Assembly: GCA_050250855.1 (NCBI GenBank)
Contig: JBFWNW010000003.1
Coordinates: 128,001 to 192,000 of the forward strand
DNA: 64,000 nt
Source of the DNA: Candidatus Babeliales bacterium
GTDB taxonomy: Bacteria; Babelota; Babeliae; Babelales; JACPOV01
Direction of reading: 5' to 3'
In this document: positions 1 to 64,000 of the stretch, one piece after another
How positions within the stretch are numbered: the first letter of the stretch is position 1
Layout: the number at the start of each line of letters is the position of its first letter
The notes under the pieces: generated by a model
Database searches by the model: none
The model's input: only the letters and a program-made list of their open reading frames with translations
What the model was told of the DNA's origin: nothing
Translations under genes and position numbers: made by a program

Positions 1-468
1 TGGCAATGCGGCACTATCCAGGTAGATTTCTTCTTGCCAGAACGCTTTAACCTGGAATATGTAGCCTCTAGTGGCAAAAAAGAACGCCCTGTTGTTGTTC
101 ATCGCGCTATTTACGGGTCTTTAGAGCGCTTCCTTGCTATTATCTTGGAACACTTTAAGGGGAAATTGCCCTTCTGGCTTGCCCCCGTTCAGGTGAAAAT
201 CCTTACCATAACGGACGATCAAAAGCCGTATGCACAAGCAGTTCTAGACTTTTTACACCAGCATAATGTTCGAGCGATCATGGATGAAAGTTCAGACCAA
301 ATTTCAGCAAAAATAAAGACTGCGCAGCTTGAATATGTGCCATGGATGGTAGTTATTGGCAAAAAAGAACAAGAAAACAATACCGTGACCATTCGTTATC
401 TTGATGGAAAGCAAGAATTTGGGCTCTCCCTTGAGGAGCTTTTGGCAAAACTTGAAAAAAATCGATAG
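1..468 (+). CDS. thrS: Threonyl-tRNA synthetase, C-terminal part (5' truncated by window edge)
   Basis: Frame 1 is open from base 1: WQCGTIQVDF..PERF, HRAIYGSLERF, FWLAPVQV, anticodon-binding domain. Confidence 0.97.
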   Translation, partial: WQCGTIQVDFFLPERFNLEYVASSGKKERPVVVHRAIYGSLERFLAIILEHFKGKLPFWLAPVQVKILTITDDQKPYAQAVLDFLHQHNVRAIMDESSDQISAKIKTAQLEYVPWMVVIGKKEQENNTVTIRYLDGKQEFGLSLEELLAKLEKNR

Positions 469-532
469 AATTTTTATCAAAATTGAGTTTTTTTGCTAAA
501 ATTTTAAAAAAAAATTATATAGCAGCAAATAT

Positions 533-576
533 GGCCCCAAATATGGGATTTAAACCTGTATTTGGGGCCCCTTTTT
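533..576 (+). terminator. Probable intrinsic terminator after thrS
   Basis: GGCCCCAAATA...TATTTGGGGCC stem followed by a T run. Confidence 0.6.
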
Positions 577-719
577 ATGTGCAAAGAATCAATAATGAGC
601 ATAATTTTTTTAAAAAAAATAAAAAATGTTGCATATTTTATTGACTTTGCAAAATTATAATCGGTATCCTGAAATTAAGTAGTAGTGAAATTTGTTCATC
701 CTTAAAAAGGAGAAAGACG

Positions 720-884
720 ATGGCAAAGAAAAGAAAGACAGCTAAAAAAGCTGTAGCAAAACGTAAAACTGCTAAGCGTAAAACTGCAAAACGTAAAGTT
801 GCTAAAAAAGCTACTAAGCGTAAAACTGCAAAACGCAAAACAGCAAAACGTAAAGTTGCTAAAAAAGCTGCTAAAAGAAAGTAA
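720..884 (+). CDS. Small Lys/Arg/Ala-rich histone H1-like (HctB/Hc2-like) protein, 54 aa; not in ORF track
   Basis: AAGGAG RBS, ATG at 720, TAA at 882-884; MAKKRKTAKKAVAKRKTAKRKTAKRKVAKKATKRKTAKRKTAKRKVAKKAAKRK; terminator follows. Confidence 0.88.
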   Translation: MAKKRKTAKKAVAKRKTAKRKTAKRKVAKKATKRKTAKRKTAKRKVAKKAAKRK

Positions 885-900
885 GCTTTTTTCACAAGCT

Positions 901-936
901 AAAAAACGCTGTGTACTCAGTATACAGCGTTTTTTT
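901..936. terminator. Bidirectional intrinsic terminator
   Basis: AAAAAACGCTGT-GTACTCAGTAT-ACAGCGTTTTTT between convergent genes. Confidence 0.8.
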
Positions 937-1615
937 ATGCTCTTTTTTTAACACCTACTCTCTGGCATTCATCGTAAATGGCGCAGCGTGAACAGGCTGG
1001 TACCACAGGAAGGCACACATTTTGCCCCCACATGACCAGTAAACGGTTCCATTCGGACCAGTATTCCTTGGGAAGTATCTTTTCTAGGGCTTTTTCTGTC
1101 TGCTCAGGCGTTTTTGTCTTTACCAAGCCTAGCCTATTAGAGATACGGTGAACATGGGTATCCACACAAATGGCAGGAATGCCATAGCTTTCAGCTAATA
1201 CCAAGCTTGCTGTTTTTGGCCCCACGCCAGGCAAAGAAAGCAGTTCTTCTCGTGTCCTTGGCACTTTACCGCCAAAATGTTCTAGGAGTTCCTCACTTAC
1301 TATTTTAAGACCGAGGGCTTTTTTGCGATAAAATCCGAGCTTATAAAGAATTTTTTCAAGATCTTTTAAAGGAATAGCAAGAATTTGCTGAGGTGTTTTT
1401 GCATGAGAAAAAAGATTCTGACAAACCGGTAAGGTCACGGTATCCTTGGCGCGTAAACTTAAAAGACAGCTTACTAAAACAAGAAAAGGATCGTTGCCAT
1501 ACTGGTCTATAATAGAAGAAACCATAGGTTTCACAAATGATTTTGTATTTTTTTTCAAAATAGCAATTATCTTAACAGCTCGCTCGCGCTGTCGCAAAAC
1601 CCATGGTTCTATCAT
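935..1615 (-). CDS. nth: Endonuclease III
   Basis: HhH motif LPGVGPKTA, VDTHVHRI, C-x6-C-x2-C-x5-C FeS cluster motif. Confidence 0.95.
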   Translation of the reverse strand: MIEPWVLRQRERAVKIIAILKKNTKSFVKPMVSSIIDQYGNDPFLVLVSCLLSLRAKDTVTLPVCQNLFSHAKTPQQILAIPLKDLEKILYKLGFYRKKALGLKIVSEELLEHFGGKVPRTREELLSLPGVGPKTASLVLAESYGIPAICVDTHVHRISNRLGLVKTKTPEQTEKALEKILPKEYWSEWNRLLVMWGQNVCLPVVPACSRCAIYDECQRVGVKKRA

Positions 1616-1842
1616 ATACTCATTACTAACATTAGCTCCAGTTTGAAGAAAGAACTAATTTATGCTAAGATTTTAAATATTAGCATGCAGGAGGAAATTC
1701 GGCTGCAATAAGTATAACAACCAAAATAACCTTACTTAATTTTTTGAAAAAATTAATGTTCATAAACAGCCTCCTTGTAAGGATGAAGTAAAATTAACCT
1801 GAAATAAGTATACCGATACACCAATTTAAATTCAAGAGAATA

Positions 1843-4566
1843 ATGCTTAATGTATTAGATTTTTTTCAAAATATCATAAATGGACTGCCACTCTTATTTA
1901 TTGTTCAATCAGTTTCTCTTTTTTTAAAAACTAGTCTTTTATTGATTGTTATTTTTAATGGATTACGATCACCAAAATTACAAAGGCCTTGGTTCTTTTT
2001 GCTAATTATTTTAATTGGTTCTATTTTTTCTAGTATCGCATGGATAGCTTCTATTGCTCAAAAAAAATTTCTAACTTCTGTCGATTACAGATTTATTCTT
2101 TTTATAATTCGTATATCTTGGGCCATAACCATGCTTCAGTATCAATCTCTTGCATTTTTTATGGAAAGTTTAATAGAAAAAGACTATACAATACCCAAAT
2201 ATCAAAAATTATTTACCCTGATTAGTCTTTCAATGTTTTCTATGTACTTATATTTAGCTTTCTTTAAATTTAGTTCTTCAACAATTAGACCTCCTATAGA
2301 ATATACTTTGCTTAATATAAGTTCAGCTTATGCCCTTATTCCTGTAATAATAAGCTTATTCATAGCTCTAAAAAAAATGCGCCAAAAAGGCAGGAACTTA
2401 CCTAAAATTTTAAAAAAACAGGCAAAAGTACTTATTCAAGGTTTTTTAGCGCCCACATTAATCCTTGATTTTCTACAGGTTTATCCTTTTAACTTCGTCC
2501 CGTCACTCATAGCAAGTAACTACGCTGTTGTAACCGTCTCAACTGGCCTTTTAACGTTTGCTTTCTATTTTTGTGCGCGTAAAATGATGGGATTACGCTT
2601 CTTGAATTTTAATAATCACGTACAATCGCCAAAAACTTATAATTTTATAGACGATTTTAAAGATGTTCTTGAACAACTTGGTCATGTAAGCAGTACAAAA
2701 GAGCTCAGCCACATTAGCCAGGCCTTTTTTAAAGGCGCGTTTAACATTCAACCAAGCAGAGTTAGCTTGTATATCAGAAAGCTTCAAGCTACAGAAAATG
2801 ATCAGACATCTGAAAGCGAACAGCTACCAAGTTCTTCAATAGAAACTGTTGTAGAAGCATTTATCAGCAGGCATGAATCGTGCAACATTGCTCCCTTCTT
2901 GCGCCAAACAAAAATTTTAATTACTGATGAGATAGCATTTAGTAATTTTTATGATGAAACAAGCATAACAAAAGAAGTTTTACAGTTTTTATATGATATT
3001 AATGCGGATATCTTTTTACCTATTTATGAAAAAAATACTATCATCGCTTATATTCTTATAGAGCGTGATGCACGCATTAATGAATTTTACAGTAATCTAG
3101 AGCGTGATGAAATGGTGGTATTTGCAAGTTACCTTGCCAATATTATTAACCTTCTCCAGAATAAAAATGTTCACATCATTATTCAAAAAGATAAAGAACT
3201 GCGCGAAGAGCTGTATCGTAAACATCAAGAAATTAATCAGTATAAAGAAAGTATACGCTCCTTTTTACATGATTCCAAGCAGCGCCAGATTGGTATTTTA
3301 TTTTATAAAAATCGCCGTTTCCATTACGGCAATCAAGCAGCTAAAGAGCTTATAAAAATAAATCTTCACACGCAAGAAGGACATCCTCTTTCTAAATCGT
3401 TGTATCAACTTGCGCATCAAGTGGACGACTATAAAGTAAGCCAAACTCATTTTGCAAAAGATATCCACGGCAATCGCTTGGTTATTGCTGGTATTCCTAA
3501 TCTTGAAAAAAATAACGTTATTATTGCCGTCTACTATCCTGAAGTTTCTGACATTATAAAAAATCAAATTGAACATTTAAAAGATCCGAGCGAGTGGGAC
3601 TATTTGCTTTACCTAGAAACAACACAATCTGGCAAACTTATCAAACAACTTATTCCCGGCTCTGGCGAACAACTTCTTAACTTTAAAATTGAACTTTTAA
3701 AAACTTCATTAAGCAAAAAAGCCCTGCTGCTTGAAGTTCCTGATGAAGATTTTTCATCTATCGTTGAACTTTTACATCACATAAGTTTGCGCGAAAAATT
3801 GCACACCCTCAAATTATCGTCTCATGAAAAAAACTTTGAAACGGCCATTAAACTCTTTGGCATTAATAGCATTTATGGCATCAATCAAGAGCAAGCAATT
3901 CTTGAAAAATTGAATAATATTGGCACACTCTGCATACAAAATATTCATTTCCTTGATCTTGAAACGCAGCACTACTTGGCAGAATTCATTCGTTATGGTT
4001 TTTACAGAGTGTTTAAAAGTGATCAAAAAGTTATTAGTAATGTACGCATTATTTGTTCAACAAACCAAAACTTGCAAACGTTGGTACAAGAAGGTAAGTT
4101 TTCTCGCGCTTTATATAATGAGCTGAATCAAACAACCCTTGCAATGCCACCACTTATTTCATTGCCAAAAGAAGAATTAAGCAATTTGGCAGAAGGTTAC
4201 ACGGAACAGGCAGTCCAAAGCCAAGCATTTACTAATTTACTGGCTTTAACAGAAAAAGAAAAAACAAGACTCATTAATTCATGCCCGGTCAGTTTGCAAG
4301 AGTTTAAAACAAAAGTACAACAAATGCTGGTTAAAAAATCGCAGAAAAATAATATTTATGAAGAAACTCTGTTTGATCCTGCATATAATGTAACTGATCC
4401 AGAATTAGTACAAGCAGCGCGCTTAGGCAAAAAGGCACTTAAAGATCCAAAAACTTTAGCTCTTTTAATGGATAAATTTAAAAATCAAAACAAAATTGCA
4501 AAATTCTTGGGTGTTAATCGTTCTTCTGTTAACCGCCGTTGTAAAGATTATAATATTAGTGAATAA
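1843..4566 (+). CDS. Multi-TM sensor fused to a degenerate sigma54-interaction AAA+ domain and Fis-type HTH
   Basis: About 7 hydrophobic helices in the first 250 aa; NVRIICSTNQNL..LVQEGKF..LY resembles the bEBP core; C-terminal NQNKIAKFLGVNRSSV HTH. Confidence 0.8.
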   Translation: MLNVLDFFQNIINGLPLLFIVQSVSLFLKTSLLLIVIFNGLRSPKLQRPWFFLLIILIGSIFSSIAWIASIAQKKFLTSVDYRFILFIIRISWAITMLQYQSLAFFMESLIEKDYTIPKYQKLFTLISLSMFSMYLYLAFFKFSSSTIRPPIEYTLLNISSAYALIPVIISLFIALKKMRQKGRNLPKILKKQAKVLIQGFLAPTLILDFLQVYPFNFVPSLIASNYAVVTVSTGLLTFAFYFCARKMMGLRFLNFNNHVQSPKTYNFIDDFKDVLEQLGHVSSTKELSHISQAFFKGAFNIQPSRVSLYIRKLQATENDQTSESEQLPSSSIETVVEAFISRHESCNIAPFLRQTKILITDEIAFSNFYDETSITKEVLQFLYDINADIFLPIYEKNTIIAYILIERDARINEFYSNLERDEMVVFASYLANIINLLQNKNVHIIIQKDKELREELYRKHQEINQYKESIRSFLHDSKQRQIGILFYKNRRFHYGNQAAKELIKINLHTQEGHPLSKSLYQLAHQVDDYKVSQTHFAKDIHGNRLVIAGIPNLEKNNVIIAVYYPEVSDIIKNQIEHLKDPSEWDYLLYLETTQSGKLIKQLIPGSGEQLLNFKIELLKTSLSKKALLLEVPDEDFSSIVELLHHISLREKLHTLKLSSHEKNFETAIKLFGINSIYGINQEQAILEKLNNIGTLCIQNIHFLDLETQHYLAEFIRYGFYRVFKSDQKVISNVRIICSTNQNLQTLVQEGKFSRALYNELNQTTLAMPPLISLPKEELSNLAEGYTEQAVQSQAFTNLLALTEKEKTRLINSCPVSLQEFKTKVQQMLVKKSQKNNIYEETLFDPAYNVTDPELVQAARLGKKALKDPKTLALLMDKFKNQNKIAKFLGVNRSSVNRRCKDYNISE

Positions 4567-4591
4567 ATTTTAATAACAAAAGGAGAACACA

Positions 4592-5260
4592 ATGTTTTTT
4601 TATATTTATTCGGCCATAGCCTGTTTACAATCTATACTTTCCTTTACGGTTTATAGAAATATGCTCAATGCACCTACAAAAAAATTATGGATCTTTCTTT
4701 CGGTTATAGCTACAGCAAACCTTCTTACTTCTACTGCCTACGCTATTCTCTTTCTAGAAACAGTTCCTCATCACCTTAAAATGCCCTTTTTTATGTTCTG
4801 CTGGGGAGTAACAATGCTTTCTTTACAATCTTTCATATTTCTGCTCGAATACATAACAAAAATACCTAACAAGCTACCTAAAATATTTTTGCCTCTTAAT
4901 GTAATGCTCAGCTTATATTTTTTTTATATAGCATTTACCAATAACTACCCTGCTCATAAAGATACTTTTTTCTTAATTGTAGGTCTTTACTTACCAAGCT
5001 CTGTTATGTTCTGGACTATTTATGGCATTAAAAGAATAGCCCTAAATAGTTATACCTCTTCACTCAAAAGAAAAATTACACATATGTTACTTTATGGAGC
5101 TTTACCTGCAGCATCTCTAGAATTCTTAATACTATTAATAAAACATATACATGTTAATAGTTTTTTATTAATAGTTATCTATGCTCTTATTAGCATTGAA
5201 CTGCTTTTTTGGGCATATACTATCTTCCTACTGCAATCAATAATAAAAGAGATTTCATAA
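4592..5260 (+). CDS. Integral membrane protein paralogous to the N-terminal TM domain of the upstream regulator
   Basis: AGGAG RBS; CWGVTMLSLQSFIFLLE aligns with SWAITMLQYQSLAFFME of the upstream gene. Confidence 0.7.
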   Translation: MFFYIYSAIACLQSILSFTVYRNMLNAPTKKLWIFLSVIATANLLTSTAYAILFLETVPHHLKMPFFMFCWGVTMLSLQSFIFLLEYITKIPNKLPKIFLPLNVMLSLYFFYIAFTNNYPAHKDTFFLIVGLYLPSSVMFWTIYGIKRIALNSYTSSLKRKITHMLLYGALPAASLEFLILLIKHIHVNSFLLIVIYALISIELLFWAYTIFLLQSIIKEIS

Positions 5261-5343
5261 ATAAATTTCATGATTAAAAAAGATAAATTCTTGAAAAAAA
5301 CCTCCTCTTGCCTTACTTTAAAAGCACACATAAGAGGAGAATT

Positions 5344-6273
5344 ATGGATTTCAAACAGTTCAAACAAAAAAAAGAAGAATTTATCACGTACCTTGATGTA
5401 GAAAAAAATCTTTCCATTAATACGCGCAGAGCATACAAAACAGATCTTGATCAATTTATTACGTTTTGGTTTGAGCATACCAATAGAAATAAGATCGAAC
5501 TTCCTTTACGCCAAATTATCGAGCGCTTCTTAGTTGCCTTGTATGCAAAAAAAATTGATAAAACATCTATTGCGCGCAAAATATCATGCTTTACTTCGTT
5601 TGCACGCTTTATGCAAGCACAAGGAGTTAAATTAACGCTCAAATTAACACGCCCGCGCCTTGATAAAAAGTTACCTATCTATTTGAGCATGGATGAAGTT
5701 TCTTATTTGCTTGATACTATAAAACCAGACGATCTTCCAAGCAAACGCCCATTCCGCGACAAAGCAATTTTTGAATTACTCTATGCAACCGGCATTCGTT
5801 GCTCAGAGCTTGTTGCCATAACGTTTGAACAAATAGATTTTATCAGTAGAACTATTAGAATTATTGGTAAGGGAAATAAAGAGCGTTTTGTGCTGTTTGG
5901 TTCAAAAGCAGAAGAATCACTAAAAAACTACCTAAAAGAAGAACGTCCTGAGCCAGATGATCGCCAAGCAAAACTGTTTTTAAATAATCGTAGCGAGCCT
6001 CTTACCGTGCGTTCTGTGCAGCGTATTTGTGAAATGTTTCGCCAGTTTTTAAAAATACGTAAAAAAATAACACCGCACAAATTGCGCCATTCGTTTGCTA
6101 CACACCTTTTAAATCAAGGGACTGATCTGCGTGTTGTGCAAGAATTGTTAGGACACAGCTCATTAAGTAGTACAGAAAAATATACGCATGTAACTACCAA
6201 ACAGTTAAGTGATATGTGCAACAGTTTGCATCCCTACAACACCATGAATACCAAGAAAGAAAATGATTCTTAA
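5344..6273 (+). CDS. xerC: Tyrosine recombinase XerC/XerD
   Basis: LYATGIRCSEL, GKGNKER, HKLRHSFATHLL, LLGHSSLSSTEKY; start taken at ATG 5344 after GAGGAG. Confidence 0.88.
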   Translation: MDFKQFKQKKEEFITYLDVEKNLSINTRRAYKTDLDQFITFWFEHTNRNKIELPLRQIIERFLVALYAKKIDKTSIARKISCFTSFARFMQAQGVKLTLKLTRPRLDKKLPIYLSMDEVSYLLDTIKPDDLPSKRPFRDKAIFELLYATGIRCSELVAITFEQIDFISRTIRIIGKGNKERFVLFGSKAEESLKNYLKEERPEPDDRQAKLFLNNRSEPLTVRSVQRICEMFRQFLKIRKKITPHKLRHSFATHLLNQGTDLRVVQELLGHSSLSSTEKYTHVTTKQLSDMCNSLHPYNTMNTKKENDS

Positions 6274-7979
6274 TGAATAGTATTGGTCATGCACAGCGCT
6301 GTATACATGTTATGGCAGTAATGGGGTTTGTTTTTTGTATTTTTGTAATGCGTCTTTTTTATTTGCAGCTTTATTTACAGGATATATTTTTCAAAAAGGC
6401 ACAAAAAAATTTCACCCGTACTTCCACCATTCCACCGCAACGAGGAAATATTCTCGATTGCCACGGCACCTTGCTTGCCACTAATCGCCCTATTACCATG
6501 CTCTATTGGCACGGCAGTGGCAATCGCCAGCTGAGTGCTGAGCAAACTGCTCTTCTTGCACACCTTTCCACCATTCTTAATAAAGATATGCAAGAAACAG
6601 AATTTCTTACGCGCTTGAAATATGCAGAACGCATGGCACGAGAAATAATGATTATACATGACATCCCTCTTGAGCTGCTGAGCAAAGTGATGGAGAAATT
6701 CCCCAATCATCCTAATTTAAGCGTACGGGAAGAAACAAAGCGCCTTTACCCGCACCACACTATTGCATGCCATACGCTTGGCTATATTGGCTCCATGCAA
6801 GAATCTGGCAAAATGGGCCTTGAATATTTATTTGAAACCAATTTACGAGGACAAGAAGGCCAGCGTATGACCATGATCAATTCTCTTGGCTCAAGCTTGC
6901 GCCAAGAAGAGCTATCAAAAGCTTTTTCTGGAGAAAACATTCAAACAACACTCGATCTTAATTTACAAAAAATTGCAGAACGTTGTTTTGATAAAAATCT
7001 TTCTGGGGCCTTCATTTTAATAGACCCACTTTCTGGTGCTCTCAAGGCAATGTTTTCTCGCCCAACGTTTGACCCTAATATATTCTTAGAACCACTTGAT
7101 CAAGAAACTTGGAATAGTCTTCAATCAAAGCGCCCTTTTTTAAATCGGTGCTTTAATGCAACCTATCCGCCGGCATCATTATTTAAAGTTGTCACCATGA
7201 GTGCTGCCTTAGAGCTTGATATTATTAATCATGATACAACGTCACTATGCTCTGGCTACATAGAATTTGGTGGGCGCCGCTACCATTGCAATAAGCGTGC
7301 TGGCCATGGTGAACTTTCTATAACAGAATGGATTGCAAAATCATGCAACATTCCTTTTTATGAAATTGGTAAACGTATTTCTATAGATCAACTTGCTGAT
7401 TATGCCTTTAGATTTGGCCTTGGCCAAAAAACAGATGTTGTATTTGGTGAACAATCTGGGCTCGTGCCAACATCAGTATGGAAACAAGAAACAAAGGGTG
7501 AGCGCTGGTGGCCGGGAGAAACACTTTCTGCAACAATCGGCCAAAGTTATTTTTTGGCAACGCCGATTCAAGTTGCCCGCATGATTGGTAGCATTTTTAC
7601 GGGGTACTTAGCAAAACCGCGCATACTTATGAACGAACCAATTATGCGTACCGATCTTGCTATGAAACCGGAAACACGAAAAGTTCTTAAAAAATCATTA
7701 AAATCTGTTGTTACCCAAGGTACCGGAAGTTATGTCAGTACGGTACAAGATATAAAAATTTATGCAAAAACAGGAACGGCACAAATTTCTAGCCTTGCCA
7801 AACGCTGGCGCGATGCACAATATAAAGAACATGCTTGGTTTGTCAGTTACTTTACCTATAAAGATGAAGATCCACTCGTTCTAGTACTACTCGTTGAACA
7901 TGCGGGAACATCGCGCGCCGCTACTTCTATTGCAAAGCGCTTTTTGATGAATTATAGAAGTTATAAAGAAAAGGCGTAG
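6273..7979 (+). CDS. mrdA: Penicillin-binding protein 2 (class B transpeptidase)
   Basis: N-terminal TM, RGNILD, SxxK (SLFK), SxN (SCN), KTGT. Confidence 0.88.
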   Translation: MNSIGHAQRCIHVMAVMGFVFCIFVMRLFYLQLYLQDIFFKKAQKNFTRTSTIPPQRGNILDCHGTLLATNRPITMLYWHGSGNRQLSAEQTALLAHLSTILNKDMQETEFLTRLKYAERMAREIMIIHDIPLELLSKVMEKFPNHPNLSVREETKRLYPHHTIACHTLGYIGSMQESGKMGLEYLFETNLRGQEGQRMTMINSLGSSLRQEELSKAFSGENIQTTLDLNLQKIAERCFDKNLSGAFILIDPLSGALKAMFSRPTFDPNIFLEPLDQETWNSLQSKRPFLNRCFNATYPPASLFKVVTMSAALELDIINHDTTSLCSGYIEFGGRRYHCNKRAGHGELSITEWIAKSCNIPFYEIGKRISIDQLADYAFRFGLGQKTDVVFGEQSGLVPTSVWKQETKGERWWPGETLSATIGQSYFLATPIQVARMIGSIFTGYLAKPRILMNEPIMRTDLAMKPETRKVLKKSLKSVVTQGTGSYVSTVQDIKIYAKTGTAQISSLAKRWRDAQYKEHAWFVSYFTYKDEDPLVLVLLVEHAGTSRAATSIAKRFLMNYRSYKEKA

Positions 7980-7980
7980 C

Positions 7981-8853
7981 TTATTTATAAACAACTCTTT
8001 TCTGCATAATAAGCACAAAAAGCTCTAACGCCGCAATAGTTCTTTTGCAAACATTTATATCTATATCATAATCACGAGTATCTTTTTTAGGTTTTTGCTT
8101 TAAATCTTTATACTTATTCTTGTACTTTTTTTGCTCTTTTATTTCTTTTTCTACCAACTCTAAGGCGCTTAATCCTCTTTGATTTTTCTGGTCAGGAGAT
8201 ATACCTAGTTCATGTAATCTGTGTGCACGAAATACAAATCTTTCTGTTGGACAATAATTTACACTAATAGATATCAAACTATGCCAAAGGTTATCCCCAT
8301 TAGCCAAGCACTTAGGTTTTAAACCCTTTTCAAGATAATAGCCAAAAAGTGCATTGTCTGCAGTATGATAACATATTGATTCATGAAGAAGATCCATGCC
8401 GCTAGTAACTCCAGTGCCTTCATTAATAACATCCAATTTTGCGCCCTTTGAGACTAAAAGTTCTGCCATTTCTGGTGTTTTTGCAAAAAATATAGGCTTA
8501 CTTGAATGAATTCTTTTGATTTCATAATTTGGATTTGCATTTTTTTCCAATAAAAATCTTGCAAATTCAATATCATTATTTTCTATGGCATGAGTTAAGG
8601 GAGTATGATGTCCTGAAAAAAAATCTTCTACATCTACTGTTGTAAGATTATGAGTTTCAATTATTTCTTGTATAGTTCTTTTAGCTTCTTCTCTTGCTCT
8701 TAAATTTTTTGAAGATAAATTAGACATATTTTCTCGTATTTGCTCTTCAGGAGATAATTTTTGCATCCCAAAAGTATGGTTAGGAAAATCCATGCTATAA
8801 AGAGAACAATTTAATACCATGAATCCTGCAAAAAACATTATATTCTTTTTCAT
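7981..8853 (-). CDS. Secreted ankyrin-repeat protein
   Basis: Signal peptide; TPLTHAIENNDIEFARFLLEKNANPN. Confidence 0.8.
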   Translation of the reverse strand: MKKNIMFFAGFMVLNCSLYSMDFPNHTFGMQKLSPEEQIRENMSNLSSKNLRAREEAKRTIQEIIETHNLTTVDVEDFFSGHHTPLTHAIENNDIEFARFLLEKNANPNYEIKRIHSSKPIFFAKTPEMAELLVSKGAKLDVINEGTGVTSGMDLLHESICYHTADNALFGYYLEKGLKPKCLANGDNLWHSLISISVNYCPTERFVFRAHRLHELGISPDQKNQRGLSALELVEKEIKEQKKYKNKYKDLKQKPKKDTRDYDIDINVCKRTIAALELFVLIMQKRVVYK

Positions 8854-8984
8854 ATAAAATCCCTTGTACCATTAAAAAAACCTAATACTTACAATATTTC
8901 TTTAAGCCTATTGCATGCAATAGTATACAAAAATTTCCCTCGCAGCAAGCATTTAAGTAATATCAGACAAAATATTTAAAAAAT

Positions 8985-9022
8985 TTATTGATTTTCGATA
9001 AAAATTTATTATAATTCAATAT
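8985..9022 (+). promoter_or_regulatory. Promoter region with two imperfect palindromes, a possible operator for the downstream HTH regulator
   Basis: TTATTGATTTTCGATAA and TATTATAATTCAATA overlap TTGATT...TATAAT. Confidence 0.45.
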
Positions 9023-9055
9023 GCATGTTTAAATTTTTTACCTAAAAGGAACATC

Positions 9056-9589
9056 ATGAAAAAACTTATTTCATGGACCTATAATTTCACGCTCTTTATT
9101 TTCATTCCTCTTGCTCTTCTCTATCCCCTTTTATTATTTACTCATCACACGCAAATTTTTATTCATTACACGCAAATGTTTGATATTCCTCAACCAGTCT
9201 ATGATATAAGCTCTCTTCCACTTTTAGGAAAACTATTATTTTTTTGTCTTGAAAGCATTTCCGCTATCTGTTTACTTTTTGTATTGTGGTATTTCTTGCA
9301 AATATTAAAAAACAGCATGAAAACAGGATATTTCTTTTCCTTCCAAACAATTACCATGCTTAAAAAAATTAATAGAGTTGGCATTCTTTGGACAGTCTAT
9401 AGTCTTTTTTTTGATACTTTTGCAAGCGTTCTTATTTCTTTCTTTAAACCTGCTGGATTCCGCTACATATCTTTTTCCATCAATGCATACGATATTATAC
9501 ATCTTTTTGGCATCTTGCTTATTATGGTACTTATACATATTATACAAGAAGGCTGTTCTATAAAATCTGAACAGGATCTGGTGGTATAA
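9056..9589 (+). CDS. DUF2975-family membrane protein
   Basis: 4 TM helices, FFS..TI..LK.I, C-terminal G..IKSEQDLVV; coupled to an HTH gene. Confidence 0.85.
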   Translation: MKKLISWTYNFTLFIFIPLALLYPLLLFTHHTQIFIHYTQMFDIPQPVYDISSLPLLGKLLFFCLESISAICLLFVLWYFLQILKNSMKTGYFFSFQTITMLKKINRVGILWTVYSLFFDTFASVLISFFKPAGFRYISFSINAYDIIHLFGILLIMVLIHIIQEGCSIKSEQDLVV

Positions 9590-9795
9590 TGGAAATTAGA
9601 GTAAAGCTTGATGAAATGATGGCAAAGCGTAAAATACGCTTGCATGAATTAGCAGAAAAAGTTAACATTACCGAAGCTAATCTTTCCATTTTAAAAAATG
9701 AAAAGGCTAAAGCTATTCGTTTCTCTACCTTAATAGCATTGTGCCAGGCACTTAACTGTCAACCTGGTGATTTATTCGAATTTACCAACAAATAA
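9589..9795 (+). CDS. Cro/C1-type HTH regulator (YozG-like)
   Basis: ANLSILKNEKAKAIRFSTLIALCQALNCQPGDLF. Confidence 0.92.
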   Translation: MEIRVKLDEMMAKRKIRLHELAEKVNITEANLSILKNEKAKAIRFSTLIALCQALNCQPGDLFEFTNK

Positions 9796-9824
9796 CCCTC
9801 ATAATAAACGAATAATTTATATTC

Positions 9825-18642: not shown

Positions 18643-19995
18643 TTAACAAACAACTGTTTTTTCTTTGATTGCCTTATTGTAGGTGTTGGCAAGGAAGATT
18701 GCAATAAAGAACCATGCCGCCACAAGACCCAAAGAAAAATATACCGCCAAGCTAAGATAAAGCTCAAAGCCAAAAAAGCCCTTAGTTAAATTAGCAAAGG
18801 AAGCAGAAGCTTTTGCTGTTCTTGAACCAAATGTTTCAATCCACGCTTGTGATTTATATTTAACTTCATGTGATGTAGGAACATAAAGCTGCTTAATACA
18901 AGGCCCGTTCAAGGCATAGTTAATAGCTTTTGCGCCGACCATTAAATAAAAAAGCACATCAATCAACGGAAATAATTTAAAGGTCAATACAGCGCCACCA
19001 ATAATAAGAGGTACTAAGCATAATGCTGTTCGCAAACCAAGAAAGCGCTGAATATTATTAATACCAAAAAACAAACATAAAAATGCAACCAAATTCACCG
19101 AAGATGCATAACTTGCAAAATATTCTGAAGCTTGTGCGCAATCAGGAAAATAAGCAAAAGTCATCGTTTTAAAGTTGAAGTCAATCACCGTAACAATAAA
19201 TTCAAAGAATGCTAGAATGCCAAAAATACCAAGAAGATAATTATGTGAAAGCATAATTTTTAAACCCTCAAGAAACCCTGGTTCTTCTTCATGTTTCTTT
19301 TCTTGTGCTTGATAGCCAACGAGTTCTTTTTGCGGCGTAACTTTAAAGAAAACCCACATAAGAACCGCGGTAATTAATACCAATAACCCACAAACACCAA
19401 CAACTAATGCCAGTGAAGTATTAAACAGTTTTGGCAATTTCATTAAATACTTTGGCCCTAAAATGCCACCAATTTGACCAATCATTACGATGAGTGCAAA
19501 TCCATGCTTTGAGGATTTGGTTGTTGAAATATCAACCACCAGCGCCCAAAAAAGTGCAATTACTAAGGAGCCAAAACTCTCTACAAATGCATACCAGAAC
19601 CATCCAGAAAGCCGCCATGGGCTTGCTGCCGTATTTGCCAAACCATACGTTGGGTTAGCAAAGAAAAAGGTCCAAAGAGCAAGTATTACTACATATAAGC
19701 AGGCCATTGTATAAAAAAGATTGGTCTTTTTAAGTTTATCCACCATTTTCCCGTAAAGCATAACAATGGGAAAAAGAACAACAAGTGAAAAAACTTTCGC
19801 CCAGGCAAGATAAATATCACGAGAGCCAGCTTTACCAAAGCCAACAATCATATTCGCAAAAATTGAATCTTTTAAGGGACGAAGCGTCCAGTAGACGCCA
19901 ATGATGAGGGAAAAAATCAAACCTAAAAAAAGATATTTTTTAAGTTCTTCTCGTTCAAAGTCGCCAAACCAGACTTTGAATAAACGTGTAAGCAT
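18643..19995 (-). CDS. TLC/Npt-family ATP/ADP or nucleotide translocase (1 of 3)
   Basis: LRPLKDSIF, VESFGSL...LFW, KAINYALN.P..QLYVPTS..KYKSQAWIE.FGSR. Confidence 0.88.
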   Translation of the reverse strand: MLTRLFKVWFGDFEREELKKYLFLGLIFSLIIGVYWTLRPLKDSIFANMIVGFGKAGSRDIYLAWAKVFSLVVLFPIVMLYGKMVDKLKKTNLFYTMACLYVVILALWTFFFANPTYGLANTAASPWRLSGWFWYAFVESFGSLVIALFWALVVDISTTKSSKHGFALIVMIGQIGGILGPKYLMKLPKLFNTSLALVVGVCGLLVLITAVLMWVFFKVTPQKELVGYQAQEKKHEEEPGFLEGLKIMLSHNYLLGIFGILAFFEFIVTVIDFNFKTMTFAYFPDCAQASEYFASYASSVNLVAFLCLFFGINNIQRFLGLRTALCLVPLIIGGAVLTFKLFPLIDVLFYLMVGAKAINYALNGPCIKQLYVPTSHEVKYKSQAWIETFGSRTAKASASFANLTKGFFGFELYLSLAVYFSLGLVAAWFFIAIFLANTYNKAIKEKTVVC

Positions 19996-20223
19996 ACAAT
20001 GCTCCTATCAGAGTTTAAAAAGGTATTAAATAACCGCTTGTAAAAATCTGAGCTCAGAGGCATTTACAATCTAATTATGCCAGAACTAGCAAAAATTGCA
20101 AAAAAAATATCTACCAAGCTCTAAACCTGAAAAAGCTAATATTTCTACCAGAATTGAGAATAACTCTTAATTTTTTAGCTAAACGGAGCTACACTAAAAT
20201 AAGATATTAAGTAAGGAACACTC

Positions 20224-20727
20224 ATGAGCATTGATATTCATCCTTTTTTTCCATCTGACTTAAGCCCTTTGCAAAAGCTTTTTATTGCCCTTAATAAATC
20301 ACAATCAACATTAGATTCTTACCTTGAAGAACATCAACAGGAAAAGCGGGAGCTCTTGGTTGCGTATAAAAACAATATCTTGGCAGGCTATCTGACCATC
20401 ACATGGCATTCTCTTTATCCATTTTTTAATAATAACAGTATCCCAGAAATTATGGATTTTAATGTACTTCCTGAATTTCGCAAGCAAGGAATTGGCTCCA
20501 ACCTTCTTGCCGCTGCAGAACAACTAGTACAAGAAAAAGGTTTTGATACTGTGGGCATTGGGGTAGGGCTCTATGCCGATTACGGACCGGCACAAAAATT
20601 ATATGTAAAAAAAGGTTATATTCCTGATGGAAATGGTGTAACCTATAGGTATAAATATAGTACACCTGGATCCTCTGTTTGTTTGGATGATGATCTTATT
20701 CTTTGGTTTACAAAAAAATTATTATGA
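20224..20727 (+). CDS. GNAT acetyltransferase
   Basis: IPEIMDFNVLPEFRKQGIG, GVGLYADYGPAQKLYVKKGYIPDG. Confidence 0.9.
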   Translation: MSIDIHPFFPSDLSPLQKLFIALNKSQSTLDSYLEEHQQEKRELLVAYKNNILAGYLTITWHSLYPFFNNNSIPEIMDFNVLPEFRKQGIGSNLLAAAEQLVQEKGFDTVGIGVGLYADYGPAQKLYVKKGYIPDGNGVTYRYKYSTPGSSVCLDDDLILWFTKKLL

Positions 20728-22502
20728 AAATAAACCTTATTTCTATCAACTTTACTAAACCATGGTGGCAGCTTATTATCAATCAAAAACTGCTTGCTGC
20801 TTCAGTTTTTTCAACAGTTATTATACGCGACGTATTTTGGTCATTAAACCCCTTTCTAATAACCTTTGCACTAGAGAAAAGTAACTGGTACTTTTTTGCA
20901 ATAACATGTTTTATATGGGGCTTGGCTGAACTAAATAATCTTTTACAACCTCTTGCAAATACTAAATTTCAATTGCAATGTATTCACAGCATCTTTTATA
21001 ATGCCCACCAATTCTTGCTTGCCATAGATCCTCAATATCATATTAAACGCTCAAGCGGGGTTGTATTGGCAAAAATTGACCGGGCCGCCCGTGGGTATGA
21101 AGAGTTACTCGACCAAATTACCTTTGAATTCGCGCCATTGATTATCGGTACTCTAACCATGCTCATTGTTTTAAGTCAGTACTCTCTTCTTTTAACACTT
21201 GTACTTTGTATTTGCTTGTTCACTATGGTCGGATGTGGTTATTATTTCGTGCAACATGCTTGTCAAAAATGGGAAAATGAATTTATTAAAACTGATGATA
21301 ACTTTCATGCTGTCGCCTTTGAAAATTTAGCACAAATACATTTAATCCGTGCAACCTTTGCAACTGATTATATGCAGCACAAGCTTACCAAAGAAATTTC
21401 GATTAATGCTGCGACTGAAAAAAAGCTTTGGCTTGCCTATGCTTTTACCTCAAGAGTACTTTCCGTTATTTATGCATTTTCAATCTTAGTTTTACTCGGG
21501 TATCTGGTCCATTGTATTCAAATCAATTGCATGTCACTCCCTTTTGCCATAGGTCTTATGATTGCGTATATACAAAGCACCAAACAAATTGTAAAAATTG
21601 TTCAGCCATTACGCCGATACATGAAGGGGTTTGCTGCCGTTAAAGATTTATTTGAATTTATCCCTCAATTTGGCAAGCAAACCTTCCCTGTTTTCAAGGA
21701 AGAGCATGCTCCTATCAGCCTAGGAAAAAAAGAATATACCCTTGTTGCTCAAAACATTTATTTTGGTTATTCAGCGGCAAGAATTTTTGATAATCATTCA
21801 TTGCACATTAAAACACCCAACAACCAACCTAATAAATTATATGGTATTATTGGACCTTCGGGTATCGGCAAAACTACGCTCATTTCCATATTAGGTGGCC
21901 AATTAAAGCCACAATCAGGAAGCATTCTGATTAATGAAATTGATATTTATGCAATATCAGATGACATACGCAGACAATTAATTACACTCCAAGGTCAAGT
22001 GGCAACAACCGTAAAAGGCACCGTACGTTACAATCTTCTTTTTGGGTTGCCTGAACACCATGATTACTCTGATGAATATTTATGTGATATTATCAAACGC
22101 GTAGGACTTGATCCCATTTTACGTGAACATCAAGGACTTGATACGCGCTTAGGCGAAGGCGCTTTAAATATTTCTGGCGGTCAGCGACAACGCCTTAATT
22201 TTGCAGCATTATATTTGCGTGCACGTTATTATAAACCAGTTTTAATTCTTATTGATGAACCTACAAGTAGTCTTGATGAAATTAGTGAACAAGCAATAAC
22301 AAGTATGATTCAAGAATTGGCCTCTTCGGCAATCACGCTTGTGATCGCTCATCGCTTAAAAACACTCAGGGATGCGGCTGGTCTTATAGATTTATCGCTT
22401 TTAAAACAATCAAAGGAAATAAAAATATACTCCTCAGAGCAATTAAAAGAACAGTCCATTTATTATCAAAAGCTTTTAGAAGAAAAAAATGAGCTGGCAT
22501 AA
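20724..22502 (+). CDS. ABC transporter, fused permease and ATPase
   Basis: TM domain, GPSGIGKT, ISGGQRQR, LIDEPTSSLD, IAHRL; ATGA overlap with the GNAT gene. Confidence 0.92.
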   Translation: MKINLISINFTKPWWQLIINQKLLAASVFSTVIIRDVFWSLNPFLITFALEKSNWYFFAITCFIWGLAELNNLLQPLANTKFQLQCIHSIFYNAHQFLLAIDPQYHIKRSSGVVLAKIDRAARGYEELLDQITFEFAPLIIGTLTMLIVLSQYSLLLTLVLCICLFTMVGCGYYFVQHACQKWENEFIKTDDNFHAVAFENLAQIHLIRATFATDYMQHKLTKEISINAATEKKLWLAYAFTSRVLSVIYAFSILVLLGYLVHCIQINCMSLPFAIGLMIAYIQSTKQIVKIVQPLRRYMKGFAAVKDLFEFIPQFGKQTFPVFKEEHAPISLGKKEYTLVAQNIYFGYSAARIFDNHSLHIKTPNNQPNKLYGIIGPSGIGKTTLISILGGQLKPQSGSILINEIDIYAISDDIRRQLITLQGQVATTVKGTVRYNLLFGLPEHHDYSDEYLCDIIKRVGLDPILREHQGLDTRLGEGALNISGGQRQRLNFAALYLRARYYKPVLILIDEPTSSLDEISEQAITSMIQELASSAITLVIAHRLKTLRDAAGLIDLSLLKQSKEIKIYSSEQLKEQSIYYQKLLEEKNELA

Positions 22503-23025
22503 AAATATAAAAAAAATAGCAATCGTCGGTAATGCCGGCTCGGGCAAATCAACGCTGGCACTCCAACTTTCTAAAATACTCGGCCTACCGCTTTACCACT
22601 TAGATCAATATTTTTGGCTACCCGGTTGGGTTGAACCAGATCGTGCTGATTTTGAAAAAATTCACAAAAAATTATGTGACCAAAATAGCTGGATTTTGGA
22701 AGGATGCGCCATAAGGCTTTTTGACTACCGCATCCAGCAAGCAGATTGTGTTATTTTTTTAGATATGCCAACCTCTCTATGTTTATATCGCATCTTAAAG
22801 CGTGCCTTTGTGCATTATGGCAGAGAACGTTTCTCCAGCGCTAAAGGCTGCCCCGAACGTGGACCAAGTTGGAAGTTTTTGAAGTTTATTTGGAACTTTA
22901 ATAGAGAACGTAAACCGATTATTCAAGAGCTTTTACAACAATATAAAGATACCAAGCAAATTTTTGTAGTTCACAACAAAGCTGAATTAGAAGGGTTATT
23001 AAAAAAAATCTTAGGAGCTCTATGA
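22489..23025 (+). CDS. FlaR / topology-modulation-like P-loop kinase
   Basis: GNAGSGKSTLA, HLDQYFWLPGW, GCPER. Confidence 0.88.
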   Translation: MSWHKNIKKIAIVGNAGSGKSTLALQLSKILGLPLYHLDQYFWLPGWVEPDRADFEKIHKKLCDQNSWILEGCAIRLFDYRIQQADCVIFLDMPTSLCLYRILKRAFVHYGRERFSSAKGCPERGPSWKFLKFIWNFNRERKPIIQELLQQYKDTKQIFVVHNKAELEGLLKKILGAL

Positions 23026-24608
23026 TTTCAAGTTTGAAAAACAAACGCTTTTTGATCTTAATAATTGCCGTAGCTTTTTTGTCATCATGTTTTTTCAAGC
23101 CTACGCCAGGAACTGTTATTATACTTATTGGCACTTCATCTGTAGGAAAAACATCACTTATTAATGAATTAAAACCACTGCTCAACAATTATGAAATTGT
23201 AGATATCGATAGTTTTACCACTTCATATTTAACAACTCATCCAATGCCAGAACAACCTGAGAATTTGGATGAAAAAACAAAAAAAGAATTTGGGCAACAT
23301 TATACAAAACAACTTGCTGAAAACTTCTATACTTTAATTAGAAATAAGGCATTACAAGGCTATAATGTTTTAGTTGATACGGTACCAATATTAGAAAGTG
23401 ATCTAGAATATAAGATAATTTCTCAAAGCTTAAAAAATATAAAAAATATTTCTATGGTACTCTATTGTCCTTTAGATATTACTATGGCAAGAGTTCAACA
23501 ACGTAATCTAACTGGTATACCAGAAGAACAAAGAAACATTGCTCTACCCTTTGGCCAATATTTGCTCCTCTACAAACCTCAAGATTCACCGAATGAACCT
23601 GTAGTTGAAACCCTCTCAAGCAGCGCTACTAAACAGGTCTTAAAATCTGCGATTAAACTGTTTATGGATGATTTACCGGAGGAACTTAAAAATAACCCAC
23701 AAATCGCTGCTGAAAGTTCTGAACATTTTTATAAAGATTTTGTACAACAATTTAAACTTGATCAATTGTCAACTATTTCTGTTGTACCAAAAATGCCTTA
23801 TGACCTCATACTTAATTGTAAAAACACACCTCAAGATCTTGCCAAAGAGGTTATGCAATTTTTAGAAAAATCGATTACAACCATCCACTCATTTAATGAC
23901 GTTAATTTTGATACTTTTACTAAAAATGATCTAGTCATATTTGACGTTGATGAAACATTAATCCAACCCAAGGATGCATTTGTTCTTAATGAACAAACAC
24001 CGCAAGCTGATGCGTTTCGTAAAAAACTTCTCCAAAAATATCCAACCGTAACTATTAAGGAATGGGAAAATATAGGAAGTCTTTTACTCTTGCAAGCGGA
24101 ACGGCCACTTTTAGAGCCTTCCGTCATTACAAAAATAGATACCTTACAAAAAAGAGGAATCCCCGTTATCGCATGCACCGGCATGAATACAGGAACATTA
24201 GGCCTTGTACCCAGTATGGAAGCATGGCGCTATAATCATTTAAAAAGTTTGGGATTTGAAGGTTCATTTAACAAGACAGAGCTAACATTCAAAACATTTA
24301 AACGCAAACCAGTGTTTTACCACGGCATTCTGGCAGCAGATACTGAACCAAAAGGTCCTGTTGTCGGCGCCTTTCTTGATGCCATGCAATTACATCCTAA
24401 AAAGATTATTATGTTTGATGATACCTTGGAATTTTTAGAATCAATGCAAGCAGAATGCAAAAAAAGAGGTATCGCCTTTCAAGGCTATGAATATAAAGGT
24501 GCTCACGAAAAACCGTGGGATGAAAAGCTCTTTGAGCAACAAGCCGATTATTTAATAAAGCACAAAACATGGCGCAGTGATGAGGCATTTCAAGGTGCAA
24601 GTATATGA
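23022..24608 (+). CDS. Putative lipoprotein: P-loop kinase fused to a HAD (DUF2608-like) phosphatase
   Basis: Lipobox-like FLSSC; GTSSVGKT; IFDVDETL, KG, MFDD. Confidence 0.75.
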   Translation: MISSLKNKRFLILIIAVAFLSSCFFKPTPGTVIILIGTSSVGKTSLINELKPLLNNYEIVDIDSFTTSYLTTHPMPEQPENLDEKTKKEFGQHYTKQLAENFYTLIRNKALQGYNVLVDTVPILESDLEYKIISQSLKNIKNISMVLYCPLDITMARVQQRNLTGIPEEQRNIALPFGQYLLLYKPQDSPNEPVVETLSSSATKQVLKSAIKLFMDDLPEELKNNPQIAAESSEHFYKDFVQQFKLDQLSTISVVPKMPYDLILNCKNTPQDLAKEVMQFLEKSITTIHSFNDVNFDTFTKNDLVIFDVDETLIQPKDAFVLNEQTPQADAFRKKLLQKYPTVTIKEWENIGSLLLLQAERPLLEPSVITKIDTLQKRGIPVIACTGMNTGTLGLVPSMEAWRYNHLKSLGFEGSFNKTELTFKTFKRKPVFYHGILAADTEPKGPVVGAFLDAMQLHPKKIIMFDDTLEFLESMQAECKKRGIAFQGYEYKGAHEKPWDEKLFEQQADYLIKHKTWRSDEAFQGASI

Positions 24609-25153
24609 ACTTTAGCAACCTACCAATCTTAAAAACCGAACGTTTATTATTACGCCCGGCAACTATCCAGGATGCTGCTGATATTTTTGCTTATGCATCA
24701 GACCCTGAAGTAAGCAAACTTTTGCATTGGTACCCAAGCACCACCATAGAAGAGACGTATGAAGTTATTAAGCAATGGCTTGCTGATTATAAGGCAAATA
24801 AACCAGCTCCCTGGGTTATTGTTGATGCAACGTCTCATAACGTTATTGGCACTATTGGGTTACACGAATATAATGCAGATAAAAAGTCTGCTCTTATTGG
24901 TTACTGCATTGCGCGTCACTACTGGGGCAAAGGATTAATACCAGAAGCACTACAGGCCGTCATTAACTATTTATTTTCACAAACTGAAACAACTGAAATT
25001 GTAGCTTTTTGTAGAGTTGATAACCCTCGCTCACAAAGAGTTCTTGAAAAATGTGGCTTTATAAAACAAGGCAGCAAGCAAGAAGAAGTTAAGGGTGTAA
25101 TGGCGATCTTTGATCGCTTTGTGCTGTATGATAAAAAAATTTTATTGACATAA
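24605..25153 (+). CDS. RimJ/RimL-type GNAT acetyltransferase
   Basis: LKTERLLLR, IGY...HYWGKG, NPRSQRVLEKCGF. Confidence 0.92.
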   Translation: MNFSNLPILKTERLLLRPATIQDAADIFAYASDPEVSKLLHWYPSTTIEETYEVIKQWLADYKANKPAPWVIVDATSHNVIGTIGLHEYNADKKSALIGYCIARHYWGKGLIPEALQAVINYLFSQTETTEIVAFCRVDNPRSQRVLEKCGFIKQGSKQEEVKGVMAIFDRFVLYDKKILLT

Positions 25154-25225
25154 ACAGAGTTTTGTTTATCATTTCAACTGAAAATCGAGTGACTTATTCA
25201 AAGTACACGTTTAAGGAGAATTACT

Positions 25226-25480
25226 ATGAAAAAATTACTTATCATTGCAGCCCTTTTCACGCTTAATGCATATGCAGGAAAAAAAAGCTGCAAAACAGTT
25301 AATGAAGTATATAAGCCCAAAAAAGGCGGCTTATACTATACTCGAGAGTGTCCTGCAACACCAACACCAGAAAAGCCACAACAAGGATGCAAGGTTGTAG
25401 CTACTAATACACTTAAATTAGGCCGTGGGGAAAAAAGAGTTACAACCTACCATTGTCCTGAAAAAAAGCAAAAAGAATAG
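25226..25480 (+). CDS. Small secreted basic protein with 4 Cys
   Basis: AAGGAG RBS, signal peptide AYA|GKK, two half-repeats ending in CP. Confidence 0.7.
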   Translation: MKKLLIIAALFTLNAYAGKKSCKTVNEVYKPKKGGLYYTRECPATPTPEKPQQGCKVVATNTLKLGRGEKRVTTYHCPEKKQKE

Positions 25481-25529
25481 TAAAACAAAACAAACCTCCT
25501 AAAAAAAGGCAAATACATAAAGGGCTACC

Positions 25530-25796
25530 ATGAAAAAATCAATCATTCTTTCTTTTATTGGACTAACAATAGCATCTTCTTGGTCATATCTTTCTGCCTC
25601 AGACAAAACCCACACCGTCTATGAAAGTAATTCAACTACTGTTTATGGAAGCGCCAATAAAAGTGAAGTTTCTGTTGGTTTAGTGGTGACGACAAACAAA
25701 GATGTTTTAGGAAAAGCAGCAAAAAAAGCCAAAAAACTCAAAAAGATTAAAAAAGTTAAAAAACTTGGCAAGCATTTAAAGAAAATGAAATTTTAA
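25530..25796 (+). CDS. Small secreted protein with Lys-rich amphipathic C-terminus
   Basis: Signal peptide; KAAKKAKKLKKIKKVKKLGKHLKKMKF. Confidence 0.7.
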   Translation: MKKSIILSFIGLTIASSWSYLSASDKTHTVYESNSTTVYGSANKSEVSVGLVVTTNKDVLGKAAKKAKKLKKIKKVKKLGKHLKKMKF

Positions 25797-25814
25797 TAAC
25801 TGTAGCTAAAAATG

Positions 25815-25849
25815 GTTAAGGGGGCATGCATTGTAGTCATGCCCTTAAC
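25815..25849. terminator. Hairpin between convergent genes
   Basis: GTTAAGGGGGCATG...CATGCCCTTAAC. Confidence 0.55.
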
Positions 25850-25897
25850 TATTAAAAGATTTTAATTCTGCAATTTCATTTATTTTTCAATTTAAAA

Positions 25898-27241
25898 TTA
25901 GAGCCTCTGGATAAGTGAATTTAGCAATAATGCTAAAAAAACATTCTCTAAATTAGGAGTGATTTGTGCAACCTTGACTGGCTCACTAATTTCTCCTAAA
26001 GTTTTTTGTGTTTCTTGTAAAAGTTGCATAAAAGTATCGTCACTTTCATAGCTTTGGTTGGCAAAATAGTTAATAATATCTTGTAATCTATTTAATGGTA
26101 ACGGCAGCATAGATTTCATCACAGTATAAAACATATCATAATTTAAACTGTTTTCATGCAATAATGAATTTTCATCATACTCATTTGCCAAGCAAAGTAA
26201 TGCTTTGATCTTTTCATCAACATATTTAAGTGGATTTTTTATAATATCTTCAATAGCTGCTTGCAATTTTTTGTTAACAACTTCTTGATTAAAATAAAAC
26301 TGGCTACATGCATTGATATCAGAACCATGTACAAGAAGCAGTGCTATACAATCAATATTATTACTCACAAGAGCACTTACAAGCGGTGTGTAACCTAAAA
26401 TATCTTTTGCATCTATTTCAACTTTAGCATCAATAAGAAGTTTTAAACACTCTACGTGCCCATGCAGAGCAGCCACATGAAGTGGTGTTTCTACATTGTT
26501 ATCTGGCTTATGAATATCAGCACCATGTTTCATAAAAATCTTTGCGCAATCTTTATGACCTCCGCAAATAGCCGCACTAAAAGGTGTTTGACCAGTTGAT
26601 CCATTTATACTATCTATTTCAGCTTTAGAAGCAATGAGCAATTTAACGCAAGCTAAGTTTCCTTTTGCAGCTGCTTTATAAAGAGGAGTTTCTCTTTTTT
26701 CATCTTTGCTATTTACATTCTCATTATTATTCACCAGAAGCTCTAAACAATGGTCTTTCCCTTTTTCAGCAAACAAATGAAGAAGTTTGTTTTTATCTTT
26801 CTTATCAAGCTTTGCTCCATTTAGAAAAAGATATTCTGCACAATCAGCATCTTTTTGAAGAAAGGCTATATCAAGTGGTGTATTTTTAGACAGATCTTTT
26901 GCATCAACCTTAGCACCATTTTTAATAAGCAATTCAGCGCAATCTTTATATCCCTTTTGAACAGCACAATGAAGGGGACTGTTTCCCAAATAATTTGACT
27001 TATTCACATCAGCACCCTGTTGAATGCTTGTTTCAATTGCTTGCAAAATAATTTGATTATGGGTTAAACCCTTTTTCATACCACCAATAAGCCTAGAAAT
27101 ATCATTCTTATTGTGTGCAATAAAAGAAAAAAGATCATATATCTCTGGTCTCTTGAACGGATTATTTTCAACATCTTCTGCCGCGTACAGGGCCCCCGCA
27201 AGACTACAAGTTAGGGTAAAGATGGTAAGTAGTTTTTTCAT
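25898..27241 (-). CDS. Secreted ankyrin-repeat protein (about 7 repeats)
   Basis: GNSPLHCAV, ETPLYKAA, ETPLHVAA, GYTPLVSA; signal peptide. Confidence 0.92.
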   Translation of the reverse strand: MKKLLTIFTLTCSLAGALYAAEDVENNPFKRPEIYDLFSFIAHNKNDISRLIGGMKKGLTHNQIILQAIETSIQQGADVNKSNYLGNSPLHCAVQKGYKDCAELLIKNGAKVDAKDLSKNTPLDIAFLQKDADCAEYLFLNGAKLDKKDKNKLLHLFAEKGKDHCLELLVNNNENVNSKDEKRETPLYKAAAKGNLACVKLLIASKAEIDSINGSTGQTPFSAAICGGHKDCAKIFMKHGADIHKPDNNVETPLHVAALHGHVECLKLLIDAKVEIDAKDILGYTPLVSALVSNNIDCIALLLVHGSDINACSQFYFNQEVVNKKLQAAIEDIIKNPLKYVDEKIKALLCLANEYDENSLLHENSLNYDMFYTVMKSMLPLPLNRLQDIINYFANQSYESDDTFMQLLQETQKTLGEISEPVKVAQITPNLENVFLALLLNSLIQRL

Positions 27242-27446
27242 TAATGTAACTCAATTCTGGCTATTTTGGCTGTTTTAAACTTAACTATATTCTCATGGTA
27301 GACAATATTGCATATTTGTCAATGTTGAAAAACATGGCTTCATGCCACAAGCCTTTCGGAAAAATCAAAGCCTGCTACTTTACCATTAAAGAAAAAACAG
27401 TTACAATGACAAATTAATGAAACCATATTAAAGATTAGGATTCTCA

Positions 27447-28013
27447 ATGTCCACCTCAATTATTAAAAAATCATACCTTATCATTCTTCTTTTATGCTCT
27501 ATGCAAGGCATCAAAAGCTCTGAAAATACAGAAACTCCAGTAGTTGACTATCAACAAGCATCCAAAACTCTTACCTGCTTATCACAAAATCCCTTAACCT
27601 TTTTAAGCAATCTTTCAAATACATTAGATCTTAAAGCTATCTATCTATCCCCTCAAGAAAAAGAAGATCTCATAGAAAAGTTAAAAGGTTTAAAACAAGC
27701 TTTTTGCAATCGTTCAAAGCATTCAGTTTTGGTATTACCTCTTCTTGCAACAGTATGCTTGGGCCTTAAAACTCTTTTTGACTATGCTGCAGTAAACTAT
27801 AGTAAAGAGGTCTACAATTCATCATTTTTCTTGTCTGGCATTCATACAGAAAATGTTAATATTTTCATGACCAGTTTATGTCTTTTTATTGGCTGTTTGG
27901 GCTGTTCAATCTTGCTTGAAATGGAACATTCTGAATCTGTTTCTTCATTATTCAGCAAAGAAGAAAAACTTGAACAAAAAATTGATAAACTTATTACAAA
28001 GTTACAACAATAA
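27447..28013 (+). CDS. Hypothetical exported or membrane protein
   Basis: Signal peptide, two hydrophobic segments, coiled-coil-like tail. Confidence 0.6.
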   Translation: MSTSIIKKSYLIILLLCSMQGIKSSENTETPVVDYQQASKTLTCLSQNPLTFLSNLSNTLDLKAIYLSPQEKEDLIEKLKGLKQAFCNRSKHSVLVLPLLATVCLGLKTLFDYAAVNYSKEVYNSSFFLSGIHTENVNIFMTSLCLFIGCLGCSILLEMEHSESVSSLFSKEEKLEQKIDKLITKLQQ

Positions 28014-28080
28014 ATAATTAACAAGAATTAAGCAATCTGTTTCTTGACAATTACAGGATCAACAATATCTTTTGTAAAAA

Positions 28081-28284
28081 ATTAATACCAGAAGCACTGC
28101 AAGCCGTCATTAACTATTTATTTTCACAAACTGAAACAACTGAAATTGTAGCTTTTTGTAGAGTTGATAACCCTCGCTCACAAAAAGTTCTTGAAAAATG
28201 TGGCTTTATAAAACAAGGCAGCAAGCAAGAAGAAGTTAAGGGTGTAATGGCGATCTTTGATCGCTTTGTAAAATTGCAGCAATA
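28081..28284 (+). pseudogene. Duplicated 3' fragment of the RimJ-type GNAT gene
   Basis: 28081-28269 matches 24934-25122 with about 3 mismatches; no in-frame ATG upstream. Confidence 0.88.
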
Positions 28285-28509
28285 AATGACTTGTAATAAA
28301 AATTAGTTTTTCTTTTTTGGTCTTAATAAAAGAGTATCGGTATCATAGGGATATCGAATATTCCACACTTTCGTATTATCTGAAAATGGACCGACAATAT
28401 ACCTTTTGAGCTCCTCTTACAGCACATACTTTTATAAATTTATTGACATTAAAAAAAATTATTTAATAAATTTATATCACGTAAATATTATATTAAAAGG
28501 GGGCCTTTA

Positions 28510-29871
28510 ATGCTGTTTTTTATTCTATTTATTATTTTTATTGCTATTAATGCATCATATCCAGAACTTGATACAAATTTTGGCCAAAATGGTAAAGTCA
28601 TAACTGATCTTGGCCGCAATACCGGTGGTGTTAATTGTTATCATCCATCAATGCATGTTGTAACTCAACCAGATGGAAAAATTATTATCGTTGCAGACAT
28701 TTATAGCAATAATATATTCGCTTCTACAGAAATTGTAGATTCTGATTTTCTTCTCATACGCTACAATCCCGACGGCTCACTTGATAAATCTTTTGGAAAT
28801 CAAGGAGTAGTTGCTCTTAAAATAAGTACAAGCGAAGATCCTGATGACTTTGCATTTGATATTGCTTTGCAAAAAAATGGAAAAATTATCGTTGTAGGCC
28901 AAACATGGCAACGAGGAGGAGGTCTTTCTGATGGTGTCTTACTAAGACTAAATCAAAATGGCTCATTAGACCAATCTTTTGGCAATCAAGGCATTATAAT
29001 AGAAAATTATTATGGCCATATTATTTCAGGCTTCTTTAGAGTTAAACTACAAGATGATGAAAAAATTATCGTTGTTGGTTCAGAAGGCCTTGGAGCACCA
29101 AATGCTGATCCAATAGAAAAAAGCTATCGCCAATTCTTCATTGCTCGCTATATAAAAGAAGGAAAAATTGATACTTCATTTGGTGAAAATGGTTATGCTT
29201 CATCACCATTGCAAGATTATGAGATGAGTTTTATTGATGCTATTCATATACAAAAAAATGGAATTATCCTTGTTGCCGGTGCAACCAATGACGTTCGCAC
29301 GGCAGATGAATGGAAAGAACCTTTAAAACATACTGGCGTCGTAAGATCATATCATCCAGATGGATCTCTTAATGAATCTTTTGGCACTAAAGGAACCGTT
29401 ATTTTACCAAATATGGCAATATTAGATATTATAGAACAAGAAGATGGTAAAATTTTAGCTGTAGGCTTTAGTTATAATGCTGGACATAACACACATTGTT
29501 GGAAGATTATTCAACTACTGCCAAATGGACAGCTAAACTATGATTTTAATAAGATATTCAACGAAAATAATCCTATTGAAGGAACTATTCAAAAATGTGC
29601 CGCAAAAAATATTATAGTTAGCTCAACTAATAAAATTCTTGTTACAGGTTATGCAGAACTTGATGGCAAAAACTGTTTTGCTGTTGCTTGCTATAATGAA
29701 GATGGTAGCCTGGATGAAAACTGGGGCAATGAAGGGAAATTATATACCACCTTCGATTCTTATCATGATAAAAGCCTAGCCCTATCACTTCAAGACAATA
29801 AATTAATAGTTGTTGGTGAAAGCTTTAATGGCACATATTTTAATATCGCTCTTGCACGTTTTTTGCTTTAA
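28510..29871 (+). CDS. Secreted delta-60-repeat (beta-propeller-like) protein
   Basis: Recurrent Q.DGKIIVVG...RYN.DGSLD.SFG..G units. Confidence 0.85.
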   Translation: MLFFILFIIFIAINASYPELDTNFGQNGKVITDLGRNTGGVNCYHPSMHVVTQPDGKIIIVADIYSNNIFASTEIVDSDFLLIRYNPDGSLDKSFGNQGVVALKISTSEDPDDFAFDIALQKNGKIIVVGQTWQRGGGLSDGVLLRLNQNGSLDQSFGNQGIIIENYYGHIISGFFRVKLQDDEKIIVVGSEGLGAPNADPIEKSYRQFFIARYIKEGKIDTSFGENGYASSPLQDYEMSFIDAIHIQKNGIILVAGATNDVRTADEWKEPLKHTGVVRSYHPDGSLNESFGTKGTVILPNMAILDIIEQEDGKILAVGFSYNAGHNTHCWKIIQLLPNGQLNYDFNKIFNENNPIEGTIQKCAAKNIIVSSTNKILVTGYAELDGKNCFAVACYNEDGSLDENWGNEGKLYTTFDSYHDKSLALSLQDNKLIVVGESFNGTYFNIALARFLL

Positions 29872-30004
29872 AAAGCAAAATGAAATCAGTCTTTCTTTTT
29901 TGCCATTAATGTAAGAGCATCCATATGCATGACCCATTGCCAGCATACATAAAAAAGCTATTATTTTTTTCATAGAAATTCCATAATTAAAATTATAGAG
30001 AAAC

Positions 30005-30466
30005 TTACTTACCAAAAAATAATTTCCAAATTTTATAAAGAAAGTAACCAGGAATATATTTTTCTGCAGAAGATTTTACTGGATACTGTTTTTTAATTAT
30101 CTTTGGATCTCCAGTACCAGCATAGGATGACAGAATAATATTTTTAGTATCTTCATCCATACTATTATTCTGCATCAAACCAAGCTTATGCAAATTATCT
30201 ACTTTTTCTTTACCAAGAATTTCTGTTGTTATAGATTTTCGCTCTTCTTGTGCATTAGACCACAAAGAGCCCTGAAAATTATAATTTTTTTTATCTGCTG
30301 CACTATAGCGCCATGTCCAATAATAATCTGAGGCTTCAACTTTTTCTAAGCTAGACCAAACTTTATCTATTTTTTCTTGCGGCACATCAACGCCATTGCG
30401 CAATACTGTTGCTTGTACCGATAAAACCATAAAACCAGTCAATAAACTCATCATTATTTTTTTCAT
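30005..30466 (-). CDS. Hypothetical secreted protein
   Basis: AAGGA RBS; signal peptide VQA|TV. Confidence 0.65.
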   Translation of the reverse strand: MKKIMMSLLTGFMVLSVQATVLRNGVDVPQEKIDKVWSSLEKVEASDYYWTWRYSAADKKNYNFQGSLWSNAQEERKSITTEILGKEKVDNLHKLGLMQNNSMDEDTKNIILSSYAGTGDPKIIKKQYPVKSSAEKYIPGYFLYKIWKLFFGK

Positions 30467-30483
30467 AAAATCCTTTATATATA

Positions 30484-30513
30484 AAAAAAAGGCAGACTTT
30501 CATCTGCCTTTTA
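30484..30513 (-). terminator. Intrinsic terminator after rpsT
   Basis: AAAAGGCAGA-CTTTCA-TCTGCCTTTT with an A run on the + strand. Confidence 0.75.
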
Positions 30514-30540
30514 AATTCTTTATAAAACTTTCAACTACGT

Positions 30541-30810
30541 TTAACGAGTAGCTGCAGCAACTTTTTTTGCAAGGTTGCTAATTTTGCGCTCTACGGTATT
30601 AGCGTGTAAAACGCCTTTACTTTTTGCGCGTGATAATTTTGCTTCTGCATCACGAAGTAACGTTTGCATTTCTTGTGCAGAAAGACCAGTTTCTAAAGCT
30701 GCCACAACTTTTTTTATTGCAGTCTTTATTGCTGTTTTACGCGTCAAGTTTTTTTGACGACGTCCAATATTTTGTTTTGCTCTTTTTTTGGATGACTTAA
30801 GTCTTGCCAT
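30541..30810 (-). CDS. rpsT: 30S ribosomal protein S20
   Basis: KSSKKRAKQ, KGVLHANT..RK.S.L. Confidence 0.95.
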   Translation of the reverse strand: MARLKSSKKRAKQNIGRRQKNLTRKTAIKTAIKKVVAALETGLSAQEMQTLLRDAEAKLSRAKSKGVLHANTVERKISNLAKKVAAATR

Positions 30811-30825
30811 TAAAATACCTCTATC

Positions 30826-31026
30826 TTAAACAACTTTTTCAACTTTACCTGCTTTTACACATTTTGTGCAAACAGCACCACGTTTTACCTTGCCTGGCTC
30901 TGTATGTAACTTGAAGCGCATGGTGTGCACATTCGGGTAAAGCCAACGTTTTACACGATTATTAGCATGGCTCACTAAATTGCCAACGGAAGGTTTTTTA
31001 TTACAAACAGTACAAATTCGTGCCAT
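30826..31026 (-). CDS. rpmB: 50S ribosomal protein L28 (CxxC form)
   Basis: MARICTVC.K, GNLVSHANN, PNV, VCTKC. Confidence 0.95.
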   Translation of the reverse strand: MARICTVCNKKPSVGNLVSHANNRVKRWLYPNVHTMRFKLHTEPGKVKRGAVCTKCVKAGKVEKVV

Positions 31027-31092
31027 GATATATTAAATCCTTACTATAATTATGTCTTTAATACTATTACTTTACTAAAACTGATATATTTT

Positions 31093-31893
31093 TCAATCTA
31101 TTTTTACGTTCTGATCATGAAAAAAGCTTAAAAGCTTCCTATGCATGAGATCAGCCCCCGCTACATATGATCGATAACCAGGTATAACCGGCTTGCCTGT
31201 ATAGGTGGAAACTATACCGCCAGCCTCCTGAATTAGTATTAAACCAGCTGCCACATCCCACCACGATAAATCCTCAAAAAAGATACCATCTGCGCGGCCA
31301 CAGGCAACGTATGCCTGATCAAGCGCTATTGCTCCCAGGTGCCTAAATGCATAGGTGCGCGGCGAAATATCCTCAAGATGATGCAGCACACTCAAAAAAG
31401 CTTTACCTTTAGCATACGGAAACCCTACTAAAAAGAGAGAACGGTCCAATGAACGCTCTTTGGATACCGTAATTTTTTGGTCATTCAAAAATGCTCCTGC
31501 TCCCTTTTGAGCGTAAAAAAGCTCATCAAAAAGCGGTACATAGATCATGCCAAAAACCGGCTGCTGTTTGTAAGTCAATGCTACCGATATGCAAAAATAA
31601 GGAATACCAAACGCAAAGTTGGTGGTACCATCAAGGGGATCTATAACCCAACAATAATCCGCATCTTGATTGCCTCGCTTGCCCGATTCTTCAGCAAAAA
31701 ATGATGCTTCCGGCATCACATTGGCAAGCTCTTGCATTAAAAATGTCTCGCTTGCCAGATCAGCTTCGGTCACAAATCCCTGATCTTTTTTATCACGCCA
31801 GGTCATCTGCTTGTGATAATAGAAAAGAAGAATCTCTCCCGCTTTACGTATAATCGGCTCAACCTGTAGCTTAAGCTCTTTATGCATCAGCAA
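31093..31893 (-). CDS. suhB: Inositol monophosphatase family protein
   Basis: [27 protein letters not shown]. Confidence 0.9.
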
Positions 31894-34558
31894 GTGCCTT
31901 ATCTGTTAAACGAAAACTTTCACGCGGTTCAATACCCAAAAGCTTATAAATTTCATCAGCATACAATGTTTCTTTTTCAAGAAGTGTTTTTGCCAAGAGA
32001 TCAAGCTTGTCGCGATTATCTTTTAATAATTTCTCAGTTCTTTGTTGTGCATCTTTGAGTAAGTTATGAACTACTTCATCAATCTTTTCAGCAGTTTTTT
32101 GTGAATACTCAAATTGGCCGTTACCTTGATTATAAACAACGGTGCCAAGCTCATCGGTCATACCATAACGGCACACCATATTACGCGCAGCATGTGATGC
32201 TTTGTTAAAATCATCAGCAGCACCAGAACTCAATACATTAAAAATAATCGTTTCAGCAACACGGCCACCTAAGGCAACCATGATATCAGCAAAAATCTCT
32301 TCTTTAGTTGCAAGATATTTTTCACGGTCAGGTAATGAATAGGAAACTCCTAATGCTTTACCTCGTGGCAAAATAGTAACCTTGTGTAAAGGATCTGCAT
32401 GATCTGGCAATAAAAGACGAATCAACGTATGGCCAGATTCATGGAATGCAACCATTTCACGCTCTTTTGGTGATAACACCACTGAACGCAACTCTTTACC
32501 TAATAAAATTTTATCACGCGCTTGCTCAAAATCTGTCATGCTTACCGTTTGTTTTTCTTGATGCTTTGTTGCAAGCAATGCCGCTTCATTGACCAAGTTT
32601 GCCAAATCAGCACCAGAAAAGCCTGGCGTTCCTCGTGCAATACGCATCAAATCAACATCAGTATCTAATTTTATTTTTTTTGCATGAACAGCAAGAATTT
32701 GCTCACGACTTTTAATATCTGGATACGGCACATCAACTCTACGGTCAAATCTGCCTGGACGCAATAACGCGTTATCAAGCATATCAGGACGGTTTGTTGC
32801 CGCCATAACAATAACAGTAGAACCTTCTGAATTAAAACCATCCATTTCTGTTAACAATTGGTTTAATGTTTGCGCTCGCTCATCGCTGCCGCCATCAAAA
32901 CCTGCAACACGCTTGCCACCAACTGCATCAATTTCATCAATAAATACTATAGATGGCGAGTGTTTACGCACTTGTGCAAAAAGCTCACGTACGCGAGAAG
33001 CACCAACGCCAACATACATTTCTACAAAATCTGAAGCACTTACGCTAAAGAATGGACAGTTTGCTTCGCCAGCAACTGCTTTGGCCAATAATGTTTTACC
33101 ATTACCAGGTTCCCCAACAAGCAATACACCACTTGGCAATGTTGCTCCTAGGCGACGATATTTTTCAGGATTTTTAAGAAAATCTACCACTTCCTGCAGC
33201 TCTTCTTTTGCTTCAGGAATACCAGCAACATCATCAAATTTCGTTTTTACTTGGGTAGGCATAAACATTTTTGGCTTACTGCTACTTTTACCAAGCATAG
33301 CACCACTGCCCATAGAAGCTTTTTTACGCGATTCTAAAATAGCGGTACGTGCATCAAGTAAATCTTGCATGCCAACTTTTTTCTGATTTTTCTTTGAGCA
33401 ACTAATAGCTGCTTCATTAACAAGATTTTCTAAATCAGCACCAGAAAAACCTGCTGTTTCTTGCGCTAATTGCTCAAAATCAATAGCGTCTTCAACGCGC
33501 ACTTTACGTGTATGAATTTCTAAAATTTCTTTACGTGTTTGTGTATCGGGATATTCAACCGTCACCCAACGGTCAAAGCGACCAGGGCGCAAGAGCGCTT
33601 TATCAAGCACTTCAGGAATATTGGTTGCTGCAATAACAATAACATTAGAATTTAATGCATCAAAACCATCCATTTCAGTAAGCAACTGGTTTAATGTTTG
33701 TTCACGTTCGTCATGACCACCACCAAAACCACTACCGCGAGAACGGCCAATAGCATCAATCTCATCAATAAAAATAATAGCTGGTGCATGTTTGCGAGCC
33801 TGTGCAAAAAGATCACGTACACGGGCAGCGCCAACACCAACAAATACTTCTATAAAATCTGAACCGGTAATACTAAAGAAAGGACAGTTTGCCTCACCTG
33901 CAACTGCTTTAGCTAATAATGTTTTACCATTACCAGGTTCACCAACTAATAAAACACCACGAGGAATTTTTGCGCCCAAACGGCGATATTTTTCAGGATT
34001 TTTCAAAAAATCAACGATATCGGCAAGCGCTTCTTTTGCCTGCTTTGAACCAGCAACAGAATTAAAGCCTACATTAATCATAGAAGGCATTACCATACGC
34101 GCTCGGCTTTTGCCCATATTAAAGATGCTGCTCCCACTTCCGCCAGAACCTTGTCCGCGACGGAAAAAGTACCAAACAGCTAAAGGTAAAAGTAATAACA
34201 ATGATAAAAAGACCATGTACCACATGCCATAAGAGCTTGATACCGGGATAACGTGAATATCAACGCCATGCTCTTTTAAAAGATCCCAATTTCTTGGGGT
34301 ATCAACAATCGTTGCTTCAAAGCGAGTTCCATCTTTATCATTCAAAACACCGTATACATCTTGTCCTGCTATTTGAACAGATTTTACTTTACCCTGCTCT
34401 ACCGCAGCAATAAAGCTTGAATAATGCATAGTTTTTACCTGACGAGAATAGTCAGTCAAATAGGTAAGCATAATGATACCAAACAGAAATGCCCCTACCA
34501 TAATAAGGATATTTTTTGGTCCTTTTGGTACATGATTCATGGTAAATTTGTTTTTCAT
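31880..34558 (-). CDS. ftsH: ATP-dependent Zn metalloprotease FtsH with two tandem AAA+ modules
   Basis: 2 [25 protein letters not shown] each present twice; HESGH in the M41 domain. Confidence 0.95.
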
Positions 34559-34728
34559 ACTGTCCTTAGATTAAGTTAAATAAAAAATTATGATCTATCA
34601 GTAAGAATTAGGTCTAAAAGACCGGTTGTCTTTATATTCTAATTGTACTATAAAAATTACAGAAATAAAAAGGTTTAACGCATATTACTCGTTATTATAG
34701 TAAAATAGCTTCATTTTGTCGATCTCTA

Positions 34729-36063
34729 TCAACTAACTACTAAAGGAACCTTATAGGCAGGCGACCAGGCAGGATGGTTACAACGATCCTGTGCTGAGGT
34801 CAAAAAGGTTCGCTCTTGCGTAACAAGATTCAGTACCGCTATACGGCTAGCTGAACCTGTCTGCACTGTAAAAGCAAGATAGTTGCCACAAGGGGACCAG
34901 GTACATTCTTCTTTATGGTTTTTATCAAAGGTTACCTGTTCACTTTTTTTGGTTTTCATATCATAGACAAAAATTTGCATAGCCCCATCAACAAACGCAC
35001 TATACGCTATTTTGCCACTTTTAGCACAATAGGCTGGGCTCACACAATGGTCGCCATCGGTCAATACTTCTGTTTGCTCGGTAAATGCATGGTAGTAGCA
35101 CACCTGTGGCCCTTTTTTGTAAGCATCAGAACAAAAAATAATATCCCCATTTTCACACAACGTTGGACAAACATTATTACCATTATTAGCAGTAATTGGC
35201 CGCACTAAAGATTCATCATCTTTTTGTTCACATACATATAACTGACTTTTTCCATTCAATGAACGACAATAAATAACGCGCTTACTATCTGCAGAAAATG
35301 AAGGCAACATATTAAACCCGTCAAAATTAGAAACGAGTTTTCGTTGTTTGTGCAAATCAACCGACATTAAACGAATGTTAGAACGCGTTGCCTCCGAATA
35401 TAATAATAATGGTGAAATGCTGTCTTTGTTCCAGCGCAGGGCAAATGCTCTACCCTTTTCTACTAAGGGCGTGCAAAATTCATTATAGAGTGATTGTGCA
35501 GGATCTGCATATGGCGGTGCCAGGCAAATAGTGCGTGCTCGTTTTTTTTCACCCTGCACTTCTTTACAAAATGCAATACGAGAGGTAAAAAAGCCCTCCT
35601 GTCCTGTCAAAAGCGGCCACAATTGCCCTGCTAATAATTCTGCTCTGCAGCGCACCGGCATATCTTGTTTTGCAAAACGCTTACCGCGCACCATTGAAGC
35701 TACTTTGGTATCATACATGCGCCACTCTAAAAAATTATCCGCTGATTCAGTTATAAATACCGAAAGAGGAAAACCATCTACGGCCATCTGTTTTACTTGT
35801 TTTGTAGTAGGAACTTTTTCAAACGATTTTACCGTAACTTTAAAACCACTGGTGCGTTGGTTCGTGCGATCAAGCATAATTTTTATATACCGCGCAAACT
35901 CATCAAGTTCTGCGGTATGTTTACCAACGACACCAAGCAATAGAGGCATTTTTTGTTGCTGTTCTTGCTTGCTTTGAATGGTCATGGTTGAGGCTTGCGG
36001 CTTTGCATACAATGCTTGCTGCATTACAAAAATCATTACTAATGACAAAAGCTTTTTTTTCAT
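34729..36063 (-). CDS. tolB: TolB-like periplasmic beta-propeller
   Basis: GFFTSRIAF, PD40-like repeats (PSFSADS, TWSPCG, PAWSP); operon context. Confidence 0.82.
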   Translation of the reverse strand: MKKKLLSLVMIFVMQQALYAKPQASTMTIQSKQEQQQKMPLLLGVVGKHTAELDEFARYIKIMLDRTNQRTSGFKVTVKSFEKVPTTKQVKQMAVDGFPLSVFITESADNFLEWRMYDTKVASMVRGKRFAKQDMPVRCRAELLAGQLWPLLTGQEGFFTSRIAFCKEVQGEKKRARTICLAPPYADPAQSLYNEFCTPLVEKGRAFALRWNKDSISPLLLYSEATRSNIRLMSVDLHKQRKLVSNFDGFNMLPSFSADSKRVIYCRSLNGKSQLYVCEQKDDESLVRPITANNGNNVCPTLCENGDIIFCSDAYKKGPQVCYYHAFTEQTEVLTDGDHCVSPAYCAKSGKIAYSAFVDGAMQIFVYDMKTKKSEQVTFDKNHKEECTWSPCGNYLAFTVQTGSASRIAVLNLVTQERTFLTSAQDRCNHPAWSPAYKVPLVVS

Positions 36064-36093
36064 AATACTCCTAATTTTGTCTAACTACTTTTA

Positions 36094-36157
36094 AGTTCAT
36101 ATGGTTCGAAACGTCCAGACTTCGTCAAACTACGCTGGACTCCTCACCATGAACGGG
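36094..36157 (-). repeat. REP-like hairpin repeat, copy C
   Basis: Reverse complement: CCCGTTCATGGTGAG-GAGTCCAGCGTAGTTTGACGAAGTCTGGACGTT-TCGAACCATATGAAC. Confidence 0.8.
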
Positions 36158-36224
36158 AGAGGGTAAGCAGTTATCAATTTAATTCAAGTTATTAAGCCTT
36201 AGACAAAACTAAAATATTTTTTAT

Positions 36225-36275
36225 CCGTTCATGGTGAGGGTTTTTCAAAGAAAAATGTCTCGAACCATACGAACT
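36225..36275 (+). repeat. REP-like hairpin repeat, copy B
   Basis: CCGTTCATGGTGAG-GGTTTTTCAAAGAAAAATGTC-TCGAACCATACGAAC. Confidence 0.8.
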
Positions 36276-36283
36276 CTATCAGC

Positions 36284-37018
36284 TTACTGCTTAAAGGTAA
36301 TAACAACTTCCTTGCCCCATAACTGTTTTGGAAATTTCATATTCATTAATGCTGCACGCGCTGCAATATCATACGTAATAACAGACGAAGATTCTTCAAT
36401 ACCACAGGTACGCACAGCACCTTTATGATCAATAACTACCTTCAATGCACAATGCACCGTACTTGCAATGCCAACGGGAGGATGCCATACTTTTTGGATT
36501 TCTTGCTCAAGCTGATCTTGTAAATCGAGCATAATTTTATCATCACGGCCAACGTAAATAATCTGTTCTTCCTGTTTTACCGGTGCGGCTTTTGGTGGCA
36601 TAGTTTTTTGTACCAGTTTTGGTGCGGGTTTTTGTGCTATTTTTTTTTGTTCTATTTTTTGCTCAGGTTTTTTTGCTGGCTCAACTTTTTTTTCTGCTAC
36701 AACCGTTGTCTGTTTTTTTTGTTCAACTTTTTTTGGCACTGGTTGTTGTGCAGCCTTTTGTTGTGCTACTACTACCGGTTGTTGCGCAATAGTTTTTAAT
36801 GTTGGCACCAATACTATTTTTGCAGCATGAGCACGCGGTTGCACCACAAGATGCAGTTTGCTCGGGTGCTGCATTTCATACAACCATAAAATCATACAAC
36901 AAGCGATACCGTGTAATGTGCTTGAAAGTACAAAAAGCTTACTCAGATACCGATAGCGTTCAGGCACGCGTTGCAATAGCTTTTTGCATTGCAATATTGA
37001 CATCTTTAATTCCCCCAA
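36284..37018 (-). CDS. TolA/TonB-like energy transducer (start uncertain)
   Basis: TM helix with S..LH, K/P/Q-rich linker, C-terminal IQKVWHPP...SS...YD.AA. Confidence 0.8.
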   Translation of the reverse strand: MGELKMSILQCKKLLQRVPERYRYLSKLFVLSSTLHGIACCMILWLYEMQHPSKLHLVVQPRAHAAKIVLVPTLKTIAQQPVVVAQQKAAQQPVPKKVEQKKQTTVVAEKKVEPAKKPEQKIEQKKIAQKPAPKLVQKTMPPKAAPVKQEEQIIYVGRDDKIMLDLQDQLEQEIQKVWHPPVGIASTVHCALKVVIDHKGAVRTCGIEESSSVITYDIAARAALMNMKFPKQLWGKEVVITFKQ

Positions 37019-37400
37019 TAGTTTTTATGCGGTCAATAACGCCAACCAAAAGATCACAAGAACTTTTTGCGTGTGCATGAACCCAAATACTTTGCTCAGA
37101 ATTATATTTTTGTGCTACATGTTTTTTTACCGCTTCTCCTACGGTATCCAAAGAAACTTCATTATTATTAAAAAAGATTTTACCAGCAGTATCAATGGAA
37201 ATAATAAGCTGCTGCGGCTCTTTACCTGCTTCTTGCGAAGAACCTTTTGGCAAATCAATTTTTAATGCATTATGCAACATCGGCGTTGCAACCATAAAAA
37301 TAATAAGCAACGTTAACGCTGTATCAATAAGTGGAGTTAAACTTACTTCTGGAATTACATTGCGTTGACGTTTGCGTTGGTGGTAACGACGCATCATCAT
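36960..37400 (-). CDS. tolR: TolR/ExbD
   Basis: LTPLIDTALTLLIIFMVATP, IDLP. Confidence 0.85.
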   Translation of the reverse strand: MMMRRYHQRKRQRNVIPEVSLTPLIDTALTLLIIFMVATPMLHNALKIDLPKGSSQEAGKEPQQLIISIDTAGKIFFNNNEVSLDTVGEAVKKHVAQKYNSEQSIWVHAHAKSSCDLLVGVIDRIKTIGGIKDVNIAMQKAIATRA

Positions 37401-37404
37401 AACA

Positions 37405-38091
37405 CTACCTTTTTATAAATAACATTTGTACAAGCCATGACAGTTTGTCTGCCAAATTAAACAGCTTGTGTTCAAAACTACGCACTTGTGTATTTAAGTA
37501 ATGGAACATTAAGAGTGCAGGAATTGCCACTAATAATCCTACCAAGGTAGTAATTAATGCTTCTGCTATACCGGGTGCAATAGTAGCAATATCTGCTTGT
37601 TGCGTTTCACTAATACGAATGAAAGAATGCACCAAGCCCCACACCGTACCAAAAAGACCAAGTAATGGCGCAGCTGCTGCAGATCCTGACAAAATAGGCA
37701 AATATGATTCTTCTTGATACAGCACTTCTTCAATAGTTTGTTCTACATGCTGCATTAAAAGTTCTAATTCATGCTCACTCAATGGCATTAAACTTTCTTT
37801 AACTTCTAACAATGATTTTAAAAATGATAAATTTTTAGCAACAACGTACCCTGGCAGCGTGTGAGAAAATGCTGCAGCCATAGTACGTAGATCATCAAGA
37901 TTGTGAACCTTTTTTAAATAGTTTAGCGCTTCTTTTAATTGCCGCTTTTTAATTCTAAACATTACTATTTTGTAAAAAAAGACCGTCCAACAAAGAATAG
38001 ACATGAATAGCAAAATAAGAAGCACAAATTTGGTCATGCTATCTGATTGTGCTATTAAATTAAAAAATGCATTACCCTCTAAAAATCCCAT
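37405..38091 (-). CDS. tolQ: TolQ/ExbB
   Basis: APLLGLFGTVWG, IAPGIAEALITT..GL.VAIPA. Confidence 0.88.
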   Translation of the reverse strand: MGFLEGNAFFNLIAQSDSMTKFVLLILLFMSILCWTVFFYKIVMFRIKKRQLKEALNYLKKVHNLDDLRTMAAAFSHTLPGYVVAKNLSFLKSLLEVKESLMPLSEHELELLMQHVEQTIEEVLYQEESYLPILSGSAAAAPLLGLFGTVWGLVHSFIRISETQQADIATIAPGIAEALITTLVGLLVAIPALLMFHYLNTQVRSFEHKLFNLADKLSWLVQMLFIKR

Positions 38092-38200
38092 CGCTCTTCC
38101 TTTATATAGTGGACAAAAAAATTTTTAAGTACTTTTTACACTTTATAGTAGTGTAGCGTAGAGTACAAAACTATGACAAGTATTTTAATACTGAATATGA

Positions 38201-38242
38201 CCCTTCGATACAATTTACTACGTAAATCACTCAGGGCGAGCG
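38201..38242 (-). repeat. REP-like hairpin repeat, copy F (CCC/GGG stem variant)
   Basis: Reverse complement: CGCTCGCCCTGAG-TGATTTACGTAGTAAATTGTA-TCGAAGGG. Confidence 0.72.
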
Positions 38243-38477
38243 AAATATAATTTTGTACATTCACTCCGGTAGCGAATCATCAATCTGAAATCGAGGGTTG
38301 AAAACCCGAAGAGTGAGTGTTTGATGCTGAGCGAGAGTGCAATCCAACAGCATGTTGGTGTATTTTTGTCCAGCCCTTTTGTACAAGCAAAAGGGGTTGG
38401 TTCTGCCCCGAATAGGGGTCGTGAGATAATGAATACTTAAAAATAAAATATAGTTAGAAAAATAATTATTAAAAAAA

Positions 38478-39881
38478 CTATTCTTCTAGCACCCGTTTTT
38501 TAAGCTCAGCTTTATCACTAATTCCTTCTTGTACTTGAATGTCGTACGCCTTTTTGAGCAATGCGCCCATACGCGGTCCTGGTTCTGCTACATCCATTAA
38601 ATCGCGCCCTTGGAGTAATGGCTTTTCATCCTGCGTAAGAATTTTTAAATTTTTTGCCTTCTTTAAAAATGCTTGAACATCTTTAAAATTTTTACGCAAA
38701 GGACGTGAACTTTTAGAGTTTCTTCCTCGTTTATCAGCTATTGCTAACTTTGCAAGTTGCTCCATAGTAATATCTGGTGCGAGTGCATGCGCTAATCGCC
38801 GATAAGCGGGTGGCCGTGCGCCATTTTCAATAAATTGCATCGGTTGCATATGATGACGCACTAATTTACTCACCGCAGCAATAAGATCTTTATTATGCGT
38901 AATACGTTTGAGCATTTTTGGTGCTATAATTGCACTTTCACCTTCATGCCCCAAACTTTTAATAACGCCCTTAATTTTTTTAGTCGTCGTAACTTTCCCA
39001 AGATCATGACACAATGCTGCATAGAGCATCATCAGTTTTTCTTTATCATTTTCATACGTAAGCTGCGCGGCCGCATCTAGCGCTTGCATAGAATGCTCAA
39101 AAACATCACCCTCTGGATGCCAACTTTTTTCTTGCTTAACTCCCCGTGTTGCGGCAAGTTCTGGCAATATTTCATCAAGGCGTCCGATTTTTGCAAGCCA
39201 ACGAATACCATCTGATGGATATTTTGATTTAAGCAGTAGCTTTTCAAACTCTGTTTCAATGCGCTCGCGCGAAACATCTTTGATCGACATTTTTTTGCAT
39301 AATGCGGTCAATGTTTTTGCTGGTTTAAAACCAAACCTGCCAATAAATTGCATGACGCGGAAAAAGCGTAAGGGATCTTCTAAAAATAAGGTTGCATCTG
39401 GTGCGCGTAAAATTCCTTTTTTTAAATCTTTCAAACCGTGCCAGGGGTCAACTAATTTTTTTGAGCTCAGATCAATTGCCATAGCGTTGATCGTCAAATC
39501 ACGTCGTGCGCATGCTTTTTTTATGCCCATAAAAGGATCGATTTCCACTTTTGGTTTTCTGCCAGAAGCATCAGTACGCGGCACGGACCAATCAACATCA
39601 AGCTTATGCACGCGCAGAACGCCGTACACTTTGCCTACAGTGCTCACTTTACCAAATTTTTTTAATAATTTTTCTACCTCATTGAGTGCGAGGCCATGCA
39701 GTTCAATATCTAAATCTTTTACCGGCAAACCAAGCAGCAAATCACGCACGGCGCCGCCAACAAGTAATGCTTGGCCACCATGAGCATCAATCTCATGTAC
39801 AATTTTTTTTACTAACGGATATTTTCTGAGTATACTGTCAAGGTTTCTTTGTTGTTCGGCCGTAAGGTTTATAGAATTCAT
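38478..39881 (-). CDS. cca: CCA-adding tRNA nucleotidyltransferase with HD domain
   Basis: VGGAVRD, DLDI, RRDLTINAMA, EDPLR, WHPEGDV, CHDLGK. Confidence 0.88.
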   Translation of the reverse strand: MNSINLTAEQQRNLDSILRKYPLVKKIVHEIDAHGGQALLVGGAVRDLLLGLPVKDLDIELHGLALNEVEKLLKKFGKVSTVGKVYGVLRVHKLDVDWSVPRTDASGRKPKVEIDPFMGIKKACARRDLTINAMAIDLSSKKLVDPWHGLKDLKKGILRAPDATLFLEDPLRFFRVMQFIGRFGFKPAKTLTALCKKMSIKDVSRERIETEFEKLLLKSKYPSDGIRWLAKIGRLDEILPELAATRGVKQEKSWHPEGDVFEHSMQALDAAAQLTYENDKEKLMMLYAALCHDLGKVTTTKKIKGVIKSLGHEGESAIIAPKMLKRITHNKDLIAAVSKLVRHHMQPMQFIENGARPPAYRRLAHALAPDITMEQLAKLAIADKRGRNSKSSRPLRKNFKDVQAFLKKAKNLKILTQDEKPLLQGRDLMDVAEPGPRMGALLKKAYDIQVQEGISDKAELKKRVLEE

Positions 39882-39904
39882 GACATTCCTATCTTTTTAC
39901 AAGG

Positions 39905-40714
39905 ATGTTTATGATACGCATTCTCATGTATCATGCTTTTCTTTTACTATTTTTATCTATTCCCTATCAAGCATGCGCACTTTTTTCTTTTAAAGATATG
40001 GCCAATTGGATGGCGGGCAATAAACAAGAAACATTGCATAAAGAGTTTTCTTGTCCCCATGAATGCACCTTAAGTGTAGAAAATCATTATGGATCAATAT
40101 ACATTAAAAGTTGGGCACTTTCAAAAATTATGCTCCAAGCAACCAAAACGGCAAAAGATAAAGATCTTGATTGCGTGCCCTTTGAGACTGAAGTAACCAA
40201 AGATACGATTAGCATCACCACACAGCTTGATGCCAAAAAAACAAAACAAGCTCTTGATTATTATATTATGGTACCGGAACATGTTTGCTTAAAATTAGCA
40301 ACTAAACAGGGAACTATTAAAGTAAAAAATGTACCGACAAGCATTCATGCAAAAGTACACAGCGGCTCAATAGAAATTCATGATGCACGCGGCAATCTGT
40401 TTTTAAAAAATGAAAATGGCACCATTGTGGTAAGCATGCGCGAACTGCCAGCAACAACCCATCTAATGCTGGAAGCACATGGTGCACTGACGCTCTCGCT
40501 GCCCCTTGGCGCCAATGCGGACATTAGCGCAAAAGCAACCAATGGCACTATAACGTCTGACCATTATGTGACGTTCAAACCGTTCACCACGAAATTAAAT
40601 CAGCAAGCATGGTCTGCCTTTAAACGGGATATTAATGCGTATATAGGAAAAGATGGTGGCGCAGAGATAAAACTACTGGCCACCAATGGACATATTAAGA
40701 TACTTGAATATTGA
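39905..40714 (+). CDS. DUF4097-like beta-strand-repeat exported protein
   Basis: Repeated N/T..G.I units (NHYGSI, TKQGTI, NENGTI, ATNGTI, ATNGHI). Confidence 0.75.
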   Translation: MFMIRILMYHAFLLLFLSIPYQACALFSFKDMANWMAGNKQETLHKEFSCPHECTLSVENHYGSIYIKSWALSKIMLQATKTAKDKDLDCVPFETEVTKDTISITTQLDAKKTKQALDYYIMVPEHVCLKLATKQGTIKVKNVPTSIHAKVHSGSIEIHDARGNLFLKNENGTIVVSMRELPATTHLMLEAHGALTLSLPLGANADISAKATNGTITSDHYVTFKPFTTKLNQQAWSAFKRDINAYIGKDGGAEIKLLATNGHIKILEY

Positions 40715-40723
40715 GGTAGTCTA

Positions 40724-41440
40724 TCAATGAAACAACAGTGGAACAATAGTATTATGAGCCATATGAGAAATAACCGGTACTAAAGAAAGATTTGTGGTGC
40801 TTCTCAATGTACGGTGACGCAGGAAATTACGCACCCCGCTACCAATAGATAAAGGTAATGGATAACATGAATGGACACTAGCAAAAAGAATTGGCATTAA
40901 ATAGTTACTCAATCTAGGCATTATCGTAGATGGAGAATAGGTATACAAAAGTTCTTCAAATATTGGAGCAACTAGTATCGCACCTACCCAAGGTACTTTT
41001 TCTTGTGGAAAGCTTTTAGGGGTAAAAAGCAAATAATAAACTTTTGAAATTATCACGTTTTGAATAATTCCATAAAGAGTTACTCTTAATCCAGCATAGA
41101 GATTTTTTTTAAATGAAAATTGATCAACATTATCATGAAAATGGAAAACTCCTTTTTCATCTTTATAAAAACATGGGCTACCATTATTAAACTCACTAAG
41201 ACCTAAATCTGATTTAATAGTTTGAATAATAGTACGAAAAAAGCCATCCTTCTTTGGTGCTTCATGTTTTTCAGGGCTGCAAGAAGGATTCTGCTTTTCA
41301 GCATGCTCTAAGCCTTGCTTGGCAAGAGCAGAGAGATTATTTTTATAGTTCTGCCATGAAAGATCTTGCTCTGAACTGGCCGGCTGCCAACCCAAAAACA
41401 AAACTATACATACTGCTATTTTTATTACATTCTTATTCAT
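40724..41440 (-). CDS. Exported protein with a CPBP/Abi-like intramembrane protease domain
   Basis: APIFEELLY, LFASVH, SHMAHN. Confidence 0.6.
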   Translation of the reverse strand: MNKNVIKIAVCIVLFLGWQPASSEQDLSWQNYKNNLSALAKQGLEHAEKQNPSCSPEKHEAPKKDGFFRTIIQTIKSDLGLSEFNNGSPCFYKDEKGVFHFHDNVDQFSFKKNLYAGLRVTLYGIIQNVIISKVYYLLFTPKSFPQEKVPWVGAILVAPIFEELLYTYSPSTIMPRLSNYLMPILFASVHSCYPLPLSIGSGVRNFLRHRTLRSTTNLSLVPVISHMAHNTIVPLLFH

Positions 41441-41634
41441 AAAAACCTATAATATTTTAAAAGCTTTAATAATAACGACCCAGAGCACCAATTAGTCTTA
41501 ACTAATATGCCAGAAAACCATCTTTATGTACAGATACAAAACAGCCAAAATACCCATATCTCTATTGACTTTTTATGGATTTATGGCAAATTGGAAATAT
41601 ATAGCATCATGAACCCAAAATAGAGAAAACACTT

Positions 41635-42552
41635 ATGACCCTTAAAAAGATAACTTTAGCCGCATTACTTGCCGCATACACCTGCCTGCCTCTACAGGCA
41701 ATGGAAATCGATCCGTTTAAAAAGACTGGGATCCCTACTATGGATCAGCACAGCACCCTTGTTAAATTATATGCTGCTGGGATACAAAAATTTGTTAATA
41801 GTTCAGTTGGAAAAACAGTTATGCCGTGGTATAGACAAAAATCTATTGATCTCTTAAAAAATAATCTTTTTTATGACCCCTCATCATATTTCGACGCAAG
41901 CCCAGAAATTCAACAGTTGGGTAAAGAAGCTCAAGAAAAATTAGAAATACCACAAGAACAGCAAGTTCCTATAAAACTTATGGCTATGAAAGTAAATATA
42001 GCAGCAGGATATACTCTCCCTACAGGGATATTTATCGGGCCTCCTAGCAAGAGAGCTCGGGATAAATTAATCTTACTACATGAATCAGCGCATAAAAAAT
42101 ATTATGATTGCGAAATACATTCTATAGAAGAATTATTAAACCTTATTACAAGCTCTTCTCTAGCTTATTTTTGCACAAAGACTCTAAAAAATTTTAAATT
42201 GACAAATAATTCTCTTTCTAAAAAATTTTTAGGCATAACTTCATTTCTAGGATCCTTGAAACTATTAGGAATTGGTATAGATAATAGTAGTAAATTTCGA
42301 GAATCTCGTGCCGACTTTACAGCGTTCCATGCCCTTGGTTGCCATAAGTGTGTAAGTGAATATTCTGAATTTAGGCCCACTCAAGATTCTGATAGGGGTA
42401 AAGAACTGAGAAGAGAAGGTTACTTTCCAAAAAACGATCTGGAAATCATTTCGGAAAAATTTCGTAAAGAAAATAGAGTTTGTGATTATCATGTTCAGCA
42501 GCAACAAAATATTTTCCAAAAAGCATGGCGAAATTTAAGGAACATCTTATGA
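41635..42552 (+). CDS. Secreted HExxH (M48-like) protein, paralog 1 (type A)
   Basis: LHESAH, ESRAD, CHKC, CDYH. Confidence 0.78.
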   Translation: MTLKKITLAALLAAYTCLPLQAMEIDPFKKTGIPTMDQHSTLVKLYAAGIQKFVNSSVGKTVMPWYRQKSIDLLKNNLFYDPSSYFDASPEIQQLGKEAQEKLEIPQEQQVPIKLMAMKVNIAAGYTLPTGIFIGPPSKRARDKLILLHESAHKKYYDCEIHSIEELLNLITSSSLAYFCTKTLKNFKLTNNSLSKKFLGITSFLGSLKLLGIGIDNSSKFRESRADFTAFHALGCHKCVSEYSEFRPTQDSDRGKELRREGYFPKNDLEIISEKFRKENRVCDYHVQQQQNIFQKAWRNLRNIL

Positions 42553-43490
42553 CCCTTAAAAAGATAACTTTAGCTGCATTACTTGCCGCATACAGTTGCG
42601 GCCTGCCTTTACAGGCGATGGAAATCAATCCGTTTAAAAAGACGGGCATTCCTACCATGGACCAGCACGGCACCCTTGTTAAAGTATGGGAAACAGGAAT
42701 TCAAAAAGTTATTCAGCATAATAGCTTTATACGCGAAACTTTTTTGCCCGGAATACGTAAAAAGCATAATGGGAACTGGGACCCTGCATGGCTCTCGGAT
42801 GCAAATCCTGAAATACAACAACTAGGCAAAGAGGCGCAAGAAAAATTAGAAATACCTCTGGAACAGCAAGTTCCCATAAAGCTTATGTATGGCAATCGTG
42901 CAGCTGGATACACTACCTCTATGGGAATATTTGTCCAAGATTTTAATAACAGGTCTATAAATAGATTTGTCTTATTTCATGAGGCTGCGCATAGAAAATA
43001 TTGGGATGACAAACATGAGCTGCATTTTGCATCAACAGATACAGATAGTTTATTAGGAGCAACAGGAAATTTTTTCTTAGCAAGTTCATTAACCTACCTA
43101 TTAATCTCAAACGAGTTTAAAAGTATTGCAAAATATTTTGCACTTCCTCAAACGAAATTTTCAGCTATTGCAAAAATAAGCTCTTCAGTAGGATACTTAC
43201 TAGCATTTAAAGCTTGGAGAGATTATATAAATAATGAATATCCTAGTAAAAGAGATGCCTTTGTAGAATCTCGTGCCGATTATACAGCATTCCATGCTCT
43301 TGATTGTCATAAATGTATCAGTGAGAGTTCTGAATTAAGTGCTAGCCAAGATTCTGATAGAGGTAAAAAACATCGCGAACGAGGTTATTTTCTAAAAGAG
43401 GATATGGAAATCATTGCGGAAAAATTCCGTAAGGAAAATAAAATTTGTGATTATCATGCTCAGCAAAAAAATATTACACAGAATTTGTAA
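42549..43490 (+). CDS. Secreted HExxH (M48-like) protein, paralog 2 (type B)
   Basis: FHEAAH, ESRAD, CHKC, CDYH; start set at 42549 by paralogy. Confidence 0.78.
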   Translation: MTLKKITLAALLAAYSCGLPLQAMEINPFKKTGIPTMDQHGTLVKVWETGIQKVIQHNSFIRETFLPGIRKKHNGNWDPAWLSDANPEIQQLGKEAQEKLEIPLEQQVPIKLMYGNRAAGYTTSMGIFVQDFNNRSINRFVLFHEAAHRKYWDDKHELHFASTDTDSLLGATGNFFLASSLTYLLISNEFKSIAKYFALPQTKFSAIAKISSSVGYLLAFKAWRDYINNEYPSKRDAFVESRADYTAFHALDCHKCISESSELSASQDSDRGKKHRERGYFLKEDMEIIAEKFRKENKICDYHAQQKNITQNL

Positions 43491-43510
43491 ATAAAATAGA
43501 GAAAACACTT

Positions 43511-44389
43511 ATGAACCTTAAAAAAATAACCCTAACCGCATTACTTGCAGCATACAGTTGCGGCCTGCCTTTACAGGCAATGGAAATTGATCCCTTTAAA
43601 AAGACTGGCATCCCGACCATGGATCAGCACAGCACCCTTGTTAAATTATATGCAACTGGCATACAAAAATTTATTAATAGTTCAATTGGAAAAACAGTTA
43701 TGCCGTGGTATAGAAACATAAATGCTGCTCTATACAATATCTTTGATAATTCAGCGTCATATAAGGATGCAAGTCCAGAGGTTCAACAACTGGGAAAAGA
43801 AGCACAAGAGAAACTTGGCATACCCCCAGAACAACAAGTCCCTATAAAACTTAGTGGCAGCTTTTTATCAAATTATAATTCTTCTGCAGGAATATTTATC
43901 GGAGATAACTCCAATAACCCAACAAATAGATGGATTCTATTTCATGAAGCGGCACACAGAAAATATTGGGATCCAGATATAGGATTACCAGAAGTTATTC
44001 TCAGCTTTCCTTTAACTTATTTCATTGGTACTAGCATTCCAAAAATCTTACAGGGATTAGGGCTTATAAATGAATGTAGTGAAGGAATTATCGCCTATTC
44101 AATTCTTGCATCATTTGGAATGTTTTCCTATTTTTTAACAAAACATCAAGCCTTTCGTGAATCTCGTGCTGAGTATACAACTTTACATGCTCTTGATTGC
44201 TATGTATGCCCGACAGAAAGCTCTATATTACAATCTAGCCAAGATTCTGAGAGAGGCAAAGAAGAAAGAAAACTAGGTTATTTTTGTACGGAAGATGTAC
44301 AAAAAGTAACAGATGAGTTGCGCAAAAAAAATAGATTATGTGCTTATCATGCTCAACAGCAACAAAATATTATCCAAAAAGCATGGTAA
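43511..44389 (+). CDS. Secreted HExxH (M48-like) protein, paralog 3 (type A)
   Basis: FHEAAH, ESRAE, CYVC, CAYH. Confidence 0.78.
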   Translation: MNLKKITLTALLAAYSCGLPLQAMEIDPFKKTGIPTMDQHSTLVKLYATGIQKFINSSIGKTVMPWYRNINAALYNIFDNSASYKDASPEVQQLGKEAQEKLGIPPEQQVPIKLSGSFLSNYNSSAGIFIGDNSNNPTNRWILFHEAAHRKYWDPDIGLPEVILSFPLTYFIGTSIPKILQGLGLINECSEGIIAYSILASFGMFSYFLTKHQAFRESRAEYTTLHALDCYVCPTESSILQSSQDSERGKEERKLGYFCTEDVQKVTDELRKKNRLCAYHAQQQQNIIQKAW

Positions 44390-44406
44390 AACTTGAGGAA
44401 CCTCTT

Positions 44407-45378
44407 ATGAACCTTAAAAAGATAACTTTAGCAGCATTACTTGCCGCATACAGCTGCGGCCTACCTCTACAGGCGATGGAAATCAATCCCTTTAAAAAGA
44501 CGGGCATTCCTACCATGGACCAGCACGGCACCCTTGTTAAAGTATGGGAAACAGGGATTCAAAAAGTTATTCAACATAATAGTTTTGTACGCGAAACGCT
44601 TCTGCCCAGAATACGTAAAGAAAATATCAATCACTTAAAGGGTAATGAATTTGAAGACCCTGCATTGCACTTTGATGCAAGTCCTGAAATGCAACAACTA
44701 GGCAAAGAGGCGCAAGAAAAACTAGGCATAACACTAGAACAACAAGTTCCTATAAAAATTATGAAAAATGATGACCCTTTTGATGTTCTGGCCAAGCATA
44801 ACTCGGCAGGAATATTTATAAAAAATTATAGTACAAAAGATGATTTGAATCAGGAGCTTAAAAAATCTTTAGATAAGCATGTATTATTTCATGAGTCAGC
44901 ACACAGAAAATATTGGGATTCAGAGCTAGGAACGGAATTTTCACTGTTTCTAGCAGGATACCTTCCCATAGCTCTTTCTTCTTTTTATTTAGGATATTCA
45001 AAACGAGTTAAAAATACCATTGAACAATACATACCTGATCAAAATCCAGGAGATATACAATTTTTGGGAACATGTTCTTATCTTATTTCAATAGGATTGG
45101 CGTGGGCTTACTATGCATTTATTAAATATCCTCAACAAAAAAGTGCTTTCATTGAATCTCGTGCCGATTATACCGCTTTACATGCCCTTGATTGCCACAT
45201 TTGCGTAATAAATTGTTCTCAATTGTGGATGAGCCAAGATTCTGATGGGGGCAAAGAAAGAAAAAAATTAGGTTATTTTCCAAAAGAAGATATCGAAATC
45301 ATTGCAGAAAAACTCTATAAGAAAAATAGAATCTGTGATTATCATGCTCAGCAAAAAAATATTACACAAAATTTATAA
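44407..45378 (+). CDS. Secreted HExxH (M48-like) protein, paralog 4 (type B)
   Basis: FHESAH, ESRAD, CHIC, CDYH; start set at 44407 by paralogy. Confidence 0.78.
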   Translation: MNLKKITLAALLAAYSCGLPLQAMEINPFKKTGIPTMDQHGTLVKVWETGIQKVIQHNSFVRETLLPRIRKENINHLKGNEFEDPALHFDASPEMQQLGKEAQEKLGITLEQQVPIKIMKNDDPFDVLAKHNSAGIFIKNYSTKDDLNQELKKSLDKHVLFHESAHRKYWDSELGTEFSLFLAGYLPIALSSFYLGYSKRVKNTIEQYIPDQNPGDIQFLGTCSYLISIGLAWAYYAFIKYPQQKSAFIESRADYTALHALDCHICVINCSQLWMSQDSDGGKERKKLGYFPKEDIEIIAEKLYKKNRICDYHAQQKNITQNL

Positions 45379-45478
45379 GATACCTAAAACTTTTTGCTTA
45401 TTGTTTTATTTTTCATCTTTTGCATATTTTTGCTAGACTAAAATTTATATACACTAAAAATTTTATAGGTAAAAAAGT

Positions 45479-47236
45479 ATGAAGAAATCTCTTATATCCC
45501 TTAGTATCCTCTTTTTCTCTCTTACTTGTCTGCATGCAGCAACCGTTGATCTTAAACTTAATAAAATCGATGAAAAAACTTATAAAGCGGAAGTCAGCTT
45601 TGCACTCCAAGATGGCGAGCTCCTGTATCAACACGTTACTGATTTTTCTGTAGATAGTCCTTATGTCGCTCTAGGACCGGTCAACGCACACAAAAGCCCG
45701 CTTAATAAATATGACCCTATCAGTAAAGAAACGCGTTTGATTTTTGAGCATGACGTTACTTATAGCATGGATCTTGCCAATAAAAAAGAAGGCTCCAATC
45801 CTGCACGGTTTTACGTTACGTATCAAACAAACCAACAAACAGTTCCTGATTATAAAATTTTTGAACTCCCATTTTCTGTAAAAGCAGCAGAAGAAACAAC
45901 TTTAACTAAACCTGAAAAAGCTGCTGAACAAAAAACTGTTCATACGGCAAAGCAACAATCATGGCTTAATATTCATGCATGGTCTTCATTACTTTCTTCC
46001 GTTATTGAACAAAGTAAATCATTGCCAATTCGTTTAGCATTAGTATTCTTGCTTGGCTTATTGCTCAGCTTAACGCCCTGCATTTATCCTATGATTCCGA
46101 TCACCGTTGGCATTTTACAAACACAACAAAAAAAATCAGTATTTCATAATTTTTTAAATGCTTTTGCTTACACTATAGGAATTTCTACTACGTTTGCTTG
46201 CCTTGGTCTCTTGGCAAGTTTTAGTGGCCCCATTTACGGCAAACTGCTCATGAGCCCTATTTCTGTAGGGATATTAGTTATAATGCTTGGGTATTTAGGA
46301 TTATCTATGTTTGGACTTTATGATATTCAAGTGCCACAATTTTTGCGTACTCAAAAAACAATGCCGACGGGTGCTTCTTATATTTCATCATTTTTATTTG
46401 GTGCTGCAAGCGGTACCATTGCTTCACCGTGCGTATCACCAGGACTTATTTTATTGCTCAGTATTGTTGCTGGCCTTGGCAGTGTTTTTCTTGGGTTTCT
46501 CTTGCTCTTTGCTTTTGGCGTAGGATTAAGTATGCCGTTATTGCTTATTGGCACTTTTTCAACATCACTGAATATACTACCCCGCGCAGGACTGTGGATG
46601 GTGGAAGTAAAAAAGATTTTTGGCATCATGCTCTTTGCCGTCTGCTTTTATTATTTGCATAATATTATGGCATTAACAACGCTCATGTATTTGATAAGTA
46701 TATTTTTAATGGCCCTTGGTACTTATTTTCTGGTAACAAGTCATAAAACAACTTCTTACGGCATTAAGCGCTATCATACGCTTATGGGATTTGTTTTGAT
46801 ATGCGCGTCACTTCTTTGCCTTGGTTATACCCTGCAGCATGCTTATTTAGTAGTGCCAGAAGAAAAACATGCTACTAATTTTTGGAACACCAATTATCAA
46901 GAAGCACGTCAAAAAGCAATCAATGAACACAAGTTATTATTCTTAGATTTTTGGGCAGAATATTGCAGCTTATGCAAAGCAATTAATAAAAAATTAATCT
47001 CTCAAGAAGGTATTAAAAAAGCTCTTCAAAAAACAGTACCAGTCAATATTAATGGTACTGATGAACAGCAAGAACCCTACAAAACGTTGCATACAAAGTT
47101 TTCTATTAAAGGCTTTCCGACCTATTTACTCGTTGATCCAACTAATGAGCTTGTGCTCAAAGAATGGCACAGTGAGTTGTATCACATGGATGAAGAAACT
47201 TTTGTTCAGGAATTAGAGCTGTATACTAAACGATAA
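45479..47236 (+). CDS. dsbD: Thiol:disulfide interchange protein DsbD-like
   Basis: LTPCIYPMIPI, ASPCVSP, LPRAG.WM, thioredoxin motif WAEYCSLC. Confidence 0.9.
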   Translation: MKKSLISLSILFFSLTCLHAATVDLKLNKIDEKTYKAEVSFALQDGELLYQHVTDFSVDSPYVALGPVNAHKSPLNKYDPISKETRLIFEHDVTYSMDLANKKEGSNPARFYVTYQTNQQTVPDYKIFELPFSVKAAEETTLTKPEKAAEQKTVHTAKQQSWLNIHAWSSLLSSVIEQSKSLPIRLALVFLLGLLLSLTPCIYPMIPITVGILQTQQKKSVFHNFLNAFAYTIGISTTFACLGLLASFSGPIYGKLLMSPISVGILVIMLGYLGLSMFGLYDIQVPQFLRTQKTMPTGASYISSFLFGAASGTIASPCVSPGLILLLSIVAGLGSVFLGFLLLFAFGVGLSMPLLLIGTFSTSLNILPRAGLWMVEVKKIFGIMLFAVCFYYLHNIMALTTLMYLISIFLMALGTYFLVTSHKTTSYGIKRYHTLMGFVLICASLLCLGYTLQHAYLVVPEEKHATNFWNTNYQEARQKAINEHKLLFLDFWAEYCSLCKAINKKLISQEGIKKALQKTVPVNINGTDEQQEPYKTLHTKFSIKGFPTYLLVDPTNELVLKEWHSELYHMDEETFVQELELYTKR

Positions 47237-47300
47237 AATTTAAAATTATACTATTTACTTTTAGTAAATTTGCACATTTAAAATACAGAACTTAGTTTAT

Positions 47301-47377
47301 CCCGTTCGTGGTGAGGAGCAAACTTGTTTAGTTTGCGTTCCTGTCCTGAGCTCGACGAAGGGTCGAACCATAACGAC
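47301..47377 (+). repeat. REP-like hairpin repeat, copy D, with a nested CCTGAGCTCGACGAAGG module
   Basis: CCCGTTCGTGGTGAG-GAGCAAACTTGTTTAGTTTGCGTT-[CCTGTCCTGAGCTCGACGAAGGG]-TCGAACCAT. Confidence 0.78.
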
Positions 47378-47420
47378 AAATTTCCTAAAAAAGATAAAAC
47401 CATAAATCTTACTTTAATTT

Positions 47421-47474
47421 TGAGTTCGAATGGTTCGAGACGTTTTTCTTCGAAAAACCCTCACCACGAACGGA
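47421..47474 (-). repeat. REP-like hairpin repeat, copy E
   Basis: Reverse complement: TCCGTTCGTGGTGAG-GGTTTTTCGAAGAAAAACGTC-TCGAACCATTCGAAC; near-identical to copy B. Confidence 0.8.
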
Positions 47475-47559
47475 ATATAGGATTTTAAGTATATACCTCT
47501 TAAGCCAATTTTGACTTAAAAATTAGCCTTTTGCAACGCAAATTGTATCGAAGGGTAGT

Positions 47560-47898
47560 TTACGCACCGTGATACGAGGTATCTTTTCTCTCTTTCTCTT
47601 CTAGTTCTTTGCGTTTGGTAATAATTTGACGGTACATAGTATCAATAACGCGGTCAAGTACGTCATAAAAATCTGGCCCCTCGTAATCTGAGTTTAAATA
47701 ATAACGAGGTGTTTTAACTAAAATATGCACTTTGTGATGCGCATGAATTTTTGAAGGGTCAAGAAAAATTTCAAGATAAATAGGTTCACGTTCATGCTCA
47801 AGAATTTTTTCAATTTTTTTAATCTGTTGGTTAATATAATCTTCCATTACTTGCGAGTGATCCATACCACGAAAGGTAATTTTTTTTTCCATAATCAT
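47560..47898 (-). CDS. hpf: Ribosome hibernation factor HPF/RaiA (short form)
   Basis: ITFRGMD.S..MEDYI..KI.K, DFY..LD...D.M.RQ. Confidence 0.82.
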   Translation of the reverse strand: MIMEKKITFRGMDHSQVMEDYINQQIKKIEKILEHEREPIYLEIFLDPSKIHAHHKVHILVKTPRYYLNSDYEGPDFYDVLDRVIDTMYRQIITKRKELEEKERKDTSYHGA

Positions 47899-48033
47899 AG
47901 TTCCTTTTTTTATATTTTTAACACCATAACTTTAGCAAAATCTCTGCTCCCCTGCAATAAACATTAAAGCCATTTGCATAATAACCAATCTTTTATGTAT
48001 GCTTGGCATAAATAATTAAAAAAAGGAGCTCGT

Positions 48034-48612
48034 ATGAAAAAAATAATATCTTCCTTACTACTTCTAGCTACAGCAAATATATATGCTATCATGTTTGATG
48101 CTGAAACTGAAAAAAAAATGAAAAAAGGCAACGAACTTTTTTATTTTGAGTGCGTTGCATGCGAACAGCTCCTTGATGAAACATTTCCTCTCACGACTAT
48201 TGCTAAAGCAACAAAAGATAAATTTGATGCATTAAGACCAGGAACTATTCTCTATGCAGCGAGTTTTGAACAATCTCGTACCATAGCAACAGAACTTCTT
48301 GATATCATAGAAAATCAAACAGATTATCAAGAAGCCTTGCAGCAAGCACAAGCATTTGATACCAGTGAAGCATGGAGCATTGTGCACGCTATTGTCTATA
48401 AAAAAGCACGAGAACTCATTCAAGAAAAAAGCGACCTTGTTTTTCCATCACTCTTAAAAGATTACACTGATATGAAGTTAAAGCTTCGTGAATTTGCACA
48501 AGCAAATAAAACCATTGATCCTAAAAAGAATGGGCCTTATTTGGAAGCGCTTTCCTTTGTTATCTATCATATTGAATATATAAAAAAGGAATCACAAACG
48601 GTTGAAGATTAA
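48034..48612 (+). CDS. Hypothetical secreted helical protein
   Basis: AAGGAG RBS and signal peptide. Confidence 0.65.
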   Translation: MKKIISSLLLLATANIYAIMFDAETEKKMKKGNELFYFECVACEQLLDETFPLTTIAKATKDKFDALRPGTILYAASFEQSRTIATELLDIIENQTDYQEALQQAQAFDTSEAWSIVHAIVYKKARELIQEKSDLVFPSLLKDYTDMKLKLREFAQANKTIDPKKNGPYLEALSFVIYHIEYIKKESQTVED

Positions 48613-49934
48613 CGTTTAACCATCTTGCGTAGCACAAATACAACAGGCACACCAAGCAGATCAAATTGATCACGCATAACGTTTTCAAAAAATGCAAGCT
48701 GGCTTGGTCCAAACCACGTTGGATGATTTACTTTGACCAGCAACGTCAACGGTGCTGCCGAGATTTGTTTAACGCTTCGCACATGTAATAATTCACCAGA
48801 ATGATAAAGAGGCGTTCTATGCAATGCATCTTTAAAAAGCATCGTCAGTGTATGATCAGAAATTTTTTGGTTATAACGCTCCCAGACCTGTTTAATTAAA
48901 GGTAAAATTTTGCCAACATTTTTACCACTTTTGCATGAAATAAAAAGATGAGGAATCTTTTTGAACAATTGACGATAAAACTCAAATTGCTCTTCAAATT
49001 TTTCACGTATTTCTTCATCAACTAAATCTGTTTTATTAATCAGAAGAATAAGCGCTTTACCTTGTTCAAATGCATAAAAAGCTAATTTTAATTCTTGGTC
49101 ACTTAATTGTCCTTCAGAGCCATCAACCAACAATAAAACAATATCTGCATTATCAATAGCGGTGAATGATGTTTTGACCATCAATTTTTCTAGAGGCTCT
49201 TCCACTTTGCGCTTACGTCTAATTCCTGGCGTATCAGTCAAGGTAAATGTTTCTTGATAAAATTTTATCGGTTCAGTAATTGCTTCGCGCGTGGTACCTG
49301 GAATTTCGCTCACTAAAACACGTTCTTGCTCTAGCATAATATTCATGAGTGAAGATTTTCCAACGTTTGGCTTACCAATAAATGTTACACGCAAGGTTGG
49401 TTCTTCTTGTTTGCTTTGAGACTTTTCAGGAAGTACCGCAAGCAATGCATCAAGTACCTCTGCTATACCGGTACCATGCTGCGCAGAAATACCAAGAACA
49501 TCAGAAAAACCTAATTGAAAAAAATCATACGTATTTGCTTGTGCCTGTTGATTATCAATTTTATTAACGGCAATAATGACCGGTTTTCCTGTTTTGTGCA
49601 GCACTTTTGCAAGTTCACGATCTTCTACCGTAAGACCAGCGCTTCCATCAACAACAAAAAGTAATACATCCCCCTGATCTAATAAATTCAAACCAAGTAG
49701 ACGCACCTGCTCTGCCAAAGGATCTTGTGATTTTCTTAATGAAATACCACCACTATCAAGCAAGGTAAAGCAACGATCTTGCCAACAGATCACATCTTTT
49801 ACAAAATCTCGCGTTACCCCTTCATAATTAAGGGCAAGGCTTTTTACATTTTCTGACAAACGATTAAAAAAAGTAGATTTGCCAACGTTGGTACGACCAA
49901 CAATAATAACTTGGGGCAATTTATGCATGCTCAT
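48609..49934 (-). CDS. der: Ribosome biogenesis GTPase Der (EngA)
   Basis: Two G domains: GRTNVGKS/NKID and GKPNVGKS/DTPG/NKTD. Confidence 0.96.
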   Translation of the reverse strand: MSMHKLPQVIIVGRTNVGKSTFFNRLSENVKSLALNYEGVTRDFVKDVICWQDRCFTLLDSGGISLRKSQDPLAEQVRLLGLNLLDQGDVLLFVVDGSAGLTVEDRELAKVLHKTGKPVIIAVNKIDNQQAQANTYDFFQLGFSDVLGISAQHGTGIAEVLDALLAVLPEKSQSKQEEPTLRVTFIGKPNVGKSSLMNIMLEQERVLVSEIPGTTREAITEPIKFYQETFTLTDTPGIRRKRKVEEPLEKLMVKTSFTAIDNADIVLLLVDGSEGQLSDQELKLAFYAFEQGKALILLINKTDLVDEEIREKFEEQFEFYRQLFKKIPHLFISCKSGKNVGKILPLIKQVWERYNQKISDHTLTMLFKDALHRTPLYHSGELLHVRSVKQISAAPLTLLVKVNHPTWFGPSQLAFFENVMRDQFDLLGVPVVFVLRKMVKR

Positions 49935-51612
49935 CCTTTGGAACTTCCGTCACGGTGCCGGGAAAAATTTTTAATACTAAATTTGTTTTTTTCCATCTAT
50001 CAGTATCTGATACATCAATTGCTTTTTCTACTACCTTTTTTTGTGGAGATGCGTATAGAGGGCGCTTTTGAGAGCTGAACTTTTCTGGCTGTTGCGCTTG
50101 CTGCTTTGGTCTTGGTGCAACAGGTGGCCTTACTGTAGATAGTTCACGCGGTACAGGTGTTGTCTGCTTTGCTGGATCTGCAAATAGAGATTTGACGGTT
50201 GTTGTTGCGCCAAAAAGCTGCGCAATAATAGGCTGCCAATCTTTTGCCGTATCTTTAAGAAGATCTTCAAAAAATGAAAAGTTTTCAGGAAATATGAGGG
50301 TAATAATAGTATCTTCATGCGCAGCAAATCGCCCTTGCTTGAATACCGAAAAAACAAGTGGATCATTCAACAAGGAAACTTTTTCTAAAAAAGAATGCCA
50401 CAGCGGATTCCCTGCTGTTTGATTTTCTATCGGTGCTGCTTTTTGCGGTAACACCGTTGGCTTGACTGCATCTGAAGTATGTACCGAAGCTTTTTCACGT
50501 GATTGCGAACCATGATTACCACCTTTAACTTTTTGCGCTATGCATACTAAAACATATTCAAGCACAGCATGTTGGGCTCGCGTTTTTGCAAACAACAACT
50601 CATGATCGTAAAAAAGCTGTAAACATTCGGTGAAAAACTGAGTAGAATGGCGCTCTATCAATAGTGCTAATTCTTCAGAAAAAGAAACGGTGATACCATA
50701 TCCTGACCATAACGCCTTACGCATTAATTCTACACTTGCATCCCATGCAATTGATGCAGAAAAAGAATGGAATGAAATTTCCTGCATATAAGAAAGTGCT
50801 TGTGCAATGTTTCCTTGTAAAATAAAGGAAAACAGATGCATTAAACGCTCTTGATCCAAATGACCAAGTACACCCAATACAGCTTGCGCGCTCACCGTAC
50901 GTGCCGTAAAACGCACTTGCTCTAACAAGTTAAGGGCATCACGCACAGAGCCTTCTGTTTGTTTGACAATCAGCTCAAGCGCTTCTTTCTCATAGGAAAT
51001 TTCTTCTTTTGTGCAAACAAATTCTAAATGCTTTACTAATGCGGCAGAAGGTAATGCTTTGAAAAAAACTTGAAAGCAACGCGATGTTACGGTTTCTATA
51101 ATTTTTTGAGGATCGGTTGTTGCTAAAATAAAAAATACTGAAGCTGGTGGTTCTTCTAAAATCTTTAAAAAGGCATTAAAAGCTGCCTTACTGAGCATAT
51201 GGGCTTCATCAATCAGATAAATTTTTTTGCGCCCAAGCAGTGGCATAAGAGAAGCGGCATCAATAATGCTGCGTACATTATCAACGCCCGTATGAGAAGC
51301 GGCATCAATTTCTATAAAATCTGGATGGTTACCGCCTTTCATGGCACTACAAGAAGCACACGAAAGGCAAGGGATTGCTTCTTTAGGGTTTTTCTGAAAT
51401 ACCGGCAAATTTTGGCAATTAACCGCAGCAGCAAATATACGTGCTGCCGTTGTTTTTCCACAGCCTCGCTGGCCAGAAAAAAGATACACGGGGAAGTAAT
51501 GGTCCAGATATAAACTGTTTTTTAGCATACGTACTGGCAGCTCTTGCCCAACGATTTCATTAAAGGTACGGGAGCGCCATTTACGTGCTAAGTTTAACTT
51601 TATTTCACTCAT
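49921..51612 (-). CDS. dnaX: DNA polymerase III subunit gamma/tau
   Basis: LARKWRS..F.EIVGQ, GQRGCGKTT, IEIDAAS, DEAHML, LEEPP. Confidence 0.96.
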   Translation of the reverse strand: MSEIKLNLARKWRSRTFNEIVGQELPVRMLKNSLYLDHYFPVYLFSGQRGCGKTTAARIFAAAVNCQNLPVFQKNPKEAIPCLSCASCSAMKGGNHPDFIEIDAASHTGVDNVRSIIDAASLMPLLGRKKIYLIDEAHMLSKAAFNAFLKILEEPPASVFFILATTDPQKIIETVTSRCFQVFFKALPSAALVKHLEFVCTKEEISYEKEALELIVKQTEGSVRDALNLLEQVRFTARTVSAQAVLGVLGHLDQERLMHLFSFILQGNIAQALSYMQEISFHSFSASIAWDASVELMRKALWSGYGITVSFSEELALLIERHSTQFFTECLQLFYDHELLFAKTRAQHAVLEYVLVCIAQKVKGGNHGSQSREKASVHTSDAVKPTVLPQKAAPIENQTAGNPLWHSFLEKVSLLNDPLVFSVFKQGRFAAHEDTIITLIFPENFSFFEDLLKDTAKDWQPIIAQLFGATTTVKSLFADPAKQTTPVPRELSTVRPPVAPRPKQQAQQPEKFSSQKRPLYASPQKKVVEKAIDVSDTDRWKKTNLVLKIFPGTVTEVPKDEHA

Positions 51613-51669
51613 AGTAGTTTAAGAATAGAGCAAAAAGAGAAATTTGCCAAAGTATACTTAAAAATCCTG

Positions 51670-51882
51670 CTAATCTTGCTTTTCTTTTTGACTTAGATCA
51701 GTAGAACTCACGTGACCGTACTGTTGATTTTGTACGTCATTGACCGGTGGGGTTATTAATCCTTTTTCTTGGAAATAGTGCCACAAAAATTCCAGGCAAT
51801 TTGAACAACCCTCTGCTTCATCCATACCTTGTACTGCAAAAACCATGCTACATGCTACTACTAATAAGAACTTCTTCATCAA
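51670..51882 (-). CDS. Small secreted hypothetical protein
   Basis: GAGG RBS; signal peptide VQG|MDE. Confidence 0.6.
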   Translation of the reverse strand: MMKKFLLVVACSMVFAVQGMDEAEGCSNCLEFLWHYFQEKGLITPPVNDVQNQQYGHVSSTDLSQKEKQD

Positions 51883-51898
51883 AAAACCTCAAAAAAAA

Positions 51899-51984
51899 TG
51901 GGAAGCGATACAAGATATTTTACACTTCTGCTGCTTCGTTTCCGACCTGACAGGGTGAGCATAAAAAACCTTTATTGCTTCCCA
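51899..51984 (-). ncRNA. ffs: Signal recognition particle RNA (small, 4.5S type)
   Basis: Reverse complement has a GGGAAGC...GCTTCCC terminal stem and the domain IV motif TCAGGTCGGAAACGAAGCAGCA; lies upstream of dnaX. Confidence 0.9.
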
Positions 51985-52084
51985 AACTTATAATTTCATT
52001 AACAAGATATTGTTATGGTATCTTATTTTATAAAAAAAACAACCGAAAAATAAAAGGCCCGCTACGCGCGACGGCGGATGGCCG

Positions 52085-52250
52085 TGCCATACGTAGCTTT
52101 AGCGAAGTTAGACTTCTGTATTAAGTTCGGCCCTACTACGCCAAGGCTTCGAAGGGCATACTTCGCTTTCGTTTTCTTTAGTTAATCGTTCTTATTATAT
52201 CAACCTTTAAAAAGGATGGCCTGCCATACGTAGCTTTAGCGAAGTATGGC
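52085..52250. repeat. tRNA-adjacent hairpin repeat cluster
   Basis: 24-bp exact direct repeat TGCCATACGTAGCTTTAGCGAAGT at 52085 and 52222; related CCCTACTACGCCAAGGCTTCGAAGGG at 52131. Confidence 0.75.
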
Positions 52251-52338
52251 GGAGAGAGAGGGATTCGAACCCTCGATGCCTTTTTAGAGACATACACGAT
52301 TTCCAATCGTGCTCCTTCGACCGCTCGGACATCTCTCC
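52247..52338 (-). tRNA. tRNA-Ser(GGA), CCA encoded
   Basis: Reverse complement GGAGAGATGTCCGAGCGG...CACGA-TTGGAAA-TCGTG, long variable arm, GGTTCGAATCC...CTCTCCGCCA. Confidence 0.96.
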
Positions 52339-52349
52339 AACCTTTTAGT

Positions 52350-53201
52350 CTATTTTTTTGCAGTTTTTACCGGCTCTTTAGTTTTCATTTTCTTAAGAAC
52401 AGGTTTTTCTGCTTTTTCTTTTTTAGATGTTGTTTCTTCTTCTTCATCTAATACTGCTACATCAGTCTCTGCAGCTTTAATTTCTTCAACCGTTGGCTTT
52501 TTCTGCTCTTTAGGTTTACTTACAGATGCCTGCTGACCTTTTTGAACTGCTTGCGCAAGATAGTCTAAAATAATGCTAATTGATTTTGGCGCATCATCAT
52601 TGCATGGGATAACATAATCAACCGCGCTTGGATCGCTATTTGTATCTACTAATGCAACAACAGGAATTCCCATGCTCATTGCCTCACGCAATGCTGTTGA
52701 CTCTTTTTTGACATCAACAAGAACAATAGCCGCCACAGGCCAGCTCATATTAATAATTGAGCCGATGTTTTTGTTAAGGCGGTCAATGCTCTTTTGCATA
52801 ACGCCAAGCTCTTTTTTAGTATAATGTGCATGCTCAGTTTTTTTGACAACATCCTCAAGATGCAACAGCTTAGTGAATGATTTTTTCACTTGGGGATTAT
52901 TAGTAAGCGTACCACCAATCCAACGATGTGTTACAAAAGGATTGTTAAGCTTTTCGCCTACTTGCTTGATAATCCCTTGAGCAGCTTTCTTGGTACCAAT
53001 CCACATAATGGTTTTACCTTCTGCTGCAACATTTTCTAGAAATTTAGCAGCACGATCTAACTGACGAGCTGTTTTTGAAACATCAATAAGATGTATGCCA
53101 TCACGGTAGCCCCAAATATAAGGTTCCATTTTAGGGTTCCAGCGAGACATTTTGTGTCCAAAGTGGACACCTGCTTCTACAAGCTTTTTATAATCGATCA
53201 T
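52350..53201 (-). CDS. rpsB: 30S ribosomal protein S2
   Basis: AGVHFGH...WNPKM, RWIGGTLTN, VDTNSDP, IPCNDD. Confidence 0.97.
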   Translation of the reverse strand: MIDYKKLVEAGVHFGHKMSRWNPKMEPYIWGYRDGIHLIDVSKTARQLDRAAKFLENVAAEGKTIMWIGTKKAAQGIIKQVGEKLNNPFVTHRWIGGTLTNNPQVKKSFTKLLHLEDVVKKTEHAHYTKKELGVMQKSIDRLNKNIGSIINMSWPVAAIVLVDVKKESTALREAMSMGIPVVALVDTNSDPSAVDYVIPCNDDAPKSISIILDYLAQAVQKGQQASVSKPKEQKKPTVEEIKAAETDVAVLDEEEETTSKKEKAEKPVLKKMKTKEPVKTAKK

Positions 53202-53211
53202 AATATCCTTT

Positions 53212-53296
53212 CAGGTTATATCGATCGCCTTCTGGGTTTGGCCTACACAGGCCAATAACCACCCGATTTACAAAGAAGGCAAGAGTTAATAAGTGT
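53212..53296 (-). promoter_or_regulatory. Structured rpsB leader (S2/t44-like autoregulatory RNA)
   Basis: Reverse complement ACAC...GCCTTCT/AGAAGGC outer stem, TTGGCCT/AGGCCAA inner hairpin, TAACC before the RBS. Confidence 0.6.
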
Positions 53297-53331
53297 AGCA
53301 AATAGTTTAAAAATCACAATCAAAAGCTGCT

Positions 53332-54732
53332 TTAGCTCCCAATAACCTCATTATTCTTGACAGCACGAGCATAGCGTTTACCCAATAAATAGGCAGTTGC
53401 CAACCAACCAATAATAACAAGTATGAAGGTCGAGCCGTGAACTACAAACTGCATAACCGGCCCAACAAAGTCTGAAATAATATTGAATACAGACCCGCAA
53501 CCTCGTGCCATTTTTGATCCAAAAGCATCAATCCATGCCTTGGATTTAAATTTAATATCTTTAACAGTAGGAATATACAAGCTTTCTCTAACCGGCATTG
53601 CAAACGCATAATTCACTGATTTCATCATAACAAAAACCAAGGTTAACGTTAGAGGGGAAGGCCACACCCAAAAAAACAAAAGAAGCAAGCCATTTACTGC
53701 AGGAATAAACAATAAGCAAAAACGTTCACCTAAAAAGCGCATCATATTTCTCGTTCCTATCAAAGAAATAAAAAATCCTGCAAGATGCATAGAAAACATT
53801 TGTTGGTACAAACGATAGCTAATATCAGAAACAGAGCTAGCATCTAATTGCACAACCACAAGGCGCTGATAACTTAAAATTGCATTCAACACTTCGTAAA
53901 AAAAGAGCATACCAAAAATCCCTAATATATAAGGACGACTGAACAACATGGTCAATCCGGACCAAAGACCAAGACTCTCTTCTTTTTCTACTTTCTTTTC
54001 TTTTTCTTTCTCTTTTTCTAGTTGATAAACCGCTTCATAGCCATGTAAAAAACTACCAGGAACAGATTTCATAAGATATTTAACAACGAAAGGAATTACT
54101 AATGCAAAACATGAAAAGACTATCAATAAAATTTGATGATTGACAACATCAGAAAAAAATGGCTTTCCACTAACATCTCGCATTGTCAAAAAAAACCATG
54201 CAAAGCCTGCACTTAAAATACCACCTAGCTTTGAGCCTGATACTAAAACGCCATAATTCTTTTTGGCCATCTGAGGATCACTCACTGAATTCGAGAATGC
54301 CCAGAATACACTCACCACAAAAGGAGAATATCCTTCTACAAAAAAATAAAACACCCAGCCAAACAAACGCCATGGACTTGCATCAGTATTTAACAACCCA
54401 ATAGTCGGATGCCCAATAACATACGCACATATAAAGCCAAAAATTGCATAGGCAATGCTATAAAAATAAAGAAGCTGATAACGGCGAAGTTTATCAACAA
54501 GTAATGAATAAAAAAGAATGGCTGGTATAAGAACAACCATTGCCAAACCTTTGGCATAGGGAACATATTCTCTGCCAACAACGGTCATAAAAATTGAACT
54601 TTTTAGATCATAGATCATGGTATATGCAGCAATCACAAATAAATAAGTAAGTGATAGTAACATAATTTTTGTTCGTTCATGTTTTTCTTTGCCAAACAGA
54701 GAAACCGATATCTGTGAAAGCACCTGATTCAT
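53332..54732 (-). CDS. TLC/Npt-family nucleotide translocase (2 of 3, divergent)
   Basis: DLKSSIF, SVFWAF, KSVNYAF..P.RESLYIPT..IKFKSKAWIDAFGSK; start moved to MNQVLS. Confidence 0.85.
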   Translation of the reverse strand: MNQVLSQISVSLFGKEKHERTKIMLLSLTYLFVIAAYTMIYDLKSSIFMTVVGREYVPYAKGLAMVVLIPAILFYSLLVDKLRRYQLLYFYSIAYAIFGFICAYVIGHPTIGLLNTDASPWRLFGWVFYFFVEGYSPFVVSVFWAFSNSVSDPQMAKKNYGVLVSGSKLGGILSAGFAWFFLTMRDVSGKPFFSDVVNHQILLIVFSCFALVIPFVVKYLMKSVPGSFLHGYEAVYQLEKEKEKEKKVEKEESLGLWSGLTMLFSRPYILGIFGMLFFYEVLNAILSYQRLVVVQLDASSVSDISYRLYQQMFSMHLAGFFISLIGTRNMMRFLGERFCLLFIPAVNGLLLLFFWVWPSPLTLTLVFVMMKSVNYAFAMPVRESLYIPTVKDIKFKSKAWIDAFGSKMARGCGSVFNIISDFVGPVMQFVVHGSTFILVIIGWLATAYLLGKRYARAVKNNEVIGS

Positions 54733-54781
54733 CAAAAAATCCCCTAGACTTAATTCATTCAAAAACAGTTTAGCTACAAAA

Positions 54782-54812
54782 ATAGCCTTCCAAAGCAAAT
54801 CTGGAAGGCTAT
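54782..54812. terminator. Hairpin between the two adjacent NTT genes
   Basis: ATAGCCTTCCA-AAGCAAATC-TGGAAGGCTAT. Confidence 0.5.
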
Positions 54813-54837
54813 AATTTATTAGTTCATCATAACAAAC

Positions 54838-56220
54838 TTAACAAATAACTTCTTTGCGTTTGATTGCAGTATTATACGTACGAGCAACGTACACCGCAAT
54901 AAAGAACCAAACACCAATAAGCCCTAGAGAAATTACAGAACTTACTACAATAAACCATGCGGCACCATCAAGATATCCTTGGTTCTTGATGAAGAGGCCA
55001 CGATAGTCATTGATATATGAACCTGCAGCTTTTGAACCGCGAGAACCAAACATCTCAATCCATGCTTGAGATTTATATTTAGTATCCGTTGAAGTTGGAA
55101 TATAAAGCTGCTTTAAAGTTGGTTGATTTAATGCATAGTTAACCGCTTTTGCAATTACCATGATCCAGAACACTATTGATAAACTTGGATCCGCATAAAG
55201 AACAAATACTGCTGTACCCACCAAAAGAGGCATCAATACTAATGAAGCAGTCATACCCATTTTACGTTGAATATTGTTAATACCAAAAATAACACACAAG
55301 GTAGCTACTACGCCAGTCATCACTGCATAATTATTTAAATATTCAGCATGATCAATTTCAATCGGGAATGCAGCTTTTGACATAGCTTTAAGCAAGAAGT
55401 CAAAAATGGTAACAATTACTTCGTAAATAGAAACAACTAAGAAAATACCAAGCAAATATGGCTGTGTTAAAAGAAGCTTTAAGCCCTCCCAGAAGCCAGG
55501 CTCTTCACCTTCGCGTTTTGCAGCTGTGTCTTTTGATTCAAAACCTTTTAGCTGTCTTTTTGGTGTTGTCTTTAAGAATAGCCACATTAAGAATGCCATA
55601 CCAAAACAAAAAACACCTACAATAGCAATAATAGGGCTACTGTTTGCAAAACCTAAACGCTTTGCACGCAAGAAGTATGGCCCAAAAATATTACCCATTT
55701 GACCTAGCAATGCAATAATAGGAAAACCACGTCTTGCAGAATCTTCCGGCGTAATATCAACAGTAATCGCCCAAAAGAGCGCTACAATTAATGAACCAAA
55801 GCTTTCTACAAATACATACCACAACCAACCAATGATTCGTGTTGAATCAGTTGTAGTATTTGGCAAGCCGTATACAGGATGGCTTAGATAGTATGCAAAG
55901 ACTAAGCTTGCGATACCATAAAAAACGGTCAATACATAGAAAAGCTTTTGACGTGGAAACATGTCAATCAATTTGCTATAGATAATTACCAAAGGAACGA
56001 TGATAAGCAAAGAAAGCCACTTTGCGCGAGGTTGCCAGTCAACACCCACAATAGCTGCAAAGATACTATCTTTTATCGGACGGAACGCCCAGTAAGAACC
56101 AATAATAAGACCAAAAATAGCACCTAAGAAAAGAAATTTTTGCAACTCTTCTCTACTCTCAAACTCACCCCACATTGAAGTGGCAAAACTTTTTAAACGA
56201 GAAACAACACCGTTTAACAT
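54838..56220 (-). CDS. TLC/Npt-family nucleotide translocase (3 of 3)
   Basis: RPIKDSIF, VESFGSL.VALFW, KAVNYALNQP..KQLYIPTS..KYKSQAWIEMFGSR. Confidence 0.88.
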   Translation of the reverse strand: MLNGVVSRLKSFATSMWGEFESREELQKFLFLGAIFGLIIGSYWAFRPIKDSIFAAIVGVDWQPRAKWLSLLIIVPLVIIYSKLIDMFPRQKLFYVLTVFYGIASLVFAYYLSHPVYGLPNTTTDSTRIIGWLWYVFVESFGSLIVALFWAITVDITPEDSARRGFPIIALLGQMGNIFGPYFLRAKRLGFANSSPIIAIVGVFCFGMAFLMWLFLKTTPKRQLKGFESKDTAAKREGEEPGFWEGLKLLLTQPYLLGIFLVVSIYEVIVTIFDFLLKAMSKAAFPIEIDHAEYLNNYAVMTGVVATLCVIFGINNIQRKMGMTASLVLMPLLVGTAVFVLYADPSLSIVFWIMVIAKAVNYALNQPTLKQLYIPTSTDTKYKSQAWIEMFGSRGSKAAGSYINDYRGLFIKNQGYLDGAAWFIVVSSVISLGLIGVWFFIAVYVARTYNTAIKRKEVIC

Positions 56221-56655
56221 AAAAATGGAACCTTTCCTTTAAACAAAGGGAAATAAATGTAACACGTCCGAACACGATTTCACCAAGGATTGTAGCAAAA
56301 GATTAAGCATTTGTAAAAATATTTACTCTTTTAAGGCCATAAAAAGCACTTTTTAACGCAAAAATCACAACAACCCTGCCTACAAAACCCTCTTTCCTAT
56401 TTTTTCATAAAAACACCTCCTTAAAGATACAAAACAGCCTAATTACTTGGAATTTTCACGTTATTATTAAGTTTACTATTCTCTTAATATTTGGTAAAAT
56501 TTTAGTAGCATAAAAATGGAGGATTTTACCTACTTTTAGAGAAAAAACAGGTTCAAAGAGCCCTTATAGACAAGCCCATTTGACCAAAATAGAAATTTTT
56601 AATAAAATTATACCAAGAGCTAGTTTCAAATAGAAAATTAAGTGAGGAATGCCCT

Positions 56656-59088
56656 ATGAATTCAGAAATTATTAACCAACAGCCCCTGCACCAACCCCCT
56701 CTGCACAATATGCTACCTCTTTTACCGCTTAAAAATGTAGTCATATTGCCTAAGACTATCGTGCCTATAATTGTTGGACGAGAGATTTCTGTAAAGGCTG
56801 TGGAAGAGGCATTAAGAGGTGATGGCTCTATTTTTATCTCCACTCAAAAGGATGGCGAGGTAGAAAACCCTACCCAAAAAGATGTTTTTGAGTATGGTAT
56901 ACGTGCCACTATCCTTCAGGTTCCCAAAGAAGAACAACGCCGTTATAATGGTATGTTTAAAATCTTGGTAGAAGGCCTTTCTCGAGCAAAAATAGTAAGC
57001 TCTCATGTTGAAAATGGCTTTATTATGGTTACCTGCCAAGACCTTCCTACAACAAATCTAGAGCTTTCTACCCATATGCAGGCATTATGGCGCTATGCAA
57101 AAGGACTCTATGAAAGCTATGCTCGTCTTAATGAAAAAATCCCCGCCGATTTAATGAGCTTGGCAAAAACAGCAGAAGATATGGATACTATTGCAGATAC
57201 TATTGCTGTTCATTTAAATCTTTCTTTTTTTGATCGCCAAGAACTTGTTGAAACAGTTGATCTTAAAGAACGTTTAACAAAACTTAGCAAATTCTTAGCA
57301 CAAGAAATCGAAATTCTTGAAACAGAAAAACGTATTAAAGGCCGCGTTCAAAATCAGGTTGAAAAAAATCAACGTGAATATTATTTAACAGAACAAATTA
57401 AAGCTATCCAAAAAGAGCTTGGCCGTGATGATCATCAACATGATATTAATGAAATTCGTGCAAAAATAAAAACGCTTGGCTTGCCAGAAGAAGTCTATGA
57501 AAAGACAGAAAAAGAGTTAAAGCGCTTAGATCAGATGCCACCTCTTTCTGCTGAAGCAGTTGTTTCTCGTAACTATGTTGACTGGGTAATTTCATTACCA
57601 TGGAATAAACAAAGTAAAGATCGCATTAGCTTGGCCCAAGCCGAAAAAATTTTAAATCAAAAACATGCAGGCTTAAGCAAAGCAAAAGAACGTATTATCG
57701 AGTTCTTGGCTGCAAAAAAATATTCTAAATCGTTAGAACGCTCCCCTATTATTTGCCTTGTAGGAGCTCCAGGTGTTGGTAAAACATCACTTGCTTCTTC
57801 TATTGCAGAAAGTTTGGGGCGTGAATTTGTACGTATCTCTTTAGGTGGTATTCGCGATGAAGCTGAAATTCGTGGTCATCGCAGAACCTATATTGGTGCA
57901 TTACCAGGAAAAATTTTACAAGCCATGCGTAAAGCAAAAACAGTAAACCCAGTTATTTTGCTTGATGAGATTGATAAAATGACCCGTGATATTCATGGTG
58001 ATCCTGCTGCCGCATTACTTGAGGTACTTGACCCAGAACAAAACAAAAATTTTGTAGATCATTTTCTTGAAGTTGAATATGACCTTTCAAAGGTTATGTT
58101 TATTGCTACTGCCAATATGATTGATACTATTCCGTTACCGCTTTTTGACCGTATGGAAATTATCACGTTACCTGGTTATATCGACGAAGAAAAAGTTACC
58201 ATCGCTCGAAAATTCTTGATCCCTAAAGGACTTAAAGAACACAGTTTGGATGCTCATGCTTTTAAAATAAGCGATGAGCTTTTAGAGCATCTTGTTTCTT
58301 ATTACACGCGAGAAGCTGGGGTCCGTCAGCTAGAACGAGTTTTAAATAAACTTATGCGCAAAGTTATTCAAGAACTACTCAACAAACCAGAAAAAAAATC
58401 GGTCGCTATAACTAAAGAGTTGATTGTTGAGTGGCTTGGCTATCAAAAATACAAAAAAACATCACTTGACCATTCAAAAGATCGCTGTGGACTTGCTACA
58501 GGACTTGCTTGGACAGAAGTTGGTGGTGATATTTTAGAGATTGAATCTACCGTGCTTCCTGGCAAAGGTAATGTAACCCTAACAGGACAGCTTGGTGAAG
58601 TAATGCAAGAATCTGCTCAGGCAGCATTAAGCTATATTCGCTCTCGCTCAGCTGCACTTGGAATTAATGCTTCGTTCCACTCAAATAAGGACATTCACGT
58701 TCATTTACCAGAAGGTGCAACCCCTAAAGATGGCCCATCTGCTGGTATTACCATGTGTGCGGCTTTAGTTTCTATGCTTACTAAAAACCCTACCAAAGCG
58801 GCTGTTGCCATGACAGGTGAAATAACCTTGCGTGGCCGCGTATTGGCAGTTGGTGGCCTTAAAGAGAAACTTTTAGCTGCTCAACAACATGGGATGAAAA
58901 CCGTTCTTGTTCCTAAAGAAAATGAAGATGACATTAATGAAATGTCTAAAGAAGTGAAAACTAGCCTTTCTATCATCTTTGTTGAAAATATGGATGAAGT
59001 ACTTAAGCATGCATTGGTTAATGACCCTTTCATTCTTAAGCCAAAAAGAAAAAGAAAAAAAAGAACTAAAAAGAAAAGTAAGAAGTAA
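56656..59088 (+). CDS. lon: Lon protease
   Basis: [30 protein letters not shown]. Confidence 0.97.
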
Positions 59089-59176
59089 AAAAAACTAAAA
59101 ATTTTTATTTACTTCTTTTTCTCAAGAGTATTATATTCATTTCCAGTACAAGAATTTATTTTGTATAAAAAAGGAT

Positions 59177-60409
59177 ATGAATATGAAAAAAAAGATAGTA
59201 CTATTTTCTTTTTGGTTACTGTTAGCGCATAATGCTTTAGGTTCAAAAAATATATTTTTTGATGCAATCAGCGCATTCTTTTCTCCAAAAAAACCACTCA
59301 CCGTTATTGTCTATATGGCTGCGCGAAATGATTTACATTCTTTTATATTTGATGATCTTTCAGAAATGGAGAAAGTTGGCTCAACCAGTTACCTTAATAT
59401 CTTAGTATATTTAAATGCATTATCACCAGAGCAAGAAAAAATAACACGTAAACTGGTAATTCATAAAGGACATACTACGCAATATGGTCCTGATAAAAGC
59501 AAAGATAGTGGCGATGCACAAACTGTTATTGATGCCTGCAAGTGGGCTATTAAACATTATCCTTCAGATCAATTTGTTCTTATTTTCTGGAACCATGGTT
59601 CTGGCTCACTTAATAGAAACCCTCGTAGCGTATGTTACGATGATGCTACAGGAAATTACTTAACCGATTATGACATTAAATTTGCCCTTAAAGAAGTAAC
59701 TAGACTCTTAGGTAAAAAAATTGACATCGTTGCTTTTGATGCATGCTTAATGGCAGATCTTGAAATCGCATACATGTTAAGAGAATACGCTCAGTACATC
59801 GTAGCATCTCAAGAATTAGTTCCTGGAAAAGGATTTGGCTATGATCTTATATTCGAATATCCAGCTTCTCATCGCGTTAATTCTTATGAATTAGCAAAAA
59901 TTATGGTGCATGCTTTTGAAAAAGAATATATCAATGAAACACAAGAATACACACTCTCTGCTCTTAATCTATCAAAAATTGATGGCATCACTATGAATAA
60001 TAATAGGATAGCAGAACTACTGACTCGAGCGCTAGAAACAAAAGATTCAAATGTCGCCCTCATTGCTGCTGCTCTTGCTGAGTGTACCTGCTTTGATAAA
60101 AAATATATGGACTTGTATCATTTTTACCAAAACATACAAAAACTTCTAACGCAGTTTAACCTCAGCGCTCCTGATAAAAAAAATCTTAATGAACTTCTTG
60201 AGGAAGGATTTGACCTTATCAAACGAGCTACGGTTGATTATGTTCATGGCAACTTATATCCAAATTCCCATGGACTTTCTCTCTATTTTGATCCTATTGC
60301 TATGGATAGCACCTATCCAACAACATTATGGGCTCAAGATACGCATTGGATAAAATTTCTCACAACCTACTATGCCATGAAAACTAATCCTGCTGTTCAA
60401 CCTGCTTGA
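59177..60409 (+). CDS. Secreted clostripain-like cysteine peptidase (C11)
   Basis: VYMAARNDL, FWNHGSG, AFDACLMA, ASQE. Confidence 0.9.
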   Translation: MNMKKKIVLFSFWLLLAHNALGSKNIFFDAISAFFSPKKPLTVIVYMAARNDLHSFIFDDLSEMEKVGSTSYLNILVYLNALSPEQEKITRKLVIHKGHTTQYGPDKSKDSGDAQTVIDACKWAIKHYPSDQFVLIFWNHGSGSLNRNPRSVCYDDATGNYLTDYDIKFALKEVTRLLGKKIDIVAFDACLMADLEIAYMLREYAQYIVASQELVPGKGFGYDLIFEYPASHRVNSYELAKIMVHAFEKEYINETQEYTLSALNLSKIDGITMNNNRIAELLTRALETKDSNVALIAAALAECTCFDKKYMDLYHFYQNIQKLLTQFNLSAPDKKNLNELLEEGFDLIKRATVDYVHGNLYPNSHGLSLYFDPIAMDSTYPTTLWAQDTHWIKFLTTYYAMKTNPAVQPA

Positions 60410-61073
60410 CATGATTAAGCATAGTTGAAACTGTTTGGTCTAAGGTAAGGTTAGAATTATCAACAACATATGCATTTTTAGGAATGGTCAAGGGCGCAAT
60501 ATCGCGCTCTTGATCTCGCGTATCTCGCTCTTCAATCTGAGCTTCAGCATCTTTCAGCGTTATAGCATTGCCATAGGATTTTTGTAATTCTTGTAATCTG
60601 CGAGCTCGTTCAGCAAGAGCTGCCGTTAAATAAAACTTGATCTCCGCAGCATCAAAAACTACAGAACCGCTATCACGTCCTTCAACTACAACGTCACGTT
60701 GTTTAATGCATTCACGTTGCATGAGATTTAAAGCATCTCTAACATCTTTATTGGCAGCAATAATAGATGCACCCTGAGAAACTAAATCACTTTTTAAAAA
60801 TGGCGTGATATCTTGATTACCATAAATAACTTTTCCACAATTAGTTTGATCTAGGCAATATTGAAATTTTTGTGGATCAAGAGCATCACGTATATCATCG
60901 GCATTCAAATGTTCTAATGTTTCTTTTGAATACCCATAAAAATTCAACAATATATAAGCAAGTGCGCGATATAAATAACCGCTACTCAAACAATAGAAAT
61001 TAAGATCTTTTGCTAATTTTTGTGCAACAGATGATTTACCACTTGCAGTGGGACCATCAATAGTAATAATCAC
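60384..61073 (-). CDS. cmk: Cytidylate kinase
   Basis: ITIDGPTASGKS, VVEGRD.GSVVF, ERD.RD.ER..APL. Confidence 0.95.
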   Translation of the reverse strand: MIITIDGPTASGKSSVAQKLAKDLNFYCLSSGYLYRALAYILLNFYGYSKETLEHLNADDIRDALDPQKFQYCLDQTNCGKVIYGNQDITPFLKSDLVSQGASIIAANKDVRDALNLMQRECIKQRDVVVEGRDSGSVVFDAAEIKFYLTAALAERARRLQELQKSYGNAITLKDAEAQIEERDTRDQERDIAPLTIPKNAYVVDNSNLTLDQTVSTMLNHVKQVEQQD

Positions 61074-62809
61074 GGTAAATCCTTATTTGTTGTAAGCGCA
61101 CAATCGACACCTAGTAATTCTACGCTTGTTTTTCCTTGCCAATGATTTTCTGTTACATGAACAGCTATATCAAAGCTTTCTTGTTGTTGTTGTTTGAAGA
61201 ATTCAAATAATTCTGGACGATTAAAAAAAACAAGTGGTTTTATAATACCATCAGCAAACACTGAACATTTGACATGTACATCTTTAAGAAGCACTGGCTC
61301 TTGCACTATGCTTACCTCTTTTACATGAAAAACTGGTTGAGGATTCTCATTACCAAATGGTTCTAAATGTCGTAAATCTTGTACCAATTTTTGCGTAACA
61401 TCAGAGAGCGGCAAATCAGCATCAATAACAATTTTTTGCTGTAAATCAAAAGGATCAAGTTTTTCCTGCACCATGTCTTCTAAATGTTTCTTTAAAAGCG
61501 GCACATTATCCAAAGAAAGCGCTAAGCCTGCTGCCAGTGAGTGGCCGCCAAATGAATCAAGCAATGATGATGCACTCTGTAAAGCATCAAACATATTAAA
61601 CTCTGGAATAGATCTACAAGAACCTTTTGCTTTTCCATCGCTGGTAATGTGAAATAGTATGGTAGGCTTACCATATGCACTTACCAAACGCGAAGCTACA
61701 AGACCTATAACACCGGGAGGCCATTGCTTACTTGCTGCAATAATAACATTTTCATGCTCAAGATTAATTTTCTTTGATTCAATCTGTGTTACAACGTCTG
61801 CAAAAATACCACGCTCAATCTCTTTACGCGCCTGATTCAATTCTAAAAGAACGGTACCAACCTGATCAATTTCTTTATAATCAGAGCCTATAAGAAATTT
61901 TACTCCCTGCCGAGGATCTTCTAATCTACCAAGAGCATTAAGCTGCGGCGCTATAGAAAAGCCAATATCAGTTGCTGATAAAATCGATCGCGTTACATTT
62001 CCATTCTTTTTTAAGACTTTAAAAGCATAACTTTCCATTTGATTAATATACTGCAAGCCATAACGAACCCAGTAACGATTTTCCCCTTTTAAAGGAACAA
62101 CATCCGCTATAGTTCCTAGAAGTAATAACTCTATTGCCTTTGGTGGAATAGGTTTTTGCAACGTTTCATATAACAAAGCAATAAGTTTAAAGGTAACGCC
62201 TACACCGGCCAAACTTTTGAAAGGATAAGGGCAATCGGCTTGATTAGGATTAACAACAGCAAATGCTGTTGGAATATGATCATGAGGGCGATGGTGATCG
62301 GTAATAATAAGATCCATTCCTAAATCTAATGCTCGCTTGGCAGGTTCAAAAGCAGTAATGCCATTGTCTACGGTAATAATAACTTTATACCCATTTTGTG
62401 CAGCACGTTCAACAACTTTGGTAGAAAGTCCATAACCATCTTTCACGCGATGTGGTAAATAAAAATTAATTAAAGCACCTAATGGCTGCAATGCCAACAT
62501 CATTAAGGATGAAGATGTAATGCCATCAACATCATAATCCCCAAAAACTAGTATTTTTTCATTATGTTTTATGGCATGCAAAATACGCTCAACAGCCTTT
62601 TGAGCATCTTTTAATAAGGAAGGATGCGCAACGTCTCTTTCTAATGAAGTAAAAAGAAAAGAGTCGATGGCTTGCGTTGTTTCATAACCACGGGTAAATA
62701 ATGTTTGTGCTACTGCTGATGAAATATTGTATGAGCTTGCACAATCAATAATCTTTTTTGGGTCACCTTGAGCTAGGCGCCATGCATATTTTTTACCTTG
62801 AAGATACAT
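61070..62809 (-). CDS. recJ: ssDNA exonuclease RecJ
   Basis: GDYDVDG, TVDNG, TDHH, GTIADVVPL, GGH..AAG, LEPFG.ENP.P. Confidence 0.96.
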   Translation of the reverse strand: MYLQGKKYAWRLAQGDPKKIIDCASSYNISSAVAQTLFTRGYETTQAIDSFLFTSLERDVAHPSLLKDAQKAVERILHAIKHNEKILVFGDYDVDGITSSSLMMLALQPLGALINFYLPHRVKDGYGLSTKVVERAAQNGYKVIITVDNGITAFEPAKRALDLGMDLIITDHHRPHDHIPTAFAVVNPNQADCPYPFKSLAGVGVTFKLIALLYETLQKPIPPKAIELLLLGTIADVVPLKGENRYWVRYGLQYINQMESYAFKVLKKNGNVTRSILSATDIGFSIAPQLNALGRLEDPRQGVKFLIGSDYKEIDQVGTVLLELNQARKEIERGIFADVVTQIESKKINLEHENVIIAASKQWPPGVIGLVASRLVSAYGKPTILFHITSDGKAKGSCRSIPEFNMFDALQSASSLLDSFGGHSLAAGLALSLDNVPLLKKHLEDMVQEKLDPFDLQQKIVIDADLPLSDVTQKLVQDLRHLEPFGNENPQPVFHVKEVSIVQEPVLLKDVHVKCSVFADGIIKPLVFFNRPELFEFFKQQQQESFDIAVHVTENHWQGKTSVELLGVDCALTTNKDLP

Positions 62810-62867
62810 AAAAACCTTCTACATAATAGTATTTTGCTATTAAGTATGCTCTTTTTATTAAAAAATT

Positions 62868-62895
62868 AAAGCCCCCTGATTTTCAGAGGGCTTTT
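62868..62895. terminator. Intrinsic terminator after the phospholipase gene
   Basis: AAAGCCCCCTGA-TT-TCAGAGGGCTTTT. Confidence 0.7.
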
Positions 62896-62916
62896 AACAC
62901 ACAAAAAATATAGTCG

Positions 62917-63999
62917 TTATGCTGCTGGATTAAGACGTCGCTTCATCCACGTTTTAAGAGCTTCTTTATTTGCTATAAGATTATTACCCGCCAACGCAGA
63001 AAGTTCATTAAATGTTTTCTTGCCATACCCAAAGTTAAAAGTATTGCATTCACTTTCTTTTACGCAAGCCTGCGGATCAAAAGTAGCCACTGTATCAAAT
63101 AATCCCGCAGTTTTTAATACTGCATCATCTTTCATATAGTTAACATATATAATTAAAGGAGGCTTGACTGAAGGATAATCTTTATAATTATTTTGCGGCT
63201 CAAATACCTTAAATGTTTTATTATCAACTACTTTATTATAGGTAATACCATAAAAACTTTGAACGTCTTTAAGGCCAAGAACAAGCTCACTGTCATCACC
63301 ATTTGGTTTATCAACAACATTGGCAGAAGCATCACCAACGATAATAATATCTATTTTGCGCTCTGGTCTAAAGAGTGGACGTATTGGAATATTATAAGAA
63401 AGACCTGCGTCAACTAAGGTTAAATAATCATATTGTTGCAAGGCAGAAGAGGCTTGCGCAAAACCTTTAAAAGGATTAAATACTTGTGCTGGTGAAATAC
63501 GCTGAGGAACTTCTAATCGTTTTTTTCTTATATCCAGTTTATACTCACCTGTTGCAGCCCATGCTCTGACTAATCGTGAGCCAGCATAATCTTTGGCATC
63601 GTTAAATACTTTTTCAATATCGCCTTTTGCTAAATTCTTAGCCCCTTTTTTAATAAGGTTTGCAAAATCTTGCACTTCTTTTTTTGCCTTATCAAGCACA
63701 CTTTTATTCTTTGCGTCCTCAGCCTCCATACTTGGAAACATAAGATTAGCAATTGATTGAGCATTAATCGTATATGCAGAACCAAAAATTCCCATTAAAA
63801 ACCCAAAACTTTGACCTGCAGAGAATTTACCTGTCCCTTTAGAAAATTTAGTACCAAATGCCCATGATGGGAAGAAAAGACTTTCTTCCAAATTTCTTAC
63901 CTCTTCTGGATTAAATTCATACCAATGATAGGTAAAATCACGCGGCACTGCACCATCACGTATACCAGCAGCAGTATAAATTGGCCATGGCGTATTACC
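62917..63999 (-). CDS. cPLA2/lysophospholipase-like catalytic domain protein (5' part lies outside the window)
   Basis: Frame open to the edge: PWPIYTA, WYEFNPEEV, LMGIFGSAY, LVDAGL.YNIP..PLFRPERKIDIII..D.S. Confidence 0.82.
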   Translation of the reverse strand, partial: GNTPWPIYTAAGIRDGAVPRDFTYHWYEFNPEEVRNLEESLFFPSWAFGTKFSKGTGKFSAGQSFGFLMGIFGSAYTINAQSIANLMFPSMEAEDAKNKSVLDKAKKEVQDFANLIKKGAKNLAKGDIEKVFNDAKDYAGSRLVRAWAATGEYKLDIRKKRLEVPQRISPAQVFNPFKGFAQASSALQQYDYLTLVDAGLSYNIPIRPLFRPERKIDIIIVGDASANVVDKPNGDDSELVLGLKDVQSFYGITYNKVVDNKTFKVFEPQNNYKDYPSVKPPLIIYVNYMKDDAVLKTAGLFDTVATFDPQACVKESECNTFNFGYGKKTFNELSALAGNNLIANKEALKTWMKRRLNPAA

Positions 64000-64000
64000 G

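Follow-up and report, generated by a model that had tools for sequence, protein, structure and literature searches.

In a bacterium of the Candidatus Babeliales, proteins bearing Sec-type leaders very probably include a class that obeys a lineage-specific rule, in which predicted cleavage by signal peptidase I leaves Met at position +1 followed by an acidic residue (Asp or Glu). Taken as a whole, the explanation that we favour, namely this rule together with selection on the N-terminus exposed once the protein is outside the bacterium, is assigned a probability of roughly 0.4. The window referred to below is the whole stretch of DNA analysed (64,000 nucleotides; contig JBFWNW010000003.1, positions 128,001 to 192,000), and coordinates are given as positions within it.

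Met-acid junctions in the genome

Within the genome containing the window (G000), we called 1156 genes ourselves and assigned a Sec-type leader to 503 of them by means of a heuristic for signal peptides (a positively charged n-region, then a hydrophobic core free of charges close to the N-terminus). Cut positions were inferred from this heuristic combined with the -3/-1 rule. Met was found immediately ahead of the first Asp or Glu in 75 of 327 acid-first leaders (~23%), as against 50 of 1635 for positions -6 to -2 relative to that acid (binomial p 1.8e-42) and 3 of 176 leaders where the first Lys or Arg was the reference. The enrichment of post-signal Met-acid junctions above background, which the original prediction had proposed from the window, is thus seen genome-wide. 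The 75 proteins represent ~15% of the 503 leaders, about one in seven, and 54 of 373 families possess at least one of them (family-weighted count, 48.9 of 244).

The residue following [AGSC]-Met (n=127) was Glu in 50 cases (7.0 expected) and Asp in 21 (4.7 expected). Gln showed a mild excess (14 cases, 8.4 expected) and Asn none among these leaders (3 seen, 5.3 expected), while Leu, Ile, Val and Lys were depleted and other residues were almost without excess. Pro occurs within three residues past the acid in 44 of 121 cases, compared with 66 of 432 in other leaders (pattern M-[DE]-x0-2-P), the extended motif being Pro one to three residues past the acid and then a polar, Lys-rich stretch. Codons downstream of the Met match genome usage and the residue preceding it uses several codon families, placing the signal at the protein level. 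An acid at +2 (by the -3/-1 rule) is common to all leader classes (154 of 327), and in 41 of 327 the residue directly ahead of the first acid is Gln. Met-acid, Ala-Glu and Ser-Glu starts had all been proposed as special; this stands for Met, which is unusual, and was given up for the other two, as Ala-Glu, Ser-Glu and Gln-Glu mature starts are ordinary among bacterial signal peptides.

Proteins of the window

The junctions originally listed for the window are present in the sequence, with one correction. Met followed by an acid was identified in an exported ankyrin protein of 290 aa (7981..8853, minus strand; Pfam Ank; leader 1-20, LYS then Met21-Asp22 in MDFP, Met codon 8791-8793), an exported ubiquitin-like protein of 148 aa (14010..14456, minus strand; leader 1-19, LYS then Met20-Glu-Pro-Lys-Lys, Met codon 14397-14399) and an orphan of 70 aa (51670..51882, minus strand; VQG then Met20-Asp-Glu in MDEA, Met codon 51823-51825). 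A clostripain-like (C11) peptidase of 414 aa (11901..13145, minus strand) possesses a leader in which YLY precedes Met30-Glu31; as -1 lacks a small residue, the cut may be earlier, and Met-Asp occupies the corresponding position of its best match in G005 as well. Met-Gln follows the leader (residues 1-23) of an orphan of 181 aa with no Pfam family (10478..11023, plus strand; VDA then Met24-Gln-Arg-Lys, Met codon 10547-10549), whose c-region is atypical because of the Asp within it. The orphan of 188 aa at 27447..28013 (plus strand) had been read as IKS then SENT, but LCS then Met19-Gln-Gly (Met codon 27501-27503) obeys the -3/-1 rule better, so that this protein probably starts Met-Gln as well. 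The Ala and Ser starts are represented by an exported ankyrin protein of 447 aa (25898..27241, minus strand; LYA then Ala-Glu-Asp, with Ala at +1 and acid at +2) and an orphan of 88 aa (25530..25796, plus strand; LSA then Ser-Asp-Lys). As housekeeping contrasts, a TolB-like protein (PD40; 34729..36063, minus strand) has LYA then Lys-Pro-Gln and DsbD (45479..47236, plus strand) has LHA then Ala-Thr-Val, both without Met.

Four tandem paralogs lie at 41635..45378 on the plus strand (starts 41635, 42549, 43511 and 44407; Met at 41701, 42618, 43580 and 44476). Their alignment shows each leader ending in LPLQA, followed by Met-Glu-Ile-Asp/Asn-Pro, and the first 22 mature residues are the best-conserved part of these proteins. 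Across the first 46 codons, pairs differ by 5-13 synonymous and 1-5 non-synonymous codons. An HExxH motif is invariant in all four, which are possibly M48/HtpX-like metalloproteases, an assignment offered as a lead only. The only sequences related to them in a large protein collection were these paralogs themselves and one fragment.

Cut site and start codon

Met-class leaders (median length 20 residues) resemble classical Sec/signal peptidase I leaders in their positive n-region, hydrophobic core and small residues at -1 and -3, and SecY and LepB (Peptidase_S26) are each encoded in G000 (one match each). The predicted cut falls before the Met, as had been proposed: residue -1 is Ala, Gly, Ser or Cys in 68 of 75, as for signal peptidase I, and residue -3 is small or aliphatic (Ala, Val, Ser, Thr, Ile, Leu, Cys or Gly) in 64 of 75, the junction taking the form [LSVI]-x-[AGS] then Met. 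A lipoprotein (signal peptidase II) signal was rejected, since +1 is Met rather than Cys and Cys occurs at -1 in just 4 of 75.

The inner Met could instead be the true or an alternative start, the upstream leader being an artefact or the source of a second isoform. AT-rich upstream open frames may seem hydrophobic by chance, and a Shine-Dalgarno-like motif precedes only ~40-50% of real starts in G000. Nevertheless, this motif was found at 39 of 75 upstream starts and at 5 of 75 inner ATGs, the latter equalling the rate for control inner ATGs (4.6% of 5876), from which it follows that translation does not begin at the inner Met. The composition of residue -1, the conservation of the leader as protein sequence with largely synonymous changes, and the lack of such a Met class, under the same pipeline, in G049, in G037 and in loci from other phyla also make an inner start highly improbable.

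Cargo of the Met class

The 75 genes form 54 families, rich in ankyrin and orphan proteins and scarce in housekeeping families. Pfam scanning of 175 leader proteins included 27 of the Met class (8 ankyrin, 17 without family and 2 of another family); a non-ankyrin family was thus assigned to 2 of 27, compared with 57 of the 148 other leader proteins (p 0.0015). This agrees with the earlier proposal, which set orphan and ankyrin proteins against envelope proteins of the TolB/DsbD type; the motif singles out fast-evolving ankyrin and orphan proteins, and ubiquitin-like ones too, and housekeeping envelope proteins go without it. BamA, PBP1, ZnuA, S41 and M23 peptidases and thioredoxin likewise lack it. 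Among 28 ankyrin genes with leaders, 11 have Met-Asp/Glu and a further 4 have Met-Gln, leaving 17 without Met-Asp/Glu. By the -3/-1 rule, the acid is at +2 in 13 ankyrin leaders and at +1 in one, and at these positions in 4 and 3 enzyme-type leaders, respectively, although these numbers are small. Few orthologs exist for this young, lineage-specific class.

Distribution among relatives

Across the order Babeliales the Met rule has a patchy distribution: it is strong in G000, G001, G005 and G021, and eight other genomes that were sampled show it weakly or not at all. G021 and G037 differ in it despite their placement in one family. With the same pipeline, Met directly precedes the first acid in 3 of 112 cases in G049, which is of the same order and of similar G+C, and in 0 of 52 in 79 control loci of other phyla; this frequency is what sets the leaders described here apart from classical ones. 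A tandem secretin pair occurs in every genome sampled from the phylum (41 of 41), independently of the Met rule, and a leader-bearing GNAT protein, followed as a lead, in all 5 genomes tested, irrespective of their status.

Comparison with known systems

In the Bacteroidetes Q-rule, Gln occupies +1 of signal peptidase I substrates and is cyclised to pyroglutamate, according to the cited part of PMC5837995. As far as that account goes, the likeness is of a lineage-specific residue right after the signal peptidase I cut, recognised from proteome statistics and missing in related groups, both rules presumably depending on the chemical nature of the newly exposed N-terminus. It concerns most substrates there but ~15% of leaders here, where Met comes with an obligatory acid, distribution is patchy in one order and housekeeping proteins are spared. 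Met exceeds Gln before the first acid, so the present rule is an analogue and not a member of the Q-rule; no plant-type glutaminyl cyclase (PF05096) was found in five genomes.

The PEXEL system of Plasmodium is eukaryotic, involving the ER, plasmepsin V, RxL before the cut (RxLxE/Q/D, cut after Leu) and the PTEX translocon. The junctions described here are plain -3/-1 signal peptidase sites without RxL and position 1 is specifically Met, so that membership of the PEXEL motif was rejected and the resemblance is functional only. In the cited part of PMC10653839, a mature N-terminus of x-Glu/Gln/Asp determines export of the effectors into the host cell. On that description, both systems combine a Sec-type step with a precise cut exposing an acid or amide at position 2 (here Glu, Asp or Gln), and mature N-termini distinguish exported from resident proteins, only export by Sec being predicted here.

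Selection and the host-side reading

Judging from conservation, selection acting on the mature N-terminus likely maintains the Met, which would then be no mere leftover. Among paralogs paired at 40-55% identity, Met was kept in 44 of 58 cases, compared with 2 of 15 for Ser and 0 of 6 for Ala at the same place, although these pairs are non-independent and a few families dominate the counts. Met-Glu is retained beside a 19-residue indel in one family, and in another, with 11 members, a clade retains Met though +2 varies. In a single family, Met and Ala/Ser alternate behind a cut site (AQA or AHx) that stays the same.

Under the explanation we favour, the protein would be made from the upstream start and exported via Sec, and the cut would leave a mature protein starting Met-Asp/Glu. 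The selected trait would be the identity of this exposed N-terminus after the protein leaves the bacterium. Like the Ala and Ser starts of the sister classes, a Met-acid start would resemble those of native eukaryotic cytosolic proteins; Met does not count among the destabilising residues of N-degrons, and a nearby Pro would hamper aminopeptidases too. NatB substrates begin with Met-Asp, -Glu, -Asn or -Gln, and those of NatA with Ala, Ser, Thr, Gly and others. The enriched starts here (Met-Glu, Met-Asp, some Met-Gln, Ala-Glu and Ser-Glu, with Met-hydrophobic depleted) resemble these classes, though the N-termini are predicted to arise from a bacterial peptidase and not at a eukaryotic ribosome. 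Against this host-side reading count the lack of enrichment of Met-Asn, a NatB substrate, the frequency of Gln before the acid, Gln being destabilising in eukaryotes unless cyclised, and the 17 leader-bearing ankyrin genes without Met-Asp/Glu. To our knowledge all eukaryotes possess N-degron and Nat systems, yet eight relatives are without the Met rule, so that Met is at best one of several acceptable solutions. NatB acts mostly on chains still being made by the ribosome, so it is doubtful whether an imported protein would be acetylated. By analogy with these N-terminal classes, the host-side reading is tentatively put forward at somewhat below even odds. Its more specific form, in which Met-Asp/Glu(-x-Pro) is a host-directed address or identity tag that arose more than once in the Babeliales and would be the bacterial equivalent of the export signal in the mature N-terminus of Plasmodium effectors, is possible but speculative.

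Alternative explanations

A further machine (secretin-type, vesicle loading or another translocon) might read Met-Asp/Glu(-x-Pro) and move the class out of the periplasm. The Pro and polar stretch of the extended motif, its confinement to effector-like cargo, the conserved mature N-termini of the four window paralogs and the presence of two secretins together with two ATPases of the T2SSE type are in keeping with this, as is the Plasmodium precedent, where the mature effector N-terminus decides export (PMC10653839, in the part cited). However, the secretin pair, the obvious candidate for an outer-membrane translocator, is present regardless of the rule, so that no machine co-varying with the latter was found among the 41 genomes. 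There is no known receptor candidate either, and ankyrin paralogs have Met, Ser or Ala at +1; if all of these exit the cell, Met alone cannot be the signal. Such sorting is considered unlikely. The lineage's signal peptidase or Sec might instead prefer Met at +1 and acid at +2, or these residues could shield proteins from bacterial exopeptidases, much as in the Gln rule of Bacteroidetes and without any function on the host side. Rules at +1 that are peculiar to one lineage are on record (PMC5837995, as cited above), G000 has a single LepB, young genes may adapt to the present optimum more quickly than old genes and Pro near the N-terminus suits protection from aminopeptidases. This is hard to reconcile with housekeeping envelope proteins that disobey the rule, its coverage of only 75 of 503 leaders and the difference between G021 and G037. 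A Met-specific modifying enzyme is neither known nor was found, the GNAT lead being present whatever the status of the genome, and we regard an effect of processing or envelope stability as distinctly unlikely.

The Met might also be the old start of once-cytosolic genes given a leader by upstream extension or fusion, the +2 acid being favoured later because positive charge near the cut site hampers export. The distance from the start of leaderless ankyrin paralogs to their first repeat is about that from the +1 Met to the first repeat in those with a leader, 2 of 75 proteins have a co-linear leaderless paralog, and the youth of the class and the +2 acid shared by all leader classes fit this origin. 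Leaderless starts (n=653) are instead mostly of other kinds (Met-Lys 101, Met-Asn 89 and Met-Ile 72, with only 37 Met-Glu and 12 Met-Asp), and Met with other residues shows almost no excess at the junctions. Diverged paralogs keep Met better than Ala or Ser, Met alternates with these in one family after a constant cut site, the Pro enrichment is not accounted for, and the Met has no Shine-Dalgarno remnant ahead of it (5 of 75 inner ATGs, as at control ATGs). An origin by gene birth is considered distinctly unlikely.

Implications

A literature search found no description of a Met-acid +1 rule, and the rule appears to be undescribed and lineage-specific in this bacterium of the protist-parasite type. 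It creates a hazard for annotation, as a conserved in-frame ATG 20 codons into a gene invites wrong start calls. It is possibly the second case, after the Gln rule of Bacteroidetes, of a residue past the signal peptidase cut carrying lineage-specific information. The Dependentiae route ~40% of the proteome through Sec. In the cited parts of PMC6561590 and PMC4378268, Sec and type II are the only export systems named for them. A sequence mark splitting this secretome would allow effector prediction in an uncultured phylum. Were the tag reading true, the Met-acid start would mark which of ~500 Sec-exported proteins enter the host cell or, alternatively, would lead the host's N-terminal acetylation and N-degron machinery to accept these proteins as native-looking.

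Leader prediction and methionine enrichment

The assembly of the source genome, Candidatus Babeliales G000, comprises 1,218,285 bases in 11 contigs (G+C about 0.35-0.41 by contig), of which the window covers C3:128001-192000, and forty other genomes drawn from its phylum all belong to one order and measure 0.8-1.8 Mb. Published members of the phylum are protist parasites. In one Dependentiae member, signal peptides are reported on 44% of the genes and 78% of the ankyrin genes (PMC6561590); in another they are reported on 79 of 126 ankyrin proteins, with type II as the sole secretion system detected (PMC4378268).

Gene calling in G000 by codon-usage score gave 1156 genes (91% coding), 503 of which (43.5%) possess a signal-peptide-like leader, identified heuristically as an n-region with Lys/Arg and, after it, 11-32 uncharged residues that include a hydrophobic 8-mer. 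Genes for LepB (one copy) and SecY are also present. Leaders were aligned on the first charged residue past the hydrophobic core, which requires no cut-site prediction; an unsupervised cleavage-site matrix slid into the core, plainly so in the relative G049, and its counts were excluded.

The original prediction described exported proteins whose mature N-termini resemble eukaryotic protein starts. All of the junctions it listed were located in the window, with the ORF at 27447 more likely reading LCS↓MQG than IKS↓SENT (arrow, presumed cut). Its proposed enrichment over background holds for methionine genome-wide. Among the 327 leaders whose first charged residue is Asp or Glu, the residue directly before it was Met 75 times, Ala 52, Ser 47 and Gln 41, whereas the five preceding positions each showed Met in only 6-15 leaders (50/1635 in total; binomial p 1.8e-42), and Met came before 3 of 176 first charged Lys/Arg residues (Fisher odds ratio 17). 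Single-linkage clustering of the mature parts placed the 503 genes in 373 families, 54 of which contain a Met-Asp/Glu member (family-weighted count 48.9 of 244), so that the enrichment is not a product of paralog expansion. With the same scripts, Met preceded the first acid in 0/52 leaders from a control set of 79 loci drawn from many other phyla (774,470 bases with 819 genes, of which 87 have leaders) and in 3/112 leaders of G049 (same order, family f6, G+C 0.33), showing that neither AT-richness nor the pipeline is its source.

Start codons and the motif around the predicted cut

Shine-Dalgarno-like words (AGGA, GGAG or GAGG, 4-18 bases upstream) precede the upstream start of 39 of the 75 Met-class genes and of 51% of all 503 leader genes. 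They precede the inner ATG in 5/75, which equals the rate for control in-frame ATGs (4.6% of 5876) and rules out the option, raised in the original prediction, that the internal Met is the true start; judged by these words, the upstream start is the one used. Met-class leaders have a median length of 20, with Ala, Gly, Ser or Cys at -1 in 68/75 and a small or aliphatic residue at -3 in 64/75, and the residues ahead of the Met match the appearance of a putative signal peptidase I site. The codons following the Met (GAA 39, GAT 17, GAG 14, GAC 5) are near genome usage and the residue before it is encoded by GCN, GGN, AGY, TGY and others: the signal acts at the protein level, not the DNA level.

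In many G000 leader genes an in-frame ATG-GAR was also seen three to five codons ahead of the MKK start (for example at C3:41805, C1:385722 and C1:388753), giving peptides such as MEKPMK, MEFIMKK, METIMKK and MEITMLRK. Such codons may simply be the ribosome-binding GGA(G) translated in frame behind an AT, and they will draw gene finders to the wrong start.

Following [AGSC]-Met at the leader end (n=127), Glu (50, with 7.0 expected from inner Met-X dipeptides), Asp (21, 4.7 expected) and Gln (14, 8.4 expected) were found, while Asn was not enriched (3 vs 5.3 expected) and Lys (1 vs 7.3) and Leu (4 vs 15.9) were depleted. The acid is followed by three unusually polar positions (only 6-14% hydrophobic), with Lys/Arg climbing to 22-28% slightly further downstream. 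Pooled over four genomes showing the Met rule, Pro lies at most three residues after the acid in 44/121 Met-class leaders vs 66/432 other acid-first leaders (odds ratio 3.2, p 1.2e-6). Together these preferences define a predicted motif, [LSVI]-x-[AGS] ↓ M-[DE]-x(0-2)-P, with a polar, basic stretch behind it. The columns of all acid-first leaders resemble positions -3, -2, -1, +1 and +2, and the -3/-1 rule places the acid of the 327 leaders at +2 in 154, +1 in 43, either in 20 and neither in 110. Bacterial leaders ordinarily include some with Ala, Ser or Gln at +1 and an acid at +2; the odd component of the motif is the Met.

Distribution among relatives

Beyond G000 (family f1; family and genus labels are tool-assigned), Met preceded the first acid in 8/45 leaders of G001 (same genus, 199 kb sampled), 19/82 of G005 (same family) and 19/99 of G021 (f13, genus g17). 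Counts elsewhere were 0/24 in G037 (f13, genus g26), 0/18 in G020 (f12), 0/19 in G011 (f3), 0/5 in G012 (f4), 0/10 in G010 (f2), 2/36 in G013 (f5) and 3/33 in G048 (f11), small samples that could miss a low Met rate. The difference between G021 and G037 makes the rule patchy even within one family, f13 and f6 each being sampled from few genomes.

In G049 the commonest residue before the acid is Gln (22/112). Its best matches of G000 Met-class ankyrins, together with many of its Gln-before-acid leaders, read ...YA-A-Q-D/E, which by the -3/-1 rule would put Ala at +1. Many paralogous G049 leaders end ...MYAAQE/QD. A plant-type glutaminyl cyclase was found in 0/5 genomes searched.

Cargo of the Met class

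Contig C3 and C4:1-210000 hold 179 leader genes; four that did not lie within a single locus were dropped, and the remaining 175 were scanned with Pfam and sorted by hand on their best family. Of the 27 in the Met class, eight are ankyrin proteins, 17 match no family, one is a C11 peptidase and one is ubiquitin-like. Among the other 148, ten are ankyrin proteins, 81 match no family, 40 belong to another family, and 17 are either membrane proteins or products of mis-called starts. Assignments to a non-ankyrin family number 2/27 vs 57/148 (p 0.0015), and the Met is absent from TolB, DsbD, BamA, PBP1, ZnuA, S41 and M23 peptidases, a rotamase and thioredoxin. With a median of 217 residues, proteins of the Met class are short, and they seldom have orthologs in relatives' genomes. 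The leader classes could not be told apart by the cysteine content or parity, the charge or the transmembrane-like segments of their mature parts.

Genome-wide, 122 Ank_2 matches above the cut-off among 127 listed correspond to 46 ankyrin genes, 18 without and 28 with a leader. Eleven of these 28 leaders have Met-Asp/Glu and four more [SG]-Met-Gln; the former proportion exceeds that among all leaders (75/503; odds ratio 4.2, p 0.001, paralogs being non-independent). By the -3/-1 rule the acid of ankyrin leaders falls at +2 in 13 vs +1 in one, and that of enzyme-type proteins at +2 in four vs +1 in three (small numbers).

A ubiquitin-family leader protein of 148 residues (window 14010-14456; PF00240, E 4.6e-6) and a leader-bearing ubiquitin C-terminal hydrolase (UCH; G000:C4:56295-57569) are in keeping with the mimicry of the ubiquitin system known from this phylum. 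Two clostripain-like (C11) peptidases with leaders are encoded at window 11901-13145 and 59177-60409; in the former, Met-Glu follows an atypical YLY, and its best match in G005 has Met-Asp there.

The LQA↓MEI paralogs

The four tandem paralogs with LQA↓MEI junctions (window 41635-45378, forward strand) share just 55-57% identity overall. Their first 46 codons show 5-13 synonymous vs 1-5 non-synonymous codon differences per pair, an excess that places the leader and the first 22 mature residues under purifying selection; homogenisation through gene conversion alone does not account for it. An HExxH (His149, Glu150 and His153 in the first copy) is invariant, with a conserved ESRAD about 70 residues past it. 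The family matched only four entries in a large protein collection (its own paralogs and one fragment), Pfam gave nothing usable, a profile search against the PDB returned one match at E 0.26, likewise unusable, and so was an AlphaFold2 model (mean pLDDT 38.4). The nearest ESM Atlas entries are M48/HtpX-like metalloproteases, with a feature score of 0.91 and, on the model supplied by the Atlas itself, a TM of 0.53, an assignment offered as a lead only. Directly upstream on the opposite strand (window 40724-41440) lies a gene for a membrane protein with a leader, resembling Rce1-like/CPBP proteins below the cut-off (E 0.0042).

Probable selection on the mature N-terminus and its possible role

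The sequence rule and its conservation are established; export, cleavage and later steps we infer. Selection likely acts on the exposed mature N-terminus. The Met could instead be the remnant of an old start codon, which would suit the youth of the Met class and the leaderless ankyrin genes, in which the distance from start to first repeat is about that from the +1 Met in leader-bearing ones. This origin is quite improbable, given that the 653 leaderless genes of G000 begin with Met-Lys (101), Met-Asn (89) or Met-Ile (72) and only rarely with Met-Glu (37) or Met-Asp (12). Among paralog pairs of 40-55% identity, Met is common to 44/58 directional comparisons, against 2/15 for Ser and 0/6 for Ala; at 30-40% identity the figures are 46/119, 17/84 and 8/40, and a few families dominate these comparisons at both levels. 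A five-member family retains SYA↓Met-Glu beside a 19-residue indel. In one clade of an 11-member family Met is kept at +1 before a variable +2 (E, Q, E, D, K, Q), the other clade having Ala or Gly behind a similar cut site; three paralogs read AQA↓SE, AQA↓SE and AQA↓MD. Purifying selection over the first 46 codons of the LQA↓MEI paralogs also argues against a leftover. Leaderless paralogs with co-linear N-termini (2/75) are too few to weigh on either side.

Within selection on the N-terminus, we tentatively favour, at a probability of about 35%, a host-side role: the selected trait would be a function of the N-terminus after the protein leaves the bacterium. Native eukaryotic cytosolic proteins begin with Met-acidic, Ala or Ser starts, none of which is known as an N-degron residue, and proline near the N-terminus hinders aminopeptidases. 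These native-like starts and the enriched Pro favour such a role, as do the depletion of Met-hydrophobic starts and the avoidance of acid at +1 by ankyrin leaders. Against it, Met-Asn shows no enrichment, Gln often precedes the acid, many relatives manage without the Met and NatB works mainly on nascent chains. A membrane-anchored GNAT acetyltransferase (G000:C4:10511-11068, N-terminal anchor or leader) was rejected as a Met modifier, being kept in 5/5 relatives tested regardless of Met status.

It is unlikely that the mature Met-Asp/Glu N-terminus is instead a sorting signal read for a second export step, although Plasmodium provides a good precedent, where the mature N-terminus alone is reported to decide export (PMC10653839). 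The only candidate machine tested, a tandem secretin gene pair (about 4.7 kb apart in G000, C2:122575-129486), does not track the rule: 41/41 sampled genomes, whether they show the rule or not, contain two or more Secretin matches, mostly as a close pair. The conserved pair may be a trait of the phylum.

Relation to known systems

No description of the Met rule was found in full-text literature searches, and the phrase "cleavage site" is absent from the main text of the principal Dependentiae genome papers. The Gln rule of Bacteroidetes is likewise a lineage-specific +1 rule, but it differs in residue, in scope and in having a known enzyme; the Plasmodium mature N-terminus obeys the same logic, but in a different kingdom and through different machinery. 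The Met rule belongs to neither. The roles discussed here are put forward as proposals; the pattern itself is robust and readily testable, a rule specific to this lineage that applies at the signal peptidase I site and is related to known +1 rules.

Follow-up and report, generated by a model that had tools for sequence, protein, structure and literature searches.

The ftsH gene of a Candidatus Babeliales bacterium (Dependentiae/TM6) encodes a membrane-anchored FtsH with two complete AAA+ modules, D1 and D2, ahead of one M41 protease domain, and the observation is confirmed by domain models, motifs, alignment and contig coverage. The gene lies in the window, by which we mean the whole 64,000-nt stretch of contig JBFWNW010000003.1 that was analysed (Table 1), and its 892-residue product is arranged in the order TM1, periplasmic domain, TM2, D1, D2, M41. 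Pfam models matched the protein twice for AAA (E 2.4e-91), twice for AAA_lid_3, once for Peptidase_M41 (PF01434, residues 694-872) and at residues 17-103 for FtsH_ext (PF06480). Against the TIGR01241 FtsH model the whole protein scored 1189.6 bits, exceeding the curated equivalog cut-off of 600. In the AF2 model the two-TM anchor consists of helices 14-40 and 112-135 around a small alpha/beta domain.

Table 1. Positions in the window of ftsH, its encoded parts and the neighbouring genes.
Feature	Position	Strand	Basis or remark
ftsH CDS, 892 aa + stop	31880..34558	-	ORF, Pfam, TIGR01241
N-terminal membrane anchor, aa 1-133: TM1, periplasmic FtsH_ext, TM2	34160..34558	-	Pfam, AF2 helices
Gly/Ser-rich linker TM2-to-D1, aa 134-151	34106..34159	-	motif comparison; pLDDT below 50 at 136-151
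D1 AAA+ module (large subdomain + lid), aa 152-416	33311..34105	-	Pfam, motifs, dN/dS 0.033
D1-D2 junction linker, aa 417-427	33278..33310	-	variable; pLDDT below 50 at 416-427; contig-bridged
D2 AAA+ module, aa 428-693	32480..33277	-	Pfam, motifs, dN/dS 0.012-0.059
M41 zinc-metalloprotease, aa 694-892, HESGH 706-710	31883..32479	-	PF01434 E 2.7e-59; superposition
suhB-like inositol monophosphatase, directly downstream of ftsH	31093..31893	-	start overlaps ftsH stop by 14 nt
tolB-like (PD40 beta-propeller), directly upstream of ftsH	34729..36063	-	marker of conserved ftsH locus
tolA-like	36284..37018	-	weak TonB_2
tolR	36960..37400	-	ExbD
tolQ	37405..38091	-	MotA_ExbB

Every motif named in a preliminary description of this DNA is present. 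The elements of D1 are Walker A (GEPGNGKT, 206-213), pore loop 1 (F239-V-G), Walker B (IFIDE from 262, with D265/E266), sensor-1 N313 and the arginine fingers R324/R327 (in LLRPGRFDR from 322). The D2 set comprises Walker A (GEPGNGKT, 482-489), Y515-V-G, VFIDE from 538 with D541/E542, N589 and R600/R603 (LLRPGRFDR from 598), and the zinc site HESGH occurs once, at 706. The pre-AAA linker is duplicated as had been claimed, with MGKS at 148 and LGKS at 422; the linker at residues 134-151 holds the 11-residue template, and the copied 11-residue segment follows the junction linker. Aligned with each other, D1 (134-416) and D2 (411-693) share 170 of 284 residues (59.9%) with two single-residue gaps, giving a repeat period of 276 aa (828 nt). 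At the DNA level identity is 582/857 (67.9%), with no identical run longer than 26 nt, and for these reasons the two copies are not a collapsible assembly repeat, in line with the earlier view that they are well diverged.

The double-AAA gene stands in for the ordinary single-AAA enzyme at a tolB-ftsH-suhB locus. No other FtsH in the 1.22-Mb genome has an intact HExxH site; a second FtsH-like gene is a degenerate paralogue with HQAGH. No single-AAA ftsH of about 610 aa was found in the 10 other double-AAA genomes that were checked, so that with this one 0 of 11 carry a single-AAA copy beside the double. A tolB-like gene lies upstream of 23/35 double and 15/23 single ftsH genes, and a suhB-like gene lies downstream of both kinds alike; the two forms are thus positional orthologues. 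Here tolQ, tolR and the tolA-like gene (36284..38091) are co-directional with tolB-ftsH-suhB. We also considered whether the double FtsH compensates for missing AAA+ systems, and rejected the idea. ClpP is absent phylum-wide whatever the FtsH type (strong matches in 3 of 261 Dependentiae genomes, none in this one), and Lon is universal (260/261). This genome has one ClpB-type gene and two Lon genes, and among the genomes tested both double and single ones carry a ClpB-type gene.

Double-AAA ftsH genes are spread over part of the phylum, while single-AAA orthologues occupy the same locus in most of it. A phylum search placed the double form in about 52 of 261 Dependentiae genomes; these belong to 8 of 21 families, all within one major clade, and in 34 further genomes the architecture of two AAA modules and one M41 was checked module by module; relatives are therefore not restricted to single-AAA FtsH. 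The history favoured by trees and AU tests is one old duplication with several later collapses to a single module. Both D1 and D2 group with Dependentiae FtsH modules (98/97 for the clade versus outgroups), the junction position is identical in 35/35 double-AAA genes, and D1-D2 identity within the same protein is only about 1% above the inter-family value. The last two results disfavour a separate duplication in each family, as does an AU test against an exclusive D1+D2 clade in families f1 and f13 (p = 0.025, for a group picked after the tree was seen). The non-duplicated parts reject a single clade of double-AAA genes, which transfer or ancient paralogy would have produced (AU p = 0.0003). 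We also looked for reversion in the form of chimeras with a D1 front and a D2 back, using informative-site strings and half-module nearest neighbours. Single-AAA genes of a clade lacking the double form show the same pattern, and we therefore ascribe it to asymmetric divergence of D1 and D2. The overall pattern of descent suggests repeated later losses of the extra module; the lineage at large can therefore do without it, and its contribution would be dispensable in many relatives.

Where the double form persists, both modules are under strong constraint. We counted motifs in 35 TM-anchored double-AAA ftsH genes, comprising this one and those of 34 other genomes. In 35/35 genes both modules retain Walker A GxxGxGKT, Walker B DE, sensor-1 TN and the aromatic-hydrophobic-Gly pore loop; the arginine-finger motif is present in 35/35 for D1 and 34/35 for D2. 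In a 36-sequence alignment the invariant residues include K212/T213, D265/E266, D297-G298-F299, N313 and R324/R327 of D1, K488/T489, D541/E542, D573-G574-F575, N589 and R600/R603 of D2, and H706, E707 and H710 of M41. For two unsaturated gene pairs, dN/dS was 0.033 and 0.033 in D1, 0.059 and 0.012 in D2, and 0.027 and 0.034 in M41, such that the modules (0.01-0.06) score as low as the protease domain. The double form is old and maintained by selection in part of Dependentiae, and from these comparisons both D1 and D2 look catalytically competent; motif conservation cannot, however, prove hydrolysis by both.

The two modules have diverged in opposite halves. The front half of D1 is ancestral-like (inter-family identity D1-S 0.776 versus S-S 0.795) and its lid is diverged (0.515 versus 0.658), whereas in D2 the protease-facing back half is the more ancestral (inter-family identity 0.591) and the front half is diverged (0.695), a pattern that fits stacking of the modules. 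At a threshold of 80% or more a single column tells D1 and D2 apart, that of the pore-loop aromatic, which is Phe in D1, in single-AAA forms and in outgroups, and Tyr in D2. Because of this asymmetric divergence and the differing aromatic, D1 and D2 are non-equivalent.

FtsH proteins with additional modules occur in other phyla as well. In a scan of 149 representative clusters, 26 carry two or more FtsH-type AAA modules before M41; the number of modules is two in 15 of them, three in 10 and four in one, P0126. Examples bear the names Thermoleophilaceae (three modules) and Melainabacteria (two modules). Some of the additional modules are degenerate, with Walker A missing. For 20/25 representatives, FastTree groups the modules within each protein together, or with those of a few other, mostly multi-module, representatives, apart from Dependentiae D1 or D2, indicating that these forms are independent of the one in Dependentiae. 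We offer tentatively, with a confidence somewhat short of even, the broader proposal that the number of FtsH motor rings is evolvable and reversible, with one gain at the Dependentiae housekeeping locus kept over family-level timescales, at least three collapses, and independent construction of two-, three- and four-module forms in other phyla. If this is true, near-isogenic natural pairs exist, such as the single-AAA gene of G011 and the double-AAA genes of G008 and G010, and together with the forms of other phyla they would make up a natural series for measuring the share of each added ring in force, processivity and substrate range.

The explanation that we consider probable for the observations as a whole is a housekeeping FtsH with a tandem-duplicated unit that forms a two-ring, three-tier hexamer. 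A 276-aa unit comprising the pre-AAA linker, the AAA large subdomain and the lid would have been duplicated in tandem in the ancestor of one major Dependentiae clade, and D1 and D2 each retain every element for ATP binding and hydrolysis, inter-subunit signalling and substrate grip. We hypothesize that in the hexamer rings of D1, D2 and M41 protease domains lie as three coaxial tiers below the membrane, and that substrate passes two successive pore-loop staircases, the first with Phe in D1 and the second with Tyr in D2, on its way to the proteolytic chamber. Such an enzyme would have twelve ATP sites and roughly double the substrate grip of an ordinary FtsH, in a ClpA/p97-like layout that includes its own protease. 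Stacked rings, ATPase activity in each of them and a gain in unfolding or extraction power are what we infer, and the earlier interpretation of a double-ring protease or extractor is, taken as a whole, partly supported, its architectural part being borne out. In the AF2 monomer (pTM 0.50, linker pLDDT below 50) D2+M41 superposes on FtsH, AFG3L2 and YME1 protomers with TM 0.82-0.87; the orientation of D1 to D2 is left undefined by the model, which differs from p97 D1-D2 protomers by an rmsd of 10-13 A.

It is also conceivable, though we think it unlikely, that there are two rings and only one motor, with the other module acting as a nucleotide-binding hexamer clamp, as a spacer or a platform for adaptors that separates the membrane from the protease, or as an entry gate. 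The asymmetric divergence of the halves and the F/Y difference at the pore would suit this arrangement, and repeated loss of a module suggests that a single motor is enough. Retention of Walker B Glu, sensor-1 Asn, arginine fingers, DGF and an aromatic pore loop in both modules of essentially all genes argues against it, as does the equally low dN/dS, since a ring with only a structural role should have lost some of its catalytic or pore residues. Motifs can nonetheless outlast activity: p97 D1 and NSF D2 retain theirs and hydrolyse little ATP. This low hydrolysis is in part stated in PMC2674469, and that paper, PMC8666677 and PMC7568338 describe type II AAA+ proteins as often dividing labour in such a way.

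Less likely still is an in-plane arrangement, in which three protomers alternate D1 and D2 in one six-module ring with three TM anchors and three M41 domains, in the manner of concatenated AAA rings; the enzyme would then have no double ring. The flexible D1-D2 linker (about 10-20 variable residues plus the copied segment) could reach a neighbouring position, the monomer model shows no stacking, and two- and three-module forms, which make six modules as 2x3 or 3x2, dominate the multi-module set (15 + 10 of 26). The four-module form P0126, however, does not divide into six, and D2 has diverged in its front half, the half that a planar ring would still leave facing the membrane. In the FtsH structures that have been solved, six M41 domains together enclose the chamber and provide the main contact of the oligomer; with only three copies the chamber could not be closed. 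The geometry of the AAA module also speaks against a planar ring, given that the C-terminus of D1 and the N-terminus of D2 lie on opposite faces, as in the head-to-tail stacked p97 and ClpA.

An assembly artefact, chimeric contig or decaying pseudogene is already refuted: frameshifted copies occur in two related genomes (G097 and G009) and nothing of the kind affects this gene, whose frame is open across 892 aa, whose junction is bridged by contigs from three samples, whose copies share only 68% DNA identity, whose architecture recurs in 34 other genomes, several of them on a single contig, and which is under strong purifying selection. The bridging sequences are Logan contigs from runs X1 (6968 nt) and X2 (9986 nt), which may be the source samples themselves and cover 32300-34300 with 0 differences; a third sample, X3, adds a 586-nt contig that covers 33188-33773 with 0 differences and spans the D1-D2 junction near 33300. 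Short mapping joints with sides under 40 nt are conserved-motif matches of other organisms' ftsH and do not indicate a rearrangement. A look for RNA data on this stretch yielded no expression data for the gene.

In the literature searched, in part through its best-ranked matches, no description of an FtsH with more than one AAA module was found. The term "FtsH" has 0 occurrences in the searched text of the Dependentiae genome papers PMC6561590, PMC4378268, PMC4776705 and PMC12172432. Database annotation hides the double form, because the proteins are named just "ATP-dependent zinc metalloprotease FtsH". PMC7226402 assigns one AAA+ module to each FtsH subunit and two to Cdc48 and ClpA/B/C. As for function, the preliminary description took FtsH to be a weak unfoldase, which is contested in PMC9601784, where the unfolding force of FtsH is treated as a matter of debate. 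The double-AAA gene bears on this question by placing two intact motor modules in the cell's only active FtsH, with orthologues of one module at the corresponding locus of sister lineages and three- and four-module relatives in other phyla, so that one-, two- and multi-ring enzymes can be compared on one protease scaffold.

Compared with canonical FtsH (TIGR01241; MEROPS M41; 7tdo, 7vhp, 2ce7, 3kds, 2dhr), AFG3L2 (6nyy) and YME1 (6az0), the protein shares the two-TM anchor with a periplasmic domain, a classical-clade AAA with SRH and a C-terminal HExxH M41 domain, and differs by a further complete AAA module that follows the anchor and precedes the protease-proximal module. Characterised FtsH members are known with one AAA module per protomer, as are all FtsH-family chains among the PDB matches, and since there are two here, we call the protein a variant and not an ordinary FtsH member.

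Type II classical-clade ATPases (p97/VCP/Cdc48, NVL/Rix7, NSF and Pex1/6) likewise carry two AAA modules head to tail in one chain, and FtsH residues 159-667 are collinear with p97 197-702 (E about 1e-110). Unlike the double FtsH, they have neither a protease domain nor a membrane anchor, and the score of our protein against the CDC48 model TIGR01243 (469.5 bits) does not reach the cut-off of 802.65. Because both modules are FtsH-derived and arose inside Dependentiae, the tandem is convergent and not inherited from Cdc48; the type II, tandem-AAA architecture has evolved anew inside a self-compartmentalised membrane protease.

With ClpAP and ClpCP the double FtsH shares the idea of two stacked translocating rings that feed a chamber, the stacking in FtsH being our deduction. 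The pore loops of D1 and D2 in those machines divide labour, according to PMC8666677 and PMC11570520. In contrast to the double FtsH, ClpAP and ClpCP belong to the Hsp100 AAA+ clade, are soluble and rely on ClpP as a separate peptidase.

The 892-codon open frame of ftsH encodes a protein in which Pfam identifies FtsH_ext (residues 17-103), AAA twice, AAA_lid_3 twice and a single Peptidase_M41 (694-872), and which scores 1189.6 bits against the NCBIfam FtsH equivalog TIGR01241 (cut-off 600). We refer to the two modules as D1 (residues 152-416) and D2 (428-693). The preliminary description had read two AAA modules and one protease domain from the sequence; its motifs were all found where it placed them, and the same double form is present in other genomes. 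Residues 134-416 align to 411-693 with 170/284 identities (59.9%) and two single-residue gaps, giving a period of 276 aa, with a repeated unit composed of the Gly/Ser-rich linker after TM2, the AAA large subdomain and the lid. As the description had also proposed, the copies are diverged at the DNA level: they are only 67.9% identical, with a longest identical run of 26 nt, which rules out a repeat collapsed or expanded during assembly. Positions 32300-34300 are matched with 0 differences by contigs from two samples, possibly those from which the window DNA came, and the D1-D2 junction is bridged by a 586-nt contig from a third. This tandem-AAA FtsH is real and functional-looking, and acts as its host's housekeeping enzyme.

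FtsH genes from 70 loci of Dependentiae genomes were classified by counting modules with an HMM made from the window's own D1 and D2. This yielded 35 intact membrane-anchored double-AAA genes (DD, the window's gene included), 23 single-AAA genes (S, about 603-649 aa), 12 other paralogues (P) and 2 shorter doubles without an anchor (dd). Walker A, Walker B, sensor-1 and the aromatic-hydrophobic-Gly pore loop are found in both modules of all 35 DD genes, with the arginine-finger motif in D1 of 35/35 and D2 of 34/35. In an alignment of 36 sequences from database relatives, the catalytic Lys/Thr, Asp/Glu, Asn, both Arg and the DGF motif are invariant in D1 and D2. For the two gene pairs with unsaturated synonymous divergence, dN/dS was 0.033 and 0.033 in D1, 0.059 and 0.012 in D2, and 0.027 and 0.034 in the protease domain. 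A rival reading, that the second ring is not a motor, would have to accommodate these motifs in both modules.

We searched 261 Dependentiae genomes (21 family codes within one order) in six frames and obtained an FtsH-like match in 257. The double form was scored as a collinear match across both modules within a reading frame of about 880-950 aa; by our reading of the results table, about 52 genomes have it, of which 35 were confirmed module by module, including the window's. By family code, it is present in 10/10 genomes of f1 (one frameshifted, one cut by a contig end), 21/41 of f2, 2/4 of f8, 1/8 of f9, 5/5 of f13, 2/2 of f16, 6/8 of f19 and 5/80 of f21. The other genomes have a frame of about 610 aa matching query residues 1-390 plus 563-885, which is a single-AAA FtsH. 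The preliminary description had raised the prospect that relatives carry only the single-AAA form; this applies to those genomes, and 34 further DD genes were verified. Tandem-AAA FtsH is patchy rather than phylum-wide in Dependentiae and confined to part of one major clade. Two more double genes are frameshifted, twice at L066 (genome G097) and once at L067 (G009); they are pseudogenes, or else their low-contig assemblies contain sequencing errors.

A tolB-like gene lies upstream of 23/35 DD and 15/23 S genes and a suhB-like gene downstream of 10/35 and 10/23, with flanks of only about 1-1.5 kb, so that misses are uninformative; at stand-alone P and dd loci, 0/9 had these neighbours. In 10 more DD genomes, all of 92% completeness or better, an M41 search found no single-AAA gene of about 610 aa, and the double gene was the sole strong M41 match in 8 of the 10. 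The double FtsH replaces single-AAA FtsH at the same locus and is not added to it.

The two modules have diverged in different halves. In the front half (to about residue 300), inter-family identity to S modules is 0.776 for D1 and 0.695 for D2, against 0.795 between S modules; in the back half (SRH plus lid) the values are 0.515, 0.591 and 0.658. Only one column separates D1 from D2 at a threshold of at least 80%, the pore-loop aromatic, which is Tyr in D2 and Phe in D1, 23/23 S genes and most outgroups. At looser thresholds the remaining diagnostic columns are mostly in the lid, and S resembles D2 at all of these; outgroups agree at two of five lid columns and are uninformative at three. Sequence comparison thus indicates that the ancestral state survives in the membrane-facing half of D1 and in the protease-facing half of D2.

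The phylogeny of D1 versus D2 suggested in the preliminary description was built as a careful IQ-TREE of 85 modules, with 12 non-Dependentiae outgroup rows. All modules from Dependentiae fall in a single clade relative to 11/12 of these rows (98/97), and therefore D2 arose inside the phylum; the twelfth row (P0149) fell with a P paralogue from Dependentiae. D1 forms a single clade (59/96). D2 does not, although its monophyly is not rejected (AU p = 0.65, constrained tree 11.9 log units better). The junction is in the same place in 35/35 genes, with only short linker length varying, and D1-D2 identity is similar within a protein and between families (0.689 vs 0.679 in the front half, 0.480 vs 0.469 in the back half). 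A clade made up exclusively of D1 and D2 from the window's lineage (f1+f13), a group picked after viewing the tree, was disfavoured (delta lnL 56, p-AU 0.025). We favour one old duplication.

A tree built from the N-terminal domain and M41 does not separate DD from S genes but interleaves them by family: the f8 S gene and one f21 S gene each join DD genes of their own family, the S gene of G011 is the sister of the DD genes from G008 and G010 (100/97), and that of G025 clusters with the DD gene of G005 (98/80). DD monophyly in these non-duplicated parts was rejected (delta lnL 120, p-AU 0.0003). A Lon tree of 60 genomes, used as a species proxy, recovers the family codes and places all 23 sampled DD genomes in a major clade of 47 rows and 0 in the other clade of 13; on it the DD state requires 9 changes, with at least 5 forced by starred branches. 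The double form was probably gained once and lost several times in the clade. The simplest reconciliation, towards which we lean slightly, has a single duplication near the base of the major clade, followed by vertical descent without change of locus and by several later in-frame collapses that left one module. An ancestral-like single module would be rebuilt if D1 and D2 recombined so as to join the D1 front to the D2 back; chimera tests for this combination in single-AAA genes were not discriminating. Exchange by recombination between relatives is a possible alternative contributor to the DD/S pattern.

FtsH gene duplication is frequent in Dependentiae. One genome (G120) has a paralogue sister to its own D2 (100/100). 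Extra ftsH genes at L050 (G241), L055 (G212) and L058 (G043) lie tandem to or near the housekeeping copy and are each sister to that neighbour, an S gene in G241 and G212. The shorter double-AAA paralogues L054 and L053 (764 and 796 aa) lack the FtsH_ext anchor and are therefore possibly soluble. The D2 of the former (G108) is sister to a family f13 D2, so this copy derives from the DD gene of its family; the latter (G079) is an independent duplication in the clade otherwise without double forms. Analogues with two to four modules occur in other phyla. An exhaustive phmmer search of 1.84 billion cluster representatives gave 150 best matches; 149 were scanned and 26 have at least two FtsH-type modules (two in 15, three in 10, four in 1), the extra module lacking Walker A in a few. 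Judging from named cluster members, a three-module form belongs to Thermoleophilaceae and a two-module form to Melainabacteria. In 20 of 25 representatives the modules of one protein group with one another, or with those of a few further, mostly multi-module, representatives (FastTree), which indicates many independent duplications. One representative counted as two-module, P0122 (1428 aa, a metagenome cluster of 6 members), is two whole FtsH fused as AAA-M41-AAA-M41, each with HEAGH.

The genome holding the window is 1.22 Mb and 95% complete, and its closest FtsH relatives carry the names Candidatus Babeliales, Babeliaceae or Dependentiae. It has two M41 matches only, the tandem-AAA ftsH and a contig 1 paralogue with a degenerate pore-loop region and HQAGH instead of HExxH; the tandem gene is therefore the genome's only FtsH with an intact protease site. 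The paralogue is probably protease-dead and might serve the double FtsH as partner or regulator. Weak M41 matches occur in 815-865-aa frames of G103, G105 and G098, which suggests that it is conserved in the family. Across the 261 genomes, ClpP had strong matches (E about 1e-30) in only 3, which may be contamination, and none in the window's own. ClpP is thus essentially absent from Dependentiae, which would leave FtsH and Lon as the only ATP-dependent proteases. The genome has two Lon genes, the second on contig 2, and one ClpB-type gene. In many Dependentiae genomes of either FtsH type, Lon and ftsH share a contig at a distance of 20-50 kb. In the window, ftsH belongs to the co-directional string tolQ-tolR-tolA-like-tolB-like-ftsH-suhB.

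Table. Locations of ftsH, nearby genes and FtsH paralogues
Feature	Location	Strand	Remarks
ftsH	window 31880..34558	minus	tandem AAA
453-aa protein	window 28510-29871	plus	three DUF5122 beta-propeller repeat matches, E 1.1e-42
153-aa ORF downstream of suhB	window 30005-30466	minus	no Pfam match
Lon protease gene	window about 58408-59019	plus	C-terminal part of 831-aa frame; about 24 kb from ftsH
FtsH-like paralogue L002	G000 contig 1, about 411402-413090, outside window	minus	one AAA module (GPPGSGKT, VFIDE), HQAGH
dd paralogue L054	G108:C1:207500-212800		double AAA without FtsH_ext anchor
dd paralogue L053	G079:C8:66500-78000		double AAA without FtsH_ext anchor

Full-text literature searches, some covering top-ranked matches only, turned up no account of an FtsH carrying multiple AAA modules, and we regard this protein as a variant form of the known FtsH kind. 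A passage of the review PMC7226402 gives FtsH one AAA+ module and names Cdc48 and ClpA/B/C as two-module proteins, and in PMC2674469 the only passage on 'two AAA domains' co-occurring with FtsH concerns NSF and CDC48. The preliminary description took FtsH to be a weak unfoldase, a matter that a passage of PMC9601784 presents as open and not settled.

The double-ring membrane protease or extractor proposed in that description would most likely work as a three-tier hexamer, with substrate threaded through two pore staircases. In stacked rings, contact would be between the D1 lid side and the D2 top, which are the surfaces that changed; this indirect evidence fits head-to-tail stacking of D1 and D2. 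The rival arrangement is an in-plane trimer in place of stacked rings. An AlphaFold2 monomer built from the 36-sequence alignment has confident domains (mean pLDDT 79.8, pTM 0.50) and linkers at 136-151 and 416-427 with pLDDT below 50. In this predicted monomer, D2 plus M41 resembles FtsH, AFG3L2 and YME1 protomers (TM 0.82-0.87, rmsd 2.8-4.6 A), and D1-D2 aligns to p97 and NVL over 540-570 columns, but only at an rmsd of 10-13 A. By sequence, D1-D2 is collinear with p97 D1-D2 (E about 1e-110). All FtsH-family chains of solved structure have one AAA module each, whereas this protein has two.
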